64,000 bases of DNA. Origin: Bacteroidales bacterium (lineage in GTDB: Bacteria > Bacteroidota > Bacteroidia > Bacteroidales > UBA12077). Below, piece after piece: positions 1 to 64,000 of the stretch (within the stretch, counting starts at the first letter, position 1; the number at the start of each line of letters is the position of its first letter). The notes under the pieces were generated by a model. The model had not been told where the DNA came from, searched no databases, and saw only the letters and a program-made list of their open reading frames with translations. The stretch is taken from contig JBFXEQ010000010.1 in NCBI GenBank assembly GCA_050179935.1, forward strand, positions 2,353-66,352, in the 5' to 3' direction. The position numbers were made by a program, and so were the translations under genes.

Positions 1-2
1 AA

Positions 3-2000
3 ATCTATCTTAATAATGCAATTAATGTTGCTCGCACCTTAAAAGATAAATCCCTCTTATTAAAAAAGGCCAATGTTGAAAGATCATTTATTACAGAAAT
101 AATAAAAGATGCATTGATCGCAAATCCTAATTTTCTTGCCGTTTGGACAATGTGGGAACATAATGCTTTTGACAATAAGGATGATTATTATAAAAATACA
201 ATTGGAAATGATTCTCAAGGTAATATATCAACAACCTTTTTTAAGTACAAGGACACAATACTTTTAGAAGAAACTCAGCCAGATGATTACTTAGAAGATT
301 ATTATACAATACCAAGAAGGACAAAATCGGAGCTGTTTATGGATCCTTACTATTATCAATATGAAGGATTTTCTTATATTTTCTATGAAATATCAATTGT
401 TGTTCCTATTATTATTGATACAACTTTTGCGGGTGTTTTTGGGGTTGACATAAACCTTGATGGTTTATTAAAGATCCTTAAACCAGTTAAACTTTATAAA
501 TCGGGTTATCTTTGTTTAATTGCAAATAGCGGAGTAATTGTATCTCATGCCGACACATCTTTTATAAAGAAAAATATTTCTGATATAATATCCAAAAATG
601 AAGTACAAACCTATGAAGCAATTAAACAAGGTAAAGAATTAGCCTTGGAAACAATTTCTGAGTTTACTGGAGAAAAGGTATTCAGGTATTTTTATCCAAT
701 ATCATCAAGCGAAAATATTAAACCTTGGAGCATGATGGTTGAGATTCCAATCGAAGAAGCAACTACCCGATCAAAACAATTATTATATATAGCTTTTGGA
801 ATTTTAATAGTTGGACTCTCCTTGCTGTTATATTTGGTAATTAATATTTATGAAAGAAAAAAGTATGAGCAAGAAATTTTAACAGCAAAAAGAAAGGCCG
901 AAGAGAGCAACCGGCTAAAAACAGCATTTTTAAATAATATTTCACATGAGATTCGTACACCATTGAATGGAATACTTGGATTTTCTGAACTGCTTATTGA
1001 TAGCGATCTGGATGATGAACATGCCGTTGTATATAAAAATATAATTCATAATTCTAGTAATCAGTTGCTTTCAATTATTTCAAATATCATCGAATTATCA
1101 AAAATTCAATCTAGTAAGGTTGAAAGAATAATTAAGGAATTTGAAATTAATAATGCTATACAAAAGGTTGTTGATTCATTCAAACCAGCAATCAATGAAA
1201 AAGGGTTAAAACTGATTCTTAATATATCAGAGAATAACAAAAATAAGTTTATTCGTACCGATGAGGATAAGTTTAAACAGGTGCTTTCGTATCTAATAAA
1301 TAACGCTATTAAGTTTACAGAAAAAGGATCAATCGAAGTGGGTTTTTTCGATCAGGAAAGCACTTATTTATTTTATGTAATGGATACAGGTATTGGGATT
1401 AAACCTGAAAATTATAATAATATTTTCAAATATTTTAACCAGGAAGATTCGACCATGACACGTAATTTTGGAGGATTAGGAGTTGGTTTATCAATAACAA
1501 AATCATATGTTGATTTATTAGGAGGTTCCATACGTTTTGAATCGGAGGTTGGCAAAGGAACAACATTTTATTTTAATTTACCAAACCTTCAGCTAAACAC
1601 AGATGATATTAAAAACAGAAGTAATAAAGTTTCTAAGAAACATACTTATACGATTTTAATTGTTGAAGATGAAAAGACTAATTATATATTGCTTAATGAA
1701 ATACTTGTGAGCTCAGGAGTAAAAACCATCTGGGCCCAAAATGGAGAGGAAGCTGTAAAGCTTTGCAAACTTGATGATTCCATAAAGCTAATATTTATGG
1801 ATATTAAAATGCCTGTAATGAATGGATTTGAAGCAGCCCAACTAATAAAATCCGATAGAAAAGACATTCCGATTATTGCACTTACCGGAAACTATACTAC
1901 ACAAGAGGTTGGGGACAAAATATGTTTCGATTCAATTATTACTAAACCTTTTAAAAAGGAGGATCTAATAAGGGTGCTTAAAATGGCAAATCTTAAATAA
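3..2000 (+). CDS. Hybrid sensor histidine kinase/response regulator (dCache sensor, TM, HisKA, HATPase_c, REC); 5'-truncated by the window edge
   Basis: The frame is open from position 3, so the ORF-track start at 114 is internal. Motifs: Cache-like GVFGVDI/GYLCLI, TM helix, H-box FLNNISHEIRTPLNGI, N-box NNAIKFT, G-boxes DTGIGI/GGLGVGL, receiver ILIVED...FMDIKMPVMNG...KP. Confidence 0.92.
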   Translation: MYLNNAINVARTLKDKSLLLKKANVERSFITEIIKDALIANPNFLAVWTMWEHNAFDNKDDYYKNTIGNDSQGNISTTFFKYKDTILLEETQPDDYLEDYYTIPRRTKSELFMDPYYYQYEGFSYIFYEISIVVPIIIDTTFAGVFGVDINLDGLLKILKPVKLYKSGYLCLIANSGVIVSHADTSFIKKNISDIISKNEVQTYEAIKQGKELALETISEFTGEKVFRYFYPISSSENIKPWSMMVEIPIEEATTRSKQLLYIAFGILIVGLSLLLYLVINIYERKKYEQEILTAKRKAEESNRLKTAFLNNISHEIRTPLNGILGFSELLIDSDLDDEHAVVYKNIIHNSSNQLLSIISNIIELSKIQSSKVERIIKEFEINNAIQKVVDSFKPAINEKGLKLILNISENNKNKFIRTDEDKFKQVLSYLINNAIKFTEKGSIEVGFFDQESTYLFYVMDTGIGIKPENYNNIFKYFNQEDSTMTRNFGGLGVGLSITKSYVDLLGGSIRFESEVGKGTTFYFNLPNLQLNTDDIKNRSNKVSKKHTYTILIVEDEKTNYILLNEILVSSGVKTIWAQNGEEAVKLCKLDDSIKLIFMDIKMPVMNGFEAAQLIKSDRKDIPIIALTGNYTTQEVGDKICFDSIITKPFKKEDLIRVLKMANLK

Positions 2001-2010
2001 ATTATTTTTA

Positions 2011-4488
2011 CTACAAAGGGTCCACATCGATATTAACAGATACTGATCTAAAACTTTCAACTGTCTTAATCTTTTCAATTTCAGTTTTTAGCAGTTCTTT
2101 TGCTTTTGCAAATGAGCTTTTTCTCTCAACTTTTAATAGAATGCTTTTAATATAAAGATTGTGCATACGCCCAATTATTGGTGAATGTGGACCTAATATT
2201 CGTTTCCCGAAGATTTTTCTTAGGTTTTCAGCCAGGAGCTCAGTTGCATCGCTTACGATTTGCTGGTTTTTATGTTTTAAATGGATATTAATGAGCCTGC
2301 AAAAGGGTGGATAATTAAACTCTTTTCTTTCGATGAGCTGCGATTGGTAAAATTCCTGATAATTATTATCCATAATCCAATGCAGAATTGGATGTGTCGG
2401 ATTATTAGTCTGAATAAGTACTTTACCTTGCCTGTGTTTTCTACCGGCTCTGCCGCTTACTTGCGCCATAAGCTGAAAACTTCTTTCATGCGACCTGAAA
2501 TCAGGGTAATTGAGCATGTTGTCGGCATTCATAATTCCTACAAGCTGCACATTATCAAAATCAAGTCCTTTGGAAATCATTTGTGTTCCGATAAGGATAT
2601 CAATATTACCCTCTTCAAACTCCGAAATTATTTTTTGATATGACATTTTTGAGCGGGTTGTGTCTAAATCCATACGTACAGTTTTGGCTTGCGGGAAAAT
2701 GCTTTTAATATCTTCTTCAATTTTTTCGGTTCCAAACCCTTTGGTGCTAAGCGCAGTATCGCCACATTTTGAGCATGATTTGTAGGTTCGTACTGAAAAT
2801 CCACAATAGTGGCATACCAGCTCGTTTGAATACTGGTGATAAGTTAAGCTTACATCGCAGTTTGGACAGTATGGAATCCATCCGCATGATTCACATTCGA
2901 GATATGGAGCAAAACCTCGCCTATTCTGAAATAGAATAACTTTTTCATTTATCTCAAGGGCAGATTTAATACTCTCAATTAACTGATTACTGAAATAAGT
3001 TTTAACTTCTTTTCGCTTACGGGCACGTAACATATCAACAAGCTGTACCGAAGGAAGTTTAATATCTAAAAACCGGGTCTGTAGTTCAACAAAGCCATAT
3101 TTACCCGATTTTGCATTAAAATAGGTTTCTATTGATGGTGTTGCAGAACCAAGCAGAACGTTTGCATTATGTATTTGTGCAAGAACAATAGCACCATCGC
3201 GGGCATTGTATCGCGGAGCCGGATCATATTGTTTATAAGAGTTCTCATGTTCTTCATCAACAATAATTAATCCCAGATTCGAAAATGGCAAAAACAACGA
3301 TGAGCGAACACCTAAAATAATGCTGTAAGAAGATGTATCGTTTGCCTTTAATATATTCTGATAAACTTCTACTCGCTCGGCATCACTGAACTTTGAATGA
3401 TAAATACCTACTTTATTGCCAAAAACCAACCTGAGCTTATTAATTATTTGTGCTGTTAAAGCAATCTCAGGTAAAAGATATAACACCTGTTTCCCAAGTT
3501 TAATTTGCTCATCAATAAGTCGAATATAGATTTCGGTCTTGCCACTTGATGTAACTCCATGTAATAGAGTAGTTTGTTTTACCTTGAATTGTTCTTTTAT
3601 TGACAAATAAGCTGATTGTTGAATTTCGGTGAGTGTTTTAAACTCATTGGTTAATTCCGAACCATTCTCTAATCTGCTAACAGGAATGTCATATTCTTCT
3701 AGTATATTTTTTTCGATTAGGCTTTTTAGAATTTGATGAGTCGAATTTGATTGTTGCAACAATGCCTTCTTTTTAACTTCAACCGGATTTGGTAAAATAT
3801 AAACTCCTGATAACTCAATAAATGTAAGTATAATAGAGTTTTGTTTCGGTGCTCTTTTAAGCGATTCGATAACAGAATTAAGATTTTCTTCGTTATTTAT
3901 TGAGGGGTGTAATCTAATGTATAATTCCGTTTTTGGTTTATAGGTTTCAACTAGGTTCTCATTTATGCTTATAGCGTTTTTCTGAAGCAGAGAAACTGCT
4001 ATTGACAACACATTTTTACGATTTATCGCCTTCGTAATTTCATAAACAGTTGAGGTATTTACCTTTGAAAGAAAATCAAGTACAATCTGCTCTGTTTTGC
4101 TAAGTTTGTCTGTTTCAATATAGTCTGGATTATAGACCAGCTGAGTTTCGCTTTCGGGTTTAAAACCGGCTGGCAAAGCAGCTTTATAAACATTACCCAG
4201 CGAACACATGTAATAATTGCTTATCCAATTCCAGATTTTAAACTGATAATCGTTAATAACAGGCTGAGGGTCAATTACAGCAAGTATTTCCTTTACTTCA
4301 AAATCTTCAGGCTTTGAATCGTGGATCCTAAAAACAATGGCTGTATAAATTTTTCGGGTTCCAAACTGAACAATAACGCGTTTACCTTTTGCAACCTCCT
4401 TAATCATATCTTCAGGTATTGAAAAAGTGAATAATTGATTTAGTGGAAGAGGAAGTATTACATCGGCAAATAATAAACTTTTGTTCAT
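2011..4488 (-). CDS. priA: Primosomal protein N' (replication restart helicase)
   Basis: GVTSSGKTE Walker A, LLPEIALT, DEEHE, Zn-finger CxxC motifs, GTQMISKGLDF, QVSGRAGR. Confidence 0.97.
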   Translation of the reverse strand: MNKSLLFADVILPLPLNQLFTFSIPEDMIKEVAKGKRVIVQFGTRKIYTAIVFRIHDSKPEDFEVKEILAVIDPQPVINDYQFKIWNWISNYYMCSLGNVYKAALPAGFKPESETQLVYNPDYIETDKLSKTEQIVLDFLSKVNTSTVYEITKAINRKNVLSIAVSLLQKNAISINENLVETYKPKTELYIRLHPSINNEENLNSVIESLKRAPKQNSIILTFIELSGVYILPNPVEVKKKALLQQSNSTHQILKSLIEKNILEEYDIPVSRLENGSELTNEFKTLTEIQQSAYLSIKEQFKVKQTTLLHGVTSSGKTEIYIRLIDEQIKLGKQVLYLLPEIALTAQIINKLRLVFGNKVGIYHSKFSDAERVEVYQNILKANDTSSYSIILGVRSSLFLPFSNLGLIIVDEEHENSYKQYDPAPRYNARDGAIVLAQIHNANVLLGSATPSIETYFNAKSGKYGFVELQTRFLDIKLPSVQLVDMLRARKRKEVKTYFSNQLIESIKSALEINEKVILFQNRRGFAPYLECESCGWIPYCPNCDVSLTYHQYSNELVCHYCGFSVRTYKSCSKCGDTALSTKGFGTEKIEEDIKSIFPQAKTVRMDLDTTRSKMSYQKIISEFEEGNIDILIGTQMISKGLDFDNVQLVGIMNADNMLNYPDFRSHERSFQLMAQVSGRAGRKHRQGKVLIQTNNPTHPILHWIMDNNYQEFYQSQLIERKEFNYPPFCRLINIHLKHKNQQIVSDATELLAENLRKIFGKRILGPHSPIIGRMHNLYIKSILLKVERKSSFAKAKELLKTEIEKIKTVESFRSVSVNIDVDPL

Positions 4489-4610
4489 GGTTTATAATTA
4501 AACAGGGATGAGTCTTTAAAATTAGACAAACTATATAAATAAAAATTATATTTTAGTTCTATTTATATATTAGAACGATCTTGATTTTTTCTAAATAATT
4601 TGATTAAGAT

Positions 4611-4639
4611 AAAAAAAGAGATCCATCGGATCTCTTTTT
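4611..4639. terminator. Rho-independent (bidirectional-type) terminator downstream of the 4652..5014 gene
   Basis: AAAAAAAGAGATCC-ATC-GGATCTCTTTTT hairpin flanked by A and T tracts. Confidence 0.85.
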
Positions 4640-4651
4640 AGGTTAATATTT

Positions 4652-5014
4652 TTACTCTTCGTATGGTTCGTCTTTTACATTCTCGGCTTCATCATAGTTG
4701 TCGTCGAGGTATTCTTCATTGTCATCGTCCGCTGATTCATCAGCTTCAACTTCTTCTGCAAAATCGCCTCTCAGCTTACCTTCACTATCAAAGTCATCAT
4801 CATCTTTAACAATCTGACGGGCTTCACCAGCTGTCATCCTGATTAAATAATAAATATCTTCTGTTTCATAAGGTAATGCCGAAATGTATCGTCCTTCAGC
4901 ATTTGTAAAAGTTATTAAGTTATCCTCATATCCATCAGGATACTCCATTTTAATCCTGTTAATCGTTGCTTCAGGAAGTTTATCGTAATCTATAACTACT
5001 CGTTTTTTTGCCAC
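4652..5014 (-). CDS. Small hypothetical protein with a very acidic C-terminal tail (resembles a conserved Bacteroidota family)
   Basis: 120 aa, GTG start, N-terminal KRVVIDYDKLP...YPDGY...YYLIRM, D/E-rich tail, followed by its own terminator. Confidence 0.8.
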   Translation of the reverse strand: MAKKRVVIDYDKLPEATINRIKMEYPDGYEDNLITFTNAEGRYISALPYETEDIYYLIRMTAGEARQIVKDDDDFDSEGKLRGDFAEEVEADESADDDNEEYLDDNYDEAENVKDEPYEE

Positions 5015-5665
5015 TTTTATATAATTTTAACTATTTTTTGAAGTCCGAAATATATTTAGAAATTGTAATTTGACAAAGAAATAGAAAAAAAAATCCAAAA
5101 AAAAATTAAATTGATTGATTCTAAATTTTTTATAATTATATGCCTAATTACTAATTCGTACCTTTATATCAAAATAAAAAATAAAGGTTATGATTTTTTT
5201 GAGAAAATAGATCAGAAAGTAGTAAAACTTATAAATAGCTATAATAATTAATGAGGTAATAGGATAAAAGAATATTGAACTTTCTATTTTTCTTTTTCCT
5301 GTAAAGGAATTGATTCAAGCTCTGAGGCAGAGTTGCATTTTTGCTCACATAAACAACTTATAATTATTAAGCGCAAAAGGATTTCAATAAGTTTTTCGGG
5401 TTTCATCCTTTATGAAATTTGTATATATTTATAAGATGTTTTTTTCCATCATTTAGTTGCCTTAATCTTTGGATAAATTGTGATTTAAAAAATGTAAATG
5501 GCTTTTTTTATTATGATTTAATTGAATTGGAACCTTAATCACATAGTAAAAGTCATAACCAATAAGCTCAATTAGGCATGTTGATGTTTTGGTTTTATAA
5601 TAGGCAAAGGGTTTGGTGTTTTAAACCATTGATGGATTTCAGGCCACGATAATAAAATATAAAAC

Positions 5666-7036
5666 ATGACAACGATAGAATTACTCGAAAAACAGCGTGA
5701 GTTTTTTCACAGCAATCAGTCTAAATCTGTAAAGTTTAGGATTGAACAATTGAAAAAGCTACGTTTTCTTCTAAAAGAAAACGAGGAATTGCTCTACAAA
5801 GAAATCGACAAAGATTTTGGAAAATCGCAGTATGAGACTTATATTACAGAGCTTTCACTGATTTATCATGAAATAAAGTTAGCCATAAAAAATTCCAAAC
5901 GTTGGGCTAAACCCAAATATGTCTGGACAAATTTGGCCAATTTTCCTGGGAAAAGCAGAATTATTTATGAACCGTTTGGAAATATACTGGTAATTGGTGC
6001 TTGGAATTATCCTTATCAATTATCTCTGGTGCCAGCGATTTCAGCAATTGCGGCTGGTAATACAGTAGTTCTAAAACCCAGTGAGCTTGCTTCGCATACA
6101 TCGAATCTAATGGCCAAAATAGTGAATGAAAATTTTAATCCGGGATTTTTCTCTGTAAGAGAAGGAGGGGTTAAGGAAACATCAGAATTACTAAATGAAA
6201 GGTTCGATAAGATCTTCTTCACCGGTAGCACTGCTGTTGGGAAAATAGTAATGCTGGCCGCTGCAAATCATCTTACTCCTGTTACACTCGAACTTGGAGG
6301 TAAAAGTCCTGTTTTTGTATTGCCCGATGCAAGTCTTAAGATGACTGCAAAGCGAATTGTTTGGGGTAAATTTTTAAATGCTGGCCAAACTTGTGTTGCT
6401 CCTGATTATGTGCTGGTTCACTCAGAAATTAAAGAAAAGTTTCTGACCGAACTTAAATACCAAATTGAATTAATACATGGGTTGGAGCCGAAAGGCAAAG
6501 AAACATATGTCAGGATAATTAATAAACGACATTACGACAGACTGATTCAGTTAATCCATCGCGATAAGATATATTATGGTGGCGAAACGGATCCTGAAAA
6601 TCTTTTTATTGGTCCTACCATTCTTGATAACATCTCGTTTGACGATAAAGTTATGGAGGATGAGATTTTTGGGCCTATACTTCCGGTTATTGTATTTAAC
6701 GACTTAGACGAAATGGTGAAAAAAGTTAAAACCCGTCCCGAACCACTGGCTCTTTATATTTTTACTAAGAATCGTAAAATAAAAGAAAAACTAATTAACG
6801 AAATTTCATTTGGTGGAGGCTGTATCAATGATACTATTTTGCATCTATCAAACTCAAAACTTCCATTTGGGGGGAAAGGACTAAGCGGTATTGGAAACTA
6901 TCATGGGAAGGACGGATTTGATACCTTTAGTCATAAAAAAAGTATTCTTTATAAAGGATTATGGTTTGAACCTTTCTTAAAATACAAACCTTACCACGAA
7001 TGGAAATTGAAGTTACTGAAATTGATTTTTGAATAA
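5666..7036 (+). CDS. Aldehyde dehydrogenase (ALDH3/fatty-aldehyde type)
   Basis: WNYP, FTGST, LELGGKSP, NAGQTCVAPDY (catalytic Cys), EIFGP, PFGG motifs. Confidence 0.95.
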   Translation: MTTIELLEKQREFFHSNQSKSVKFRIEQLKKLRFLLKENEELLYKEIDKDFGKSQYETYITELSLIYHEIKLAIKNSKRWAKPKYVWTNLANFPGKSRIIYEPFGNILVIGAWNYPYQLSLVPAISAIAAGNTVVLKPSELASHTSNLMAKIVNENFNPGFFSVREGGVKETSELLNERFDKIFFTGSTAVGKIVMLAAANHLTPVTLELGGKSPVFVLPDASLKMTAKRIVWGKFLNAGQTCVAPDYVLVHSEIKEKFLTELKYQIELIHGLEPKGKETYVRIINKRHYDRLIQLIHRDKIYYGGETDPENLFIGPTILDNISFDDKVMEDEIFGPILPVIVFNDLDEMVKKVKTRPEPLALYIFTKNRKIKEKLINEISFGGGCINDTILHLSNSKLPFGGKGLSGIGNYHGKDGFDTFSHKKSILYKGLWFEPFLKYKPYHEWKLKLLKLIFE

Positions 7037-7092
7037 AAAAAGAAGCTATAAAGTAATTAAGTTGTTTATTTTTTTGCTTCGCAAGAGAGAAG

Positions 7093-7156
7093 TTCGACAG
7101 GTTCAAAATGACAATAATCTAAATATCAATATGTCACACTGAGCTTGTTGAAGTGT
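7093..7156. repeat. Inverted pair of REP-like elements (TGTCAcnCTgAGCyTGTyGAAG family)
   Basis: TTCGACAGGTTCAAAATGACA (7093-7113) faces TGTCACACTGAGCTTGTTGAAGTGT (7132-7156); a related copy lies at 47545-47570. Confidence 0.55.
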
Positions 7157-7164
7157 AACATACG

Positions 7165-7244
7165 AAAAAAGAGGCTTTTTATAATGAAGTGCACCCCAAA
7201 TATTGGACACAATATTTGGGGTGCAGATCATAAGGCCTCTTTTT
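7165..7244. terminator. Bidirectional terminator between convergent ALDH and dcp, interrupted by a mini-element
   Basis: Arms AAAAAGAGGC (7166-7175) and GCCTCTTTTT (7235-7244) are exact reverse complements. Confidence 0.75.
7185..7230. mobile_element. 46-bp IS3-family-like MITE (abutted terminal inverted repeats) with a 3-bp TAA direct repeat
   Basis: TGAAGTGCACCCCAAATATTG-GACA-CAATATTTGGGGTGCAGATCA has TG...CA ends and a 21-bp IR matching 19/21. It is flanked by TAA at 7182-7184 and 7231-7233. Confidence 0.7.
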
Positions 7245-7247
7245 ATT

Positions 7248-9341
7248 TTATTTCAATCCATTTCGTTTTAAAAAAGCATCAAGCTTTGGTTCGCTGCCTC
7301 GGTATTTTTTATAAAGATCCATCGCAGGTTCGGTATTTCCTCTGGAGAAAATATTATCACGCAACGATTTTGCTGTTTCCTGATCGAACAATCCTTTTTC
7401 CTGGAACACGCTGAAAGCATCGGCATCCAGTACTTGCGCCCATTGGTAACTATAATATCCCGATGAATAACCACCACCAAAAATATGACCAAAATAAGGG
7501 CTGCGGTAACGAACAACGATTTCAGGAATCATTCCTATTTTTGTCATTATTTCGTTTTCAAATTGGGTTGCATCTTTTTCAACTGGCTCGTTCAATGTGT
7601 ACCAATACATATCTAATAATGCAGCAGATGTATATTCCAAAACGGTAAATCCTTTATTGAATAATCCGCTATTTTGAATTTTATCGATAAGTTCCTGTGG
7701 AATAACCTCTCCTGTTTGGTAATGTTTTGCAAACATTTTTAACACTTCGGGTTCCGAGGCCCAGTTTTCCATAATTTGCGATGGCAATTCAACAAAGTCG
7801 CGGGCAACATTTGTGGCAGCCAATGAATGGTATTTGCAATTAGATAGTAATCCATGCAAGGCATGTCCAAACTCGTGGAATGTAGTAGAAACTTCGTCGA
7901 AAGTAAATAATGCGGGTTTATCAACTGATGGAGCAGAGAAATTGAAGTTAGTTGTGATAATCGGATCAACACCTTCTGATTGTCTGCGGTATTCATCCAT
8001 CCAAGCTCCGCCCACTTTGCTTGCGCGTGGATACCAATCCATATAAAGTATTCCCAAGAAAGTTCCATCTGGATTTTGAACTTCGAAAACTTCAACATCG
8101 GGATGATATTTAGGAACATCGGTGCGTTCAACGAATTTTATTCCCCATAATTTGGTTGCTACTTCAAAAGCACCATTACGAACATTATTCTTTTCGAAAT
8201 AGGGGCGAAGCATTTCTTCGTCGAGATCGTATTTTTCTTTACGAAGTTTTTCTGAATAATACCACCAGTCCCAATGTGCCAGTTTAAATTTGCCACCTTC
8301 TTTGTCAATCATCTTTTGTAGTTCGGCAGCTTCTTCCTTTGCTATTGGTAAAGCAGCGACCCATACTTTATTTAAAAATTCAAACACGGCCTCTGGTGTT
8401 TTAGCCATGTTAATATCAAGAACATACTCAGCATAATTTTTAAACCCGAATAATTGAGCTTTTTCTGCACTTAAAGCGGCTATACGAGATAATATTTTTT
8501 TATTGTCATATTCGTTGTTGTTATCGCCACGCATAATATAGGCGGTATGCAATTTCTGACGCAATTCACGATTTTCAGCATACGTTAAAAATGGAAGCAG
8601 ACTTGGCTTTTGTGTTGTAAAAATCCATTTACCTTCCATGCTATCGGCTTTGGCTGCATCTGCTGCTGCTTGTTTAACTGCATCAGGAAGACCGGCTAAA
8701 TCAGCTTCATTATCGATAATCATCTTGTAGCTATTGGTCTCGGCAAGTACATTTTCGCCAAATTTTAACTCTAAAGTGGCAAGTTCGCTGTTAATTTCTC
8801 TTAGTCTAGCTTGTTTTGCCGAATCGAGGTTTGCGCCTCCACGTTCGAAGTTTTTATAGCTTACTTCAAGTAATCGGTTTTGTTCTGGAGTTAAATCAAG
8901 CTGATCTTTTTGCTCATAAACAGCTTTATAACGCTTAAAGAGTTCAGCATTCATTGCAATATCATCATAATGTTTGGCCAGCAATGGGGTAACTTCCTGA
9001 GCTACTTTTTGCATCTCATCGCTTGTAAGTGACTGATTTAGGTTTGTAAAAGTTGCACGTACCTTATTTAAAAGTTTACCACTAAGTTCCAATGCTTCAA
9101 TAGTATTCTCGAAAGTTGGAACTTCGGTGTTTGCGACAATTGCATCAATTTCTTGCGCATTTTGCTTAATTGCTTCGGTGTAAGCAGGAACAAAATGCTC
9201 CACTTTTATTAACTCGAAAGGCGGAACTCCATGTGGAGTATTAAACTCGCCCAATAATGGGTTTTCCATGTTTTCTGATTTTTGAGTACATGATGCCAGT
9301 AGTAAACCTGCTGCAAACATCATTAATGTAATTTTTTTCAC
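7248..9341 (-). CDS. dcp: M3 family metallopeptidase (peptidyl-dipeptidase Dcp-like), probable lipoprotein
   Basis: HEFGHALH zinc motif, DFVELPSQIMENW, GYSSGYYSYQWA, lipobox LLASC, GTG start. Confidence 0.93.
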   Translation of the reverse strand: MKKITLMMFAAGLLLASCTQKSENMENPLLGEFNTPHGVPPFELIKVEHFVPAYTEAIKQNAQEIDAIVANTEVPTFENTIEALELSGKLLNKVRATFTNLNQSLTSDEMQKVAQEVTPLLAKHYDDIAMNAELFKRYKAVYEQKDQLDLTPEQNRLLEVSYKNFERGGANLDSAKQARLREINSELATLELKFGENVLAETNSYKMIIDNEADLAGLPDAVKQAAADAAKADSMEGKWIFTTQKPSLLPFLTYAENRELRQKLHTAYIMRGDNNNEYDNKKILSRIAALSAEKAQLFGFKNYAEYVLDINMAKTPEAVFEFLNKVWVAALPIAKEEAAELQKMIDKEGGKFKLAHWDWWYYSEKLRKEKYDLDEEMLRPYFEKNNVRNGAFEVATKLWGIKFVERTDVPKYHPDVEVFEVQNPDGTFLGILYMDWYPRASKVGGAWMDEYRRQSEGVDPIITTNFNFSAPSVDKPALFTFDEVSTTFHEFGHALHGLLSNCKYHSLAATNVARDFVELPSQIMENWASEPEVLKMFAKHYQTGEVIPQELIDKIQNSGLFNKGFTVLEYTSAALLDMYWYTLNEPVEKDATQFENEIMTKIGMIPEIVVRYRSPYFGHIFGGGYSSGYYSYQWAQVLDADAFSVFQEKGLFDQETAKSLRDNIFSRGNTEPAMDLYKKYRGSEPKLDAFLKRNGLK

Positions 9342-9384
9342 GATTGGATATTTATAAGGTTTATAATTTGTAAATAGTAAACAT

Positions 9385-9415
9385 CAAAGGTAATAAGTAA
9401 TATTCTGTTTTCAAT
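9385..9415 (-). promoter_or_regulatory. Bacteroidota sigma-70-type promoter for dcp
   Basis: Minus strand TACCTTTG (-7 element, 9385-9392) with TTG 20 nt upstream. Confidence 0.6.
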
Positions 9416-9429
9416 GATTAAGTAAAATC

Positions 9430-9469
9430 AAAAATCCCTGAAAATAGTTTATTGTTTTCAGAGATTTTT
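9430..9469 (-). terminator. Probable terminator after the CBS gene
   Basis: AAAAATCCCTGAAAA...TTTTCAGAGATTTTT imperfect hairpin just after the stop codon. Confidence 0.5.
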
Positions 9470-9488
9470 CTAATAAAAGGAGATTTAT

Positions 9489-9971
9489 TTATTCTTCCTG
9501 CTGGTATAAATGAATACCAAAAGGATTTTTAATGTGTTCGCGTAGAAGTCTTGCTTCTGTTTCTGTTGATTCAAGCTCTGCTTTTATTATATCGCCAATG
9601 GAAACAATGCCAACAAGCTTTTCGGGTTCTTCGATTATAGGTATATGCCGAATACGTTTTGCAGTCATTACATTCATTAGGTATTGAGAGTCATCATCAG
9701 CTTTTCCAATAATAATTTGATCCTTGGATGTCATCAGGTTTTTTATCTTTTGCTCTTTTAAAGGCACTCCGGAGTTGTAACATTTGTAAAGGATGTCTCT
9801 CTCTGAAACAATTCCGATTAACTCATTTTTTTCATTTACAACAAGCAATGAGCCAATTTTAAACTTATCTAATCGCGCTATGGTATCATACGCAGTTGCA
9901 TCCTGTTGAATGGTGATTACATTTTCAGTTCCGATTTTTTCTTTTTTGTTTAGTATCTCTTTTGCCTTCAT
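9489..9971 (-). CDS. Stand-alone CBS-pair domain protein
   Basis: IGSLLVV...GIVSERD and RIRHIPII...GIVSIGDII tandem CBS motifs. Confidence 0.92.
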   Translation of the reverse strand: MKAKEILNKKEKIGTENVITIQQDATAYDTIARLDKFKIGSLLVVNEKNELIGIVSERDILYKCYNSGVPLKEQKIKNLMTSKDQIIIGKADDDSQYLMNVMTAKRIRHIPIIEEPEKLVGIVSIGDIIKAELESTETEARLLREHIKNPFGIHLYQQEE

Positions 9972-10057
9972 AGTTTACCTAGTTTAATTATAAAAACATG
10001 AGGTAAATGTAATGAATAAAAACTCCAAAGTCAATATATGTAGATATATAAATAATA

Positions 10058-10069
10058 TGATATATATCA
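10058..10069. promoter_or_regulatory. Putative Crp/Fnr-type binding site upstream of the CBS gene
   Basis: TGAT-ATAT-ATCA, matching the TGAT-N4-ATCA core. Confidence 0.5.
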
Positions 10070-10251
10070 GTTTGGAAGGAATTGGTTTCTCAACGCTTTT
10101 TATAGTTCCCTAGAGTATCTTTTATTTATTACGAGAGGTTACCCAAATTTTTGGGTAAAATGTAGATATGACAAACCAAACAATTAGAAATTGTGAAGAG
10201 CCCTGAAAGAGTGTTCAGAAAGATATTGGAAGGAGCAATCTTTAAAAGAAT

Positions 10252-10426
10252 GGGCTGAAGCCCGATCAAACTTGATTCTATTACCCCGACCTTAAGGTCG
10301 GGGTAATAATTAATACGTGACAATGGACTTTAGTCCAATCTATTATTTCCTTTTAGCAACCGCTCATATAATTTCAAAGATTAGTAGTACAATTAATCAA
10401 AGCGGGCCTCATTCGCCCTAAAGGGC
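10252..10426. repeat. Cluster of GC-rich REP-like palindromes
   Basis: GGGCTGAAGCCC (10252-63), perfect 30-bp palindrome TATTACCCCGACCTTAAGGTCGGGGTAATA (10279-10308), TGGACTTTAGTCCA (10324-37), GCCCTAAAGGGC (10415-26). Confidence 0.7.
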
Positions 10427-10448
10427 TCTTTTGTAGCGTTTTATTTCC

Positions 10449-11429
10449 TTAACTATTGCTGGAAAAATATTTCATAAACTGAGCGCGTTCATAGTTTGCT
10501 GCATTTCCAATTTTCCAGTAGCTTAGTTTACCTTTAAAATCATTCAAGGTTTTGTAATTTTTTTGTTGCATCCAGACTTCAATATTTTTATTCATCTCAG
10601 CAACCATAGAAACATCGTTTTTGTACAAAACGCTTGCAATTTGAACAACATCGGCACCTGCAAGCAGATTTTTAATTACTGCTTCAGAATCATGTATTCC
10701 GCCACTGGCTGATAAGCTTTTACTTATTATGGGGCGCAAAATGCCCAACCATCGCTGAATAAAATAATTGTCGGATGGTTCACTGAACGACCCTGCTGAT
10801 TTTACTTTCTCTTCGTTAATATCAATATCGGGATTAAAGAATCTGTTGAATAGTACAAGCGAATCAACTTTGTCTGCAAACTTTTTAGCAATATGTGCCA
10901 TATCGGTAAAGTAGTGGTGCATCTTTAGTGCAATCGGCAATTTGGTTTGATTTCTTACATTATCAAGAATCGAAAAATAAACCTGTTCTATGTCGGCTGC
11001 TGATTTGGCACTATCCGATGGCAAAATAAAAATATTCAGTTCAATGGCATCGGCACCAGCTTTTTCAAGAACGTTTACATATTCTGTCCAGCCTTCACTT
11101 GTTGAGCAATGGATTGATGCAATAATTGGAATGTCAACCTGCTTTTTAGCTTCCTTTATAAGTTGAATATGCTTGTCAAGCTCATGCTTTTTAGTATAAT
11201 ATGAGATATAATTCTCGGTATCGGTGTAGGTATTAAACATGTTGTTTACCTGCAAAGAATCAATCTCCATGCGTATTTGCTCTTCGAAAATCGATTTCAG
11301 AACAATAGCACCACAACCTGCATTTGCCAGTTTTACAATCTGGTCGATATTCGATGTAAAATCGCTGCTCGAAGCAATAATGGGACTTTTCAGGGTTAAT
11401 CCCATGTATTTTGTTGAAATATCTGCCAT
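10449..11429 (-). CDS. Dihydroorotate dehydrogenase-like FMN protein (DHOD-like subfamily)
   Basis: YMGLTLKSPIIASS, VLKSIFEEQI, ELNIF, LFNRF, SGGIH...AGADVVQIAS. Lacks the ELNxSCPN catalytic Cys. Confidence 0.85.
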   Translation of the reverse strand: MADISTKYMGLTLKSPIIASSSDFTSNIDQIVKLANAGCGAIVLKSIFEEQIRMEIDSLQVNNMFNTYTDTENYISYYTKKHELDKHIQLIKEAKKQVDIPIIASIHCSTSEGWTEYVNVLEKAGADAIELNIFILPSDSAKSAADIEQVYFSILDNVRNQTKLPIALKMHHYFTDMAHIAKKFADKVDSLVLFNRFFNPDIDINEEKVKSAGSFSEPSDNYFIQRWLGILRPIISKSLSASGGIHDSEAVIKNLLAGADVVQIASVLYKNDVSMVAEMNKNIEVWMQQKNYKTLNDFKGKLSYWKIGNAANYERAQFMKYFSSNS

Positions 11430-11441
11430 GTTAGTTATTTT

Positions 11442-13241
11442 TTATTGTACTGAATTTAAATACTGATCAATTCCTTTCGCTGCTTTATGTCCATTTGCAA
11501 CACCATGAATCACATCCGGACCTTCGATAATATCGCCGCCCAAAAATAACCAAGGAATGCTCGATTGGTAAGTTAATGTATCTACCAATATTCTTCCACG
11601 ATGATCTTTTTCCAGTTGTTCTGCATACTGTGGTGTAATATATTTCAGGTTCATTCCTTGCCCAATAGATTCAACAATCATATCGGCTTCGAAGAAATTT
11701 TCCTGTTTTTCATCGAATGTAGGATTAAAACGACCCGACTGATCAAAAACAGAAAGGCATTTTACCACTTTCAATCCGGTAATTTTGCCATCTTTAAGAA
11801 TCACTTCACGTGGTCCCCACCCAGGATGAATAATAGCATTCTCTTCACGTGCTTCAACAATCTCTTCTCTATCAGCAGGCATAATATCTTCGGTTTCCAA
11901 TGATGTTGCAATAACCTGTACTTTTCCGTATTTCTGTTTTTGCATACGAGCCAGTGAGCGGGTAATATCCATTGCAACATTACCACCACCAATAACAACA
12001 ATCTTTTCAGCAACTTCGATTGGTTCATTATCGGTAATTTTTCGCAACAATTCAATAGCCTGATAAACACTCTTATGCTCGGTTCCCGGGACACGTGTAC
12101 TGCGTCCTTCGTGTAAACCTGTTGCTGCATATATTGCATTATACTCCGATTGAAGTTTTTCAAGTGTAATATCTTTTCCTACTTCGGTATTGTATTTAAT
12201 ATCAACACCAAGTGACAAAATGTAATTGATATCTTTATCCAACTGATCGTATGGCAGCCTGTATTCAGGAATTCCATAACGCATCATACCACCGGCAGCA
12301 GAAAGTTTCTCAAATATGGTAACCTGATATCCCATAAGCGATAAATAGTAAGCTGCACTTAAACCTGCTGGTCCGGCACCAATAATGGCAACTTTTCTTC
12401 CGTTCTTTTCGATTCCATCTTGCAGTAACACTTTGTGGTATTCTGATTCCGGAATCTGATCGGCTATATATCGTTTTAGCCAGCGAATAGAAATAGGTTC
12501 TCCACGATGTCCAAGCGAACAAACAGTTTCGCATTTATGAGTACATATACGTCCGCAAATCTCAGGTAATGGATTGGTTTCGTACATAATACGAAGTCCT
12601 TCTTCCAGGTTATCCTGACGAATAGTTTTAATATATTCAGGTATTCCCATGTGAGCAGGGCAGGTAGCAATACAAATTCCGCATGATACACAACGATCGG
12701 CTTCGGCCATGGCTTCTTCCCTTGAGTATCCTTTCATAATTTCTATAAACGAATTATCTCTCTGTTCAGGATGAAGATGCTGCATATCAATTCTTTCCAA
12801 AGGATATAATTCTAACCCTTCAGCTTTCTTGTATCCTTTTTCTGCGTTGTCCCAGGGTTTGATATCAACACCGGGAATAAAACGGAATACATCAGGATCT
12901 GTATCAACCCAGGTGTAAACATTCGATAATTTGAGCGATCCGGTTGTGCATACATCAACACATAAAGCACACCAGCAACAACGGCCATAATCAACCCGAG
13001 GTCTTAGTCCGCTGTCGCCATCTTTGGTTTTTATATTTTCAACCGGAACTAAATCGATGGCTTCGTTTTCGCAAATCGCTTCGCATGAACCGCATCCGAT
13101 GCATTTCTCAATATCATTTTGGTGAAATCCTCTATATCGATCAGCTCCGGGACGGTTTAGCGGATCTTTTATAGTTACAGGTTCCTTAAAAAAGTGTTTC
13201 CAAACGGTAAACGGACTCAATATATCTCTCAGTGTTCCCAT
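11442..13241 (-). CDS. NuoI/MbxN-like 2x[4Fe-4S] domain fused to a GltD/NfnB/PreT-like FAD-NAD(P) oxidoreductase
   Basis: RYRGFH...CIGCGSCEAIC and CCWCALCVDVC, then CVSCGICIATCP, CGRICTHKCETVC, GAGPAGL, GGMMRYGIPEYRLP, GGGNVAMD. Confidence 0.9.
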   Translation of the reverse strand: MGTLRDILSPFTVWKHFFKEPVTIKDPLNRPGADRYRGFHQNDIEKCIGCGSCEAICENEAIDLVPVENIKTKDGDSGLRPRVDYGRCCWCALCVDVCTTGSLKLSNVYTWVDTDPDVFRFIPGVDIKPWDNAEKGYKKAEGLELYPLERIDMQHLHPEQRDNSFIEIMKGYSREEAMAEADRCVSCGICIATCPAHMGIPEYIKTIRQDNLEEGLRIMYETNPLPEICGRICTHKCETVCSLGHRGEPISIRWLKRYIADQIPESEYHKVLLQDGIEKNGRKVAIIGAGPAGLSAAYYLSLMGYQVTIFEKLSAAGGMMRYGIPEYRLPYDQLDKDINYILSLGVDIKYNTEVGKDITLEKLQSEYNAIYAATGLHEGRSTRVPGTEHKSVYQAIELLRKITDNEPIEVAEKIVVIGGGNVAMDITRSLARMQKQKYGKVQVIATSLETEDIMPADREEIVEAREENAIIHPGWGPREVILKDGKITGLKVVKCLSVFDQSGRFNPTFDEKQENFFEADMIVESIGQGMNLKYITPQYAEQLEKDHRGRILVDTLTYQSSIPWLFLGGDIIEGPDVIHGVANGHKAAKGIDQYLNSVQ

Positions 13242-13246
13242 ATAAA

Positions 13247-14440
13247 TTATCTTTCTATTTCAGGTGGATAAGTGTGTAGTGAAACCATAATTTGTGCTAC
13301 ATCAGAGATGTTTGCATTGATTAGCATTTTCTCGAGTAATGCTACAGCATGTGTATAACTCGGGCCTCGAACATTTACGCGTCGTGGATACCCTGAACCA
13401 TCTGATACCAGATAATATCCATATTCGCCACGTGTACATTCGCTACGTACATAAGTTTCGCCGGCAGGTATTTCTAAATTAAAAACATTGGGTATTGATG
13501 CCATAAACTCGCCTTTTTTAGGCATTTTATTGAGAATCTGACGAATCAAATCAACATCGGTCAGCAGTTCTTCGTAACGCAAATAAACTCGTGCATAAAT
13601 ATCGCTGTCGGTTGCCGTTTTAACATCAAAATCCAATTCGGCGTATTTTCCATAGGGATAATCTTTCCGAACATCTAATGGTACTCCAGCAGCTCGTGCA
13701 TTTGGACCAACAATTCCGTATTGGTAAACCCACGATGGATCAATTATTGCAATCCCTTTGGTTCGTTTTTTAAATACATAATTATCAAATAATACGCGAC
13801 GGATATCTTTCATAAATCCTTCAATCTCTTTTAGGTTTGCTTCCATGCGGTCAGCGAAACCATCTGGAAGATCATTACGAACGCCGCCCTGCAAAATATA
13901 AATATGATAAATACGAGCTCCTGTAAGTTCTTCGAAACGATCCAAAATTAAATCACGCAAGTAATTCGACCACTGACCAACAGTGCCAAAGCCTAAAGCT
14001 CCTGACATACCACCAATCCACATTAAATATCCCTGCAGACGAGCCATTTCTAAAACAAGTGTTCGTAACCACATTGCTTTTTCAGGTGCCTGAATTCCGG
14101 TAAGATTTTCAATAGCAGTAGCATAATTGAATTCGTTATAATCAGGCTCGGGAACAGCTATTCGGCACACCAAAGGGAAGTTCTGAATATATTTTCTTCG
14201 TTCCATCAATTTCTCAAAACCACGGTGCAGATATCCAACATGTGTTTTAGCTTCCACCACTTCGTCGGCACAAACAGTTAATTCAACCGACATGTTTCCG
14301 GTAATTCCGGGATGGTTTGGGCCATGCCAAAGCTTTATATACTTATGCGATGTTAAATCAATATCTAAACTGCCATCAGGTAGTGTTTGAGGGTACAAGT
14401 CACGGTCGCCGTCAAACGAGAATTTTCCTGTTTTATTCAT
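13247..14440 (-). CDS. mbxL: NuoD-like large subunit of an Mbx/MBS-type complex (no NiFe motifs)
   Basis: HGPNHPG, GYLHRGFEK, CRIAVPEPD, FEELTGARI, RGEYGYY, RGPS, C-terminal YPPEIER. Confidence 0.85.
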   Translation of the reverse strand: MNKTGKFSFDGDRDLYPQTLPDGSLDIDLTSHKYIKLWHGPNHPGITGNMSVELTVCADEVVEAKTHVGYLHRGFEKLMERRKYIQNFPLVCRIAVPEPDYNEFNYATAIENLTGIQAPEKAMWLRTLVLEMARLQGYLMWIGGMSGALGFGTVGQWSNYLRDLILDRFEELTGARIYHIYILQGGVRNDLPDGFADRMEANLKEIEGFMKDIRRVLFDNYVFKKRTKGIAIIDPSWVYQYGIVGPNARAAGVPLDVRKDYPYGKYAELDFDVKTATDSDIYARVYLRYEELLTDVDLIRQILNKMPKKGEFMASIPNVFNLEIPAGETYVRSECTRGEYGYYLVSDGSGYPRRVNVRGPSYTHAVALLEKMLINANISDVAQIMVSLHTYPPEIER

Positions 14441-14963
14441 TGGGATAAAGTTTATTTTTCATGTGTACAGCGGGATCGTTTGTTGTTCTCTCTCCGCGTT
14501 GGTGATAAAACGAATCGGAATATGCTTTTGTGTCGAAATCGCGACGGTAAGGAGGAATTCCTTCCCAGCCTTCCAGAATAAACGGTTCATCAACACGTGG
14601 ACTGCCCGGGAAATCTATTCCGAACATCTCTTTTAGCTCGCGCTGGTAGGTAGCAATGGTTGGCCACAGATGATGAGCCGAATCCATTGTCGCATTTTCG
14701 CGCGAAATAAGTGTTCTTACACCAATATCACATTTCAGTGTTGGATTGTTTAACAGATACGTTAATTGAAAATTGCCATCTTCAATATAATCAACCGCTG
14801 TAAGCAATACCAGATGTTTAAATCCGAGATTGTCATGCAGGCAATGAACCACATTTACTGCTTGTTTCTTGTCTACAGTAATAAACATCTGGTTATCCGA
14901 TTTAGGCGATTTCACGCTTATCGTAAACTGAACTTCTAATTTATCTAATATCTCTTGAAACAT
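14433..14963 (-). CDS. mbxK: NuoC-like subunit
   Basis: LTAVDY, YQRELKEMFGIDFPG, PPYRRDF. Confidence 0.85.
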   Translation of the reverse strand: MFQEILDKLEVQFTISVKSPKSDNQMFITVDKKQAVNVVHCLHDNLGFKHLVLLTAVDYIEDGNFQLTYLLNNPTLKCDIGVRTLISRENATMDSAHHLWPTIATYQRELKEMFGIDFPGSPRVDEPFILEGWEGIPPYRRDFDTKAYSDSFYHQRGERTTNDPAVHMKNKLYPNE

Positions 14964-14974
14964 AATTTACTATT

Positions 14975-15616
14975 TTACCAGTTATAATCGGGCATATTCC
15001 AATCGCGAATAACAGCTTTCTGATTTGCTTTGTACCAGTCGAACCGGTTTGCATAATCGTTTGCACCTTCAGCTTTTCCGGCTTTAATTACTTCTTTTAG
15101 TTTGTTAAATCCTGCAATCAGCGCTTCGGGTCGTGGCATACATCCTGCAATATAAACATCAACAGGAAGATAATAGTCTAATCGTTTTATGGTATTGTAA
15201 CTATCGAAATACATTCCACCATTAATTGTACAACTACCTAATCCGATAACATATTTGGGGTTTTGCATTTGTTCATAAACACGAATTACCCGTTTTAATG
15301 TTTTGGTTGATAAATATCCCGAAACGATAAGCAGATTTGCCTGACGTGGAGTTGGTCGCCATTGAATACCAAAGCGGTATGCATCAAAGCGAGGTGTCAT
15401 CAACGGACGCATCTCAATAGCCCCACAACCGGTTCCGAAACCAAGAATCCAGATGCTTTCTGAGCGAGCCCAGTTGTAAAACTTTTCCAGTATTCCTTTT
15501 ACGGGTTTTACATCTTCTGGCCTGTCCTGACAGAAATAATCCTGCATGGGATCAACTTCGAACTCTTCGCCATCAGGAGATATTACTGTTTTTTTCTTTA
15601 AATCTTCTAAACTCAT
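14975..15616 (-). CDS. mbxJ: NuoB-like Fe-S subunit
   Basis: GTGCGAIEM, TPRQANLL, YEQMQNPKYVIGLGSC, PVDVYIAGCMPRPEA. Confidence 0.9.
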   Translation of the reverse strand: MSLEDLKKKTVISPDGEEFEVDPMQDYFCQDRPEDVKPVKGILEKFYNWARSESIWILGFGTGCGAIEMRPLMTPRFDAYRFGIQWRPTPRQANLLIVSGYLSTKTLKRVIRVYEQMQNPKYVIGLGSCTINGGMYFDSYNTIKRLDYYLPVDVYIAGCMPRPEALIAGFNKLKEVIKAGKAEGANDYANRFDWYKANQKAVIRDWNMPDYNW

Positions 15617-15625
15617 ATCGTGTTA

Positions 15626-16534
15626 TTATAAGAAAAATTGTACGTATGCAATAGCTAATAATCCAATTAAAAGAGGAACTCTTAGAAACCAACGAATGGA
15701 TTGCTCTACTTTAAACCTTGGGAATGAAACACCAACAAATACAGACCACATAATAATTAAGAATGTTTTAAGCATCATTTCACCAAAGTTTGTAGCACCA
15801 CCAAAAAACAGGTTCATAAACAAAACCGCTTTGGCCAATGGGAAGATAGCTCTGTTACTTTGCAAGAAAACCAAATAATTGGAGTGATATTCTGTTGGCG
15901 GACCAATTGGAATTTCCTGTGGTGCCAGAACAACATCAAATGGAGGACGCATAAATGAACCAAGAACTGCTAACATAGCTGCAATAACTGCAAATGGATT
16001 TGTAAATAATGTCCAGCTTAAGATACCCCCTTGTTGAGCGGCAACAATTTCATGTAACGAAAGAGTATTGTACTGAATAGCAACAGCCATTAGAGCAAGA
16101 ATAAAAGGTACTTCAACTGCAGTCATTTGAGCTAATCCACGAGTAACACCAATAGCTGAATGTGGATGTCCGCTTTCGCCGGCTCCTAATGCCATTCCTA
16201 ACGTTCCGAAAAATTGGAATGATAGTAATAACAATAAATCACCCGAAAAGGAGAAGTTGCTAAACATTTCTGAACCAAAAAGTAAAGGCATAAACAGAAA
16301 CAAGCCTATTCCACCTGTAAATCGAAATACAGGGCCTAAATAAAACATTACTCCATGACGAATATTGGTTCTTAAAGCAAGGGCTTTAAACAAGTCTATA
16401 TACATTTGATAAAATGGAATTCCATGCCGTCTGCCAACACGGGCATATATCTTTCGTATTAGTCCATTTAACAAATATCCGTAGTTTAATGTAAGAAATA
16501 CAGATATAAAGGCAAATAGTATTTTCTCTCCCAT
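15626..16534 (-). CDS. mbxM: NuoH-like membrane subunit
   Basis: RKIYARVGRRHG..FYQ...DLFK, RPPFD...GPPTEY, PRFKVEQ; multiple TM helices. Confidence 0.88.
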   Translation of the reverse strand: MGEKILFAFISVFLTLNYGYLLNGLIRKIYARVGRRHGIPFYQMYIDLFKALALRTNIRHGVMFYLGPVFRFTGGIGLFLFMPLLFGSEMFSNFSFSGDLLLLLSFQFFGTLGMALGAGESGHPHSAIGVTRGLAQMTAVEVPFILALMAVAIQYNTLSLHEIVAAQQGGILSWTLFTNPFAVIAAMLAVLGSFMRPPFDVVLAPQEIPIGPPTEYHSNYLVFLQSNRAIFPLAKAVLFMNLFFGGATNFGEMMLKTFLIIMWSVFVGVSFPRFKVEQSIRWFLRVPLLIGLLAIAYVQFFL

Positions 16535-16537
16535 AGC

Positions 16538-19500
16538 TTAAAATCCTCCAAATAAAATGTAGAAACAAAATAGGAAAAACAATAAAATATGTAACAGGTA
16601 AGTTTGACCGTTACCATTATATATCAACCTGATTTGATGAGCAATATCGTGAAATAATTCAGAAATCCAGTTCCAGAATCTGGTGGCCCAGGGATATACT
16701 AAAAATCCGAGAGCCTTATTGTAATGTGCATAAAAATTATACGCATGATGCGTTGTTTCTGGAGTTGAAGGTCTTTCTGCAGAATAAACTATATTAAACT
16801 GACCAACTCTTTTGTTTTTGCGTTGTATTAAAAATTGAATTGCTAATAGGATTGCAAAAATCCCCATTGATATAATCATAACATACGTTCCATTCCAATA
16901 ACCATAAGGGCTTATAGCTGTTCTTGCTCCAAAGGATAATGCACTATCAACCCATTGTAAGGCACCTGCAGGAAATGTTTTACTAAGCATTACACCTATG
17001 CGTTCGAGTAAAATACCTGGTATGGTTGAAACAATCATAATAAATAAAATAATAATAAATTGAGGTAGTAAAATCCAGAATGATGCTTCTTTTACTTTTC
17101 GCAAATGGTCTTTTAACTGACCTAAGAATGGGGCATGTATCAATCTGAAAAGATAAAGGAAAGAAATTGCTCCAGCCAATACCATCGCTGCACCTTGCAA
17201 ATAATATTTTGTTTCTAAAACTGCATTAAATGAAATCCACTTACCTGAAAATCCTGATAAAGGTGGAACGCCTGACATGGCAATAATACCAATCAAAACA
17301 ACAATAAATGTATATGGCATTCGGAAAATAAGTCCGCCCATGCGATACATTCGTCGGTCGTGTGTGCGCGAGTAAACACCACCCACAGCCTGAAATAACA
17401 TGGTTTTATATAAGAAGTGCATGATTGATCCTGATATTGCAAGCAGCCAACCCAGGTGAGACATAAGTGATAATCCAAAAAGAATAAATCCAAGTTGTCC
17501 AACACTTGAGTATGCTAGCAGTCGTTTAATATCTTCCTGCATCGAAGCCATCAGGTTTCCACCAATTGCAGTAACAACAGCAATCCAGCTTAAAACATAC
17601 ATTAAGTCGATTCCACCAATACACTGAGTACCCATTCTCATAAATAGAATAATAAGTCCGTATACTCCGGCTTTTAACAAAATTCCTGATACCATAGGCG
17701 AAACATCAGCTTCGGCTTCGCTGTGTGCTCCGGGTAACCAGATATGCAATCCAATGGCGGCAGTTTTGGTTAAAAATCCAATGGTGAGCATTATAAAAAT
17801 TAGTGCTGATAATGAAGAGGTCATTATCAGGGCATCAAGCGTAAATAAACCTGTTATTGCGTTTGCCATTGCGAAACCTGCAAGAATTAACAAAGCTCCA
17901 CCAACGCTAAATAACATGTAACTTAAAGCATGTGGTTGTGCATATTTTCCCCTTAAAATTAAGAAGTACGAACCGGCAGTCATTATTTCCCAGGCAATAA
18001 AGAATTCAAGAAGAGTATTTGCTTCAACAAGCATGATTAAACCGGCAAACATCATAGTTGCTAAAGGATAGAATCCCGGTCGTTTTCCTTTTTCTGAATA
18101 GCCATAAAGCAAGGTTAATAGTGCTCCAGACATAAAAATTAAACCAAAGATTAACTGAAAATCTTGCAGTAATGGAAGTTTAAAATAGGAATAAACAATA
18201 ACCGCAGCAATCAGTAAAGTATTTTTAATCCAAACCGGCAAGAAATCGATAGCATAAAAAGCTACAACTGCCAGCAATGGAATATAATTTATATAAACCG
18301 GATAATTTAAAAACTGGGTAGCATAATATCCAACAGCAAATAATGATATACCTAATAAAGTGGTTGGGATTATTTTGCCCAAATTAAACTCAGGAATAAC
18401 TTTTTCTTCGGAAACTTCTGTTTTGGCAGCAATACCGAACCATCTGAACAGATACACTGCTTCGAGCATTGAACCTAAAAGTATTGTGCCCATCCAGAAA
18501 TACTGTTGATGTTTTGCAAGAGCTAACATCAATTCCCATTTAGCATAAAATGATGGGAATGGAGGGAAGGCCGATAATGCAAATACAAAAACACCGAATA
18601 ATACCAATAGAAATGGCTTTTTTTGAAGTATTGCCCAACTTTCCAGCGTACTGCCTTTTATCATTCCCGACAACCAGAACAATCCTATCTTGGCCAGAAA
18701 GTGGGTAATTAAAATTCCAAAAGCAATAGTAATAGCAAAATCACCAATTATCGGTTTTAAACCCATTATTGCAATTACCAATCCTATTTGACCAATGGAT
18801 GAATATCCCAACAAACGATTCGGATTTTTTTGCATTAATCCCATCCAGTTCGAGAACAGAAATGTTAATGCTCCGATTATGGTTAGCATAGTAAATATTT
18901 GCGTATTGGCAACAACCAAAAACTTGTTTAATAAAAATAACATTGCTGTTGCCACTCCACCTGAGATTATAGCTCCAATGGCAGGATTGGCTCCTTCGTA
19001 AACATCCAACGCCCATCCGTTTGCCGGAAATGGTTTTAATTCTAAAACAATTGGCATAAGCATCATAAATACAGCTGCCATGGCCATAGGGGTGGTAACA
19101 AATTCAGCTCCGGCTAAGTCATTAAGAAATAATGTCCCGGTTGTAAAATAAATCAATACAACTCCAAGCAAGTAAATTGAAGAGATTAAACTCGTGGCCA
19201 ACAGGTATTTAAATCCTGCGCTATGTGAATTGTTATTTTTATCGAGAAGAATCAGTCCGGATGTTGCAATAGCAGTTATCTCGAGCCATACAAATATGTT
19301 GAATATATCTCTGGCAAAAACAATCATGTTTAGCGACATGAACAGAATCATGAGAACACCACCAAGCGTTGAAGAATCAGAATTTATTCGTTTCCAGAGA
19401 TAAATCACAGAAAGCAGTCCCAAAATATTTATAAGCAAGCTGATAATGGCTTCGTGATATCCAATGGATAAACTTATAGAAAAAGGAGGCTGAAATCCTG

Positions 19501-19690
19501 CAGAGTAAATAAGAACATCTGATAATTCACCGGAAAAGAAAGCACTTATCCATGTAAATGAGAAATAGGTAAAAAAGGCAAATGCAAGCATTACCAGTAC
19601 AGCAGTAATATTCTGCAGTTTTTTACCTGTAAGTCCGAGTAAGAAACCCAGACCTAATCCGACTGCTAGTAAATAGAAAGGGCTTACCAT
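16538..19690 (-). CDS. Proton-translocating antiporter-like subunit containing two fused MrpD/NuoL-M-N-type modules (MbxH+H'-like)
   Basis: 1050 aa, highly hydrophobic, with two motif sets: FNIFVWLEI/LKPFPANGW/RLLGYSSIGQ and FFIAWEIM/KTAAIGLHIWLPGAH/RLLAYSSVGQ/GVPPLSGFSGKW. Confidence 0.88.
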   Translation of the reverse strand: MVSPFYLLAVGLGLGFLLGLTGKKLQNITAVLVMLAFAFFTYFSFTWISAFFSGELSDVLIYSAGFQPPFSISLSIGYHEAIISLLINILGLLSVIYLWKRINSDSSTLGGVLMILFMSLNMIVFARDIFNIFVWLEITAIATSGLILLDKNNNSHSAGFKYLLATSLISSIYLLGVVLIYFTTGTLFLNDLAGAEFVTTPMAMAAVFMMLMPIVLELKPFPANGWALDVYEGANPAIGAIISGGVATAMLFLLNKFLVVANTQIFTMLTIIGALTFLFSNWMGLMQKNPNRLLGYSSIGQIGLVIAIMGLKPIIGDFAITIAFGILITHFLAKIGLFWLSGMIKGSTLESWAILQKKPFLLVLFGVFVFALSAFPPFPSFYAKWELMLALAKHQQYFWMGTILLGSMLEAVYLFRWFGIAAKTEVSEEKVIPEFNLGKIIPTTLLGISLFAVGYYATQFLNYPVYINYIPLLAVVAFYAIDFLPVWIKNTLLIAAVIVYSYFKLPLLQDFQLIFGLIFMSGALLTLLYGYSEKGKRPGFYPLATMMFAGLIMLVEANTLLEFFIAWEIMTAGSYFLILRGKYAQPHALSYMLFSVGGALLILAGFAMANAITGLFTLDALIMTSSLSALIFIMLTIGFLTKTAAIGLHIWLPGAHSEAEADVSPMVSGILLKAGVYGLIILFMRMGTQCIGGIDLMYVLSWIAVVTAIGGNLMASMQEDIKRLLAYSSVGQLGFILFGLSLMSHLGWLLAISGSIMHFLYKTMLFQAVGGVYSRTHDRRMYRMGGLIFRMPYTFIVVLIGIIAMSGVPPLSGFSGKWISFNAVLETKYYLQGAAMVLAGAISFLYLFRLIHAPFLGQLKDHLRKVKEASFWILLPQFIIILFIMIVSTIPGILLERIGVMLSKTFPAGALQWVDSALSFGARTAISPYGYWNGTYVMIISMGIFAILLAIQFLIQRKNKRVGQFNIVYSAERPSTPETTHHAYNFYAHYNKALGFLVYPWATRFWNWISELFHDIAHQIRLIYNGNGQTYLLHILLFFLFCFYILFGGF

Positions 19691-20058
19691 TTTAAATCAG
19701 TGAATTCGTTAATATCTAATGTTTTTTTATACTGATGCAACTTAAGTGCATATACAAGCATTAATGCAGTTACTCCAAACCCAATAACAATGGCGGTTAA
19801 AACCAATGCTTGCGGAACAGGATCTATGGCTGTGGTTGCAATATTCTGAGCAGTAACTTTTGTTCCATCAATTATGGGAGCTGCTCTTCCCGGCAAGTAA
19901 CCCAATGAAACAATTAAAATGTTTAATCCGGTATCGAAAATGGCTAATGATACAATCATTTTTAAAATGTTCTTCTTAGCCAATACGCCCCATAATCCGA
20001 TAAGCATTAATACAATGCCTAGTCCTATGGATATTTTATCAACGGTAATGATTCCCAT
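19684..20058 (-). CDS. mnhC: Mrp subunit C (MbxG-like)
   Basis: NILKMIVSL, DPVPQALVLTAIVIGFG. Confidence 0.92.
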   Translation of the reverse strand: MGIITVDKISIGLGIVLMLIGLWGVLAKKNILKMIVSLAIFDTGLNILIVSLGYLPGRAAPIIDGTKVTAQNIATTAIDPVPQALVLTAIVIGFGVTALMLVYALKLHQYKKTLDINEFTDLKW

Positions 20059-20060
20059 AG

Positions 20061-20759
20061 TTATAGTGTTGTTTCTGTTTCGTGAATATTATTTACAATG
20101 CCCGAAATTTCGGCTCCCACTTTTAGCCCGATAAGGCTGTAAATTATTGGAATAACGCCTGCACTTAAGATGTTTCCTAATGTACCAAGTGGAAGAATTC
20201 TGTTATCAAGAAATCCTGCTGCCAGAATAAGTCCGAGCAATCCGATAATGACATAGGTAAATCCAGAGATTCCTTCAACAAAGTGCATTACTTTTTTCGA
20301 CATTATTTTATATGGATCTGCAAGTGCCATAAGCACAATGGCCGAACCGATTACTGCTCCGCCCTGAAAACCGCCACCAGGAGTTAAATGTCCGTTAATA
20401 AAAATATAAACACCTAAAATAATGGATTCCGGAATTAATATTTTCGAAGCGGTTACAAGTATTTCCGATGATGGATTGTACTGATTTTTAACTGAATTAC
20501 TGGGTGTTTTTTTCAGGATAAATCCAATAATCAATGTAGTTAAAAACAGAACAGTAACTTCACCCAACGTATCGAGACCACGATAGGTAACTACAATGGC
20601 TGTTACAACGTTTGCTGCTCCTACTTCTGCAGCTTCGTTTGTATTGTAGTACGATGCTGTTTTATTCAGTTCGGTTTGGGTTTGATAATTCGCGAAAGTG
20701 GAATATAAAAACCAACCAAATACAGCAACAGCAATGATTATGAAACTATTTCGTAGCAT
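20061..20759 (-). CDS. mnhB: Mrp subunit B (MbxE/F-like)
   Basis: NVVTAIVVTYRGLDTLGEVTV and GHLTPGGGFQGG. Confidence 0.92.
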   Translation of the reverse strand: MLRNSFIIIAVAVFGWFLYSTFANYQTQTELNKTASYYNTNEAAEVGAANVVTAIVVTYRGLDTLGEVTVLFLTTLIIGFILKKTPSNSVKNQYNPSSEILVTASKILIPESIILGVYIFINGHLTPGGGFQGGAVIGSAIVLMALADPYKIMSKKVMHFVEGISGFTYVIIGLLGLILAAGFLDNRILPLGTLGNILSAGVIPIIYSLIGLKVGAEISGIVNNIHETETTL

Positions 20760-21003
20760 GTTGTTTTTCTATTTTACGTAAAATAATAAAAAAGACAAAG
20801 GTGGTTAATCCTGCTCCAATGGCAGCTTCGGTCATGGCAACGTCGGGTGATGCCAGCAAGAGGAAAATAATGGATGCAAACAAACTGATTATTCCTGAAG
20901 CAATAATGGCTAGGGAAATCTTTTTGCTAACCACGGCAAATATTGCGCTTGCTATCATTACCAACGACAGAAAAGCGATTACTGAAATTTTAACTATTTC
21001 CAT
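20746..21003 (-). CDS. Mrp DUF4040/MbhD-like small membrane subunit
   Basis: ASPDVAMTEAAIGAG motif, 3 TM helices. Confidence 0.88.
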   Translation of the reverse strand: MEIVKISVIAFLSLVMIASAIFAVVSKKISLAIIASGIISLFASIIFLLLASPDVAMTEAAIGAGLTTFVFFIILRKIEKQHATK

Positions 21004-21346
21004 TTGATTCTTGATTTTCTTTTTCTTCGTCTTCTTTTAAACGATCGATTACTGTTACAGGAGATAAAGGCTCACCCACTTTGTGTGCTGCTCTCATTAG
21101 CATATTTGAAGAGATTGGATTGGTCATCATCACAAATAATAAAATGGTAAAGAGCTTGCCAAACCATGTAGGTACAATGAATATTAATCCAATCATTATT
21201 AAAGCGATACTTGCCGTTGATGCTTTGGTGCCCACCTGTATTCGGTTGTATGCATCGGGCATTCGGTTTAAACCGATGGCTGCTATCAATAATACCAGAC
21301 TTCCCAGTAAAACCAATGCAGCACCTGTTATTTCGAAGTAATTCAT
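20990..21346 (-). CDS. mnhG: Mrp subunit G
   Basis: GLNRMPDAYNRIQVGTKAST, TNPISS...RAAH. Confidence 0.92.
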   Translation of the reverse strand: MNYFEITGAALVLLGSLVLLIAAIGLNRMPDAYNRIQVGTKASTASIALIMIGLIFIVPTWFGKLFTILLFVMMTNPISSNMLMRAAHKVGEPLSPVTVIDRLKEDEEKENQESNGNS

Positions 21347-21348
21347 AA

Positions 21349-21618
21349 TTATAAGTTTTTTTCAATGTATTTTGCAACAACGACAACAGCAATAAAGCTT
21401 AGTAAAGCATAAATAATATTTACGTCAAGGTACATCTGTCTTTCTTCGAAAACTGCTATTAATGCAATAAGTCCAAGGGAACCAACTGTTAGTACATCGA
21501 AGGAGATTACACGGTTTACGGTGTTTGGTCCGATTAAAAATCGAATAAAAACCAGTGCTAGTGCTAAAAGCATAATTCCGCCTGCAATTAGCAATAATAG
21601 TTGCGTTAGATTATTCAT
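21349..21618 (-). CDS. mnhF: Mrp subunit F
   Basis: RFLIGPNTVNRVISFD, YLDV..IYALLSFI. Confidence 0.9.
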   Translation of the reverse strand: MNNLTQLLLLIAGGIMLLALALVFIRFLIGPNTVNRVISFDVLTVGSLGLIALIAVFEERQMYLDVNIIYALLSFIAVVVVAKYIEKNL

Positions 21619-22111
21619 ATATTTTTAATAATATTTTTTCGAATTTTTCAGAAATGTTCTTCGCAGCCATTTCAGGATCACCATCGCAGCATACTTCTAT
21701 CCAATGAATATACAAGTAGTTCTGCTTAATATCCACAACAAATGTTCCCGGTGTAAGTGTAATAGAGTTGGCTAGTATTAGTCTTGCGATTGGACTTTTC
21801 AAAGAGGTTTCAACACGAACAATTCCCGGTTTAATTGGCAATTTGGGATTTAAAACCCTGAATATTACATCAATATTACTCCTTATGAGCGCTGCAATAA
21901 AGACCAAAATATACCATAATGAATAGATTAAACCCGATGGAGTGAGTTTTACTCCTTTAAAAATATCAATCGAAGGACCAAATAACAGAATGGTAATACT
22001 GATTACAACTGCTCCGATAATTAGTGTTAGTGGGTCGAATGTGTTGTTCCAGAGGACCCAGAACAAACCCAGTATAAGAAAGAGTACGAATCGTGATTTT
22101 ATTTTTTCCAT
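21611..22111 (-). CDS. mnhE: Mrp subunit E
   Basis: SNIDV...PIKPGIV...LANSITLTPGT...LYIHW. Confidence 0.93.
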   Translation of the reverse strand: MEKIKSRFVLFLILGLFWVLWNNTFDPLTLIIGAVVISITILLFGPSIDIFKGVKLTPSGLIYSLWYILVFIAALIRSNIDVIFRVLNPKLPIKPGIVRVETSLKSPIARLILANSITLTPGTFVVDIKQNYLYIHWIEVCCDGDPEMAAKNISEKFEKILLKIYE

Positions 22112-22149
22112 GGATTAGTTTTTTATCGATTCAAGTTATGTAAATATTT

Positions 22150-22731
22150 TTATTTTTTAATACATATTAAATTTAAAAGTTGGTCACAAATAGTTGATAT
22201 TTCAATTTTTGCAGGATTTAAGATAAAATCAATATTTATAGCAACAGGAATACCCATATATATAAAAGAGAATGTTTTGGGATTCGTTTCTTTTTTAAAA
22301 ATTTCTTCTTTAATACCATCGAGTATTATTTTTTCAATTATTTTTCGTTGTTCAAGATATATTCCATTTAACTTACTTTTCATATCAATATCGTTATTCA
22401 CGGCTGCTTCTGACAACATTAATATGTTTATTCCTTTATTTTCAATATTAAAGGATATTGAACGACAAATCAATTTCTGCAATTTTTGGTCCGATGGTAT
22501 AGATTCATCCAATATCTCTTTTAAAGCACCAAGTAGCTGGGTTTCTACATCCTGAATGATATCGAGAAAGATTTCTTTTTTTGAGGGATAATGACGAAAG
22601 ATGGCTGCTTCGGTTATTCCGATTTCTTCGGCAACTCGTTTTGTAGTGCATTTTTTAAGGCCATCGTTATAGACGATACGCAATACAGCTTCTTTTATTT
22701 GTTCTTTGCGTATTTCGGTTTTTTGCTTCAT
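22150..22731 (-). CDS. TetR/AcrR family transcriptional regulator heading the Mrp-Mbx operon
   Basis: N-terminal HTH GLKKCTTKRVAEEIGITEAAIFRHYPSKKE; 38 bp upstream of mnhE on the same strand. Confidence 0.92.
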   Translation of the reverse strand: MKQKTEIRKEQIKEAVLRIVYNDGLKKCTTKRVAEEIGITEAAIFRHYPSKKEIFLDIIQDVETQLLGALKEILDESIPSDQKLQKLICRSISFNIENKGINILMLSEAAVNNDIDMKSKLNGIYLEQRKIIEKIILDGIKEEIFKKETNPKTFSFIYMGIPVAINIDFILNPAKIEISTICDQLLNLICIKK

Positions 22732-22735
22732 GTAA

Positions 22736-22781
22736 GTAAGTAATCACTTACAAAAGTATTTTCTTTTTATTTTTCCACAAA
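22736..22781 (-). promoter_or_regulatory. Promoter of the TetR-Mbx operon with an overlapping palindromic operator
   Basis: Minus strand TTTG (22778-81)-N19-TACTTTTG (22751-58); inverted repeat GTAAGT-AATC-ACTTAC (22736-51) between the -7 element and the ATG. Confidence 0.7.
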
Positions 22782-22912
22782 ATTTATGGCCTTTATTTTT
22801 TTAGGTTTTAAAACATATATTGCAGAAAGCTTGATTTTATGATACTTTTAGGACAAAATGATTAAATGTATTTCTGAGATAAACGACATTATATGTAAAT
22901 AGATATAGAAAT

Positions 22913-22960
22913 AAAAAAACCTGTTTTTATCATTTTTATAAAGCAATGGTAGAAACAGGT
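22913..22960 (-). terminator. Possible terminator after the Crp/Fnr gene
   Basis: ACCTGTTT...AAACAGGT imperfect stem followed on the minus strand by a T7 tract. Confidence 0.45.
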
Positions 22961-22985
22961 ATTATTTTTTGGGTAAGCTTAAATG

Positions 22986-23681
22986 CTATCCGTATTCACT
23001 TATTTTTCGAAGCAAATCATAATTGGCAATAATTACAGATTTCCCGGTCATTTTAATAATACCGTCATCTTTAAATTTCTTAAGCATTCGAATAACACTC
23101 TCTGTTGACATTCCAGTTAATTCAGCTAATTCTTTTCTTGAAAGATTCATTTCAAAATCACGATTTTTAAAAATTCGTTCTGATAAACACAAAATTATAT
23201 CTGCCATTCTTCCGTAAAGTTGTTTATGGGTTAAACAGAAGAAACGACCATAAGTCTGAAGCGAATTTTCACATAAAATATTTATTATGGAATTTGCAAA
23301 CACCACATTTTGTTTTAATACTTGTCTAAAAATATGGATATCAATTAAGCTGGCATTCGAATCAATATATGCCATTGCTGAATAATGAAACACATTGTTC
23401 CCTTCAAATATTGATGATAATCCAATAATATTGCCTGAAGTGATAATTTTTAAAATTAATGAATCATTCAAGCCTTCAAGATAAACTTTTGCTAAGCCCT
23501 GATTTAAAATAATAACATGTGGAGCAAAAGTTCCATGTTTACATATTACTTCGCCTTTTTTATAACGAACATCGATTGAGTTCTTATTAATTAATGCTAA
23601 TTCTTCAGGTGTAAGCATATCAAAGCAAATACACTTTGAATTACTTACAGTACAACTATTTAAGGCAGAAAAGTTTTCCAT
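22986..23681 (-). CDS. Crp/Fnr family transcriptional regulator
   Basis: cNMP-binding-like YKKGEVI...GLAKVY; C-terminal HTH LSRKELAELTGMSTESVIRMLKKF; N-terminal Cys cluster SCTVSNSKCIC. Confidence 0.93.
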   Translation of the reverse strand: MENFSALNSCTVSNSKCICFDMLTPEELALINKNSIDVRYKKGEVICKHGTFAPHVIILNQGLAKVYLEGLNDSLILKIITSGNIIGLSSIFEGNNVFHYSAMAYIDSNASLIDIHIFRQVLKQNVVFANSIINILCENSLQTYGRFFCLTHKQLYGRMADIILCLSERIFKNRDFEMNLSRKELAELTGMSTESVIRMLKKFKDDGIIKMTGKSVIIANYDLLRKISEYG

Positions 23682-23740
23682 AAAGAATATAATAAGATCA
23701 TCTAAAATTAAAAAATATTATAACGAATCAGAAAAAAAAA

Positions 23741-23752
23741 TGATCTAAATCA
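23741..23752. promoter_or_regulatory. Crp/Fnr-type box in the divergent crp/dsrE intergenic region
   Basis: TGAT-CTAA-ATCA. Confidence 0.6.
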
Positions 23753-23907
23753 GTTCTTGTCCAATTCAATCTCATAATTTATAGCGAAAGTATATCATCC
23801 TAATTTTCTTATTCTATGTTAATTAAATAACAATCTTTACAATGATGAAAAGCCATATTATAGGATTTTCATCAGAAAATAAGTATTTAACACTAAAACC
23901 AATAATT

Positions 23908-24336
23908 ATGGGGAAAAATAAAAAAATGACAATGGCTCTTTATTCTGGGAGTATTGACAAACTTACAGCTGCAGGAGTAATTTTAAGTGGCGCTGCTGCT
24001 GATGACATGGATGTTGATATTTTTGTCCTCTTACAAGCTGCAAGAGCATTTAAAAAAGAGATAGCCACTAATACAGATAAGCTCTTTATGGCCGAAAACA
24101 GTGAATTACGAACAGAATTTTTAGATTCTTTAAAACGTTTAAATGTAAAAGAATGGCATGAATTTTTTAAAGAAGCCAAAGAAATAACAAATGTAAAAAT
24201 TCATATTTGCGGATTGGCCGGTAAAATATGGGGCGGAGAAAAACTAGACGATTTCATCGATTTAGCAGATGATATTTGTGGTATTAGCGAATACATTACA
24301 TCTGCACAAGAAGCTGATGTGAATTTATTTATTTAA
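23908..24336 (+). CDS. DsrE/DsrF/DrsH-like (DsrE2) sulfur-carrier family protein
   Basis: LYSGSIDKL..AGVILSGAAA...VDIF, KIHICG (conserved Cys), GISEYI...ADVNLFI. Start placed at ATG 23908 rather than the ORF-track 23842. Confidence 0.8.
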   Translation: MGKNKKMTMALYSGSIDKLTAAGVILSGAAADDMDVDIFVLLQAARAFKKEIATNTDKLFMAENSELRTEFLDSLKRLNVKEWHEFFKEAKEITNVKIHICGLAGKIWGGEKLDDFIDLADDICGISEYITSAQEADVNLFI

Positions 24337-24362
24337 TTAACTTAAAAATAGGAGAAAAGATA

Positions 24363-24614
24363 ATGACAACAGAAGAATTAAAAGCATTAAAGATTGACAA
24401 ATCAGTTGATGCACGTGGAACAGCATGTCCGGGACCACTTTTAGCAGCAAAAAAAGCTATTGGCGAGATTAAATCAGGACAAGTTATGGAGGTATTATCA
24501 GCAGATGAAGGTACAAAAAATGATATTCCAAAATGGGCTGCTAAACAAGGACACGATTATCTTGGGACAATCGAAGAATCGGGATTCTTTAAAATTTACA
24601 TGAAGAAAAACTAA
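24363..24614 (+). CDS. tusA: Sulfurtransferase TusA family protein
   Basis: VDARGTACPGPLL (CPxP persulfide Cys), GQVMEVLSAD...DIPKW. Confidence 0.9.
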   Translation: MTTEELKALKIDKSVDARGTACPGPLLAAKKAIGEIKSGQVMEVLSADEGTKNDIPKWAAKQGHDYLGTIEESGFFKIYMKKN

Positions 24615-24619
24615 GAACC

Positions 24620-25021
24620 ATGGAAAACACAGATAATCCAAAGATTCTGGTTTTTTCAACGGAGAAGATTTCGGACCCCGCAATTGATATGGCGGGGCTC
24701 CTTAAAAAACATTACCCTGCAACAGTTTATACTGTGAATGTACCATGCTCAAGTGGTATAAAACCCAAATGGATTTTATATGCTTTTGAGAAAGGGTTTG
24801 CCGGAGTTTTTATTGCTGCTGATGGAACCGATTGCGCATACAGCGAAACATGTTCTGAAAAAACATCAGAAATAGTAAAACAAACTCACGAACTAATGAA
24901 AGCACGCAATATGGATCCTGCACGCCTTAAAATGGCTGCTATATGTTCTGTTTGCGCCGAGTCTTTTGTTAAACACGTGTCAACTTTCCATGCTTATCTT
25001 TCAGGTAAACAGGAAAATTAA
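24620..25021 (+). CDS. MvhD/FlpD-like iron-sulfur subunit (atypical Cys pattern)
   Basis: PKILVF...AIDMAG...YP...VPCS...ILYAFEKGFAGVFI...DCAY...DPARL, the MvhD layout. Confidence 0.8.
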   Translation: MENTDNPKILVFSTEKISDPAIDMAGLLKKHYPATVYTVNVPCSSGIKPKWILYAFEKGFAGVFIAADGTDCAYSETCSEKTSEIVKQTHELMKARNMDPARLKMAAICSVCAESFVKHVSTFHAYLSGKQEN

Positions 25022-25038
25022 TTTTAAACTGACTTAAC

Positions 25039-26328
25039 ATGATAAAATCAGAAGAATATGATGTGCTTGTAATTGGTGGAGGAATAGCAGGAGCTGAAGC
25101 ATCAATAAATCTGGCAAATCAGGGATATAAAATACTGATTGTCGAAAAGGATTTATCAGTTGGAGGGAAAATGATTCATTTAAGTAAAGTTTTTCCTACA
25201 CTTGATTGCTCAGCTTGTATAACTACTCCTAAAATTTCACAAACTGCCCGTCACCCGAATATTACCATTTATACGAATAGCCAGGTAAATGATATTGAAA
25301 AGAAATCTGAGCATAATTTTCAGGCAATTGTTACAAAATATCCAAGGTATGTTAAAGAAGAAGATTGCACCGGATGTCAGATATGCGAGGAGAAATGCCC
25401 GGTAGTTGTTAACGACCAGTATCAATATGATTTAGTTGGACGTAAAGCAGTTTATGTACCATTTAGTATTGCCAACCCACGAGTTGCAGCTATAGATATT
25501 GAAAACTGTAGCTTGTGTGGTGCCTGCGAGAAAGCTTGCCCATCAGAAGCTATTGATTTTAGTCAGGAAAAAATAGAAATTCAAATAAATGTTAAATCGG
25601 TTGTTATTGCCACAGGATTTAGACTTTTTGATCCACTATTGATTCCCCGATATGGATTTGGGAAATATAAAAATGTTATAACAGCAATGCAGATGGAACG
25701 ACAATTAGTTCCAACAAGACCATTTAATCATGTTTTAAGACCCAAAGATGGTAAAATGCCCGATAAAATAGCCTATGTTTTATGTGCTGGCTCACGTGAC
25801 GAAACAGTGGGTAATCCAATTTGTTCTCAGGTATGCTGCATGTATTCAGTAAAACAAGCTCAATTACTCATGGGAGCATTACCATTAGCAGATATAACTA
25901 TTTATTATTTACACATTCGATCATTTGGTAAAGGATTTAACGAATTTTATCAGCAAGCTAAAGATATGGGGGTAAATTTTGTAAAAGGGAAAGTTGGTAA
26001 AATATCTGAAATCGACAATGGGAACTTGCTTTTACGATACGAAGATATCCAAGAAGGTGTTGTAAAAGAAGCCAAACATGATTTAGTCGTTTTATCGGTA
26101 GGTATTCTTGCAAATCAAGGAATCTCAACCATGTTCAAAGACAACCTTGAACTTGACCCGTTTAACTATATAAAACAATCTGATGAATTAGCAAATCCTG
26201 CAAAAACAACCATAAGGGGTGTCTATGTTGCAGGAACAGCATCTGGCCCAATGGATATACCTGATTCCATTTTATCAGCAGGAGCTGCTTCAGCAGAAAT
26301 TGCAGGTTATTTAAGACTAAGAAGATAA
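25039..26328 (+). CDS. hdrA: HdrA-like FAD/Fe-S protein (short; QmoA-sized)
   Basis: GGGIAG, KVFPTLDCSAC, inserted 2x[4Fe-4S], CAGSRD...CSQVCCMY, GPMDIPDS. Confidence 0.88.
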   Translation: MIKSEEYDVLVIGGGIAGAEASINLANQGYKILIVEKDLSVGGKMIHLSKVFPTLDCSACITTPKISQTARHPNITIYTNSQVNDIEKKSEHNFQAIVTKYPRYVKEEDCTGCQICEEKCPVVVNDQYQYDLVGRKAVYVPFSIANPRVAAIDIENCSLCGACEKACPSEAIDFSQEKIEIQINVKSVVIATGFRLFDPLLIPRYGFGKYKNVITAMQMERQLVPTRPFNHVLRPKDGKMPDKIAYVLCAGSRDETVGNPICSQVCCMYSVKQAQLLMGALPLADITIYYLHIRSFGKGFNEFYQQAKDMGVNFVKGKVGKISEIDNGNLLLRYEDIQEGVVKEAKHDLVVLSVGILANQGISTMFKDNLELDPFNYIKQSDELANPAKTTIRGVYVAGTASGPMDIPDSILSAGAASAEIAGYLRLRR

Positions 26329-26330
26329 TT

Positions 26331-28265
26331 ATGAAAAATAAAATTGGAGTATATATTTGTCAATGTGGTTCAAACATTTCAGATTATGTAGATGTTGAAA
26401 AAGTAAAAGAAGCTGCATTAAAAGTAAATGGCGTTCATTTGGCTAAAACAACCATGTTTGCATGTGCCGATTCAACCCAACAAGAAATCGCAAACGACAT
26501 TAAAGAACAAAAGCTCGATGCTATTGTTGTAGCATCATGCTCTCCCAAATTACATTTGTTTACTTTTCGAAATGTAGCTATACAGGGGGGATTAAATCCC
26601 TACAATTATGTTCAGGTAAATATTCGTGAACAGTGTTCGTGGGCACACTCCAACAATAAACCTAAAGCAACCGAAAAAGCAATTCAGTTGGTTTTAGGTG
26701 GTATAGCAAGAGTAAAACATTCGAAAGAACTCGAAATGGTAAAAATACACTCAGAGAATGCCGTAGCTGTAGTTGGAGCTGGTGTGGCAGGAATGAGAGC
26801 TGCACTCGAACTAGCCGAAATGGGTTCAATAGTTCATTTAATAGAACGTGAATATTTTGTAGGAGGAAGAACTTCGCAGTGGAATATTTTATATACTACA
26901 AATGAAACAGGTCAGCAGGTTATATCAAGATTATATAATCAGATTATTGTTCATCCAAAAATTACTTTATATACAGCTACCAATATTATTTCGAAAAAAG
27001 GAAGCGTAGGTGATTTTACCTTAACACTAAAAACAAAACCAAGATACATAAAACCAGAATGTAAGCTTGATCTTAAAAAATTTCAGATTGCAATTGATAA
27101 ATGTCCAATCGAAGTAAATGATGAGTTCAATTTTGGCATAACAAAACGAAAAGCCATATTTAAAAACTTCGATAGCGAATTTCCCGAAATACCTGCTATT
27201 GATTACGATGCGTGTAATAAATGTGGCGAATGTGCAAAGCTTTGCGATGATATTGATCTTAATCAGCAACCACACGAAACAACAATAAATGTGGGAGCGG
27301 TATTATTAAGTACCGGATTTAATCCTTATGAACCATATGTTGGAGAATTCGGTTATGGCGAAGTAGATAATGTTATTACTTTACAGCAATTTAAGCGATT
27401 AATTGAGCTTAGCCCCGAAAAATTAATTTTTAAAGGGAAAGAAATTAAAAATATTGCTTATATCTATTGTGTAGGTAGTAGACAGGTTGATGGTGATAAT
27501 AAGTATTGTTCGCGCTATTGCTGTACATCGGTTATACACACAGCAATACTGGTAAAAAACAAATATAAGGGAATCCAGAATTTCCATTTCAATCGTGGGA
27601 TAAGAACTTATGGGAAACAGGAAAAATTGTACCATGAAGCATCTGAACAGGGAGATATATTCCTTCAATCATTTGAAGATGCACCAACACAGGTTGAGAA
27701 AGTTGGAAGCGAAACCATTGTTAAAATAAAAGATATATTAACTGCAAACGAAGAACTCGAAATGAGTGCCGACTTGGTAGTTCTAGTAACCGGTATGGTT
27801 CCTCGTGAAAATGCAGATATTGTTAACCTTCTTAAAGTTCCAATTAGTCGCGATAAATTCTTTAACGAAATACATCCTAAGTTACGCCCGGTAGAAACAG
27901 TTATTGATGGAGTATTGATTTCAGGAGCTTGTCAGGCACCACTCAATATAACCGAATCTGTAAAATCAGCTTTGGCAGCAGCATCAAAAGCGAACTCATT
28001 AATTAGCAAAGGCGAAATAGAACTTGAGCCAACCATGGCAATGGTTTATAACGATAAATGTACCTGGTGTGGCAAATGCTCAGAAGCTTGTCCGTATGAT
28101 GCAATATCTATAAAAGAGTATAATGGCAAACAAATAGCCCAAATAACTGAAGCTTTATGCAAAGGTTGCGGAATGTGTTTGCCGGTTTGCCCTGAAAATG
28201 CTCTTGATCTTATCGGTTATACCGACAAAGAAATGGAATGTATGATTGAAGCTTTAATAAGCTAA
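26331..28265 (+). CDS. hdrA: HdrA-like FAD/Fe-S protein (full-length; QmoB-like but without fused MvhD)
   Basis: IGVYICQCG...ASCSP...NIREQCSW, GAGVAG, CVGSR...CSRYCC, C-terminal CTWCGKCSEACP and CKGCGMCLPVCP. Confidence 0.9.
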   Translation: MKNKIGVYICQCGSNISDYVDVEKVKEAALKVNGVHLAKTTMFACADSTQQEIANDIKEQKLDAIVVASCSPKLHLFTFRNVAIQGGLNPYNYVQVNIREQCSWAHSNNKPKATEKAIQLVLGGIARVKHSKELEMVKIHSENAVAVVGAGVAGMRAALELAEMGSIVHLIEREYFVGGRTSQWNILYTTNETGQQVISRLYNQIIVHPKITLYTATNIISKKGSVGDFTLTLKTKPRYIKPECKLDLKKFQIAIDKCPIEVNDEFNFGITKRKAIFKNFDSEFPEIPAIDYDACNKCGECAKLCDDIDLNQQPHETTINVGAVLLSTGFNPYEPYVGEFGYGEVDNVITLQQFKRLIELSPEKLIFKGKEIKNIAYIYCVGSRQVDGDNKYCSRYCCTSVIHTAILVKNKYKGIQNFHFNRGIRTYGKQEKLYHEASEQGDIFLQSFEDAPTQVEKVGSETIVKIKDILTANEELEMSADLVVLVTGMVPRENADIVNLLKVPISRDKFFNEIHPKLRPVETVIDGVLISGACQAPLNITESVKSALAAASKANSLISKGEIELEPTMAMVYNDKCTWCGKCSEACPYDAISIKEYNGKQIAQITEALCKGCGMCLPVCPENALDLIGYTDKEMECMIEALIS

Positions 28266-28276
28266 AAACAAATATT

Positions 28277-28543
28277 ATGGGAAAAACAATTGATATAATT
28301 AAGCAAAAAAGAAAAGTTTCCGAATCGGTAAAGCAGAATATTAAAGACTTTAATGCGATGAAAAAGAAAATTCTAGCTGCGATGGAAATTGAGCATAAAT
28401 CTATCCCTCAAATAGCTGAAGAACTTCAACTTCCGTTAGATGTAATAACTTTTCATTTAATGACACTGCAGAAATTTGGATTTATTGAAGTAAGCAAATT
28501 AGATGATAAGGATGAATACTATTTTTATAAACTGAAAAAGTAA
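28277..28543 (+). CDS. Small winged-helix (ArsR-like) protein
   Basis: KKKILAAM...KSIPQIAEELQLP...VITFHLMTLQKFGFIE. Confidence 0.75.
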   Translation: MGKTIDIIKQKRKVSESVKQNIKDFNAMKKKILAAMEIEHKSIPQIAEELQLPLDVITFHLMTLQKFGFIEVSKLDDKDEYYFYKLKK

Positions 28544-28548
28544 GAACC

Positions 28549-29598
28549 ATGGCAAAGATAAATCCTGATTTTGCAAAAGAAATTTTTAAATATGGGAATA
28601 CTGATTTCCAAGCATGTTATAATTGTGGTAATTGCACAGCTGTATGTAGTTTATCTGATGAAAATAATTCTTTTCCCCGAAAAATGGTAAGAGCAAGTGT
28701 TTTAGGATTAGAAAAAAACATTCAGAGTTCATTAGATCCCTGGCTATGTTATTATTGCGGTGAATGTTCAACAACCTGTCCCCGTGGAGCTAATCCTGGA
28801 GAGCTAATGATGAGCTTACGTCGATGGTTAACTGCTAAATACGATTGGACAGGACTTTCGGGTTTGTTGTATAGATATCTGCCTGTTACAATTTTTGCAT
28901 TTATTATAACTGCTCTAGCGGTGCTATTTTTTGCTGCTGCTAAAAACTTCGATGTCGGAACCATTATGCATTTTGGTCATCAGTTCGAAATGTGGGCAAT
29001 CATTGGTGTTTTTACAATTATTTTAATTCCGAACCTTGCCCGCATGTGGTGGTTTGTAATACTTAAACCAAAAATTAAGGTTACGTTTATGACCTATGTA
29101 AAAACTATGGGTGAGTTATTTATCCATATGTTTACTCAGAAAAGAACACTCGGCTGTGACGACAGCCAGTCACGATGGTTTATTCATCTGGTTATTGTTT
29201 TTGGGTATTTACTTCTCTTGTTTACAACGGTTGTTCTCGATTGGTTCGGAACAAGGAATATGTTTATTATCATTCTTGGTTATGTCGAAAGCATTGTTCT
29301 TTTTACACTAACATTTATTTTTGTTAGAGGTAGAATTATTAAGAACCAGGAACAAAATAAATTTTCGCAACCATCCGATTGGTTATTTGTGATATGGCTG
29401 TTCTTAATGGCTTTTACAGCATTTGCAGTTCGAATATTTATCGATTTGAATTTGATCGAAACCAACTTATGGTTATACCTTTTTCATTTAATTATACTGG
29501 TTCAGTGGGCAGTGCTTATTGTTCCTTTTGGTAAATGGACACATTTCTTGTACCGTTCATTCGCAATGTATTTTGATAAATTAAAACAGCCTGCATAA
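28549..29598 (+). CDS. QmoC-like protein: HdrC-type 2x[4Fe-4S] domain plus a cytochrome-b/NarI-like membrane domain
   Basis: CYNCGNCTAVC, PWLCYYCGECSTTCPRG, then several TM helices with His (FIHM, WFIHL, LFHL, PFGKWTH). Confidence 0.8.
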   Translation: MAKINPDFAKEIFKYGNTDFQACYNCGNCTAVCSLSDENNSFPRKMVRASVLGLEKNIQSSLDPWLCYYCGECSTTCPRGANPGELMMSLRRWLTAKYDWTGLSGLLYRYLPVTIFAFIITALAVLFFAAAKNFDVGTIMHFGHQFEMWAIIGVFTIILIPNLARMWWFVILKPKIKVTFMTYVKTMGELFIHMFTQKRTLGCDDSQSRWFIHLVIVFGYLLLLFTTVVLDWFGTRNMFIIILGYVESIVLFTLTFIFVRGRIIKNQEQNKFSQPSDWLFVIWLFLMAFTAFAVRIFIDLNLIETNLWLYLFHLIILVQWAVLIVPFGKWTHFLYRSFAMYFDKLKQPA

Positions 29599-29622
29599 TA
29601 TAGATAAGTTGTTTTAAAATTC

Positions 29623-29651
29623 AAAAGGAGGTTGTTTTAACCTCCTTTTTT
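29623..29651. terminator. Bidirectional Rho-independent terminator ending the Hdr/Qmo-like operon
   Basis: AAAAGGAGGTT-GTTTT-AACCTCCTTTTTT. Confidence 0.85.
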
Positions 29652-29661
29652 CTTTACCACC

Positions 29662-30057
29662 CTAATCTCCCTTAAAATTGATTTTGTACGGACCTTTATT
29701 TTTGTGGTCTAAAGGAATATCCGGAATCCATTCAAATGGAAAAATGTCTGATTCTTCAAGTCCGGTTTTTTCGTAAAAATCAGGTTCTCCCAGTTTATAC
29801 CATACGCCATCAATTTTTATATATATACTATCACTTATTAATAATGGCTCTTCTGTTTTTTGCAACCTGAAACTTGCATTAAGCTCCTGTCCGTTTGCCA
29901 ATAAAATTTTCCCCCCACATTCATATTTTCTTCCATCAATTGGTATTCGCTTAAAACTTTCCTTTTTTGAAGCACAAGGACCAATCCAAACGAAAACATC
30001 TTCTTTTTCGGCAATCTGAATTGAATACTTCTTAATATCCTCGATTTTTAGGGGCAT
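29662..30057 (-). CDS. Hypothetical protein
   Basis: 131-aa ORF with ATG start, bounded by a terminator; no recognised motif. Confidence 0.7.
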   Translation of the reverse strand: MPLKIEDIKKYSIQIAEKEDVFVWIGPCASKKESFKRIPIDGRKYECGGKILLANGQELNASFRLQKTEEPLLISDSIYIKIDGVWYKLGEPDFYEKTGLEESDIFPFEWIPDIPLDHKNKGPYKINFKGD

Positions 30058-30136
30058 CCTCTTTTTTAAATGCTAAAGTATGTTAAAACATGTTCTTTAG
30101 CATAAAATATAAGAAATCCTTCATCAATTTAAAAAC

Positions 30137-30148
30137 TGATTTATGTCA
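30137..30148. promoter_or_regulatory. Possible Crp/Fnr-type box upstream of the 131-aa gene
   Basis: TGAT-TTAT-GTCA (one mismatch to the core). Confidence 0.4.
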
Positions 30149-30241
30149 GGTTTTGTAGAGTTTAATTCTAGTAATAGAATATAATAGGTAAGAGAAAAAT
30201 GGCTTAGAAAAGTTGATTGACCGAAAAAAAACTACAAAAAT

Positions 30242-32254
30242 TTAATTCATTTCAGTACCGGTTAGCTTTTCATATTCTTCGCGCATAAGCTTTAGCTCTT
30301 CGAAATTTTGGCGAATTTCTTCCTCTTTTTCGCTCATTATTTGTTCTTGTTCTTTGTATTTTTCAATGAGCTGAAGGTTTTTTTCATTCATTCGGGTGTT
30401 GTTAAGCTGTGCAGCTATATTTAGAGCTATACGTTTAATAAATTCTGTTTCTAGTTCTGTAAGTGGTTTAAAACTTGCTATTTCCATCATTCCAAAAACA
30501 TTGTTTTCAATACTTAGCGGTACAATAATTAAAGAATTTGGCTTTGATTCGCCCAAGCCTGATTTTATTTTAATATAATTTTCGGGAATGTTATTTATTA
30601 CCATAACTCTGTTTTCTGTAAATGCAGCTCCGATCATCCCGGTATTGGTATGAATTTTCGCTTTTTGCTCTCTTGTTTCGTTACTGCATCCATAGTCTGA
30701 GATTAACTCCAGGTAAGGCTCTGTGTTTTCGAACTGATTAAGCATGTATAATACTCCAAAATTTGCACCTACATACTTAACTAACTTCGACAAAACCTTA
30801 TCGCTTAGCGCAGTAAAATCGTTTTTGTTATCAGCCAGTATATTGTTAATCTGAGCAATACCATTGTTTATCCAGCTTTGCTGTTGTTCTTTCTTTTGAT
30901 GAAGAATTAAAAGATCATGCTGCGATTGTAATTCTTTTGTACGTTCGAAAATGTTTTTCTCCAGATTTTCTTTTTCATGAGTTAGCTGGTTACTTAAATG
31001 TTCGTTTTGATTTATTGCTTTGGCAGATTTATATGTAATAGTTATTGACTGGATTACCATAAAAGTTACAAGGCCATATGGAGCAACATAAGCTGTCTGG
31101 ATTATTCCCATACTGCTTAATACATCATTAATGGCTGTTGCATAAAGAATAAACATCCCAATAAAAGTAAACAAAGCTGTTTCGCGTTTGCGCAGAGCAG
31201 CCAGCAGAAGTACTCCAAAGGTAACATACAAGCCTCCTATAAGTATATAAATCTCGAATAAAGTCCTAAATTTTCCATAAAAATTTGCAGGAGTAATAAA
31301 AACCAGAAGTGTCACAAAAATACCAAATGCGATTAAAGCATTCTTCATTATTTTAGGGAAATCGTCTTTAAATAAGCTGTAAAAAAATAACGCAAATAAT
31401 GGAATGGTTCCGAAGCCTGAAAAATTATCAAGTTTTACCAGCAACTCCCAGTTAATATTTGGGAAGATATACGTTATTATGCGGTCTTCTGTCGATATGT
31501 TTCTCAAAATCATTACAATACAAACAATACTAAAATATAAATTAGAAATATCGTTTCGACGGAATAAATACATATTCAGGTGATTTATTCCGATTACGAG
31601 GATTATCCCAATAATAATAAGATTGAGAATATCCATCCATCTCGACGAAGCTCTTAAATTATCAAAAGTTCCAAAATAAATTGGTTTTTGCAACCCGGCT
31701 CTTTGATGCGAGTAATTTGAAACCTGCATTATAATCTCTACTTTTTCTGTGGGGCCTTTATCCGGATCTAACACAAATGGTATATCCTGATATTTAAATT
31801 TAGGTTTTGAGTTACTTTCGATATTACTTACAGCTCCAACTTCTGTTAATAATTCACCATTTACCCATAATTTATAGTTTGTAAAAACAGATGATATTTT
31901 TAATCCGTAAATTTTCTTTTTACTATCGGGAATTTTTTTAATAATTATTCGGTAAGTAGCATAGCCTTTATTCGATAGTTTGGTGTTTTTAATAGTATAT
32001 GTGGTCCATGATTTAGGTATCTTAACATAAGTAGGAATAACAGCTTCTTTTTCAGAAATAAAATCCTTAGGTTCTAATAGTTGTTTCCAATAAAATTCAC
32101 ATTCACCTTGAAGCTTAATGTTTTTAGATTTTTCAATATCAATAACACTTAAATCTAATAAACCTTCTTTTATAGGTTTATTGATTGCCGAATTGGCAAC
32201 AAGAGAACTTAAAACCAGCGAAATACTTAGAAATAAAAATAATCTGATCTTCAT
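30242..32254 (-). CDS. 7TM-DISM receptor protein with a GAF domain and coiled coils
   Basis: Signal peptide, LQGECEFYWKQL...GYATYR extracellular domain, seven TM segments, GAF (GMIGAAF...SLIIVPL...GMMEIAS), C-terminal EEEIRQNFEEL coil. Confidence 0.85.
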   Translation of the reverse strand: MKIRLFLFLSISLVLSSLVANSAINKPIKEGLLDLSVIDIEKSKNIKLQGECEFYWKQLLEPKDFISEKEAVIPTYVKIPKSWTTYTIKNTKLSNKGYATYRIIIKKIPDSKKKIYGLKISSVFTNYKLWVNGELLTEVGAVSNIESNSKPKFKYQDIPFVLDPDKGPTEKVEIIMQVSNYSHQRAGLQKPIYFGTFDNLRASSRWMDILNLIIIGIILVIGINHLNMYLFRRNDISNLYFSIVCIVMILRNISTEDRIITYIFPNINWELLVKLDNFSGFGTIPLFALFFYSLFKDDFPKIMKNALIAFGIFVTLLVFITPANFYGKFRTLFEIYILIGGLYVTFGVLLLAALRKRETALFTFIGMFILYATAINDVLSSMGIIQTAYVAPYGLVTFMVIQSITITYKSAKAINQNEHLSNQLTHEKENLEKNIFERTKELQSQHDLLILHQKKEQQQSWINNGIAQINNILADNKNDFTALSDKVLSKLVKYVGANFGVLYMLNQFENTEPYLELISDYGCSNETREQKAKIHTNTGMIGAAFTENRVMVINNIPENYIKIKSGLGESKPNSLIIVPLSIENNVFGMMEIASFKPLTELETEFIKRIALNIAAQLNNTRMNEKNLQLIEKYKEQEQIMSEKEEEIRQNFEELKLMREEYEKLTGTEMN

Positions 32255-32406
32255 GAAGTTGTTTTTACAAAAACCAAAGGTTAAATCTAAGATTTTTTTT
32301 TAAAATGTAGTATAACAATTGAAATCATTTTTTAGTTGAGAGATAAATCGCTGAACAAAAACAATAAATTTATAGTTTTATAAGTAGATTGAAAAAGCTA
32401 TAGGTG

Positions 32407-33534
32407 ATGGAAGAAAAAAATCAACCAATAAAAAGTAGCTTAAAAGAAATAGGGCTATTGTTTCTTAAATTAGGAAGTATAGCCTTTGGTGGTCCTGCGG
32501 CTCATATTGCCATGATGGAGGATGAGGTTGTTAAAAAGCGCAAGTGGATGAGTCATGAACATTTTCTTGATTTGGTGGGTGCTACAAATCTAATTCCAGG
32601 ACCAAACTCCACCGAAATGACCATGCATTGTGGAAATGAACGTGCAGGATGGAAAGGTCTGGTTGTGGCTGGCGTTTCGTTCATATTGCCTGCTGTAATT
32701 ATTACTATGGTATTTGCGTTTTTATATCAGAAATATGGTAAGTTACCAGAGATGGAACCATTTATATATGGGATCAAACCTGCTGTAATCTCAATTATTG
32801 TTTTTGCTGTTTATAATCTGGGGAAAAAAGCATTAAAAAATATAGAACTTGGAATACTTGGTGCTGCCACGTTGTTAGCTACTCTCCTTGGAGTAAATGA
32901 AATTGCAGCTTTATTTGTTGCTGGATTTTTGGGTTTGGTGCTTTACTTTATAAAATCGAGTACAAAAAATATACATGGATTTGTTCCCTTTTTGAGTTTT
33001 TCATTTTTCCAATCACTAAACCTTAACATTTTTTGGATTTTTTTAAAAGTAGGTTCAATACTTTATGGTAGTGGATATGTGTTGTTTGCTTTTTTAGATT
33101 CCGAATTAGTAACAACAGGATTATTGTCGAGGCAGGAACTTATTGATGCCATTGCTGTTGGTCAGTTTACTCCTGGTCCGGTATTATCAACAGCTACTTT
33201 TGTAGGTTGGCAGTTGAATGGTTTTTTGGGAGCGATTCTGGCAACTATCGGTATTTTTATACCTTCGTTTCTTTTTGTAGCCTTGCTTAATCCTATCATT
33301 CCGAAATTACGCAAATCAAAGTATATGTCAGCCTTTTTGGATGCGATAAATATTGCATCAGTGGCAGTAATTTTATCTGTTACTATAGTTATGAGTAAAG
33401 AAACAATTACTGATTGGCGAACCATTGCTATTGCATTGCTAAGTTTTGGTGCTATAATCGTTTTTAAAAAATTAAATTCAGCCTTTGTTGTAATTGTAGG
33501 TGTTTTGGCCGGTTATATTCTTTATTTTGTTTGA
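32407..33534 (+). CDS. chrA: Chromate efflux transporter (long-chain CHR family)
   Basis: FLKLGSIAFGGPAAH, NLIPGPNS, YGSGYV, GQFTPGP. Confidence 0.93.
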   Translation: MEEKNQPIKSSLKEIGLLFLKLGSIAFGGPAAHIAMMEDEVVKKRKWMSHEHFLDLVGATNLIPGPNSTEMTMHCGNERAGWKGLVVAGVSFILPAVIITMVFAFLYQKYGKLPEMEPFIYGIKPAVISIIVFAVYNLGKKALKNIELGILGAATLLATLLGVNEIAALFVAGFLGLVLYFIKSSTKNIHGFVPFLSFSFFQSLNLNIFWIFLKVGSILYGSGYVLFAFLDSELVTTGLLSRQELIDAIAVGQFTPGPVLSTATFVGWQLNGFLGAILATIGIFIPSFLFVALLNPIIPKLRKSKYMSAFLDAINIASVAVILSVTIVMSKETITDWRTIAIALLSFGAIIVFKKLNSAFVVIVGVLAGYILYFV

Positions 33535-33548
33535 TTTTCTCTAATATA

Positions 33549-33579
33549 ACCCTACGAGGGTTTTAAACCCTCGCAGGGT
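33549..33579. repeat. REP-like hairpin, copy 1 (may also act as terminator)
   Basis: ACCCTACGAGGGTTT-T-AAACCCTCGCAGGGT between convergent genes. Confidence 0.75.
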
Positions 33580-33592
33580 AAGTTTAGTTTGC

Positions 33593-34705
33593 TTATTTTA
33601 CCACCATCATCGTTTTAACCTGATGTTCTTTATCTGTATCGATTGTTATATAATAGATTCCATTCGACAAATTTTCAGATGTAATATCAAATTTATAAGT
33701 TCCTGATGCATTATTTTCGTTTACAAGCGTTGAAATGGTTTGCCCTTGAAGATCTTTTATCTGCAAAATAACCAGAGAACTTTCTTTCAACGTAAATTGT
33801 ATTGTTGTTGATTCTGAAAATGGATTCGGATAGTTTTGTTCAAGTATTAAGGCCGATTCAGCTATTGGTGTTTCAATTCCTGTGGCTGTCATCGATGGAC
33901 TTCCAGCCGTAACCCATGCTGTATAAATTAATTCGGCCAATGCATGTGATGCATCTTTAAATAGTTTTATAGTAAAATGTTTAGAATAATTCCAAAGAGC
34001 TGTTTTGTATTGGTCTGAGTAATAATCACTTGAAATGCTTTTTGCATAATCATCAGCTGCAATTACCGAATCAACATAAATATAATTTGAATAAATATAA
34101 TTGAACACATACTGGTTTACATCTTCTACAAAAGCAATGTTTTCTCCTGAGTAGTTTATTTGCGAAATATACGAATTGATCATAGTTGATTCGTATCGGC
34201 TGTGAATTCCATCATTATCAGTATCATAACCATTATAGTTTCTAGTAATATGCAAAGGCATATGTCCATCGGCAACATAATGTCCCAAATCGGAAGCAAA
34301 CAAAACAGCTTTACTCCAGTCTTTTCGCTGAAAACAATTTTTTAACGAATCAAAAGCTGTAATAGTGGCCCAGGGCAGAATCCCATTATCGTAAACAAAG
34401 TAACTACTATGAGCTGCAATAGCTCCGCTTAAGGTCTGCGGTATTGTTCCATTCGAATTAAATTCAGAATAGTTATCAATGTCGATATAATGTTTTGGAG
34501 CTTCATTTGGATCATCATCTTTACGGTAATCGGCATCGGATGCATGATTGGCTAAGGTATTTATCCATGTGTTAAACTGGCTCATCTCTTGATTAAAAGA
34601 CAAAGATGCTGCATAGTTTATTTTGTAATGTCCTGTTCCGCCCCAGCTTATGAATATAAAAGCAAGAATTATTATTGAAATGCTAAAAAGTAATTGTTTT
34701 TTCAA
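33593..34705 (-). CDS. S1/P1 nuclease (phospholipase C/P1 fold) with a T9SS type A sorting domain
   Basis: Mature N-terminus WGGTGH, HYIDID, HYVADGHMPLH, IHSRYE; C-terminal QNYPNPFSESTTI...GIYYI; TTG start. Confidence 0.85.
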   Translation of the reverse strand: MKKQLLFSISIIILAFIFISWGGTGHYKINYAASLSFNQEMSQFNTWINTLANHASDADYRKDDDPNEAPKHYIDIDNYSEFNSNGTIPQTLSGAIAAHSSYFVYDNGILPWATITAFDSLKNCFQRKDWSKAVLFASDLGHYVADGHMPLHITRNYNGYDTDNDGIHSRYESTMINSYISQINYSGENIAFVEDVNQYVFNYIYSNYIYVDSVIAADDYAKSISSDYYSDQYKTALWNYSKHFTIKLFKDASHALAELIYTAWVTAGSPSMTATGIETPIAESALILEQNYPNPFSESTTIQFTLKESSLVILQIKDLQGQTISTLVNENNASGTYKFDITSENLSNGIYYITIDTDKEHQVKTMMVVK

Positions 34706-34729
34706 AATGATCTGTTTTAATGAATTTTA

Positions 34730-34737
34730 CAAAGGTA
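34730..34737 (-). promoter_or_regulatory. -7 promoter element for the S1/P1 nuclease gene
   Basis: Minus strand TACCTTTG 24 nt upstream of the start codon. Confidence 0.5.
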
Positions 34738-34832
34738 ACCCAATTAGTAAGAACCTGTTTATCTGAGAAATAGTAAAAACTATTTTTTTACAGGGATTTT
34801 TTGGATATTTGTTCTGTTTAAAAACGAAAAAT

Positions 34833-35525
34833 ATGAAAATTATTGGCTTGCTTGGAGGCATGAGTTGGGAATCATCACTTGTTTATTACAAAATTGTAAA
34901 TGAAAAAGTAAAAGAAAAGCTTGGTGGACATCATTCGTGCGAATGTGTTATGTACTCAGTCGACTTTGATATAATAAAGAAACTTCAGTTCGAAGGAAAC
35001 TGGGATGAGCTAAAGCGAATTATGATTGATGCAGCAAAAAAAATTGAACGTGGTGGAGCTGAAATGCTTACTATTTGCACTAATACAATGCATAAAATGG
35101 TTTCCGATATTGAAAAAAACATTTCGATTCCAATAGTTCATATTGCTGATGCAACGGCAGAAGTAATAAAAACAAAGGGAATTAAAAAAGTGGCTTTGCT
35201 TGGTACCCGTTTTACTATGGAACAGGATTTTTATAAAGGTCGGTTAATTGAAAATCATGGAATTGATGTTGTTATTCCTGAAGGAGATGATCTCGAAAAA
35301 GTACACAATATCATTTACAATGAGTTGGTATTGGGTGAAATTAAACAATCCTCAAAAGAAATTTACAAACTAGTAATTCAAAAACTTGTCGAAAGAGGAG
35401 CGGAGGGAGTAATTCTAGGCTGTACAGAAATACCTTTGCTTATTCAACAGGAGGATTGCTCTGTTCCTGTTTTCGATACCACACAAATTCATGCTGAGAA
35501 AACCGTTGAGTTTGCGTTGAGATAA
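34833..35525 (+). CDS. Aspartate/glutamate racemase family protein (YgeA/RacX-like)
   Basis: IGLLGGMSWESS, CTNTMH, LLGTRFTM, LGCTEI. Start placed at ATG 34833. Confidence 0.93.
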   Translation: MKIIGLLGGMSWESSLVYYKIVNEKVKEKLGGHHSCECVMYSVDFDIIKKLQFEGNWDELKRIMIDAAKKIERGGAEMLTICTNTMHKMVSDIEKNISIPIVHIADATAEVIKTKGIKKVALLGTRFTMEQDFYKGRLIENHGIDVVIPEGDDLEKVHNIIYNELVLGEIKQSSKEIYKLVIQKLVERGAEGVILGCTEIPLLIQQEDCSVPVFDTTQIHAEKTVEFALR

Positions 35526-35547
35526 ACTTACCGATTTCTTTTGTAGG

Positions 35548-35586
35548 AATAGCCCTACGAGGGTTTCAAACCCTCGTAGGGCTATT
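35548..35586. repeat. REP-like hairpin, copy 2 (probable terminator of the racemase gene)
   Basis: AATAGCCCTACGAGGGTTT-C-AAACCCTCGTAGGGCTATT perfect stem followed by a T tract. Confidence 0.8.
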
Positions 35587-35648
35587 TTTGTTTTTTTATA
35601 TAACTATTTCATAATATCTTACGTCGAACTCAGTTTAATTAATAAAAA

Positions 35649-35681
35649 ATCCCGACGAGGGTTAAAAACCTTCGTCGGGAT
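35649..35681. repeat. REP-like hairpin, copy 3 (probable terminator of the endonuclease gene)
   Basis: ATCCCGACGAGGGTT-AAA-AACCTTCGTCGGGAT preceded by an A tract. Confidence 0.7.
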
Positions 35682-35695
35682 AATAAAAAAAGAAA

Positions 35696-38600
35696 TTATT
35701 TCTTAATAAATTGTTTTACTAATGGTTCTTTTTCATCATCTACCGAAATGATGTATGAACCTGCAGGTAACTCAGAAATATTAATTTCTTTGTCACTTCC
35801 TTCAATATCAACAGATTTAATAAGTATTCCAATCAAATTATAAATGCGGATTTTACCATACATCGTTCCATTATTAACTCCAACAGTGACATAATCAATT
35901 GCTGGATTTGGCCAAATCATAATCTGGGTATTGTCCTCGTTACCTAGTACCTCAGCAAATGGAGTTTCTTCAGATAAATTAATCATGGCTGCATTTACAA
36001 CATTTACTGTATAATCTTCCACTTCGCCATAACTGAATGTTTCGCAAGCAGTTGGTGCAGCATTATATTTCATGGTTACACGCATTCTTGTTGATCCAAG
36101 TAAAGCAGTCGAAGGAACTGTGAATGTATATGACAATGTAGCACTACTACTTGATGAACCAGCTACCATTTGTTCAGTAGTTTCAAATGTGCCATTTTGG
36201 TTCCAGTCAATCCAAACTCTCCAGTATTCTGTATAGGTACTGCTTTTAAATCCGCAACTTACGTTAATAGTTGTACTAGCACCAAGGGTAACGGTTGCAA
36301 TTTTAGTCGCAGTAAAGTTTCCATAACCTGCATTTGCAGCAGTGGTATTAGTCATACCACCATAAGCAATATAATCAATCCATTCGTAAGTTACATTGCT
36401 TCCTTTAGATGCACAATAAGTTACTGATGTTGCCAATGTAGTTACACTTTTTGCAGTACTTGCAGCCGAAACATTACCGGCAGCATCTTTGGCTTTCACT
36501 GTAAACGAATAAGTAGTTGCAGCAGTTAGGCCAATTGCACTATAACTTGTTGTTGTAGAAGTAGAAAGTAAAGTACCATTTTTATAAATTTCATAACCTG
36601 TAACACCAACATTGTCAGTTGAAGCTGTCCATGAAATAGTAGCTGATGTAGAAGTAATATTTGAAGAAACTAAACTAGTTGGAGCTGTTGGAGCTTGAGT
36701 ATCAGGAACTGCAGCACCAAAAGTAACGGTATAATCTTCAACCTCACCATAACTGAATGTTTCACAAGCAGTTTGAGCAGCATTGTATTTCATAGATACT
36801 CTCATACGGGTTGTTCCAGTTGCAGTAGAAGAAACTACTAATGTTCCTGTTTCAACAGTATTAATTAAAGCACCACCATCAAATGCCAATTCGTTCGCAT
36901 CATCAAAATCTTTATCGTTGTTGTAATCGATCCAGATTTTCCAGTACTCATTGTATGCCGAACTTGCAAAGCCTGGAGTTAATGATACACTGTATGAGCT
37001 ACCAGGAGTTAAGGTAATCGTTTTACTTGTAAAATCAGTATAACCGGCAGCAGTAGATGTATTTGAGAAAGAGCCTATTACAACTTTTGAAATCCATTCG
37101 TAGCTATAATTGCTTCCTTGTGATGTACAATAACTTGCTGTTTCAGAAAGTGTTGTAACGCTTTTTGCAGTACTTGCAGCAGAAACATTACCGGCAGCAT
37201 CTTTCGCTTTAACTGTAAACGAATAAGTAGTAGCAGCAGTTAAACCAGTAACATTGTAACTAGTTGCAGTTGATGTACCTTTTAATGTTCCGTTTTGATA
37301 GATTTCATAACCTGTAACACCAACATTATCTGTTGAAGCAGTCCAGCTTAATGTAAAGGTTGTTTGAGTAATACTTGCTGAAACTAAACTTGTTGGAGCA
37401 GTTGGTGCTTGTGTGTCAGTTGCAGCCAATGTGGTAACACTTTTAGCAGTACTTGCAGCAGAAACATTACCAGCAGCATCTTTCGCTTTAACTGTAAACG
37501 AATAAGTAGTTGCAGCAGTTAAACCAGTTACACTGTAACTTGTTGTTGTTGAAGTACCTTTTAAAGTTCCGTTTTGATAGATTTCATATCCTGTAACACC
37601 AACATTATCTGTTGAAGCAGTCCAGCTTAATGTAAAGGTTGTTTGAGTAATACTGGCAGCAGCTAAATTAGTTGGAGCAGTTGGTGCTTGAGTATCTGTT
37701 GTTCCTCCATCAACAGTGTGTGTTCCTAAATAGGTATATGTATCAATTGGGTAACTTGTCCATTGAGTTGCAGAATAGGTTGCACTTGGGGCATAAACAG
37801 TTGATTTTCTTACTAGTGTTACATCTGCAGCAAAAACAGCTGTGCTGTTAAATACGCCAATAATATCAATCAATGTTCCATTCTTGAATAATCCAACAGG
37901 ATCATTGCCATTAAATGTTAATGCATCAACACCAGTTATAAGGTCCGCAACAGCAATCATAGTAGCAGAAGCAGATGTATTTACAATTACATAAACATCG
38001 CCATTTGCTAATGTCCCACTTAAAGCTAACTGAGTACTCCAATCTCCTGCACCATTGATTTGTTTACGAATCGCATAATTCGATAAATCAACTGAGGCTC
38101 CTGTAAAGTTGGCAATTTCAAGGCCTTTGTTGTTTGATGATCCTTCAATATATTCTGAGAAAATCAGGTCGCTAATAATTCCTGTTCCACCGCCAGTTTC
38201 AGTCTGTTTAACAACTGTGTTGCTTGCTGCACTTGTTCCATAGGTATTGTAAGCTGTAATATAATAGTAGTAGTTTTGACCTGAGACAACAGCTGCATCA
38301 GAATAACTTACAATATCTGCGGTTAGTGTGGTTAGCAATGTAAAGTTTGATCCTGTAGTAGATTTGTAGATTTTATAACCAGTTTCGTTTGTAACATTAT
38401 TCCATGTAAGATTAATTGAGCTAGTTGTTGATGTTGCAGCTAATGTTGGAGTATTTGGAGCTGTATTAACAGGTGTAAGTCCCCAAGCTCTTGCTACGAT
38501 ATCAGGATAATCAATGTATGGATTTCTGTCGCCCTGATAAGTTTCAATCTGTCCGTTTCGTTCAATTTCCTTAGCATCCACAGGATCAGATAAGTGCCAT

Positions 38601-39238
38601 TGATAAAATGTATTAATATCACCAACCAAACTCATTGTTCCAGCTTGGGTTGGATACATGGTATAAAAATAGAAAATTGCTCTTGCTACATTTCCTTTAT
38701 CATCTTCGCGGGGCTCGAAAGTTGAATTTGCATATTCGCTGTAGAGATCAATATTTGATGTGGGAATCGTAGTTTGTGTGGTAGCCAAATACATCCATTT
38801 TGTAGTTGTATTATCGGGTATTTCAGCAAATGGATAATTTGATCTGGTACTATTCACGTCTTCATGTGTGGGGAATAAATGATGCAGATCAGAAACCATT
38901 GGATTTGCTTCATCAAAAAAACTTTGAGGTATGGTGTGCTCACAATTAATAGGAGCAGGGTATGTGGTTGTACCTCCATAAGTACTGCTTACCTGATAAC
39001 CTGAATAGACACAAGTAATTTTACCATTTTCGTTATCAATGTAATTGTAAAGTTTAACTCGCGCTTGGTCGTAACCAAGAGTTAGATGTTTCCCATCATA
39101 GTAGTTTGCTTTTAACCAGATTCTTAAATCTTGGCCGCTTAATTCTGATGGTGGTACTTGGCTAAAAGCCTGATAACAGAAAACAAAGAGCAATAAAAAT
39201 AAAATACTTGCTCTCAATAGGAGTAGATAGTGTTTCAT
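35696..39238 (-). CDS. Secreted endonuclease I-family nuclease with FN3, lamin-tail, GEVED and T9SS type A domains
   Basis: NCEHTIPQS...DLHHLFP...NSTRSN...[17 protein letters not shown]...NPYIDYP; [19 protein letters not shown]; three [11 protein letters not shown]3 units plus one divergent FN3; two YGEVEDY; IWPNPA CTD. Confidence 0.9.
36435..37700 (-). repeat. Intragenic FN3 repeats
   Basis: GTACTTGCAGCnGAAACATTACC recurs at 36456, 37170 and 37449 (279-bp tandem period; 714-bp offset for the third copy). Confidence 0.9.
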
Positions 39239-39635
39239 AATTAGAGTGTTAAGGTTTTAGGATAAGCAAGTACATAAATAATCTGCTTAGGTGAAAAAAA
39301 ATGGTTAAAAAGTTATTACCTTATATCTTATGATATTAACAATACAGGCATATAAAACGTTATCCACGTTCTGATTTACAGCAAAAAACATTCTAAAAAC
39401 AATGCGAATAGATAGATTATAGAAAAAATTTCTATGAAATGGTTAATAATTATAAAAAAGATACAATTGGAAGTTTTTTGTATTTTTTATAATGAAAAAG
39501 ATTACTGATGCCAGATTGAAAATATGGCTTGTAGGTAAAATTATGAATCAGAAGGAGTTCGATACTCCAATCATTCTAGCTTAAAAGAATCTATAAATTC
39601 TTAAAATATAAGGATTTTACTAATTACCTAAAAAA

Positions 39636-40808
39636 TTATTCAAAGAAGTTCCTCATCTTTTCGAAAAAGCTTCTGTCCGAGGCATCGGGCTTTGGAATAA
39701 AATTGGTTGATTTCCCTAATTGTTCGATTGTTTTTTGTTCTTCTTTAGTAAGTGTTTTTGGAACCCAAACATTTATGTTCACCAACAAATCACCTTTACC
39801 ATAACCATTTACTTCTGGTAATCCTTTACCTCTTAATCGAAGAATTTTACCGGGTTGTGTTCCAGGATCAATTTTAATTTTCACCTTTCCATCAACTGTT
39901 GGTATTTCTACAGGTGCTCCCAGAGCAGCTTCGGTAAAAGTAAGATATAATCCATATATCAAATCATTGCCATCACGCATAAGGTCAGGATCTTTTTCCT
40001 CCTGGATTAATACAATAAGATCTCCGTTTACACCACCTCTGCGCGGGGCATTACCCTTGCCGTTTACTGAAAGCTGCATTCCTTCTGCAACGCCAGCAGG
40101 TATGTCTATAGAAATAACTTCAGTGTCCTTAACAATACCTTCGCCATGACAGGTTGTACATTTATTAGTAATTATTTTACCTTCACCTCCACAGGCGTGG
40201 CAAACCGATGCTGTTTGCATCTGTCCTAAAAAGGTGCTGGTTACTTTTATAACTTGTCCGGTGCCATTGCAAGTAGTACAAGTTGTATATCCCGATGAGT
40301 TTTCTGCTCCTGTTCCGCCACACTGTTTACAAGCAACAAACTTATTTACCTTTATTTTTTTATTAACTCCGTGAGCTATTTCTTTCAAATTAAGAGATAC
40401 TTTTACCCGAAGGTTCGACCCTTTATTTACTCTTCTTGATCGTTGTCTTGAGTTTCCAAAACCTCCAAATCCGCTAAAACCGCCAAAACTTCCACCAAAA
40501 GCACTACCAAAAATGTCTCCAAAATTTTCGAAAATATCTTCCATGGTCATTCCGCCGCCACTAAATCCATTTCCAGATGCACCGCCAACTCCTGCATGGC
40601 CATATCTGTCATAGCGGGCACGTTTGTCTGCATTACTAAGAACTTCATATGCTTCGGCTGCTTCCTTAAATTTGTTTTCAGCATCTTTATCTCCTGGATT
40701 TTTATCCGGATGAAACTTTAATGCTTGCTGCCTGTAAGCTTTTTTTATCTCATCCTGGCTTGCGCTTTTCGAAACATCTAATATTTCGTAATAATCTCTT
40801 TTCGACAT
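39636..40808 (-). CDS. dnaJ: Chaperone DnaJ
   Basis: J domain with HPD, G/F-rich region, four CxxCxGxG repeats. Confidence 0.98.
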
Positions 40809-40841
40809 TTTTTATTTTAATAAAATCAATTATTCTGTTTG

Positions 40842-41426
40842 TTATTCGCCCACCACAACTTTCGAAAAGCGAATTACTTTATCGTACATATAATATCCTT
40901 TTTCAATCACATCAACCACCTTGCCCTTTAACTCCTCAGTAGGAGCTGGTATTTTGGTAACAGCCTCATGAATATCAGTATCAAAATCTTTTTCTTTTGA
41001 TTCTATTTCTTTAATACCTCTTTGTTTTAAAAACTCAGTAAATTTATTGTAAATCAAGGTGATTCCATCTTTTACAGCAACCATATCTTTGGCTTGATCT
41101 AAATGACTAAGTGCTCTTTCAAAATCATCCATCACAGGAAGAATATTAACTAAAATATCTGCTCCGGCTGTTTTAGTAAGCTCCATCTTCTCTTTTAGTG
41201 TGCGTTTACGGTAGTTGTCATATTCTGCGGCAAGTCTAAGGTACTTGTCGTTCATTTCATCGAGCTTCTCCTTATCTGTTTTTTCGGGCTTTTTGTCTTC
41301 TTTTTTTTCTTCGGCTTTTTCCTCAGTCTTCACAGCTTCTTGCTGTATATCTGTTTCTTGTGTATTTCCTTTTTCTTGCTGAGTTGTTTCTTCGTGCTGA
41401 TCCGCTTTTTTCTCTTTCTTTGTCAT
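40842..41426 (-). CDS. grpE: Nucleotide exchange factor GrpE
   Basis: YLRLAAEYDNYRKR, LPVMDDFERA, FDTDIHEAV, KGYYMYDKVIRFSKVVV. Start placed at ATG 41426 (MTKKEKK). Confidence 0.96.
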   Translation of the reverse strand: MTKKEKKADQHEETTQQEKGNTQETDIQQEAVKTEEKAEEKKEDKKPEKTDKEKLDEMNDKYLRLAAEYDNYRKRTLKEKMELTKTAGADILVNILPVMDDFERALSHLDQAKDMVAVKDGITLIYNKFTEFLKQRGIKEIESKEKDFDTDIHEAVTKIPAPTEELKGKVVDVIEKGYYMYDKVIRFSKVVVGE

Positions 41427-41472
41427 CTCAGTTTTTTTATAAAGTTTATTTTGATATTTCTTTACACATGTA

Positions 41473-41488
41473 ATCAAAATTTTTGCCA
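41473..41488 (-). promoter_or_regulatory. Sigma54-like -24/-12 motif upstream of grpE-dnaJ
   Basis: Minus strand TGGCAAAAATTTTGAT (GG-N10-GA). Confidence 0.4.
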
Positions 41489-41541
41489 AAGCGATTTTTC
41501 GGCCATTTTGACACAGTAAGCAAAAGTTATGTTATACTGGT

Positions 41542-42849
41542 TTAGTTAATTCGGGTAATATCTGCTCCCAAAGCTTTTAAACGGACATCAATATTCTGAT
41601 AACCTCTGTCAATCTGGTCGATATTGTGTATTGTACTAGTTCCATCTGCCGAAAGGGCCGCGATTAAAAGCGCTACTCCGGCACGAATATCGGGTGATGT
41701 CATTTTGGTAGCCCTCAATTGTATCTGATTATCCAATCCTATTACTGACGCTCTATGTGGATCGCAAAGAATAATCTGGGCACCCATATCAATGAGTTTA
41801 TCAACAAAAAATAATCGGCTTTCAAACATTTTTTGATGAATTAAAACACTTCCTTTTGCCTGAGTTGCAACAACCAGCATAACACTTAGTAAGTCGGGTG
41901 TAAGCCCTGGCCAGGGAGCATCGGCTATGGTCATTATCGATCCATCGATAAATGTTTCTATTTCGTAATGTTTATTTTCGGGGATATAAATATCATCGCC
42001 AACTTTTTCGAATTTTATTCCTAATCTACGAAACGCAGCAGGTATAATTCCAAGATTTTCGTACGAAACATTTTTTATGGTAATTTCAGAACCTGTCATT
42101 GCGGCAAGTCCAATAAAACTACCAACTTCAATCATGTCTGGCAAAATATGATGCACACATCCTTTAAGTTCAGTAACTCCCTCAATAGTTAAAAGGTTTG
42201 AAGCGATACCCGAAATTTTTGCGCCCATGCTTACAAGCATTTTACATAGTTGCTGGATATATGGTTCGCAGGCAGCATTGTAAATAGTAGTTGTACCTTT
42301 TGCTAATACAGCAGCCATTATGATGTTTGCTGTACCAGTAACCGATGCCTCGTCAAGCAGCATATATGCTCCCTGTAGATTTTTCCCTTTAACTTTAAAT
42401 GAGTTTTCTTTATGGCTAAATTCAAACTTTGCTCCCAGTTTTTCAAATCCGATAAAATGTGTATCAACTCTCCTTCGTCCAATTTTATCGCCACCTGGTT
42501 TTGGAATATATCCTTTGCCAAATCGGGCTAATAATGGACCAATCATCATGATTGATCCACGCAATGAGGTCGATTTATGATGATATTCTTCGGTTTTAAA
42601 ATAATCGAATTTAATATCTTTAGCTGTAAATGAATAGGTTGATTCGTTAATTTTTTCAACAATAACTCCTGTAGATTCTAGTAGATCAATGAGTTTAATT
42701 ACATCCAGAATATTTGGAATATTATGTATGGTAACTTTTTCGGGAGTTAAAAGAGTAGCGCATAATATTTGTAGTGCTTCATTTTTTGCTCCTTGTGGGT
42801 AAATATCTCCTTTTAATTTTTTCCCACCTTTAATTACAAATGAACTCAT
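41542..42849 (-). CDS. murA: UDP-N-acetylglucosamine 1-carboxyvinyltransferase
   Basis: GAKNEAL, PGGDKIGRR, SVTGTANI, FESRL, DIRAG, IDRGY. Confidence 0.97.
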   Translation of the reverse strand: MSSFVIKGGKKLKGDIYPQGAKNEALQILCATLLTPEKVTIHNIPNILDVIKLIDLLESTGVIVEKINESTYSFTAKDIKFDYFKTEEYHHKSTSLRGSIMMIGPLLARFGKGYIPKPGGDKIGRRRVDTHFIGFEKLGAKFEFSHKENSFKVKGKNLQGAYMLLDEASVTGTANIIMAAVLAKGTTTIYNAACEPYIQQLCKMLVSMGAKISGIASNLLTIEGVTELKGCVHHILPDMIEVGSFIGLAAMTGSEITIKNVSYENLGIIPAAFRRLGIKFEKVGDDIYIPENKHYEIETFIDGSIMTIADAPWPGLTPDLLSVMLVVATQAKGSVLIHQKMFESRLFFVDKLIDMGAQIILCDPHRASVIGLDNQIQLRATKMTSPDIRAGVALLIAALSADGTSTIHNIDQIDRGYQNIDVRLKALGADITRIN

Positions 42850-42866
42850 AAATCAATAGTTACTTG

Positions 42867-43466
42867 TTATTGCTTTTTACGTGGGATAGGAGTTCTCCTG
42901 TGTTTATTTTTAGCTAAAATGTCTTTGGTTTCTGCAAGTCTTGTCTCCTGAATAGTGAGACTGATTTTGCCCTCAGATATTTCATTCAGATCGCTAAAAA
43001 TCTGTTCGTCGCTTACAGCTTCTTTATTCCAGGTTAAATAGCTTTTTTTCATGTGATTGGCTAACATCTGGATTAATACTTCTTTTTTCTCAGGATCTTC
43101 CATTTTTATAGCTTCGTTGATCAGCTTTTCAATAGTTTTTCCGTAATGTTTATATTTGATTTTATGTCTATTATATGGTACAACCTCTGGTTTTTCTTTT
43201 AATTTCTCAATAAGGGGTTTTTCGTAGGGTGTATCAATATCTAGTTTAAAATCAGCAATAATAGCCAAATGATCCCAAAGTTTATGCTTAAAATCAGCAA
43301 TGTCGCGTAAATGAGGATTCATATTCCCCATTATAGCAATAATTGCTTGCGCCATTCGGTTCTTTTTCTCAGGATCTGTTTCGGCAATAGTCATTTCGAC
43401 CATTTTCTGAATGTTTCTGCCATATTCGGGCAAAACAAGCTTCTGCCTGCTGGTGTTGTATTCCAT
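42867..43466 (-). CDS. DUF4290 domain protein
   Basis: MEYNTSR..LVLPEYGRNIQKMV, KLWDHL, HYGK, NHMKKSY; typical murA neighbour in Bacteroidota. A TAATTTTG promoter element at 43485-92 argues against the ORF-track start at 43511. Confidence 0.88.
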   Translation of the reverse strand: MEYNTSRQKLVLPEYGRNIQKMVEMTIAETDPEKKNRMAQAIIAIMGNMNPHLRDIADFKHKLWDHLAIIADFKLDIDTPYEKPLIEKLKEKPEVVPYNRHKIKYKHYGKTIEKLINEAIKMEDPEKKEVLIQMLANHMKKSYLTWNKEAVSDEQIFSDLNEISEGKISLTIQETRLAETKDILAKNKHRRTPIPRKKQ

Positions 43467-43572
43467 ATTTATTTCCATTTGCTGCAAAATTAATCTATTT
43501 TGATTTAGCAATCAAAGTTTTAAAAGCTTTTATACGAATCGGTTTTTGTAATACTTAATTTTAAAGGAGTAA

Positions 43573-45897
43573 TTAATCTGAAACAATCTGTAGTTTAGCA
43601 AATTTAAGTAAAAGCTGCTTTTCTCCTACTATTTCAAAATGTACTACTGCTTTTGAGTTGGGCAACGATCCTTCGATTTTTACAATCTCTCCTAATCCAA
43701 ATTTACTGTGTCTAACGATCATCCCTTCTTTTATTTGTGATGGATCATCGGGTACAAAATTATCGTTTTGTTCGGGTTGTTTTTTTTGTGCTTGACTTAA
43801 ATTCAATAATTTTTTACTTGCCAGTGGAGTAGGTCCTTTTGATTCATTTTGGCGCGGTTTAAAAAACCTTGGTTTCGATGAAAATCCAAAATCATCATCT
43901 TTGTTGCTAAATGAAATAGGTTTCTCAAAAAACGAATCGGGCAATTCGAGGTACTGTTCATCAATCTCCTTTATAAATCGGCTTGGTCTGCATGATGTTG
44001 GCGTTCCCCATTTGTATCTTTCTTTTGCATAACTTAAAACAGCCGATTGTTCAGCTCGTGTAAGAGCTACATAAAATAACCGCCTTTCCTCTTCAAGTTC
44101 TTTTTGCGTACTCGATGACATATTCGAGGGAAAAAGCTCTTCTTCAAGACCAACAATGAATACAAATTTAAATTCCAGCCCTTTTGCCGAATGAATAGTC
44201 ATAATGGTTACCTTATTAAAATCATCCTCTTTGTCATTATCCTGATTTGTAAGCAGCGCTACATTTTCCATAAATCGGTTAAGTGTTGGCATTCCTTCCT
44301 GGTCACCAAAATCATCGACAAATTCTTTAATACCATTTAGCAATTCTTCGAGATTTTCGAAACGTGTTTGATCTTCGTGTGTTTCTGCATTTTTAAACTC
44401 ATTAATTATTCCCGATTCTTTTGCAATAGTCAAAGCTGCTTCATAAGCATCGTTTTCTTGGATGAGTTGTGAGAAGTGTTTAATAAGATTGCGGAATTGT
44501 TCCAGTTTTGTTTTTGTACCTGTATTAAATCCAAGATTTACTTTATCAAGATTTTCGAGAATAACCCAAATGCTGATGTTGTTTGCTTCGGCAAACTCTG
44601 CTAACTTGGTTAAGGTGGTCTGGCCTAAACCACGTGCCGGATAGTTAATAATTCTGTCGAGTGATTCTTCATCATTATGATTTATGGCTAACCTAAAATA
44701 ACCAAGTATGTCTTTTATTTCCTTGCGCTGATAAAACGAAATACTTCCATACACTTTATATGGAATGCTAAATCGTCTAAAGGCTTCTTCGAAACTCCTC
44801 GATTGAGCATTTGTTCTGTATAGCACAGCAAAATCCTTGTATTCAAGGTTTCGTTCTAAAATTGTATCCTGAATTATTTTAGCAGTTCTGAAAGCTTCAT
44901 CTTTATCGGTTTCAGTTTCCAGTACTACTATTTTTTCGCCAATCTCTTTGGTCGAAAATACTTTTTTTGGAATCTGTTCTTTGTTCTGTTTAATAATGCT
45001 GTTGGCAGCATTTACAATCGTTTGTGTCGAACGGTAGTTTTGTTCCAGCTTATAAAGGATATAATTTTTATAATCGTTTTTAAAGTTGAGGATATTCTCG
45101 ATTTTTGCTCCGCGAAAAGCATAAATACTCTGGGCATCATCTCCAACAACACAAATATTTTGGTATTTAGCTCCCAATTTATTTACAATTAAATATTGTG
45201 CAAAATTGGTATCCTGATATTCATCAACTAAAATATACTTGTACAGGTTTTGATATTTGGCAAGCACTTCAGGGAAATCACGAAATAAAATATTGGTATT
45301 TAGTAACAGATCATCGAAATCCATTGCATTGGCCTTTTTACATCGATTGGCATACATGGTAAAAATATCTGCGATTCGGGCTTTATTGTTTTTTTGATCT
45401 TGAATTAATATCTGGTTATTGCTGCTATAGGCTTTAGCGGTTACCAAATTGTTTTTTGCGCTCGAAATCCTTCCGTATATTTCACTCGGCTTATAAATTT
45501 TATCATCAAGATTAAGCTCTTTAATGATTTTTTTAATCATACTTTTTGAATCGATAGAATCGTAAATGGTAAAATCGGATGTATAGCCAAGATGAGCCGA
45601 TTCTATTCGTAAAATCCGTGCAAAAATTGAGTGAAACGTTCCCATCCAGAGGTTTCGGGCAATATCTGGTCCAACCATTTTGGCAATTCGCTGTTTCATT
45701 TCAGCTGCTGCCTTATTGGTAAATGTTAAAGCTAAAATATTATAGGCAGGTACATTGTTTGCAAGTAAATGCGCTATTCTATATGTTAATACCCTTGTTT
45801 TTCCAGATCCTGCACCAGCTATAACCAGTGATGCTCCATTATAATTAACAACTGCTTCGAGTTGTGGTTCATTTAATTCCTTTAAATAATCGTGCAC
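43573..45897 (-). CDS. pcrA: ATP-dependent DNA helicase UvrD/PcrA
   Basis: AGAGSGKT, TFTNKAA, DEYQDTN, GDDAQSIY, NYRS, TIHSAKGLEF, EEERRLFYVALTRA; GTG start. Confidence 0.95.
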   Translation of the reverse strand: MHDYLKELNEPQLEAVVNYNGASLVIAGAGSGKTRVLTYRIAHLLANNVPAYNILALTFTNKAAAEMKQRIAKMVGPDIARNLWMGTFHSIFARILRIESAHLGYTSDFTIYDSIDSKSMIKKIIKELNLDDKIYKPSEIYGRISSAKNNLVTAKAYSSNNQILIQDQKNNKARIADIFTMYANRCKKANAMDFDDLLLNTNILFRDFPEVLAKYQNLYKYILVDEYQDTNFAQYLIVNKLGAKYQNICVVGDDAQSIYAFRGAKIENILNFKNDYKNYILYKLEQNYRSTQTIVNAANSIIKQNKEQIPKKVFSTKEIGEKIVVLETETDKDEAFRTAKIIQDTILERNLEYKDFAVLYRTNAQSRSFEEAFRRFSIPYKVYGSISFYQRKEIKDILGYFRLAINHNDEESLDRIINYPARGLGQTTLTKLAEFAEANNISIWVILENLDKVNLGFNTGTKTKLEQFRNLIKHFSQLIQENDAYEAALTIAKESGIINEFKNAETHEDQTRFENLEELLNGIKEFVDDFGDQEGMPTLNRFMENVALLTNQDNDKEDDFNKVTIMTIHSAKGLEFKFVFIVGLEEELFPSNMSSSTQKELEEERRLFYVALTRAEQSAVLSYAKERYKWGTPTSCRPSRFIKEIDEQYLELPDSFFEKPISFSNKDDDFGFSSKPRFFKPRQNESKGPTPLASKKLLNLSQAQKKQPEQNDNFVPDDPSQIKEGMIVRHSKFGLGEIVKIEGSLPNSKAVVHFEIVGEKQLLLKFAKLQIVSD

Positions 45898-46088
45898 GTA
45901 TTTCCTTTTTCAAGTTTTACTAAGCCGTAAAAATACTGTCATAAATATTTGTAAACAAAACCTAACTAAAGTATTTATACACAAAAATTCAAACCAATCG
46001 GATATGCCCAATAATCGAATAAATTTATAGTAAATACAATTTTATTGGCAGAGATTTGTTATTATTGTAGTTTTCATTCGTCTTTTTA

Positions 46089-47438
46089 ATGAGTATGAGA
46101 TTTATTCACAACATAGTGGTTTTGTTATTAATACTGGGTTTCTATAGTATTAATGGGTATTCGCAGATTGGTGCTGATAATGTTTTTTCTGAAAAAACTT
46201 GGTATTCATCAACCGATTCAATATATGTATTTTGTACTACCAACTCATCAGGAGGAAGTTTATACGCTATTGATTCAACATCCTTGGGTGGCTATACATT
46301 TCAATGGTTAAAATACAATTCAACAACCAGTTTATTTGATATTCCATTAACTGAATTTACTTACAATAATGATTCAACACAAACAACAATCTTAAATCTT
46401 GAGTCTGGAGGTTACAAAGCAATACTGACAAATGCAGATACCATTCAGGAGTATATTGCATGGGTTTACAATAATTTAAACTTGTCAATTGATCTGCAGA
46501 TTGTCGATCCATTTGATTGTGAAATTCTTGAGTTGTTTGGAACACCAAATTTCGAAACAGGTATGCTAATTTATAATCCGGCCGACAGCACAAATAAGAT
46601 GTTGTCAAATAGTAAGAAAAACTACTCATGGGAGTTTGAGTCAGATGGAGAGGTTAATATTCCAGAATATGATTATTCTTATACCAGTACAGGTAGTTTG
46701 CCTCTCGAAGATACCAAATGCAAACTAATACTCATTGATCGTTTTGGCTGTTCTGTTGCCGATTCAGTTACTTATACCGCCATTGCTACCAAGGCAGAAA
46801 TGCAGTTAACTCACCTCGATAAGGATGGAAACGAAATATCTTCAAGCGATTCAACACTTACAGGGGAGGCTCCAATGATCGTTCGGTTTCAAAACAAATC
46901 AAAACGAGGAGCTGATTTTGTATGGTTCTTTGGTGATACCATTGTAAAAAACGATCTTGATTATATTTATACAAGTGATGTAAATCTACAACCCGAACAT
47001 ACCTATTATTATACAGAGAATCCTGGTGGTAAAAAATATACTGTAAAACTTAACAGCACTAGCTCTTATGGATGTAAGGACTCTGTTTATGCAACGATTA
47101 ATCTCGATCCATCTGAAATTGAATTCCCAAACGTTTTTTCTCCTGATAATGATGGTCCAAATGATGTTTTTAAACTCGATCCTGAAAAATATAAATCAAT
47201 CAGATCATTTAAAATTACTATTTTTAATAGGGTAGGACAGTTAATGCATGAGTACGAAGGAGATATTCATGATTGGCCAGGATGGGATGGAAAAGTTCGT
47301 GGAAATGATGCCTCCGAAGGAACCTACTTTTTTGTGGTTGAAGTTACCGGTTGGGATAATGTAACCTATAATAACTCTAAATTAAATGGTAAAGGTGATT
47401 CGTATTTTGGTTTTGTTAGTCTTTACCGCGATAAATAA
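46089..47438 (+). CDS. T9SS type B (gliding motility-associated C-terminal domain) secreted protein with a PKD-like domain
   Basis: Signal peptide; GEAPM.VRF.N...WFFGD...HTY PKD-like segment; PNVFSPDNDGPNDVF...IFNRVG...WDG...GTYFF C-terminus. Confidence 0.88.
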   Translation: MSMRFIHNIVVLLLILGFYSINGYSQIGADNVFSEKTWYSSTDSIYVFCTTNSSGGSLYAIDSTSLGGYTFQWLKYNSTTSLFDIPLTEFTYNNDSTQTTILNLESGGYKAILTNADTIQEYIAWVYNNLNLSIDLQIVDPFDCEILELFGTPNFETGMLIYNPADSTNKMLSNSKKNYSWEFESDGEVNIPEYDYSYTSTGSLPLEDTKCKLILIDRFGCSVADSVTYTAIATKAEMQLTHLDKDGNEISSSDSTLTGEAPMIVRFQNKSKRGADFVWFFGDTIVKNDLDYIYTSDVNLQPEHTYYYTENPGGKKYTVKLNSTSSYGCKDSVYATINLDPSEIEFPNVFSPDNDGPNDVFKLDPEKYKSIRSFKITIFNRVGQLMHEYEGDIHDWPGWDGKVRGNDASEGTYFFVVEVTGWDNVTYNNSKLNGKGDSYFGFVSLYRDK

Positions 47439-47544
47439 TTCAATAGATTTTATCAGAAACATGATAGATATTCATTTTTCGACTCCAGAAAGCTTTTTGA
47501 ACGAAATGAAAACCTATTAATAAGCAAAATATCATACTGAGAAG

Positions 47545-47570
47545 TGTCACTCTAAGCCTGTCGAAGAGTG
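47545..47570. repeat. REP-like element related to 7132-7156
   Basis: TGTCACTCTAAGCCTGTCGAAGAGTG. Confidence 0.5.
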
Positions 47571-47587
47571 TCATAGTGTGGAAAATA

Positions 47588-47617
47588 CAAAAGAGGCTAT
47601 TGAAATAGCCTCTTTTG
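47588..47617. terminator. Bidirectional terminator downstream of fusA2
   Basis: CAAAAGAGGCTATT-GA-AATAGCCTCTTTTG. Confidence 0.85.
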
Positions 47618-47640
47618 CATAATATATAATAGGTATAAAT

Positions 47641-49797
47641 CTATTCTTCTTCTTCTTCAGCCTCAAATGCTTTAATCAGTTTATCCTGAACCTCACCTGG
47701 AACTTGCTCATACTTGGCAAATTTCATTGTGTAAGTAGCACGGCCACCGGTAACTGAGCTAAGTGCTGTCGAATACTTGTTCATCTCAGCCAAAGGAACC
47801 TTTGCATTGATTTTTTCAAACCCTTTTTCACTGTTCATTCCTTCAATCATTGCTCTACGACCTTGTAAATCACTCATTACGTCACCCATTCTGTCTGATG
47901 GTACAAGTACTTCAACATCATAAATTGGTTCCATAATTTTTGGACCAGCCTCTTTAAATGCTGCTTTAAATGCATTACGGCCAGCAAGACGGAAAGATAT
48001 TTCGTTTGAATCAACCGGGTGCATCTTACCATCATAAACGCAAACACGAATATCGCGAGCATATGAACCTGTAAGCGGACCTTCTTCCATTTTTTCCATA
48101 ATACCTTTTAAAATAGCGGGTAAGAAACGCGCATCGATAGCTCCACCTACAATGCAATTGTAATAAACAAGCTTTCCTCCCCATGGTAAAGCATGTTCTT
48201 CCTTGTTTCTAACCGAAACAGCAATTTCTTTACCTGCAATTTTATATTTTGATGGTTCTGGTGCTCCTTCTTTATATGGTTCAATAACAATATGAACTTC
48301 ACCAAATTGTCCTGAACCGCCAGATTGCTTTTTGTGCCTGTAGCTTGATTCAGCAACCTTGGTTATTGTTTCTCTATATGGAATTCTTGGTGCTAAAAAT
48401 TCAGTTTCAATTTTGTAAATCTTATCCAAATGCCATTTTACCATATTATTTAAATGGTATTCACCCATTCCATGAATAATAATTTGTTTCAACTCTTTTG
48501 AATACTCGATTACAATGGTTGGATCGGCCTGATTGATTCTTCCAAGTGCTTCGCCTAATTTTTCGTCGTCTGATTCACTTACAGCTTTAATTGCTGTTCT
48601 GAATTTTGGATTTGGGAAAGAGAGAGCTGGAAATTTAATATCAGTTTTTCCATCAGAAAGAGTATGATTTGTACCAGTATTCTTTAATTTTACAGCAGCG
48701 CCAATATCTCCAGCCGAAAGTTGAGTAACCTTCTGACGATTTTTACCTGCAACAACATACAATTGTGATAATCTTTCTTTTGCTCCTGTATTGTTGTTCG
48801 TTAAGTCCATTCCTTCAGTTACTTTGCCCGAAATTACTTTAAAGTAGTTTATCTCTCCAATATGCGATTCAGTAGCTGATTTGAAAACAAAAAGTGCAGT
48901 TGGACCATCTTCTTTAGTTTGAATTTTCTTTCCATCAGTGGTAACCTCTTCTGGCATTTTATTAGGTGATGGCAATGCATTTATTGCAAACTCTAATAAT
49001 CGTTTAATACCCATGTTTTTTTCTCCTGAGGCACAGAATACAGGGAACATACCTCTGTTAATAAGACCAGCAGCAATACCTTTGCGCATTTCGTCTTCGT
49101 TTAGAGAGCCTTTTTCGAAAAATAATTCCATTAATTTTTCATCATTCTCAGCAGCAGCTTCAACAAGAGTGTTGTGTAATTCGTCAGCTGTAGCTTTTTG
49201 ATCAGCAGGAATTTCTAGCTCTTCTCGTTTTCCTGTTGCATCCCATTTGTACATCTTCATTTTAAGTACATCGATAATGGCTTTAAATTCGCTGCCAGAA
49301 CCAATTGGGTATTGAATAACAACTACTTTGCTTCCGAAGGCTGTTTTTGCAGCTTCCAAGGTTGCTTCATAATTCGCTTTTTCATGATCCATTTGATTTA
49401 TAACATATACAACAGGTTTGTGATGTTTTTCACAAAATCTGTTTAGTATTTCTGTACCAACTTCAATTCCATGAGCAGCATGTAGTAATAAAAATGCTGT
49501 ATCAGTTACACGAAAAGCAGAACTAACGCTACCTATATAATCATCAGCACCTGGAGTATCTATTATATTTATTTTATGATCGTTAAATTCAGTATATAAA
49601 ACAGTCGAAAATACTGAGTTGCCTGCTTCATGCTCAATATCATTGTAATCCGAAACAGTATTCTTTGCATCAATTGAACCTTTTCTTTCAATTACTCCGC
49701 CCTCAAGCAACAAAGCTTCTGCTAATGACGTTTTACCCGAACCCGAGCTTCCAATTAAAGCAATATTTCTAATTTTATCCGTTTGATAAGTTTTCAT
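47641..49797 (-). CDS. fusA2: Elongation factor G paralog (EF-G2 type)
   Basis: EF-G domain order with divergent G-motifs (GSSGSGKT, DTPGADD, NQMD), HKKQSGGSGQFG, domain-IV insert and YDGKMHPVDS. Confidence 0.9.
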   Translation of the reverse strand: MKTYQTDKIRNIALIGSSGSGKTSLAEALLLEGGVIERKGSIDAKNTVSDYNDIEHEAGNSVFSTVLYTEFNDHKINIIDTPGADDYIGSVSSAFRVTDTAFLLLHAAHGIEVGTEILNRFCEKHHKPVVYVINQMDHEKANYEATLEAAKTAFGSKVVVIQYPIGSGSEFKAIIDVLKMKMYKWDATGKREELEIPADQKATADELHNTLVEAAAENDEKLMELFFEKGSLNEDEMRKGIAAGLINRGMFPVFCASGEKNMGIKRLLEFAINALPSPNKMPEEVTTDGKKIQTKEDGPTALFVFKSATESHIGEINYFKVISGKVTEGMDLTNNNTGAKERLSQLYVVAGKNRQKVTQLSAGDIGAAVKLKNTGTNHTLSDGKTDIKFPALSFPNPKFRTAIKAVSESDDEKLGEALGRINQADPTIVIEYSKELKQIIIHGMGEYHLNNMVKWHLDKIYKIETEFLAPRIPYRETITKVAESSYRHKKQSGGSGQFGEVHIVIEPYKEGAPEPSKYKIAGKEIAVSVRNKEEHALPWGGKLVYYNCIVGGAIDARFLPAILKGIMEKMEEGPLTGSYARDIRVCVYDGKMHPVDSNEISFRLAGRNAFKAAFKEAGPKIMEPIYDVEVLVPSDRMGDVMSDLQGRRAMIEGMNSEKGFEKINAKVPLAEMNKYSTALSSVTGGRATYTMKFAKYEQVPGEVQDKLIKAFEAEEEEE

Positions 49798-49871
49798 ACT
49801 TTATTTATCTAATTAATTATTAATAAATGATTTAAACTTTGCTTATTTAATTATAATAGTAAAATGGGTTT

Positions 49872-49901
49872 CAAAAATAGTAAATTTTTATCAACACGCA
49901 A
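49872..49901 (-). promoter_or_regulatory. Promoter of fusA2
   Basis: Minus strand TTG (49899-49901)-N19-TATTTTTG (49872-79). Confidence 0.55.
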
Positions 49902-50005
49902 GAAAGTAAAGAATATAATATAATAGGTATTGTTTAAATGAAAGAGACAGTATAATTGATATTGGTTCTAAATAGCAAAAAAAGTACATTATATTAATTA
50001 TGTAT

Positions 50006-50036
50006 TTTGATAGTTTCAAAAAAGGGTTTAATTTTG
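50006..50036 (+). promoter_or_regulatory. Distal promoter candidate of the rpsL operon
   Basis: TTTG (50006-09)-N19-TAATTTTG (50029-36). Confidence 0.55.
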
Positions 50037-50170
50037 CACCATTTTCCGGCAAATAATTATTGAAGGGAAATCATTTAAAAATCAATAGTTTTAATAATTA
50101 TTTTGAAATATACAAAAGTGATTTTTTTATTTTTTCAGAGATCAAAATTTACGAAATAATTTTAAAAATA

Positions 50171-50202
50171 TTGTGGTTTATTAAAAAAAAAGAATACCTT
50201 TG
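50171..50202 (+). promoter_or_regulatory. Proximal promoter of the rpsL operon
   Basis: TTG (50171-73)-N21-TACCTTTG (50195-50202). Confidence 0.7.
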
Positions 50203-50244
50203 CGAACCGATTTTATAAAAAAATAATTTAAAATAATTGTCTAT

Positions 50245-50619
50245 ATGCCTACAATACAGCAGTTAGTAAGAAAAGGAAGAACTCAGATTGTGGAGAAGAA
50301 AAAAGCTCCTGCTTTGGATGCATGTCCTCAAAGGAGGGGTGTTTGTACTCGTGTTTATACAACAACACCAAAAAAACCAAACTCAGCAATGCGTAAAGTT
50401 GCAAGGGTTAGGCTAACTAATGGTAAAGAAGTGAATGCTTATATTCCAGGTGAAGGACATAACTTGCAGGAACACTCAATTGTTCTTATCAGAGGTGGTA
50501 GGGTTAAAGACCTTCCAGGTGTTCGTTATCACTTAATTAGAGGAGCTCTCGATACTTCAGGTGTTGAAGGCAGAACTCAACGACGCTCAAAATACGGAGC
50601 TAAAAGACCAAAAAAATAA
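50245..50619 (+). CDS. rpsL: 30S ribosomal protein S12
   Basis: [10 protein letters not shown]...TPKKPNSA...[10 protein letters not shown]. Confidence 0.99.
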
Positions 50620-50644
50620 TCGAATTCAATAGAGTTTAGAAGCG

Positions 50645-51121
50645 ATGAGAAAATCAAAACCAAAACAAAGGATTTTATTACCAGATCCAAAATTTAAAGA
50701 TCAATTGGTTACCCGATTTGTAAACGATCTTCAGTTAGATGGTAAAAAGAATGCTGCTTTCAAAATTTTCTATGATGCAATGGATATCGTTGCTGAAAAA
50801 GCTAAAGACAAAGAAAAATCTGCAATCGAAGTTTGGAAAAAAGCATTAGAAAATATTACCCCAATGGTGGAGGTAAAAAGTAGAAGAATTGGTGGTGCAA
50901 CATTCCAGGTTCCTATGGAAGTTAATCCAAGAAGAAAAACAGCAATCAGTATTAAAAATATGATTAAATACGCACGCCAAAGAAGTGGTAAAAATATGGC
51001 CGAAAAACTTTCACAAGAAATTATGGCCGCATTTAACGAAGAAGGTGGAGCATTTAAGAAAAAAGAAGAAACTCATAGAATGGCCGATGCAAATAAGGCA
51101 TTTGCTCATTTTAGATTTTAA
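50645..51121 (+). CDS. rpsG: 30S ribosomal protein S7
   Basis: [15 protein letters not shown]...[13 protein letters not shown]. Confidence 0.99.
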
Positions 51122-51161
51122 TTAGAAGTAAGAAGTAATTTTTGAGACGGGAATAGAGGAA

Positions 51162-53273
51162 ATGAGTAAAGACTTGCAGTATACCAGGAATATCGGAATC
51201 ATGGCTCATATTGATGCCGGTAAAACTACAACAACAGAGAGAATTCTGTATTATACTGGTATAACACATAGAATTGGAGAGGTTCACGATGGAGCTGCTA
51301 CAATGGACTGGATGGTTCAGGAGCAAGAGAGAGGAATTACAATTACTTCGGCTGCTACTACAGCTTACTGGAAATACCGTGATGTAGATTACAAAATTAA
51401 TATTATAGATACTCCTGGACACGTTGATTTTACTGTTGAAGTAGAAAGATCTTTGCGTGTTCTTGATGGAGCTATCGCTGTTTTTTGTGCTGTTGGTGGT
51501 GTTGAGCCACAATCAGAAACTGTTTGGAGACAGGCCGATAAATATGGCGTTCCAAGAATCGCATTTATTAATAAAATGGATCGTGCTGGTGCCGATTTTT
51601 TCTCAGTTGTATCGCAAATGAAAGAAAAATTAGGTGCAAATGCAGTTCCTGTTCAAATTCCAATCGGATCTGAAGAAACTTTTAAAGGCGTTATTGATCT
51701 TATCGAGAATAAAGCTGTTATCTGGTTCGAAGATGAAAAGCTTGGTACACGTTACGAATTAGTTGATGTTCCTGCTGAGTTTGTTGCAGAGACTGAAGAA
51801 TGGAGAGGCAAACTTATTGAAGCCGTTGCTGAATATGATGATGCTTTATTAGAAAGATTTTTCGAAGACCCAAATTCAATTACAAAAGACGAAATGATTG
51901 GTGTTATTCGTAAAGCTACTATCGGAATGACTATAGTTCCTGTACTTTGCGGTGCATCATTTAAAAATAAAGGCATTCAACGATTACTCGATTCAGTTGT
52001 TGCATTTCTTCCTAGTCCTTTAGATAAAGGAAATACAAAAGGAATAAATCCTAAAAACGACGAAGAAATTGAAAGAAAATCTGATGTATCAGAACCTTTA
52101 GCTGCATTAGCTTTTAAAATAGCTACCGATCCTTATGTAGGTCGTCTTGCATTTTTAAGAGTGTATTCAGGTAAAATTGATTCAGGTTCTTATGTGTTGA
52201 ACGTTAGAACTGGTAAACGCGAAAGAATTTCTCGTTTATATCAGATGCATGCAAATAAACAAAACCCTAAAGATGTTATCGAAGCTGGCGATATTTGTGC
52301 AGCTGTTGGTTTTAAAGATCTTAGAACTGGCGATACATTATGTGACGAAAAACATCCTATAGTTCTAGAATCAATGGATTTCCCAGAACCTGTTATCGGT
52401 ATTGCTGTTGAACCAAAAACTCAGAAAGATTTAGATAAACTGAATATGGCGCTTATGAAACTAGCAGAAGAGGATCCTACTTTTTCTGTAAAAGTTGATG
52501 CCGATTCAGGTCAGACTATTATCGCTGGTATGGGTGAATTACATCTTGAGATTTTAATTGATCGTTTATTACGTGAATTTAAGGTAGAATGTAACCAGGG
52601 AGCACCTCAGGTAGCATATAAGGAAGCTATTACAGCTTCAGTGGAACATCGTGAAGTTTTCAAAAAACAAAGTGGTGGACGTGGAAAATTTGCAGATATT
52701 GTTGTTACTGTCGGACCAGCAGACGAAAACGAAAAAGGGGTTCAGTTTATTGATAAAATAAAAGGTGGTAATATTCCACGCGAATATATTCCAGCAATTA
52801 ATAAAGGTTTTAAAGAAGCATTATATAATGGTGTATTAGCAGGCTATCCAGTAGAAAGCTTGAAAGTAACACTTACTGACGGATCATACCACGACGTGGA
52901 TTCTGATTCGTTATCATTCGAAATTTGTGCTAAAATGGCATTCAGAAATGCTTGTGCTAAAGCAAAACCAGTATTGATGGAGCCAATTATGTCAGTTGAG
53001 GTTGTTACACCCGAAGAATATATGGGTGATATTATTGGAGACTTTAACCGACGAAGAGGAAAAGTTGAAGGAATGGAAAATAAAGGTGGTGCACGCGTTA
53101 TTAAAGCCAAAGTGCCTTTATCAGAGCAGTTTGGATATGTAACTGTTTTACGTACCATCAGCTCAGGTCGTGCAACTTCTACGATGGAGTTTTCGCATTA
53201 CGACCAGGTACCTGATGCAATTGCAAAAGGAATTGTTGAGAAAGCAAAAGGAAAAGTGAATTTGTTTAATTAA
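51162..53273 (+). CDS. fusA: Elongation factor G (canonical)
   Basis: [26 protein letters not shown]. Confidence 0.99.
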
Positions 53274-53281
53274 AGAAAATA

Positions 53282-53587
53282 ATGAGCCAGAAGATTAGAA
53301 TTAAATTAAAATCTTACGATCACAATCTAGTAGATAAATCTGCAGAGAAAATTGTGAAAACCGTAAAGTCCACTGGTGCAGTTGTAAGTGGTCCAATTCC
53401 ACTACCAACTCATAAGAGAATATTTACTGTATTACGTTCTCCTTTCGTTAACAAGAAATCAAGAGAACAATTTCAGTTATCTTCTTATAAAAGATTATTG
53501 GATATTTACAGTTCAACTCCAAAAACAATCGATGCGTTAATGAAGTTGGAACTACCAAGTGGTGTAGAAGTAGAAATAAAAGTGTAA
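53282..53587 (+). CDS. rpsJ: 30S ribosomal protein S10
   Basis: [11 protein letters not shown]...GPIPLPT...SREQF. Confidence 0.99.
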
Positions 53588-53607
53588 TTAAGTAAAACAA
53601 CAAAAAA

Positions 53608-54228
53608 ATGCCAGGATTAATTGGAAAAAAGATCGGAATGACTTCCGTCTACAGTGCCGAGGGAAAAAATATTCCATGCACTGTTATCGAGGCTGGGCCA
53701 TGTGTTGTGACGCAAGTAAAAACTGTCGAAAAGGATGGTTATGCATCATATCAATTGGCTTTTGATGAGAGGAGAGAAAAAAGCACTCCAAACCCTCTAA
53801 AAGGACACTTTAAGAAAGCAGGAACAACTCCTAAAAGTAAAGTTTACGAATTTCAAGTATTTGAAAAAGAGTATAAATTAGGAGATACAGTTACTGTAGA
53901 TCACATCATTTCTGAAGGAATGTTTGTTGATATTATTGGATGGTCTAAAGGAAAAGGATTTCAGGGTGTTGTAAAACGTCATGGATTTAGTGGTGTTGGT
54001 GGCCAAACACATGGTCAGCACAACAGACTACGTGCGCCAGGTTCAATGGGTGCATCATCAGATCCATCACGCGTTTTTAAAGGTATGAGAATGGCAGGTC
54101 AAACAGGGAACAAAAGAGTTATGATGATTAACTTAAGAGTTATGAAAGTAGTTCCTGAAAATAATCTGCTTGTAGTAAAAGGATCAGTTCCTGGTTCAAA
54201 TGGTTCATATTTAATTATTCATGAGTAA
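53608..54228 (+). CDS. rplC: 50S ribosomal protein L3
   Basis: [25 protein letters not shown]. Confidence 0.99.
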
Positions 54229-54857
54229 TGGAATTAGCAATAATTAACATAGAAGGCAAAGATACAGGTAAGAAAGTGAACCTTAGTGATTCAATATTTA
54301 AAATTGAACCTAATGATCATGCTATTTATCTGGATGTTAAGCAGTATTTAGCTAACAAACGCCAAGGCACGCATAAAGCAAAAGAGAAATCTGAACTTAG
54401 CGGTAGTACAAAAAAACTTAAAAGACAAAAAGGAACAGGAACCGCCAGATCTGGTAGTATTAAATCTCCTTTATTTAAAGGTGGAGCCAGAGTATTTGGC
54501 CCAAGACCTAGAGATTACTCTTTTAAGTTAAACAAGAAAGTTAAAAGTTTAGCACGTCAATCAGCATTAGCTTATAAAGCAGTTGACAATAATATTAAAG
54601 TGCTAGAAAACTTCAACTTCGAACTTCCTAAAACAAAGGAATTTGTTAACCTCAGAAATAATTTGGATGTTGCAGATAAAAAAATGCTTTTAGTTTTATC
54701 TGAACAAAATAAAAATATATATTTGTCATCCAGAAATTTACAGGATGTTAAAGTAGTAACTGTTTCAGATTTAACTACTTACGACATAATGAATGCTTCA
54801 GTTGTTCTGTTTGTTGAAAACTCAATTGAACCATTACATAAATTGTTTAGAATCTAA
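54228..54857 (+). CDS. rplD: 50S ribosomal protein L4
   Basis: [22 protein letters not shown]. Confidence 0.99.
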
Positions 54858-54872
54858 GAAAAAAAAGAAACA

Positions 54873-55163
54873 ATGGATATTTTAATAAAGCCAATAGTTA
54901 CCGAGAAAATGACCATGCAAGGCGATAGCCATAACAGATATGGTTTTATAGTAGATAAGAGGGCAAATAAGATTCAGATTAAGAAAGCCATTGAAGATAT
55001 GTATGGCGTTTCAGTAGAAGCGATCAATACCATGCGTTATCTTGGGAAGAAAAAATCTCGATTTACTAAATCTGGTGTTATTGAAGGTGGATCAAATTCT
55101 TACAAGAAAGCAGTGGTTACTTTAACCGATGGTGAAAAAATTGATTTTTATAGCAATATTTAA
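54873..55163 (+). CDS. rplW: 50S ribosomal protein L23
   Basis: [25 protein letters not shown]. Confidence 0.98.
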
Positions 55164-55168
55164 TTAAC

Positions 55169-55993
55169 ATGGCAGTACGTAAATTAAACCCTGTTACCCC
55201 AGGACAAAGACATAAAATTATTGGTGCTTTTGATACAATTACCAAAAGTACACCAGAAAAATCTTTGTTGGTTTCAATGAAAAGAACCGGTGGAAGAAAT
55301 AATAGTGGAAAAATGACCATGAGATATATTGGGGGTGGTCATAAGAAGAGATATCGTATAATCGATTTTCTTAGAAATAAAGATGGAATGGATGCAACTG
55401 TTAATGGTATTGAATACGATCCAAACAGATCTGCTCGTATTGCATTAATTACCTATAAAGATGGTGAAAAAAGATACATAATTGCTCCAACCGGATTAAA
55501 AGTTGGTCAAACAATTGTTTCAGGTAAAAATGTAGCTCCAGAAATTGGAAATACACTTTTCTTATCTGATATACCACTAGGTACAGTAATTCATAATATC
55601 GAACTTCATCCTGGTAAAGGTGGTGCATTAGCACGAAGTGCTGGTACATATGCACAATTAACATCACGCGATGGGAAATATGCAATAGTTAAAATGCCAT
55701 CAGGAGAAACCAGAATGATTTTAACAACATGCCGTGCAACAATCGGAACAGTTTCTAACTCTGATCATAGTCTTGAGGTTTCAGGTAAAGCTGGAAGACA
55801 CAGATGGTTAGGTATTCGTCCAAGAGTTCGTGGTGTTGTTATGAACCCTGTTGATCACCCAATGGGTGGTGGTGAAGGTAGAGCTTCTGGAGGTCATCCA
55901 AGATCTAGAAAAGGTATTCCTGCTAAAGGATATAAAACTAGAACTCCTAAAAAAGCTTCTAATAAATATATTGTAGAAAAACGAAAGAAATAA
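55169..55993 (+). CDS. rplB: 50S ribosomal protein L2
   Basis: [26 protein letters not shown]. Confidence 0.99.
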
Positions 55994-56004
55994 AATAGTT
56001 TGCT

Positions 56005-56274
56005 ATGAGTCGATCACTTAAAAAAGGCCCATTTATTGATTTCAAACTTGAAAAAAGAGTTCAATATCTGAACCAGTCAGGTAAAAAATCTGTAGTAAAA
56101 ACATGGTCACGCAGATCAATGATATCTCCAGATTTTGTTGGGCATACGATTGCTGTTCATAATGGGAATAAATTTATCCCGGTATATGTTACCGAAAATA
56201 TGGTTGGTCATAAATTAGGTGAATTTTCGCCAACCCGTACTTTCAGAGGTCATGCCGGAAATAAAAAAGGTTAA
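56005..56274 (+). CDS. rpsS: 30S ribosomal protein S19
   Basis: [21 protein letters not shown]. Confidence 0.99.
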
Positions 56275-56313
56275 TAACCAACAATAGTTTTACACAAAAA
56301 AATATAGACTATA

Positions 56314-56730
56314 ATGGGTGCTAGAAAAAGAATAAGAGCAAATCAAATCAAAGAGAGCAAAAAAGAAAAGTATTTTGCTGTTTTACGAAATTGCCCTACA
56401 TCACCACGAAAGATGAGATTAGTAGCTGACATGGTTAGAGGGATGGAAGTAAATAGAGCTCTTGATGTGTTGAAATTTAATTCGAAAGAAGCTTCAGGCC
56501 GAATGGAAAAACTGCTAATGTCAGCTATTTCAAACTGGCAGATTAAAAACGAAGGCGTTCGAATAGAAGATAGCAAGTTAATTGTGAAAGAGATTTTTGT
56601 TGATCAGGCACGAACCTTAAAAAGAGTTCAGCCAGCTCCTCAAGGTAGAGCTCATAGAATCAGAAAAAGATCAAATCACGTTACCATAGTGCTTGATAAT
56701 TTAAGTAACAACGATACTCAAACAGAATAA
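56314..56730 (+). CDS. rplV: 50S ribosomal protein L22
   Basis: [27 protein letters not shown]. Confidence 0.98.
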
Positions 56731-56733
56731 TAG

Positions 56734-57477
56734 ATGGGACAAAAAGTTAATCCGATTTCAAATCGATTGGGAATCATTAAAGGTTGGGATTCTAATTGGT
56801 ACGGTGGAAGAAAATATGCCGATAAACTGGTTGAGGATACAAAAATCAGAAAGTATCTCGAAGCTCGATTAGCTAAAGCAAGTATTTCGAAAATAATTAT
56901 TGAAAGAACATTAAAACTTATCACAGTAACTGTTAATACTGCTCGTCCGGGAATTATTATCGGAAAAGGAGGTCAGGAAGTTGATAAACTTAAAGAGGAA
57001 TTGAAAAAAATTACCAAAAAAGAAGTTCAAATCAATATTTTTGAAGTAAAAAGACCTGAACTGGATGCAACTATCGTTGGTAGTGGTATTGCTCGTCAAA
57101 TCGAAGGTAAGATTTCTTATCGTCGTGCAATCAAGATGGCAATCGCTTCAACCATGAGAATGGGTGCAGAAGGTATTAAAGTTCAGATCTCTGGTCGATT
57201 AGGTGGTGCCGAAATGGCACGTACTGAAGTATATAAGGAAGGACGTACTCCGTTACATACGTTCCGTTCAGATATAGATTACGCATTGAGCGAAGCTTTA
57301 ACAAAAGTTGGCTTAATGGGAGTTAAAGTTTGGATTTGCAGAGGTGAGATCTATGGAAAACCAGATTTAGCACCAAATTTATCTGCTTTACCAGCAACAC
57401 CTAAGGGTCAAGTTGGTAATCAGAAACCTGCAAAAGGAAACTTTGGCAGAAAGAAAAGAGATAATAAGAAATATTAA
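56734..57477 (+). CDS. rpsC: 30S ribosomal protein S3
   Basis: [28 protein letters not shown]. Confidence 0.99.
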
Positions 57478-57489
57478 TGAGGATTTGAA

Positions 57490-57918
57490 ATGTTACAGCC
57501 AAAGAAAACTAAATACAGAAGAGTCCAGAAGGGCAAAATGAAAGGCAATGCCCAACGCGGAAATCAATTAGCATTTGGTTCTTTCGGAATCAAAGCTCTT
57601 GAAGAGTGCTGGATCACAGGTCGTCAAATTGAAGCAGCTAGACAAGCTGTGACAAGATATATGAAAAGAGAAGGACAAATCTGGATTCGTATATTTCCGG
57701 ACAAACCTATCACTAAAAAACCCGCCGAAGTACGTATGGGTAAAGGTAGAGGTGCTCCAGAAGGATTTGTTGCTCCGGTAAAACCAGGAAGAATCCTAAT
57801 TGAAGCCGAAGGAGTTCCATTCGAAATAGCACAAGAAGCTTTACGATTGGCTGCTCAAAAACTGCCTATTACTACAAAATTTGTAGTTAGACGTGATTAT
57901 GTTGAAAAAACAAATTAG
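57490..57918 (+). CDS. rplP: 50S ribosomal protein L16
   Basis: [26 protein letters not shown]. Confidence 0.99.
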
Positions 57919-57924
57919 TGCGAA

Positions 57925-58131
57925 ATGAAAAGTTCTGAAATTAAAGAGTTAACAACAAAGGAGTTAGAAGAAAGAATCGATACAGAGAGTTCCCATCTGA
58001 CTCGTCTAAAGCTTAATCATGCTGTGTCTCCTTTAGACAATCCTTTGAAAATTAAGCAAACCCGCAAAAATATTGCCAGGTTAAAAACTGAGTTGCGTAA
58101 AAGAGAATTAAACGAGAGTTCAAACAGTTAA
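57925..58131 (+). CDS. rpmC: 50S ribosomal protein L29
   Basis: RKNIARLKT; operon position. Confidence 0.97.
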   Translation: MKSSEIKELTTKELEERIDTESSHLTRLKLNHAVSPLDNPLKIKQTRKNIARLKTELRKRELNESSNS

Positions 58132-58140
58132 TTGTGAAAA

Positions 58141-58401
58141 ATGGAAACAGCAAGAAATCTGAGAAAAGAACGTGTTGGGGTTGTTGTTAGTAATAAGATG
58201 GATAAAACCATTATAATTACTGTCGAAAGAAAAGTTAAACATCCAAAATACGGGAAATTCATCAACCGCAGAACAAGATTTACTGCACATGATGAAGAAA
58301 ACACTTGCAATATAGGGGATACAGTACGAATTATGGAAACTAGACCTTTGAGCAAAAATAAATGTTGGAGATTAGTTGAAATTATTGAAAGAGTTAAATA
58401 G
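58141..58401 (+). CDS. rpsQ: 30S ribosomal protein S17
   Basis: [24 protein letters not shown]. Confidence 0.99.
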
Positions 58402-58403
58402 CC

Positions 58404-58769
58404 ATGATACAACAAGAAAGTAGATTAACAGTAGCTGATAATAGCGGAGCCAAAGAAGTATTGTGTATAAGAGTACTTGGTGGTACAGGCAAAAGATATG
58501 CAAGTATAGGCGATACAATCGTTGTTGCTGTTAAAAGCGCTTTACCATCTGGAGAAGTTAAAAAAGGAACAGTTTCGAAAGCTGTTGTAGTTAGAACTAA
58601 AAAAGAAGTTCGAAGACAAGATGGTTCGTATATTCGTTTCGATAACAATGCCGTAGTATTGTTAAATAATGCCGGTGAAATAAGAGGTACACGTATTTTT
58701 GGCCCAATTCCTAGAGAATTGCGCGATAAGTATATGAAAATTATTTCATTAGCTCCAGAAGTATTATAA
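58404..58769 (+). CDS. rplN: 50S ribosomal protein L14
   Basis: [22 protein letters not shown]. Confidence 0.99.
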
Positions 58770-58787
58770 TTAAAAAATTATAGCTGC

Positions 58788-59111
58788 ATGCGAAGGAAAT
58801 TACACATAAAGAAAGGCGATACTGTTTACGTAAATGCAGGTGAGTCTAAAGGTCAACAAGGTAAAGTACTTGAAGTTATTTACGAAAAGGAAAAAGCTAT
58901 TGTTGAAGGCGTAAACATGGTTTCGAAACATACAAAACCGAATGCTAAAAGTCCACAAGGTGGAATTATTAAAAAAGAAGCACCAATTCATATTTCAAAC
59001 TTAATGGTTGTAGATCCATCAACAGGAAAACCAACCCGAATTGGACGTCGGTTAAATGATAAAAGCAAATTAGTGCGTTATTCAAAAAAATCAGGAGAGG
59101 AGATTAAATAA
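58788..59111 (+). CDS. rplX: 50S ribosomal protein L24
   Basis: [20 protein letters not shown]. Confidence 0.98.
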
Positions 59112-59668
59112 TGGAATACACGCCAACATTAGAGACCAGGTATAAAAAAGAAATTATCCCTGCCTTAAAAAAGGAGTTCAGTTACAGTTCTGTAATGGAA
59201 GTTCCAAGATTAGAAAAAATAGTTATTAATCAAGGCGTTGGTCAGGCAGTTGCAGATAAGAAGCTTATTGATGCTGCTCAAGATGAATTAACAATTATAG
59301 CAGGACAGAAAGCTATAAAAACATATTCGAAAAAAGACATTTCGAATTTTAAACTTCGTAAAGGAATGCCTATTGGTATTAAAGTAACCTTACGAAAAGA
59401 AAGAATGTATGAATTTATGGAGCGATTAATTTCTGTTTCGCTTCCTCGAATTCGTGATTTTAACGGGGTGAATGCAAAATTTGACGGACGCGGAAACTAT
59501 ACACTAGGTATTCAAGAACAAATTATTTTTCCAGAAATAGATCTTGATAAAATTAATAAGTTATTAGGAATGGAAATAACATTTGTTACTACCGCTAAAA
59601 CCGATGAAGAAGGAATAGCTTTGTTACGCGAATTTGGGATTCCATTTAAAAATATTAAAAAGAAATAA
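59111..59668 (+). CDS. rplE: 50S ribosomal protein L5
   Basis: [24 protein letters not shown]. Confidence 0.99.
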
Positions 59669-59676
59669 TAGATAGT

Positions 59677-59946
59677 ATGGCTAAAGAATCAATGAAAGCC
59701 CGTGAAAGGAAACGCCAACGATTGGTTGAAAAGTATGCTGCTAAAAGAGCAGAACTTAAAGCTGAAGGCGATTTTGTTGGGTTAAGCAGATTACCTAAAA
59801 ACTCAAATCCAATAAGATTGCATAACAGATGTATGCTTACTGGAAGACCTAAAGGTTATATCCGTCAATTCGGAATTAGCAGGATTACTTTCAGAGAAAT
59901 GGCTTCGAAAGGTTTAATCCCTGGTGTAAAGAAAGCAAGTTGGTAG
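59677..59946 (+). CDS. rpsN: 30S ribosomal protein S14 (89-aa zinc-independent type)
   Basis: [27 protein letters not shown]; only one Cys. Confidence 0.98.
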
Positions 59947-59970
59947 ATTGAAATTATAAAAAGTAGAGAT

Positions 59971-60369
59971 ATGATTACAGATCCGATAGCAGATTATCTT
60001 ACTCGTTTAAGAAATGCTGTAATGGCAAAACATAGAGTAGTTGAAATTCCGGCTTCAAGTTTAAAAAAGGATATTACGAAAATACTTTTCGATAAAGGAT
60101 ATATACTTTCTTATAAATTCGAAGACGATGATAAACAGGGGATTATTAAAATTGCTTTAAAATATCACCCTGAAACTAAAGCTCCAGCTATACGCTCAAT
60201 TCGACGCGTTAGTAAACCGGGCTTACGTAAGTATGTTGGTACAGACGAAATACCACGTGTACTTAATGGTTTAGGTATAGCTATTTTATCTACATCAAAA
60301 GGTGTAATTACTGATAAAGAGGCTCGTACATTAAACGTTGGTGGCGAAGTAATTTGTTATGTACATTAA
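59971..60369 (+). CDS. rpsH: 30S ribosomal protein S8
   Basis: [26 protein letters not shown]. Confidence 0.99.
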
Positions 60370-60385
60370 TAAGGAGGATAACTAA

Positions 60386-60940
60386 ATGTCACGAATAGGA
60401 ATATTACCGATAGATTTGCCAAAAGGCGTGAGTGTGACTATTAGCGATAAAAACGAGGTTAAAGTAAAAGGACCAAAAGGTGAAATATCGCAAATAGTTC
60501 ATCAAGATATTAAAGTTGAGATTAAAGAAAACCAAATCCTGGTTAGCCGACCAAGCGAAGAAAAAGCGCATAAAGCAATGCATGGATTGTACAGATCTTT
60601 AATCCATAACATGGTGGTTGGTGTTTCAGATGGATTTACATTACAACAAGAATTAGTTGGTGTTGGTTATAGGGCTGAAGCAAAAGGACAAGTTTTGGAA
60701 ATGAGTTTAGGTTACTCACATGATATTCATTTTCTTATTCCAAATGAAGTAAAGGTAGAAACCAAAACCGAAAGAAGAAGCAATCCTATTATTACCTTAA
60801 CAAGTGTTGATAAACAACTCATTGGTCAGGTAGCTGCTAAAATTCGTTCTTTAAGAAAACCAGAACCATATAAAGGTAAAGGTATTAAATTTGTAGGCGA
60901 AGAATTACGCAGAAAAGCCGGTAAATCTGCTAGTGTATAA
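60386..60940 (+). CDS. rplF: 50S ribosomal protein L6
   Basis: [20 protein letters not shown]. Confidence 0.99.
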
Positions 60941-60960
60941 CATATTTAAAAAATATAGTC

Positions 60961-61320
60961 ATGGCTTTAACTAAGCAAGAGAGAAGAATTAGAATAAAAA
61001 GGCGAATTAGAAAGCAGGTAAAAGGTACTGCTACAAAGCCAAGAATGTCTGTTTTTAGAAGTAACAAACAGATATATGTTCAATTTATTGATGATTTAGA
61101 AGGAAAAACACTCCTTTCAGTTTGCTCTAGAAATAAAGATGTTGCTGAAAAAGGAAATATGCCTAAAATTGAACAAGCGAAACTTGTAGGTCAATTAGCA
61201 TCAAAAAAAGCTTTGGAACAAGGTATTACCGAAGTAATTTTCGATAGAAATGGTGCTTTATATCATGGTAGAGTTAAATCATTAGCAGAAGCTGCCAGAG
61301 AAGGTGGACTTAAATTTTAA
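60961..61320 (+). CDS. rplR: 50S ribosomal protein L18
   Basis: [20 protein letters not shown]. Confidence 0.99.
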
Positions 61321-61332
61321 GAATAGAGAATT

Positions 61333-61848
61333 ATGTCAACAAGTATAAGAAAAGTAAAAACCAGCGATTTAGAACTAAAAGATAAACTTGTTAGTATTCA
61401 GCGAGTAACTAAAGTAACCAAAGGGGGTCGTAATTTTGGATTTACAGCTATCGTTGTTGTTGGTAACGAGGATGGTATTGTTGGTTATGGTTTAGGAAAA
61501 GCAAAAGAAGTTACTACAGCTATAGCAAAAGGAGTTGAAGCAGCCAAGAAAAATTTGGTTAAAGTACCTATCTATAAAGGAACAATTCCTCACGAACAAG
61601 TATCACGATTTGGTGGCGCCGAAGTTTTCTTAAAACCCGCTTCACATGGTACCGGTGTAAAAGCCGGTGGTGCTATGCGTGCAGTTCTAGAGAGCGTTGG
61701 TGTTACAGATGTGTTAGCTAAGTCAAAAGGTTCAAGTAACCCTCATAACTTGGTTAAAGCAACTATCGAAGCTTTGCTTCAGTTAAGAGATCCTAGATCT
61801 ATAGCTGATCAGCGCGGTGTAACAATGGATAAAGTATTTAACGGATAA
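61333..61848 (+). CDS. rpsE: 30S ribosomal protein S5
   Basis: [25 protein letters not shown]. Confidence 0.99.
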
Positions 61849-61869
61849 TGACATTAAAATAGAATTTTT

Positions 61870-62049
61870 ATGGCGAAGATAAAAGTTATACAAATTAGAA
61901 GCGAGATTGGATGTACCAAACGCCAAAAAAGAACATTAGAAGCTCTTGGTATTAAAAAAATGCATAATCCCGTTGAATTAGAAGCTACCCCACAAGTAAT
62001 GGGAATGATTACGAAAGTAAATCATTTAGTTAAAGTTGAAGATAAATAA
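61870..62049 (+). CDS. rpmD: 50S ribosomal protein L30 (below the ORF-track cutoff)
   Basis: Translated by hand: MAKIKVIQIRSEIGCTKRQKRTLEALGIKKMHNPVELEATPQVMGMITKVNHLVKVEDK* (59 aa), between rpsE and rplO. Confidence 0.97.
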   Translation: MAKIKVIQIRSEIGCTKRQKRTLEALGIKKMHNPVELEATPQVMGMITKVNHLVKVEDK

Positions 62050-62075
62050 TAACGATTTAAAGAATTTATATAGAT

Positions 62076-62522
62076 ATGGATTTAAGTAACTTAAAACCAG
62101 CTGAAAAATCGGTTAAAAAAAGTAAACGCGTTGGCCGTGGTCAAGGTTCCGGTAAAGGTGGTACATCTACAAGAGGACACAAAGGTGCAAAACAACGTTC
62201 AGGTTACAAAAAGAAAATTGGTTTTGAAGGCGGACAAATGCCTTTACAGAGACGTTTACCTAAATTTGGTTTTACAAACGTTTCTAGAAAGGAATTTAAG
62301 GCAATTAACATTGATACCTTAGAAAAATTAGCAGAAAAAAAAGGACTAACCACAATTGATATTGATGTTTTAATTGAAGCTGGACTTATTAAAAAGAATA
62401 GTTTAGTTAAAATACTTGGCAATGGCACATTAACCAAAAAACTTGAAGTTAAAGCTCATGCTTTCTCTAAAACAGCCATTACCGCTATCGAATCAGTTCA
62501 AGGAACCGTTGTAAAATTATAA
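62076..62522 (+). CDS. rplO: 50S ribosomal protein L15
   Basis: RVGRGQGSGKG, GFEGGQMPL, KILGNG. Confidence 0.99.
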   Translation: MDLSNLKPAEKSVKKSKRVGRGQGSGKGGTSTRGHKGAKQRSGYKKKIGFEGGQMPLQRRLPKFGFTNVSRKEFKAINIDTLEKLAEKKGLTTIDIDVLIEAGLIKKNSLVKILGNGTLTKKLEVKAHAFSKTAITAIESVQGTVVKL

Positions 62523-62526
62523 TTGA

Positions 62527-63867
62527 ATGAGAGCTCTAATACAGACCATTAAGAATATAGCAAAAATCGAAGACCTTCGTTATCGAATTTTATATACGCT
62601 ATTAATACTTTTAATTTATCGTTTAGGTAGTTTTATTGTACTACCTGGAATCGACCCAAGTCAGCTTACTGCATTAAAAAACCAAACAGCTGATGGCGTA
62701 TTAGGTCTACTGAATATGTTTTCCGGAGGAGCATTTTCTAATGCATCAATTTTTGCTTTGGGGATTATGCCATATATTTCAGCATCTATTGTTATTCAAT
62801 TACTTGGAATAGCAATTCCTTATTTTCAGCGGTTACAACGCGAAGGTGAAAGTGGAAGACGTAAGATAAATCAATTAACAAGATATTTAACTGTTGCAAT
62901 TTTATTGTTGCAAGCACCAGCTTACTTGAAAAACTTACAAGTACAATTACCAGCATCAGCATTTGTATTTCAAGGTACATTCTTCTGGTTCTCATCTGTA
63001 GTAATTTTAACATCAGGCACTATGTTTGTTATGTGGCTGGGTGAAAGAATTACTGACAAAGGAATTGGAAATGGTATTTCATTAATTATTATGATTGGTA
63101 TTATTGCACGATTACCGTTTTCATTATTTGCTGAATTCGCAAACAGATTAGAAACTCAAGGAGGTGGTTTAGTTGCATTCTTAATAGAAATGGTGATTTT
63201 GTTCTTTGTATTTATTTTTACCATATTATTAGTTCAGGGCACAAGAAAAATTCCAGTACAATATGCAAAACGTATTGTTGGTAATAAGCAATATGGTGGT
63301 GTTCGCCAATACATACCTGTAAAGGTAAACTCTGCTGGCGTTATGCCTATTATCTTTGCTCAAGCATTAATGTTTGTACCATTAACTCTTGCAGGATTTT
63401 CAAACTCTGAAACAATGACAGGATTTGCGGCAGCATTTTCTAATATTACAGGTTTCTGGTACAATTTAACATTTGCATTATTAATTATTATTTTCACCTA
63501 CTTTTATACTGCTATTACAATCAATCCATCGCAAATGGCAGAAGATATGAAAAAGAATGGTGGATTTATACCAGGAGTTAAACCTGGAAGAAAAACAGTT
63601 GAGTTTTTAGATACGATAATGTCAAGAATTACCTTGCCCGGATCTATTTTCTTAGCAATAATTGCAATACTTCCAGCATTTGCTCAGATGTCAGGCATGG
63701 ATAGCCAATGGGCACAATTTTATGGTGGAACATCCTTATTGATTTTAGTTGGTGTAGTTTTAGATACATTACAACAAATAGAAAGTCACCTATTAATGAG
63801 ACATTATGATGGATTAATGAAATCAGGTCGAATAAAAGGTAGAACCGGCAGTGTGTCCGGAATGTAA
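62527..63867 (+). CDS. secY: Preprotein translocase subunit SecY
   Basis: SIFALGIMPYISASI, GIGNGISLII, GVMPIIFA, GGTSLLI. Confidence 0.99.
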   Translation: MRALIQTIKNIAKIEDLRYRILYTLLILLIYRLGSFIVLPGIDPSQLTALKNQTADGVLGLLNMFSGGAFSNASIFALGIMPYISASIVIQLLGIAIPYFQRLQREGESGRRKINQLTRYLTVAILLLQAPAYLKNLQVQLPASAFVFQGTFFWFSSVVILTSGTMFVMWLGERITDKGIGNGISLIIMIGIIARLPFSLFAEFANRLETQGGGLVAFLIEMVILFFVFIFTILLVQGTRKIPVQYAKRIVGNKQYGGVRQYIPVKVNSAGVMPIIFAQALMFVPLTLAGFSNSETMTGFAAAFSNITGFWYNLTFALLIIIFTYFYTAITINPSQMAEDMKKNGGFIPGVKPGRKTVEFLDTIMSRITLPGSIFLAIIAILPAFAQMSGMDSQWAQFYGGTSLLILVGVVLDTLQQIESHLLMRHYDGLMKSGRIKGRTGSVSGM

Positions 63868-63887
63868 TTAAAAATTAACGTTCTTTG

Positions 63888-64000
63888 ATGCTAATTTATA
63901 AAACAGACGAGGAGATAGAGATTCTAAGAAGAAATAACCTTCTTGTTTCAAAAACTCTTGCTGAGGTAGCAAAATTAATAGAACCAGGAGTAACTACTCT
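63888..64000 (+). CDS. map: Methionine aminopeptidase (3'-truncated by the window edge)
   Basis: MLIYKTDEEIEILRRNNLLVSKTLAEVAKLIEPGVTT..., in the usual position after secY. Confidence 0.88.
   Translation, partial: MLIYKTDEEIEILRRNNLLVSKTLAEVAKLIEPGVTT

What the first reader, a model, noticed from the sequence alone, without database searches (positions are those of the whole stretch)
9489..30057. Candidate sulfur-linked energy-conservation island: Mbx/MBS-like complex back-to-back with a DsrE-TusA-Hdr/Qmo-like module
Seen: two large redox operons point away from a central TetR + Crp/Fnr regulator pair, with Fnr-type boxes at both flanks and the centre. Established: the Mrp-Mbx gene order here (A-B-C-D-E/F-G-H-H'-M-J-K-L-N) is that of the membrane-bound sulfane sulfur reductase family of Thermococcales, which also has Thermotogales homologs. 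DsrE/TusA are persulfide carriers, and HdrA/MvhD/QmoC are electron-bifurcation or quinone-linked modules. Inference: this Bacteroidota may couple NAD(P)H/ferredoxin and quinone pools to reduction or handling of protein-bound or poly-sulfane sulfur, with ion pumping. I know of no characterised Bacteroidota system with this combination.
Basis: partly seen in the sequence, partly recalled or inferred. Interest (0 to 1): 0.88.

Follow-up and report, generated by a model that had tools for sequence, protein, structure and literature searches.

The report
Two unlinked redox operons, neighbours here
Two real and interesting membrane redox gene clusters sit back to back in this Bacteroidales genome, but related genomes show they are inherited separately, so this is a chance neighbourhood of two modules, not one sulfur-energy island.

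Summary
The genes are there, with corrections. The minus strand (22731-9489) carries TetR, a 12-gene Mrp-Mbx complex, a PyrD-like flavoprotein and a CBS protein. Its last Mbx subunit is a NuoI::NfnB/GltD-like fusion, the Thermotoga maritima PRK13984 type. The plus strand (23842-29598) carries DsrE-like, TusA, MvhD, two HdrA-like proteins (QmoA/QmoB-like), an 88-aa protein and a QmoC-like di-haem protein, under a divergent Crp-family regulator.

The "island" is not a conserved unit. In the GTDB family the Mbx fusion occurs in 32 of 56 genomes and QmoC-like in 16 of 56. Both occur in 9, against 9.1 expected, and lie within 20 kb in only 2 of those 9. In a complete genome they are 1.1 Mb apart. 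A 90%-identical relative lacks the whole 14.9-kb Mbx block at this site. None of the 80 Mbx loci from other species has any Qmo/TusA/DsrE gene nearby.

The Mbx catalytic subunits are closest to the Pyrococcus sulfane reductase MBS and keep its three-cysteine proximal cluster (80 of 80 loci). The Qmo-like cassette is conserved across families. In relatives it is fused to YeeE-rhodanese-porin genes, so its sulfur link is the better supported one. The genome has no AprA, no sirohaem sulfite reductase and no MenD.

The parts
22150..22731 (-). TetR-family regulator, 38 bp upstream of the first Mbx gene and co-oriented with it. A 6-4-6 palindrome (GTAAGT-AATC-ACTTAC) lies at 22736-22751, just upstream of its start codon.
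   Evidence: PF00440 32.9 bits; sequence read. A TetR homolog (50% identity) stands upstream of MrpE in 2 of 80 foreign Mbx loci, L036 and L038.
19684..22111 (-). Mrp-type ion-translocating module: MrpE/MbxA 21611-22111, MrpF/MbxB 21349-21618, MrpG/MbxC 20990-21346, MbhD/MbxD 20746-21003, MbhE+MnhB/MbxE 20061-20759, NuoK/MrpC/MbxG 19684-20058.
   Evidence: Pfam PF01899, PF04066, PF03334, PF13244, PF04039+PF20501 and PF00420, all over their cut-offs.
16538..19690 (-). Fused MbxH-MbxH' antiporter-like subunit, 1050 aa.
   Evidence: PF00361 in two stretches. The N-terminal half hits 6u8y_H (137 bits) and the C-terminal half hits 6u8y_X, MbsH' (182 bits).
13247..16534 (-). Membrane-anchored catalytic module: NuoH/MbxM 15626-16534, NuoB/MbxJ 14975-15616, NuoC/MbxK 14433-14963, NuoD/MbxL 13247-14440.
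   Evidence: MbxJ hits 6u8y_J at 214 bits (next best 137). MbxL hits 6u8y_L at 330 bits (next best 209). MbxJ has three Cys only (C64, C129, C159), and this holds in 80 of 80 loci.
11442..13241 (-). MbxN-equivalent: a NuoI-like 2x[4Fe-4S] domain fused to an NfnB/GltD-like Fer4_20 + FAD/NAD(P)H domain, 599 aa.
   Evidence: NF010590, 896.8 bits, residues 5-597 against model positions 9-608 of 611. PDB best hits for residues ~150-596 include T. maritima NfnB 4ylf_B (272 bits) and P. furiosus NfnI 5jca_L (266 bits); the GltD hit is 190 bits and the DPD hit 145 bits. Present at >=90% coverage in 60 of 80 Mbx loci.
10449..11429 (-). PyrD/PreA-like FMN-type flavoprotein without its own Fe-S domain, 326 aa.
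   Evidence: NF005741, 378 bits, cut-off 303. Only weak hits to class-1 DHODH structures (36 bits). Present next to the fusion in 21 of 80 loci, all of the Bacteroidota type. Missing in G024.
9489..9971 (-). CBS-pair protein, separated from the PyrD-like gene by a 478-bp gap that holds a TGAT-N4-ATCA site (10058-10069).
   Evidence: PF00571 73.9 bits. Conserved downstream of the Mbx operon in G008, G018 and G024 and in 9 of 80 loci.
22986..23681 (-). Crp/Fnr-family regulator, divergent from the Qmo-like cassette. Its box TGATCTAAATCA is at 23741-23752.
   Evidence: PF13545 and PF00027. Orthologs at 70-97% identity lie beside the sulfur/Qmo genes in G001, G008, G015, G018 and G024. In G016 the ortholog lies upstream of the Mbx operon, about 21 kb from the Qmo cassette. 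The box position is conserved in 6 of 7 related loci. No conserved FNR-type Cys cluster.
23842..25021 (+). Sulfur-carrier and electron-input genes: DsrE-like 23842-24336 (the true start is probably Met29, near 23926), TusA 24363-24614, MvhD 24620-25021.
   Evidence: PF13686 38.6 bits, PF01206 79.2 bits, PF02662 95.6 bits. Cys123 of the DsrE-like protein is invariant, and homologs start near Met29.
25039..28265 (+). Two HdrA-like flavoproteins: QmoA-like, 429 aa (25039-26328), and QmoB-like, a full-length HdrA of 644 aa (26331-28265).
   Evidence: NF040770 HdrA2, 462.6 and 570.3 bits, both below the cut-off. QmoB-like hits HdrA 5odc_A at 462 bits over residues 4-630.
28277..29649 (+). An 88-aa protein with faint HTH-like matches (28277-28543), a QmoC-like protein of 349 aa (28549-29598), and a terminator-like hairpin (29623-29649).
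   Evidence: qmoC NF038018, 151.6 bits, cut-off 300, aligned 7-342 against 4-360 of 360. 8 invariant Cys and 4 invariant His in 18 homologs. Hairpin with a 12-bp stem and a T run. The 88-aa gene is conserved between QmoB and QmoC in all cassettes examined.

Best explanation
The region holds two separate modules that became neighbours only in this lineage.

Module 1 (22731-9489, minus strand) is a bacterial, Thermotoga-type member of the MBS/Mbx branch of complex-I-like enzymes. It has a complete Mrp-type ion-translocating arm and an MBS-like catalytic pocket: a proximal [4Fe-4S] cluster with only three Cys ligands, no quinone-binding His/Tyr and no NiFe ligands. Its ferredoxin-docking subunit MbxN is covalently extended by an NfnB/GltD-like FAD/NAD(P)H module.

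Inferred mechanism for Module 1: electrons from NAD(P)H, and/or from ferredoxin at the NuoI-like domain, run through four [4Fe-4S] clusters to the open-coordination proximal cluster. There a non-quinone acceptor, most likely sulfane sulfur as in MBS, is reduced, coupled to H+/Na+ export. The process could be reversible. In Bacteroidota-type loci a PyrD-like flavoprotein and a CBS protein are accessory.

Module 2 (22986-29649) is a cassette controlled by a Crp-family regulator: DsrE-like, TusA, MvhD, QmoA-like, HdrA/QmoB-like, an 88-aa protein and a QmoC-like protein. Inferred role: it is a membrane-anchored Hdr/Qmo-type electron-transfer complex that, instead of serving APS reductase, exchanges electrons with sulfane sulfur carried on TusA/DsrE. 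That sulfur is derived from thiosulfate or polysulfide in relatives that also carry YeeE, rhodaneses and a porin.

Shown here: gene content, family relationships, the catalytic-site pattern, the conserved regulator box, and the independent distribution of the two modules. Inferred: substrates, direction of electron flow and ion coupling.
For: Independence of the two modules.
- Family-wide, the fusion occurs in 32 of 56 genomes and QmoC-like in 16 of 56. Both occur in 9, against 9.1 expected if independent.
- Among those 9, the two lie within 20 kb only in G000 and G016. In G016 the arrangement differs: convergent, about 9 kb apart, with DUF3857 and FtsX genes between.
- In the one-contig genome G008 they lie at 2.87 and 3.99 Mb.
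- G009 is colinear with the window, except that window 9369-24303 (14.9 kb) is replaced by 1.36 kb.
- G001 shares the window's junction at 90.6% nucleotide identity.
- None of the 80 Mbx loci from other species has a DsrE, TusA, MvhD or Qmo hit within the flanks. 45 of these loci extend at least 3 kb upstream of MrpE.
- The window's Mbx proteins are closer to loci outside the genus than to genus mates. The fusion is 79-87% identical in L035-L039 and G040, against about 70-73% in genus mates.

Module 1.
- Pfam and NCBIfam assignments.
- MBS chains are the best PDB hits.
- MbsJ C28, C93 and C123 are kept, and MbsJ C25 is replaced by Gly, without gaps in the alignment. This holds in 6 of 6 relatives and 80 of 80 loci.
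- Nqo4 H38 aligns with Thr and Y87 with Val.
- The flavoprotein part is closest to NfnB-type structures.
- T. maritima rings over the cut-off for NF010590.
- T. maritima mbxA rose 4.4-fold with S0 (PMC9431562, passages read).

Module 2.
- The cassette and a divergent Crp-family gene recur in three families of the order: f1, f19 (G271) and f2 (G025).
- It is preceded by TusA, YeeE, two rhodaneses, a porin and two more rhodaneses in G008 and G624. In G015, G018 and G024 a second TusA lies next to the Crp ortholog, with a gap of about 5 kb in the same position; the genes in those gaps were not annotated.
- The box site is conserved.
- Cys and His residues of QmoC-like are invariant.
- QmoB-like is a full-length HdrA.
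Against: - No biochemical or expression data exist for either module in any Bacteroidota.
- NAD(P)H to sulfane sulfur spans only about 50 mV by textbook potentials (recalled). That is little to drive ion pumping, so ferredoxin input or reverse operation may be needed.
- The published alternative for the fused type is ferredoxin:NAD(P)+ oxidoreductase (PMC4758237; 10.1101/322537).
- The vestigial MbsL cysteines C85 and C385 are not kept (Ala, Tyr).
- NF010590 and qmoC scores are below their curated cut-offs.
- The cassette has no HdrB/CCG subunit, which is the only known catalytic site for S-S chemistry in Hdr enzymes. How TusA/DsrE sulfur would be reduced is therefore unexplained.
- This genome lacks the YeeE and rhodanese genes that give the cassette its sulfur context in relatives.
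- MenD was not found, so a quinone partner for QmoC-like is not established.
- Two independent juxtapositions (G000/G001 and G016) among 9-10 carriers of both modules are more than a random-placement model would predict. A loose functional or regulatory affinity is therefore not excluded.
Confidence: 0.6

Rival explanations
1. One reading: the two operons form one functional, co-regulated island. [quoted passage not shown]
For: - The two operons are adjacent in G000 and G001, and adjacent in a different arrangement in G016.
- Both modules are rare in even samples: the full-length fusion occurs in 3 of 301 phylum genomes and QmoC-like in 3 of 301 class genomes. Both are common in this family.
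- Both have a plausible sulfur link.
- In variant cassettes (G006, G619, G624) QmoA is fused to an NfnB-like module like the one on Mbx. This shows that the cassette can use an NAD(P)H module.
Against: - Co-occurrence equals the expectation under independence: 9 observed, 9.1 expected.
- Both modules lie within 20 kb in 2 of the 9 genomes that have both.
- They are 1.1 Mb apart in the complete genome G008.
- The Mbx block is absent from the same site in G009.
- 0 of 80 Mbx loci elsewhere carry any cassette gene.
- The cassette recurs without Mbx in G015 (100% complete), G025 and G271.
- The conserved Crp box is found only at the cassette. The Mbx block has a TetR here and a different Crp paralog (42-45% identity) in relatives.
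Confidence: 0.12
2. Module 1 does no sulfur chemistry. It is an ion-translocating ferredoxin:NAD(P)+ oxidoreductase, functionally like Rnf, or in reverse a gradient-driven producer of reduced ferredoxin/NADPH. The NfnB-like domain would be the NAD(P)+ site.
For: - This is the published interpretation of the gltD-fused mbx-like operons of Thermotoga and proteobacteria (PMC4758237, passages read) and of Mesotoga Mbx (10.1101/322537, passages read).
- The family is abundant in autotrophic sulfur-oxidising Gamma- and Alphaproteobacteria.
- In Endoriftia a putative Mrp-Mbx is co-expressed with the rTCA cycle, which needs reduced ferredoxin (PMC11636981, passages read).
- The flavoprotein part resembles bifurcating NfnB.
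Against: - If electrons passed only between the NuoI-like clusters and the NfnB-like FAD, they would bypass the NuoB/NuoD/NuoH coupling site. Yet that site is the most conserved part: MbxJ is 73-90% identical across phyla.
- The site keeps the unusual three-Cys cluster in 80 of 80 loci, which argues for chemistry there.
- The genome already has Rnf (RnfC 574 bits).
- T. maritima mbxA responds to S0 (PMC9431562).
Confidence: 0.3
3. Module 2 is not a dissimilatory sulfur enzyme. It would be either a general NAD(P)H/ferredoxin/quinone electron-bifurcating Hdr-Qmo-type complex whose TusA/DsrE neighbours serve sulfur or selenium trafficking for biosynthesis, or a detoxification system for reactive sulfane sulfur.
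For: - There is no catalytic HdrB, no AprAB and no sulfite reductase in the genome.
- YeeE and the rhodaneses are absent from this genome's cassette.
- Variant cassettes carry an NfnB-like NAD(P)H module.
- YedE/YedF(TusA)-type genes, HdrA and MvhD are also discussed in selenium-utilisation reviews. This rests only on the search listing; those papers were not read.
Against: - DsrE-like and TusA are the first genes of the cassette in every version seen, across three families.
- The cassette is fused into one gene string with a thiosulfate-type importer, four rhodaneses and a porin in G008 and G624. That is more than biosynthetic trafficking usually needs.
Confidence: 0.2

Closest known systems
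[quoted passage not shown]
   Same: The gene order A-N is the same, with a full Mrp module including both H and H'. MbxJ and MbxL have MBS chains as their best structural relatives (214 and 330 bits). The proximal cluster has the same three Cys and the same loop length. The quinone-binding His/Tyr and the NiFe ligands are absent.
   Different: - MbsN is a free 2x[4Fe-4S] ferredoxin-docking subunit. Here it is fused to an NfnB/GltD-like NAD(P)H flavoprotein.
- H and H' are fused into one protein.
[quoted passage not shown]
- Extra PyrD-like and CBS genes are present.
- The host is a mesophilic-type bacterium, and no activity data exist.
Thermotoga maritima Mbx (13-subunit MBX; the PRK13984/NF010590 fusion protein)
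   Same: The NuoI::GltD-like fusion matches NF010590 end to end, and T. maritima is the only one of the 14 control genomes that rings. The published descriptions of the operon type also match (PMC4758237; PMC9431562).
   Different: The window's score (896.8) is below the equivalog cut-off (946). The T. maritima locus itself was not fetched, so PyrD-like and CBS content there is unknown to me. The function of the Thermotoga enzyme is itself unproven: it is described as Fd:NAD(P)+ oxidoreductase in one paper and as a sulfur reductase in another.
QmoABC of sulfate reducers and sulfur oxidisers (PMC3333476 seen in a search listing only; role as described in passages of PMC13490349)
   Same: There are two HdrA-like flavoproteins plus a membrane subunit that combines an HdrC-like 2x[4Fe-4S] domain with a multi-His transmembrane domain. 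An MvhD module is also present.
   Different: - No aprBA is present next to the cassette or anywhere in the genome.
- QmoC scores 152 bits against a cut-off of 300.
- MvhD is a separate gene instead of the QmoB C-terminus.
- The operon starts with DsrE-like and TusA, contains an extra 88-aa protein, and is controlled by a Crp-family regulator.
sHdr (sulfur-oxidising heterodisulfide-reductase-like) systems with TusA/DsrE/rhodanese cascades (PMC11094781, abstract in a listing only), and YTD clusters (yedE-tusA-dsrE; PMC13490349, passages read)
   Same: An Hdr-type flavoprotein is combined with TusA, DsrE-family proteins and, in relatives, with rhodaneses and a YeeE/YedE importer.
   Different: There is no HdrB or HdrC1/C2 set, and no lipoate-binding protein was seen in the cassette. 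The cassette has a QmoC-type membrane anchor instead. The host is an anaerobic fermenter-type Bacteroidales without Dsr or Apr.

Membership tests
MBS/Mbx (Mrp-Mbx) complex-I-like family | 13 subunits in the order A-N, with a complete Mrp-type module (MrpE, F, G, MbhD, MbhE/MnhB, MrpC, and two antiporter-like H and H') followed by NuoH, NuoB, NuoC, NuoD and NuoI homologs | tested here: met
   H and H' are fused into one protein of 1050 aa.
MBS/Mbx (Mrp-Mbx) complex-I-like family | Proximal [4Fe-4S] in the J subunit held by three Cys only, on a loop of MBS length (PMC7684303) | tested here: met
   C64, C129 and C159 align with MbsJ C28, C93 and C123 without gaps. MbsJ C25 aligns with Gly. The pattern holds in 6 of 6 relatives and 80 of 80 loci.
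MBS/Mbx (Mrp-Mbx) complex-I-like family | L subunit without the quinone ligands (Nqo4 H38, Y87) and without the four NiFe cysteines | tested here: met
   H38 aligns with Thr47 and Y87 with Val96. No Cys stands at the aligned NiFe positions.
MBS/Mbx (Mrp-Mbx) complex-I-like family | Two vestigial Cys of MbsL (C85, C385) retained | tested here: not met
   They align with Ala95 and Tyr391. PMC7684303 reports these residues as not needed for catalysis.
MBS/Mbx (Mrp-Mbx) complex-I-like family | Free MbsN-type two-cluster subunit as the ferredoxin entry | tested here: not met
   The NuoI-like domain is the N-terminus of a 599-aa fusion with an NfnB/GltD-like flavoprotein.
MBS/Mbx (Mrp-Mbx) complex-I-like family | Ferredoxin-dependent polysulfide reduction coupled to ion translocation | not testable with these tools
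   This needs enzyme assays.
Thermotoga-type Mbx fusion subunit (NCBIfam NF010590 / PRK13984) | Score over the curated cut-off, with an end-to-end match | tested here: inconclusive
   896.8 bits against a cut-off of 946, matching residues 5-597 to model positions 9-608 of 611. T. maritima is over the cut-off.
QmoABC | QmoC equivalog score | tested here: not met
   NF038018, 151.6 bits against a cut-off of 300, although aligned over the full length.
QmoABC | HdrC-like two-cluster domain plus a membrane domain with conserved His residues for haem b | tested here: met
   8 invariant Cys and 4 invariant His (H144, H213, H313, H332) in 18 homologs. That these His bind haem is inferred.
QmoABC | Genomic and functional link to APS reductase AprBA | tested here: not met
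   No AprA over the cut-off in the genome; the best hit is 28 bits. None is present in any cassette locus examined.
Heterodisulfide reductase (HdrABC / sHdr) | HdrB with CCG domains as the catalytic subunit, encoded with HdrA and HdrC | tested here: not met
   No CCG domain is present in the operon. CCG proteins occur only on C21 and C12. The C21 one lies beside an acyl-CoA dehydrogenase; the C12 context was not examined.
YTD / YeeE-TusA-DsrE sulfur-import clusters | A yedE/yeeE-type transporter gene adjacent to tusA and a dsrE-like gene | tested here: not met
   Absent from the window. The only PF04143 genes in the genome are split halves on C11, next to thioredoxin and ArsP genes. The feature is met in relatives G008 and G624.
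FNR-type oxygen sensor | N-terminal Cys cluster for [4Fe-4S] (motif recalled, not from a call) and a TTGAT-N4-ATCAA box | tested here: not met
   The N-terminal Cys residues are not conserved among orthologs. Only the core TGAT-N4-ATCA is present. The Crp-family domain architecture itself is met.

The most novel reading that the evidence does not exclude
The Crp-controlled cassette (DsrE-like, TusA, MvhD, QmoA-like, HdrA, an 88-aa protein, QmoC-like) would be a so far undescribed type of membrane-bound sulfane-sulfur (thiosulfate/polysulfide-derived) reductase. It would use Hdr/Qmo electron-bifurcation machinery without AprAB and without HdrB. It is widespread in anaerobic Bacteroidales. Separately, the NfnB-fused, three-Cys Mbx would be a complex-I-like NAD(P)H:sulfane-sulfur oxidoreductase. 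In sulfur-storing Gammaproteobacteria it would run on stored sulfur, possibly in reverse.
Probability: 0.3. Interest if true: 0.75.

Novelty: new variant of a known kind. Interest (0 to 1): 0.5.

Why it matters
If the functional readings hold, fermentative Bacteroidales of anoxic habitats would have two unrecognised routes for disposing of electrons on zero-valent sulfur while conserving energy. Standard sulfur-cycle marker genes (dsr, apr, psr, phs) detect neither route.

The Mbx type with a fused NAD(P)H module is very widespread: at least 568 related loci were found, and MbxJ is 73-90% identical between Bacteroidota and sulfur-oxidising Proteobacteria. It is nonetheless biochemically uncharacterised, and its substrate is disputed in the literature. 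The invariant three-Cys cluster gives a concrete, testable argument.

The practical lesson is negative but useful: gene adjacency in one MAG does not make an island. The two modules should be studied and annotated separately.

Tried and rejected
- Canonical FNR boxes: not enriched.
- Rfam over 9000-31000: no family at gathering score.
- Sigma-70 promoter scan: 71 sites against 83.8 expected. Terminator scan: 14 against 13.9. Neither is informative, except the strong hairpin after QmoC.
- RNA evidence: the look-up of sequencing runs listed no RNA holder. Read laying was therefore not used, and nothing can be said on expression.
- Quinone biosynthesis: MenD was not found. Two UbiA-family genes exist, one MqnP-like but below the MqnP cut-offs. 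The question is left open.
- Polysulfide/thiosulfate reductase: the C20 DmsA/DmsB-like pair scores far below every named cut-off, so no assignment was made.
- The second NuoD-like gene (C53) is part of a Hyf-like group-4 hydrogenase-type cluster, not a Nuo complex.
- sat and sqr were not searched.
- Literature: nine searches. Two of them paired Mbx with a Bacteroidota-group name, and neither returned a paper on an Mbx complex in Bacteroidota. None of the nine returned a paper describing a DsrE-TusA-MvhD-Qmo cassette without AprAB. 'Mrp-Mbx' occurs in one held paper. This covers only the held library. Schut et al. 2013/2016, which I recall as the source of the Mbx classification, were not seen.
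- Supplements of PMC9431562, PMC11636981 and 10.1101/322537 were not opened. They may list the exact gene content of those Mbx loci.
- Complex prediction, asking whether the PyrD-like protein docks on the fusion, gave no verdict because it was not folded. The PyrD-like protein as a subunit therefore rests on synteny only.

Full report
WHAT IS THERE

The window is G000:C10:2353-66352 of a 3.62-Mb, 127-contig Bacteroidales MAG that is 98% complete. The nearest named relatives of its proteins are Bacteroidales, Tenuifilaceae and Prolixibacteraceae MAGs. ORF listing and Pfam/NCBIfam scans give the following map.

Minus strand:
- TetR (22150-22731)
- MrpE/MbxA, MrpF/B, MrpG/C, MbhD/D, MbhE+MnhB/E and NuoK/G (22111 down to 19684)
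- one 1050-aa protein (16538-19690)
- NuoH/M, NuoB/J, NuoC/K and NuoD/L (16534 down to 13247)
- a 599-aa NuoI-like::Fer4_20+FAD/NAD(P) fusion (11442-13241)
- a PyrD/PreA-like protein (10449-11429)
- after a 478-bp gap, a CBS-pair protein (9489-9971)

In the 1050-aa protein the N-terminal half matches MbsH and the C-terminal half matches MbsH' of PDB 6U8Y.

The Crp/Fnr-family gene (22986-23681) is also on the minus strand.

Plus strand:
- DsrE-like (23842-24336; homologs start at its Met29)
- TusA
- MvhD
- a 429-aa HdrA-like protein (QmoA-like)
- a 644-aa full-length HdrA (QmoB-like; 462 bits to 5ODC_A)
- an 88-aa protein
- a QmoC-like protein (28549-29598)
- a strong hairpin with a T run (29623-29649)

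Three things were missed. The 'N' subunit is a fusion with an NAD(P)H flavoprotein. A PyrD-like and a CBS gene follow it. MvhD is a gene of its own.

THE FNR BOXES

The full FNR consensus is not enriched: 8 hits with up to 1 mismatch against 8.36 expected. The core TGAT-N4-ATCA occurs 5 times against 2.08 expected. One site, at 23741-23752, lies between the Crp gene and the DsrE-like gene.

A site of this kind stands beside the cassette's Crp-family gene in G001, G008, G009, G015, G016 and G024 (in G009 that gene is the 38% paralog). There is no exact core in G018. The central box is therefore real and belongs to the Crp/cassette pair.

A second site lies upstream of the CBS gene. None lies upstream of TetR or the Mbx genes. 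There, the conspicuous element is a 6-4-6 palindrome at 22736-22751 abutting the TetR start. The Crp orthologs do not conserve an FNR-like N-terminal cysteine cluster (the FNR motif itself is recalled).

ARE THE TWO OPERONS LINKED? NO.

(i) Distribution in the family. In all 56 genomes of the GTDB family, the fusion subunit is found in 32 and the QmoC-like protein in 16. Both are found in 9, and independence predicts 9.1.

(ii) Distance in genomes that have both. Of those 9, the genes lie within 20 kb only in G000 and G016. In the single-contig genome G008 they lie at 2.87 Mb and 3.99 Mb. In G005, G018, G024, G601, G602 and G625 they are on different contigs. For G018 and G024 the fetched flanks of 8-14 kb show no trace of the other module.

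(iii) The window's closest relatives. G001, the nearest relative, shares the window's junction: it is colinear with 21363-28853 at 90.6% nucleotide identity. Its contig starts inside MrpF. The junction is therefore not an assembly artefact. G009, whose cassette proteins are about 90% identical, is colinear with the window on both sides. However, it has 1.36 kb (a different Crp paralog and a different DsrE-like paralog) where the window has 14.9 kb (9369-24303, running from CBS to the DsrE-like gene). No fusion gene was found in G009, which is 91% complete.

(iv) The second juxtaposition. In G016 the two modules are neighbours in another arrangement. They are convergent and about 9 kb apart. 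DUF3857 and transglutaminase-like genes lie between them, and an FtsX/MacB-type gene separates the PyrD-like gene from the fusion.

(v) Mbx loci in other species. Of the best 80 loci, none has a tblastn hit to DsrE-like, TusA, MvhD, QmoA, QmoB, the 88-aa protein or QmoC within the fetched flanks. 45 of the 80 extend at least 3 kb upstream of MrpE.

(vi) Cassette without Mbx. The cassette with a divergent Crp-family gene recurs in two other families of the order (G271, G025) without the full-length fusion in those genomes.

(vii) Origin of the Mbx block. The window's Mbx proteins are closer to loci outside its genus than to genus mates. The fusion is 79-87% identical in L035-L039 and G040, against about 70-73% in genus mates. 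TetR accompanies Mbx only in L036 and L038 among the 80 loci. The Mbx block is also slightly richer in G+C: 0.39-0.40 over window 12-16 kb, against 0.28-0.35 in the neighbouring regions. I infer that a TetR-Mbx-PyrD-CBS block was inserted next to the cassette in the G000/G001 lineage.

Two independent juxtapositions among 9-10 carriers of both are still more than random placement predicts, so I keep a small probability for a loose affinity.

MODULE 1

Among solved structures, MbxJ and MbxL are closest by far to the Pyrococcus furiosus sulfane reductase MBS. MbxJ hits 6u8y_J at 214 bits (next best 137). MbxL hits 6u8y_L at 330 bits (next best 209).

The printed alignments show the following:
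- The three cluster ligands of MbsJ (C28, C93, C123) are kept as C64, C129 and C159, without gaps.
- The non-ligand MbsJ C25 is Gly here.
- Nqo4 H38 and Y87, the quinone head-group ligands, align with Thr47 and Val96.
- The two vestigial NiFe cysteines of MbsL (C85, C385) align with Ala95 and Tyr391.

According to PMC7684303 (passages read), the three-Cys proximal cluster is the proposed catalytic centre, and C25, C85 and C385 are dispensable. The three-Cys pattern is invariant in 6 of 6 genus relatives and in 80 of 80 loci from Bacteroidota, Neomarinimicrobiota and many Gamma- and Alphaproteobacteria.

The fusion subunit matches NCBIfam NF010590 (PRK13984) from end to end at 896.8 bits, against a cut-off of 946. 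Of the 14 control genomes only Thermotoga maritima rings, and it is over the cut-off. This is therefore the Thermotoga-type Mbx. Its "NuoI substituted by a gltD-related flavoprotein" was noted by Degli Esposti (PMC4758237), who read it as the NAD(P)+ reduction site. Its flavoprotein part is most like bifurcating NfnB subunits (4YLF_B 272 bits, 5JCA_L 266 bits; GltD 190 bits; DPD 145 bits).

The fusion follows MbxL in 60 of 80 loci at full length. Ten more loci have partial hits, mostly cut by contig ends.

The PyrD-like gene is present in 21 of 80 loci, all of the Bacteroidota type. It is missing in G024. The CBS gene is present in 9 of 80. Both are accessory.

In an even sample of the phylum, the full-length fusion is rare: 3 of 301 genomes.

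How it most likely works (inference). The architecture copies complex I. A flavin NAD(P)H site feeds a wire of four [4Fe-4S] clusters, two NfnB-type and two NuoI-type. The wire ends at the NuoB cluster, above the NuoD/NuoH pocket that drives the antiporter-like subunits. The pocket lacks quinone and NiFe ligands and keeps an iron with an open coordination site. The acceptor is therefore most likely sulfane sulfur, as in MBS. Ferredoxin may still enter at the NuoI-like domain.

Support from outside this window is thin but consistent. T. maritima mbxA rises 4.4-fold with S0 (PMC9431562). The rival view, a ferredoxin:NAD(P)+ oxidoreductase, is in print (PMC4758237; Mesotoga preprint 10.1101/322537). 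It is favoured by the enzyme's abundance in autotrophic sulfur oxidisers and by co-expression with the rTCA cycle in Endoriftia (PMC11636981). I rate it at 0.3, because it leaves the most conserved and most unusual site of the enzyme without a role. The small NAD(P)H/sulfur potential gap (recalled values) argues that ferredoxin input or reversibility matters.

MODULE 2

The cassette order is DsrE-like, TusA, MvhD, QmoA-like, HdrA/QmoB-like, 88-aa protein, QmoC-like. The same order, with a divergent Crp-family gene, is found in the window, G001, G009 and G602. It is also found in G271 (family f19) and G025 (family f2).

In G008 the same string is preceded by a second TusA, a YeeE/YedE-type transporter, two rhodanese proteins, a porin, two more rhodaneses and a DsrE paralog. 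G624 shows the same YeeE-to-rhodanese genes, with the start cut by the fetched range. In G015, G018 and G024 a second TusA lies beside the Crp ortholog, followed by a gap of about 5 kb before the DsrE-like gene. The genes in those gaps were not annotated.

In G006, G619 and G624, QmoA-like is replaced by a protein of about 915 aa. In it an NfnB/GltD-like module is fused to the C-terminal two-thirds of QmoA.

QmoC-like keeps eight Cys (two clusters) and four His in its membrane part in 18 of 18 homologs. It scores 152 bits against a cut-off of 300 for qmoC. The DsrE-like protein has one invariant Cys. TusA has its Cys-Pro-x-Pro motif (read).

The genome has the following inventory:
- no AprA
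- no NIR_SIR-type sulfite reductase
- no CCG/HdrB protein near the cassette
- one rhodanese, on C99
- only split YeeE halves in another context
- no MenD

The module is thus Qmo-like in build, but it cannot be a QmoABC-AprAB system. Its constant partners are sulfur carriers.

I infer that it moves electrons between the membrane (or NAD(P)H in the variant) and TusA/DsrE-bound sulfane sulfur, probably reductively in these fermenters. The missing HdrB-type site and the unknown quinone status are real gaps. The rival roles (general bifurcating complex, biosynthetic or selenium trafficking, detoxification) together get 0.2.

REST OF THE GENOME

Rnf is present (RnfC 574 bits). Multi-subunit 2-oxoacid:ferredoxin oxidoreductase genes lie on C47 (weak hits to the nifJ model). 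There are three molybdoenzymes, none assignable to Psr or Phs. A Hyf-like complex lies on C53. A DsrC-like gene lies next to DUF1641 and a pyridine-nucleotide-disulfide oxidoreductase on C6.

VERDICT

The interpretation as one island is not supported. Module 1 is a new member of a known but uncharacterised kind. Module 2, as far as my nine literature searches reach, is an undescribed variant of Qmo/Hdr systems. Interest is moderate: the island claim falls, but both modules are testable candidates for unrecognised sulfur-linked energy metabolism.

No RNA run was listed.

Noticed in passing
L122 (G006:C11), L123 (G619:C145), L124 (G624:C10): A variant of the cassette in which QmoA-like is replaced by a protein of about 915 aa. 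It fuses an NfnB/GltD-like NAD(P)H module to the C-terminal two-thirds of QmoA. DsrE-like, TusA, MvhD, QmoB, the 88-aa gene and QmoC are retained (QmoC up to 84% identical).
   Followed up: partly
L024 (G001:C159) 7190-8326 versus window 28549-29598: In the closest relative the whole operon is 93-97% identical at the protein level, except QmoC-like, which is only 48-52% identical. The nucleotide colinearity stops at window 28853. This looks like a recombinational replacement of the membrane part.
   Followed up: no
window 29662-30057 (minus strand): A 131-aa ORF with no Pfam family is conserved (61-82% identity) near the end of the Qmo-like cassette in G001, G008, G015, G018, G024 and G624. 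It is absent at that site in G009.
   Followed up: no
window 9971-10449: A 478-bp non-coding gap lies between the PyrD-like and CBS genes. It holds a perfect 12-bp-stem hairpin (10280-10307) and further short GC-rich palindromes. There is no Rfam match.
   Followed up: partly
G000:C6 about 69.1-71.3 kb (L034 4173-6317): A gene trio: a pyridine-nucleotide-disulfide oxidoreductase (409 aa), a DUF1641 protein and a DsrC/TusE-like protein (100 aa). It is a second possible sulfur-carrier redox unit in the genome.
   Followed up: no
G000:C53 (L032 7500-12330): The only other NuoD-like gene belongs to a Hyf/Ech-like group-4 hydrogenase-type cluster (HyfF-like, HyfE-like, NuoB-like). No second NuoD homolog that would mark a canonical Nuo complex was seen.
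   Followed up: partly
G000:C37:21406-22686: A molybdopterin oxidoreductase frame of 908 aa has one in-frame TGA next to a NuoF/RnfC-like gene. It may be a selenocysteine formate dehydrogenase.
   Followed up: no
loci L044, L053-L055, L059, L064-L076 and others: MbxJ is 73-80% identical between Bacteroidales and sulfur-oxidising Gamma- and Alphaproteobacteria (Thiothrix, Thiohalocapsa, Lamprobacter, Thiodiazotropha, Sedimenticola). This is unusually high across phyla and suggests lateral spread of the whole operon. The proteobacterial loci lack the PyrD-like gene.
   Followed up: partly
L021, L028 and L030 (G016, G015, G024): Two DsrE-like paralog types occur. One is the window type. The other is 25-31% identical to it. 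They stand in tandem in some cassettes and singly in others. The regulator paralog and the DsrE paralog appear to swap independently.
   Followed up: no

Follow-up and report, generated by a model that had tools for sequence, protein, structure and literature searches.

A TusA-linked, Qmo-like operon of the Bacteroidales points to an electron route between membrane quinones and protein-bound sulfur

Introduction

Complexes of the Hdr and Qmo types play a central part in how methanogens and sulfate reducers conserve energy. QmoABC connects the quinone pool with APS reductase, and flavin-based electron confurcation has been proposed for the Qmo-Apr pair. The Bacteroidales, by comparison, are usually regarded as plain fermenters. 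Neukirchen et al. 2023 (PMC10504309) describe a type II Qmo, found in Ammonifex degensii and 'Ca. Vulcanisaeta moutnovskia', whose qmoAB resemble typical hdrA more closely than they do bacterial qmoAB. Two further systems include TusA and DsrE-type proteins: the sHdr-LbpA pathway of sulfur oxidation, described in part of PMC11094781 as working with a TusA/DsrE/rhodanese relay, and the YTD cluster (YedE-TusA-DsrE), which sections of PMC13490349 associate with sulfur disproportionators.

Here we analyze an operon within a 64,000-nucleotide stretch of DNA from a Bacteroidales bacterium, referred to below as the window, in which Hdr/Qmo machinery appears to be wired to sulfur carriers, and not to a heterodisulfide or an APS reductase. 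No description of a TusA-linked Qmo-like operon was found in the literature searched, and the operon points to an unstudied electron route between membrane quinones and protein-bound sulfur.

Results

Organization of the operon

Seven plus strand open reading frames between coordinates 23908 and 29598, separated by gaps of only 26, 5, 17, 2, 11, and 5 nt, constitute one intact operon with the gene order DsrE-like, TusA, MvhD-like, HdrA-short, HdrA-long, small winged-helix (wHTH) protein, and QmoC-like. A first-pass annotation of the sequence had proposed this seven-gene operon, and all seven reading frames are found where it placed them, with a terminator at the end. The genes and their flanking features are as follows.

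22986..23681, minus strand: Crp/Fnr-family regulator, 231 aa, divergent from the operon (PF00027 and PF13545)
23740..23753, no strand: distal dyad (core TGAT-N4-ATCA), degenerate relative to the TGTGAT-N4-ATCACA box of other loci
23817..23832, no strand: putative operator, the proximal 16-bp palindrome TGTTA-N6-TAACA (perfect match)
23908..24336, plus strand: DsrE-like sulfur carrier, 142 aa (PF13686, 38.6 bits)
24363..24614, plus strand: TusA sulfur carrier, 83 aa, with the CPGP cysteine (PF01206, 79.2 bits)
24620..25021, plus strand: MvhD-like iron-sulfur subunit, 133 aa, encoded separately from HdrA-long (PF02662, 95.6 bits)
25039..26328, plus strand: HdrA-short flavoprotein, 429 aa (NCBIfam HdrA2 model positions 140-556, 462.6 bits)
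26331..28265, plus strand: HdrA-long flavoprotein, 644 aa (HdrA2 model positions 1-640, 570.3 bits)
28277..28543, plus strand: winged-helix-like protein, 88 aa (sub-threshold HTH matches only; HTH_40, 21.5 bits)
28549..29598, plus strand: QmoC-like membrane anchor, 349 aa (NF038018, 151.6 bits over positions 4-360 of 360)
29623..29649, plus strand: intrinsic terminator with a 12-pair stem, 3-nt loop and T run, 25 nt past the qmoC stop codon

The DsrE-like gene starts at 23908, as first annotated, rather than at the longest-frame start at 23842, because the ortholog N-termini (MANKKLTLAL) align with the second ATG. Its product matches PDB entry 2qs7 (E 9e-17) as well as 3pnx, a 'putative sulfurtransferase DsrE', and its Cys101 is invariant in 31/31 orthologs. 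Cys22 of TusA, within the CPGP motif, is likewise invariant (56/56). This is the only stand-alone TusA of the genome, the other TusA domain being part of a YedF-like fusion in a selenium cluster.

The redox subunits are also well preserved, and conservation of each predicted ligand residue extends across 31 to 81 orthologs. The MvhD-like protein aligns with HdrA2 model positions 644-768 and has five cysteines invariant in 66/66 sequences, but lacks the N-terminal CCxxC of methanogen MvhD. HdrA-short has a QmoA-like architecture, with a thioredoxin-reductase-like FAD domain and an inserted ferredoxin domain; it matches methanogen HdrA 9sfi_A at 367.7 bits, and all 14 of its cysteines, including those of the DCxxC and CxGSRD...CSxxCC motifs, are invariant in 56/56 sequences. 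HdrA-long consists of an N-terminal domain, an FAD domain, a partly degenerate inserted ferredoxin domain and a C-terminal ferredoxin domain, and matches 5odc_A at 461.6 bits over residues 4-630. Two motifs have been lost from it, FPTxDCxxC and, in the inserted domain, the first CxxCxxC; its cluster cysteines are kept in 44 to 46 of 46 orthologs. The QmoC-like protein fuses an HdrC-like 2x[4Fe-4S] domain to a cytochrome-b-like domain with six hydrophobic segments, as in QmoC-type membrane subunits, and this second domain is predicted to be a six-helix di-haem-b domain. Its eight cluster cysteines, C203, and H193, H213 and H332 are invariant in 81/81 sequences, and H144 is present in 80/81.

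The 'wHTH' label of the 88-aa protein is weak, since all of its HTH matches are sub-threshold. The gene itself is real, with a homologous stretch detected in 58/58 related loci, and its product shares homology with the last 68 residues of an HdrA-long of 732 aa encoded at locus L024 (E 2e-12). It is fused to HdrA-long in all 11 loci of the NAD(P)H-insert type described below and is a reading frame of its own in 53/56 plain loci. The protein is thus most likely a structural subunit or domain of the predicted complex.

Conservation and distribution

Synteny was compared in 58 related loci with at least 6.5 kb of sequence upstream of qmoC. The order tusA-mvhD-hdrAs-hdrAl-wHTH-qmoC is kept in all 58, and 39 contain the window-type DsrE, with a PF13686 protein of approximately 185 aa in its place in most of the others. 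The link to TusA and DsrE suggested in the first-pass annotation is therefore a constant feature of these loci. In another sample of 20 loci, 18 have this gene set, and the remaining two are a canonical aprBA-qmoABC locus and a third type.

An ortholog of the operon marker is present in 84 of 401 sampled Bacteroidales genomes, including 17/23 that are aprA-positive and 67/378 that are aprA-negative, such that 67 of the 84 operon-positive genomes lack aprA. The source labels of the carriers include the cultured genera Draconibacterium, Paludibacter, Mariniphaga and Mangrovibacterium, as well as Ancylomarina longa.

The operon is not a canonical Qmo system

The data above show the composition and conservation of the operon, and its protein sequences set it apart from canonical Qmo. 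The QmoC-like protein aligns with a true QmoC over its whole length at 26% identity (E 2e-39) and scores 151.6 bits against an NF038018 cut-off of 300, whereas the true QmoC of a genome of the same genus, G106, scores 388.9. On the HdrA2 model, the window HdrA-short and HdrA-long score 462.6 and 570.3 bits, versus 356.4 and 423.2 for canonical QmoA and QmoB. In a quick maximum-likelihood tree of 31 sequences, which leaves out methanogen HdrA and the named type II sequences, QmoA and QmoB form one clade (SH-aLRT 99) apart from both window HdrA proteins.

No match over cut-off was found for aprA, aprB, dsrA, sat or the [NiFe]-hydrogenase large subunit in the window genome, which is 98.29% complete, and PF00374 ([NiFe] hydrogenase) gave no match there. 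The absence of AprAB and of hydrogenase, noted at first for the operon, therefore holds genome-wide.

These data bear on whether the operon encodes an ordinary QmoABC whose APS reductase genes lie at another site, or is what remains of such a system once aprBA had been lost. The subunit logic is the same, with two HdrA-like proteins and a fusion of HdrC to cytochrome b, and the operon is enriched in aprA-positive genomes. However, aprA and aprB are missing from this nearly complete genome and from most operon-positive genomes, the QmoC-like score falls below the family cut-off, and the HdrA pair lies outside the QmoA/B clade. Moreover, G106 contains both the TusA-linked operon and a true qmoABC adjacent to aprBA, and the conservation of all ligand residues indicates that the operon is not decaying. 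An ordinary QmoABC, relic included, is therefore largely refuted as an explanation and extremely unlikely. The combination of findings that would speak against the distinct complex first proposed, namely aprAB or hdrBC partners elsewhere together with proteins belonging to canonical Qmo or Hdr clades, is not what we observe.

HdrB-like genes elsewhere in the genome

A domain search of the operon revealed no CCG/HdrB domain and no molybdopterin or sirohaem domain. The reported lack of HdrB is thus correct for the operon but not for the genome, which has CCG/HdrB-like genes on contigs C12 and C21. The C12 genes form an sHdr-like operon (HdrC-HdrB-HdrA(short)-Fd-HdrD-like), and its HdrA, of 350 aa, gives an end-to-end alignment with sHdrA 6tjr. 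CCG domains hold a non-cubane cluster, and the presence of this operon raises the question of whether the Qmo-like complex could be the electron-transfer half of a two-operon system, with the carrier-sulfur chemistry occurring at the CCG domains encoded on C12. In six genomes (G178, G174, G056, G089, G057 and G193) an HdrB ortholog and the TusA-linked operon are 3-26 kb apart, and within the operon-positive set an HdrB-like gene is present in 21/37 aprA-negative but 1/10 aprA-positive genomes, which hints at alternative partner modules. Nonetheless, the HdrB ortholog occurs in only 22/47 operon-positive genomes and yet in 56/154 operon-negative ones, G106 has the TusA-linked operon but no such HdrB, and the two operons of the window genome are on different contigs. 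We consider a two-operon system quite unlikely.

A putative operator in common with a sulfide:quinone reductase gene

A Crp-family gene adjoins the operon in 43/58 related loci; the window copy is only 29-38% identical to the regulators at those loci and differs in its N-terminal cysteine motif. The distal dyad lies 76-77 nt upstream of the proximal dyad, a spacing shared with 10 other loci (76-82 nt), and the full TGTGAT-N4-ATCACA box is present with 0-1 mismatch in 31/44 other Crp-type loci. The proximal palindrome is perfect in 10/44 other operon promoters. It occurs at only 9 sites in the window genome, one of which precedes a gene on contig C6 for a type II sulfide:quinone reductase (SQR)-like protein; the promoter of this gene also has TGAT-N4-ATCA boxes, and the gene has its own Crp paralog. 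In other genomes, 26/30 SQR promoters have the core box and 6/30 a perfect palindrome, and an SQR ortholog is present in 19/47 operon-positive versus 20/154 operon-negative genomes. The operon and the type II SQR gene thus have a putative operator in common.

Sulfur-related extensions and NAD(P)H-insert variants

In 11-12 of the 58 loci, including that of G106, the operon is preceded by genes for a YeeE-type sulfur transporter, four rhodaneses and a porin; this YeeE/rhodanese importer block was not found in the window genome. A different elaboration is seen in 11 of 80 loci, where HdrA-short contains inserted Fer4_20 and Pyr_redox_2 domains, as in a protein of 921 aa. These NAD(P)H-insert variants have a full set of electron donors and acceptors without sulfur, and the operon lacks a sulfur-chemistry site, as might be expected of a Fix/EtfABCX-like NAD(P)H or ferredoxin:menaquinone oxidoreductase for which TusA and DsrE would serve in regulation or cofactor maturation. 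We regard such a role as very unlikely: TusA is at the operon head in every one of the 58 loci, the added importer, rhodanese and porin genes of some loci suggest a flux of sulfur rather than a trace supply, operator likeness suggests co-regulation with SQR, and a domain search of the operon shows no NAD(P)H module in the window variant.

The neighbouring Mbx-type complex

The first-pass annotation offered the neighbouring Mbx-type complex (window coordinates 10449-22111) as an alternative partner, which we now consider extremely unlikely. The two clusters are adjacent in the window genome, and Mrp-type genes lie downstream at two related loci (L059 and L061). This adjacency is not conserved, however, with Mrp/Mbx-type genes near the operon in 2/58 loci and a NuoD-like gene in 0/58, and in the window the clusters are divergent with TetR and Crp regulator genes in between. 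The neighbour also comes with an input module of the NAD(P)H type, a NuoI::GltD fusion, and its NuoD-like subunit passes the NCBI NuoD cut-off; together these two features suggest an NAD(P)H:quinone complex.

Discussion

A proposed quinone-linked complex for carrier-bound sulfur

The operon most likely encodes a complex that couples menaquinone, and probably ferredoxin, to sulfane sulfur bound to TusA and DsrE. We infer quinone coupling and bifurcation from homology, and substrate and direction are inferred too. The complex would be a membrane-anchored assembly of the HdrA type in which two different HdrA proteins, each with FAD and iron-sulfur clusters, pair as a heterodimer and are joined by the MvhD-like iron-sulfur subunit and the small winged-helix subunit. 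Its link to the menaquinone pool would be the QmoC-like anchor, with two [4Fe-4S] clusters and, within its six helices, two b-type haems. The DsrE-like protein and TusA would serve as dedicated substrate carriers, and the complex would function without APS reductase.

As to direction, we tentatively favor reduction, at rather less than an even chance: persulfide sulfane sulfur on TusA/DsrE, possibly derived from thiosulfate, would be reduced to sulfide with electrons from menaquinol and a low-potential donor, probably ferredoxin, which would deliver its electrons to the HdrA pair through the ferredoxin domains of these proteins. This would be flavin-based electron confurcation of the kind proposed for Qmo-Apr, and in the sister variants NAD(P)H could enter through the GltD/NfnB-like module inserted in HdrA-short. 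Expression in the window genome would be under control of the Crp/Fnr-family regulator, acting at operators that the SQR gene also has. The S0/HS- potential, near -270 mV, is about midway between those of menaquinone (-74 mV) and ferredoxin (about -450 mV), a thermodynamic argument for such a reaction. The quinone link is suggested by the full-length QmoC match, the six hydrophobic segments, the invariant histidines and a UbiA/MqnP-like prenyltransferase in the genome, and the sulfur theme by the importer and rhodanese front ends, the operator likeness to SQR and the co-occurrence with it. Against this, no subunit has a known persulfide or disulfide site, be it CCG/HdrB, molybdopterin or sirohaem, and the window genome lacks the importer block that would supply sulfane sulfur. 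Menaquinone synthesis there rests on a prenyltransferase match that is below the MqnP cut-offs, and menA was not found. Reduction to sulfide would also be a futile cycle if co-expressed with SQR, and the companions of the operon (SQR, AprBA-QmoABC, sHdr-like genes and YeeE/rhodanese) are typical of sulfur oxidation and fit the opposite direction at least equally well.

In that opposite direction sulfide or carrier sulfane would be oxidized and the electrons split between menaquinone (downhill) and ferredoxin (uphill), giving an anaerobic equivalent of the step in which persulfide is consumed after SQR, with sulfite passed to AprBA-QmoABC where present. The operator in common with type II SQR, the more frequent SQR orthologs in operon-positive genomes and the enrichment of the operon in aprA-positive genomes all favor oxidation, and the architecture parallels that of methanogen HdrA, which bifurcates from a mid-potential donor. 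The YeeE-like importer, rhodaneses, DsrE and TusA are likewise reported around sHdr sulfur oxidation in parts of PMC11094781 and PMC11582611. However, a domain search indicates that the operon encodes no site for oxygen-atom addition or sulfite formation, the window genome has neither aprBA nor sat, and the hosts look like fermenters. Both sat (TIGR00339) and dsrA were absent from all five aprA-positive genomes tested, so that a complete route to sulfate is not evident there. Oxidation is somewhat unlikely in our estimation.

It is conceivable, but unlikely, that the operon represents a new class of flavin-based bifurcating sulfur oxidoreductase in which carrier S0/HS- (about -270 mV) is the mid-potential couple, menaquinone the high and ferredoxin the low, and which together with the co-regulated type II SQR makes up a sulfide-responsive regulon. 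If so, AprBA-QmoABC or an sHdr-like module would join the regulon in some genomes, and 'fermentative' Bacteroidales would conserve energy by anaerobic oxidation or disproportionation of sulfide or sulfane sulfur, without Dsr, Sox or a molybdoenzyme. With the operon in about a fifth of the sampled Bacteroidales, turnover of TusA-bound sulfur against the quinone pool would bring abundant anaerobes of landfills, sediments, mats and guts into cryptic sulfur cycling. We know of no assay for such an enzyme class, but the system is testable, having defined parts, cultured genera among its carriers, and named candidate operators and regulators.

Comparison with known systems

Like type I QmoABC, the canonical form of sulfate reducers and green sulfur bacteria, the operon encodes short and long HdrA-related FAD/FeS proteins, an MvhD module and a membrane subunit in which HdrC is fused to a six-helix cytochrome b. 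It differs in having no aprBA, adjacent or elsewhere in the genome, in its extra wHTH subunit, and in always traveling with TusA and a DsrE-family protein. Its MvhD is encoded by a separate gene after tusA and upstream of hdrA-short, rather than being a C-terminal part of the long subunit, as it is in the canonical QmoB of G106 (VhuD match, residues 569-701).

By HdrA2 scores, tree position and matches to HdrA structures in the PDB, the HdrA pair fits the type II Qmo definition as far as its published description allows comparison (PMC10504309). The passages of that paper on type II Qmo do not mention TusA/DsrE linkage, a wHTH subunit or Bacteroidales, the string 'Bacteroid' occurring 0 times.

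Methanogen HdrABC-MvhAGD (PDB 5odc, 9sfi and 8rvu) is recognizable in residues 4-630 of HdrA-long, in the FAD and inserted-ferredoxin core of HdrA-short, and in the HdrC-like and MvhD-like parts. Both HdrA proteins carry CxGxRD...CSxxCC, and HdrA-short keeps all of the methanogen-type cysteines. Unlike the methanogen complex, the operon has no HdrB (CCG) subunit and no hydrogenase, its HdrA pair is a predicted heterodimer of diverged halves, its HdrC domain is fused to a membrane cytochrome, and its MvhD cysteine pattern differs.

The operon resembles sHdr-LbpA, as described in part of PMC11094781, in its dedicated TusA and DsrE-family carriers, to which sister loci add rhodaneses and a YeeE-like importer ahead of the Hdr-type flavoprotein complex. 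The arrangement that defines sHdr, a short sHdrA with HdrB1/B2 and HdrC1/C2 beside the carriers, is not found in the operon, which lacks HdrB1/B2 and has full-size HdrA proteins and a membrane anchor; the sHdr-like operon of this genome is separate, on C12. Finally, the YTD cluster, in the sections of PMC13490349 that describe it, has the same front end of YeeE/YedE, TusA and a DsrE-like protein but no HdrA/MvhD/QmoC redox module, which the window-type operon has.

Organization and conservation of the operon

The operon is genuine and intact, and belongs to a widespread, uncharacterized family derived from Qmo and Hdr components. Seven consecutive open reading frames are separated by gaps of 26, 5, 17, 2, 11 and 5 nt, and the start codon at 23908 that the first-pass annotation chose for dsrE fits the N-termini of its orthologs.

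Features of the operon, in order
Start at 23908, + strand: DsrE-like protein, 142 aa, PF13686
+ strand: TusA, 83 aa, PF01206, with a CPGP motif
24620-25021, + strand: MvhD-like protein, 133 aa, PF02662; HdrA2 model positions 644-768
+ strand: HdrA-short, 429 aa; HdrA2 model positions 140-556
+ strand: HdrA-long, 644 aa; HdrA2 model positions 1-640
+ strand: small winged-helix-like protein (wHTH), 88 aa; HTH matches below threshold only
+ strand: QmoC-like protein, 349 aa; NF038018 aligned over 4-360 of 360, 151.6 bits (cut-off 300)
29623-29649, + strand: terminator, a 12-pair hairpin and T run, 25 nt past the last reading frame

HdrA-long and MvhD together cover the HdrA2 model and so correspond to one methanogen-type HdrA2 that has been split and reordered. 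The genome (3.62 Mb in 127 contigs, 98.29% complete and 0.91% contaminated, with the window on contig C10) is placed in the Bacteroidales by the T9SS sorting tails encoded near the operon and by the source names of the closest QmoC-like proteins, such as Tenuifilaceae, Prolixibacteraceae, Lentimicrobium and Ancylomarina.

A scan using one genome per species returned at least 599 candidate stretches, of which 588 were confirmed; the best 80 of these were kept, and all 80 are from MAGs that are either labelled Bacteroidota or unlabelled. Synteny was counted in the 58 of the best 80 loci whose sequence extends 6.5 kb or more upstream of qmoC. The operon is a conserved unit rather than a chance neighbourhood: among these loci from the best 80 of 588, tusA, mvhD, hdrA-short, hdrA-long, the wHTH sequence and qmoC are each present in 58/58. 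Within the same set the window-type DsrE is found in 39/58 loci, with a protein of ~185 aa at the same place in most of the others (the one examined matches PF13686 strongly, with 145.8 bits), and a Crp-family gene lies near the operon in 43/58. In a set of 20 loci, 18 carry the same genes; the two exceptions, both of which had been chosen as weaker QmoC matches, are a canonical aprBA-qmoABC cluster and a carrier-less cluster of a third type. In an even sample of Bacteroidales an ortholog of HdrA-short (at least 59% identity) occurs in 47/201 and 84/401 genomes, and the four sampled genomes of the window's own genus include two with the plain form, one with an NAD(P)H insert and one with none at the threshold used.

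Locus L041 (G114:C2:122300-142200) represents a third type of QmoC-containing Bacteroidales cluster. Its order is HdrA-like (600 aa), QmoC-like (386 aa) and HdrA-like (584 aa); more distantly upstream there is an MvhD-like gene, and neither TusA nor DsrE is encoded. Its proteins are 36-41% identical to those of the window and form long branches in the HdrA tree.

HdrA-short is 912-972 aa long in 11 loci among the best 80, and the one such protein scanned has Fer4_20 and Pyr_redox_2 inserted between its two ferredoxin motifs, a predicted GltD/NfnB-type NAD(P)H module. A separate wHTH gene is absent from all of these insert loci (11/11), where HdrA-long is 724-758 aa, and the wHTH of the window aligns to residues 665-732 of one such longer HdrA-long (E 2e-12). 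This fusion argues that wHTH belongs to the complex, as a domain or a subunit, and is not a free transcription factor.

An importer block composed of a YeeE-type transporter, four rhodanese-domain proteins and a porin lies upstream on the same strand in 11-12 of the 58 loci drawn from the best 80, including the operon of G106, a genome of the same genus. In the window's genome, tblastn at E 1e-5 matched none of the six importer-block genes of G106. A split YeeE pair on contig C11 was rejected as an importer; it sits beside thioredoxin and ArsP-type permeases and shows no link to the operon.

Cofactor residues

Residue conservation was scored over 31-81 orthologs from related loci, and every predicted ligand residue is retained across them. 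Cys22 of TusA is conserved in 56/56 and 14/14 cysteines of HdrA-short in 56/56, with the cluster cysteines of HdrA-long conserved in 44-46 of 46. The QmoC-like protein has six hydrophobic segments, and its eight cluster cysteines, Cys203 and His193/213/332 are present in 81/81 orthologs and His144 in 80/81; its end-to-end alignment to a true QmoC gives 26% identity (E 2e-39). Methanogen HdrA structures match HdrA-long over residues 4-630 with 461.6 bits and HdrA-short with 367.7 bits, and a PDB search found no Qmo structure. Judged by these residues, the operon proteins look functional.

The two HdrA halves have diverged asymmetrically, with FPTxDCxxC and both motifs of the inserted ferredoxin kept in HdrA-short, and FPTxDCxxC and the first CxxCxxC of the inserted-ferredoxin part gone from HdrA-long. 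The MvhD-like protein differs from methanogen MvhD in missing the N-terminal CCxxC and in having three of its cysteines placed elsewhere. It has invariant cysteines at 43, 72, 78, 109 and 112 (66/66) and an invariant His31, but only two of the five cysteines align with cysteines of methanogen MvhD.

Putative operators and a possible regulatory link to SQR

The following sites and genes relate the operon to a sulfide:quinone reductase (SQR) locus.

23740-23753: degenerate symmetric box with a TGAT-N4-ATCA core, spaced from the palindrome as in other loci
23817-23832: perfect palindrome, TGTTA-N6-TAACA
C6:71353: the same palindrome between the second Crp paralog and the SQR homolog, with two TGAT-N4-ATCA boxes alongside, matching the pair of motifs upstream of the operon
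G000:C6:70087-72146 (L130): SQR locus, with SQR (409 aa) divergent from the Crp paralog (234 aa)

TGTGAT-N4-ATCACA, with 0-1 mismatch, is found upstream of the operon in 31/44 Crp-type loci, and in 10/44 the box is followed, after 76-82 nt, by a perfect TGTTA-N6-TAACA. A regulon scan of the window's genome with TGTGAT-N4-ATCACA gave no perfect site and 149 with up to two mismatches, which is uninterpretable, and the rarer palindrome was preferred. The genome has nine TGTTA-N6-TAACA sites, six of them outside long reading frames, and 186 TGAT-N4-ATCA boxes; a post hoc estimate puts at ~0.005 the probability that two of the nine palindromes would each have a box no more than 120 nt away, which makes chance an unlikely explanation.

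The C6 gene encodes a homolog of type II SQR that matches SQOR structures over its full length (172.6 bits). Thirty SQR loci from other genomes have the core box near -100 in 26 cases and an adjacent Crp gene in 25; the perfect palindrome is at -45 to -74 in six, and four more have it with one mismatch. SQR orthologs are present in 19/47 operon-positive genomes versus 20/154 operon-negative ones, and at locus L081 a Crp-SQR pair and the operon are ~7 kb apart. In other genomes the regulators next to the operon share an N-terminal CxxC motif, and the regulator of the window belongs to another subtype.

Candidate partners

The absence of AprAB and hydrogenase noted in the first-pass annotation extends beyond the locus, since aprA, aprB and the [NiFe]-hydrogenase large subunit were not found over cut-offs in this 98.29%-complete genome; nor were dsrA and sat. 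An aprA gene scores over the cut-off in 12/201 sampled genomes, and is matched in 23/401, with 22 of these over the cut-off. The operon marker is present in 17 of the 23 aprA-positive genomes (an eighteenth has a partial copy) and in 67 of the 378 aprA-negative ones, a difference to which we attach no P value because related genomes are not independent. Thus 67 of the 84 operon carriers, including the window's genome, are without aprA. In five aprA-positive genomes tested neither sat (TIGR00339) nor dsrA was found, and the full route of thiosulfate disproportionation through AprBA and Sat is unsupported with the models used.

It had also been claimed that HdrB is missing. This holds at the operon locus, but not for the genome, which has CCG/HdrB-like genes in a stand-alone operon on contig C12.

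The operon at C12:53777-58777 (L122:5778-10778), five products
HdrC-like protein, 237 aa
HdrB-like protein, 353 aa, with CCG; 136.6 bits to the HdrB model
HdrA, 350 aa, aligning end to end with sHdrA (6tjr)
Ferredoxin, 114 aa
Protein of 609 aa, in which a di-cluster domain is joined to two CCG domains

Its layout is sHdr-like. An HdrB ortholog occurs in 78/201 Bacteroidales genomes, but it cannot be an obligate partner, as 22/47 operon-positive and 56/154 operon-negative genomes contain it. Six genomes have a copy 3-26 kb from the operon, and among operon-positive genomes an HdrB-like gene is present in 21/37 that are aprA-negative versus 1/10 that are aprA-positive.

Several other features flank the operon in the window.

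10449-22111, - strand: Mbx-like cluster of 13 genes
29662-30057, - strand: 131-aa protein with no Pfam family, downstream of the operon
30242-32254, - strand: 7TMR-DISM/GAF membrane sensor, 670 aa, downstream of the operon

The Mbx-like cluster had been suggested as a partner, but its proximity is coincidental: Mrp/Mbx-type genes are near the operon in 2/58 loci among the best 80, and a NuoD-like gene in 0/58. It contains Mrp-type modules (MnhE, MrpF, MnhG, MbhD, MnhB/MbhE, a NuoK-like protein and a 1050-aa double antiporter subunit), NuoH, NuoB, NuoC and NuoD (393.8 bits against the NCBI cut-off of 360), and, further on, a 599-aa fusion of NuoI to a GltD-type NAD(P)-binding part (PRK13984, 896.8 bits), as well as a protein resembling DHODH. 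The cluster shows no [NiFe]-hydrogenase signature, and its gene content suggests a hybrid of complex I and Mrp that is fed by NAD(P)H, not a proven Mbx/Mbs. The sensor is again downstream in loci L042 and L045, and a number of close relatives (L048, L050-L055) also have the 131-aa protein. At the right end of the window, the region 50245-63867, a long same-strand run of short reading frames in which GC and AT skew are both strongly positive, looks like a ribosomal-protein/elongation-factor region.

Proposed function

Starting from the observed composition, conservation and Apr independence of the operon, its constant TusA and DsrE-family carrier and its sulfur-related regulatory and genomic context, we propose that the HdrC-like domain of QmoC would link the b haems (menaquinone) to the HdrA heterodimer for electron transfer, that the ferredoxin domains would provide a ferredoxin site, and that MvhD would be an adaptor to one more partner. 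From the context, the substrate may be sulfane sulfur carried by TusA/DsrE.

The S0/HS- couple, at ~-270 mV, is midway between menaquinone and ferredoxin, and an HdrA-type flavin could therefore run in either direction. We tentatively rank first a reaction in which menaquinol and reduced ferredoxin reduce persulfide, because the fermenter hosts would gain an electron sink and because an NAD(P)H donor is built into sister variants. Oxidation of sulfide or persulfide, with electrons bifurcated to menaquinone and ferredoxin, seems to us less likely, and the weight we do give it comes from companions of the oxidative-pathway type, namely SQR, AprBA-QmoABC, sHdr-like genes and the YeeE/rhodanese front end. 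Every reading has the same weakest point, which is that no subunit has a recognized sulfur-chemistry site.

A search of the genome did not find menA (TIGR00751), and classical menaquinone synthesis was rejected, the one related gene detected being a UbiA/MqnP-like prenyltransferase that scores under the MqnP cut-offs; menaquinone may come from the futalosine route or from uptake. A UbiA-like polyprenyltransferase is encoded at G000:C29:29408-30151 (L171), with 286.4 bits to TIGR01475 and ~260 bits to the MqnP models.

The genome's only other TusA domain is in a 202-aa TusA::DsrE-like (YedF-type) fusion within the selenium-utilization cluster G000:C37:25084-29665 (L128), together with a SelB-like elongation factor and a class-V aminotransferase of the cysteine desulfurase/selenocysteine lyase type. 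The YedF-like fusion beside SelB raised a role in selenium, which was set aside as nothing links the operon itself to selenium.

Comparison with known Qmo complexes

G106 holds, besides its TusA-linked operon, a canonical cluster of aprB-aprA-(four-helix protein)-qmoA-qmoB-qmoC (L040, G106:C1:485100-505000), in which aprA (869.1 bits), aprB (200.7) and qmoC (388.9) exceed the NCBIfam cut-offs. Identity between these canonical proteins and those of the window is 26-32%, and their matches in the window's genome are confined to the operon and the C12 cluster. A quick maximum-likelihood tree of 31 HdrA-like sequences, midpoint-rooted and composed without methanogen sequences or named type II ones, groups canonical QmoA with canonical QmoB in a single clade (SH-aLRT 99). 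On the opposite side are HdrA-short, HdrA-long, the sHdrA-like proteins and a Bacteroidales HdrA paralog of ~667 aa. Both window HdrA proteins thus fall outside the QmoA/QmoB clade, consistent with the earlier proposal of a distinct complex, and this position suggests that the short/long pair arose independently of QmoA/QmoB. On sequence grounds we judge that the operon is not a canonical Qmo.

Qmo was reportedly treated by Pires in 2003 and Ramos in 2012, and HdrABC-MvhAGD by Wagner in 2017; thiosulfate transfer by DsrE3A/TusA is said to have been covered by Liu in 2014, and YeeE by Tanaka in 2020. No description of a TusA/DsrE-linked HdrA-QmoC operon was found in the full-text literature searched, subscription journals and supplements lying outside it. 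The nearest published statements are on the YTD cluster of disproportionators (PMC13490349) and a remark on 'type II Qmo' (Neukirchen et al. 2023, PMC10504309), and the independent short/long pair of the operon matches the type II description as it is given there.
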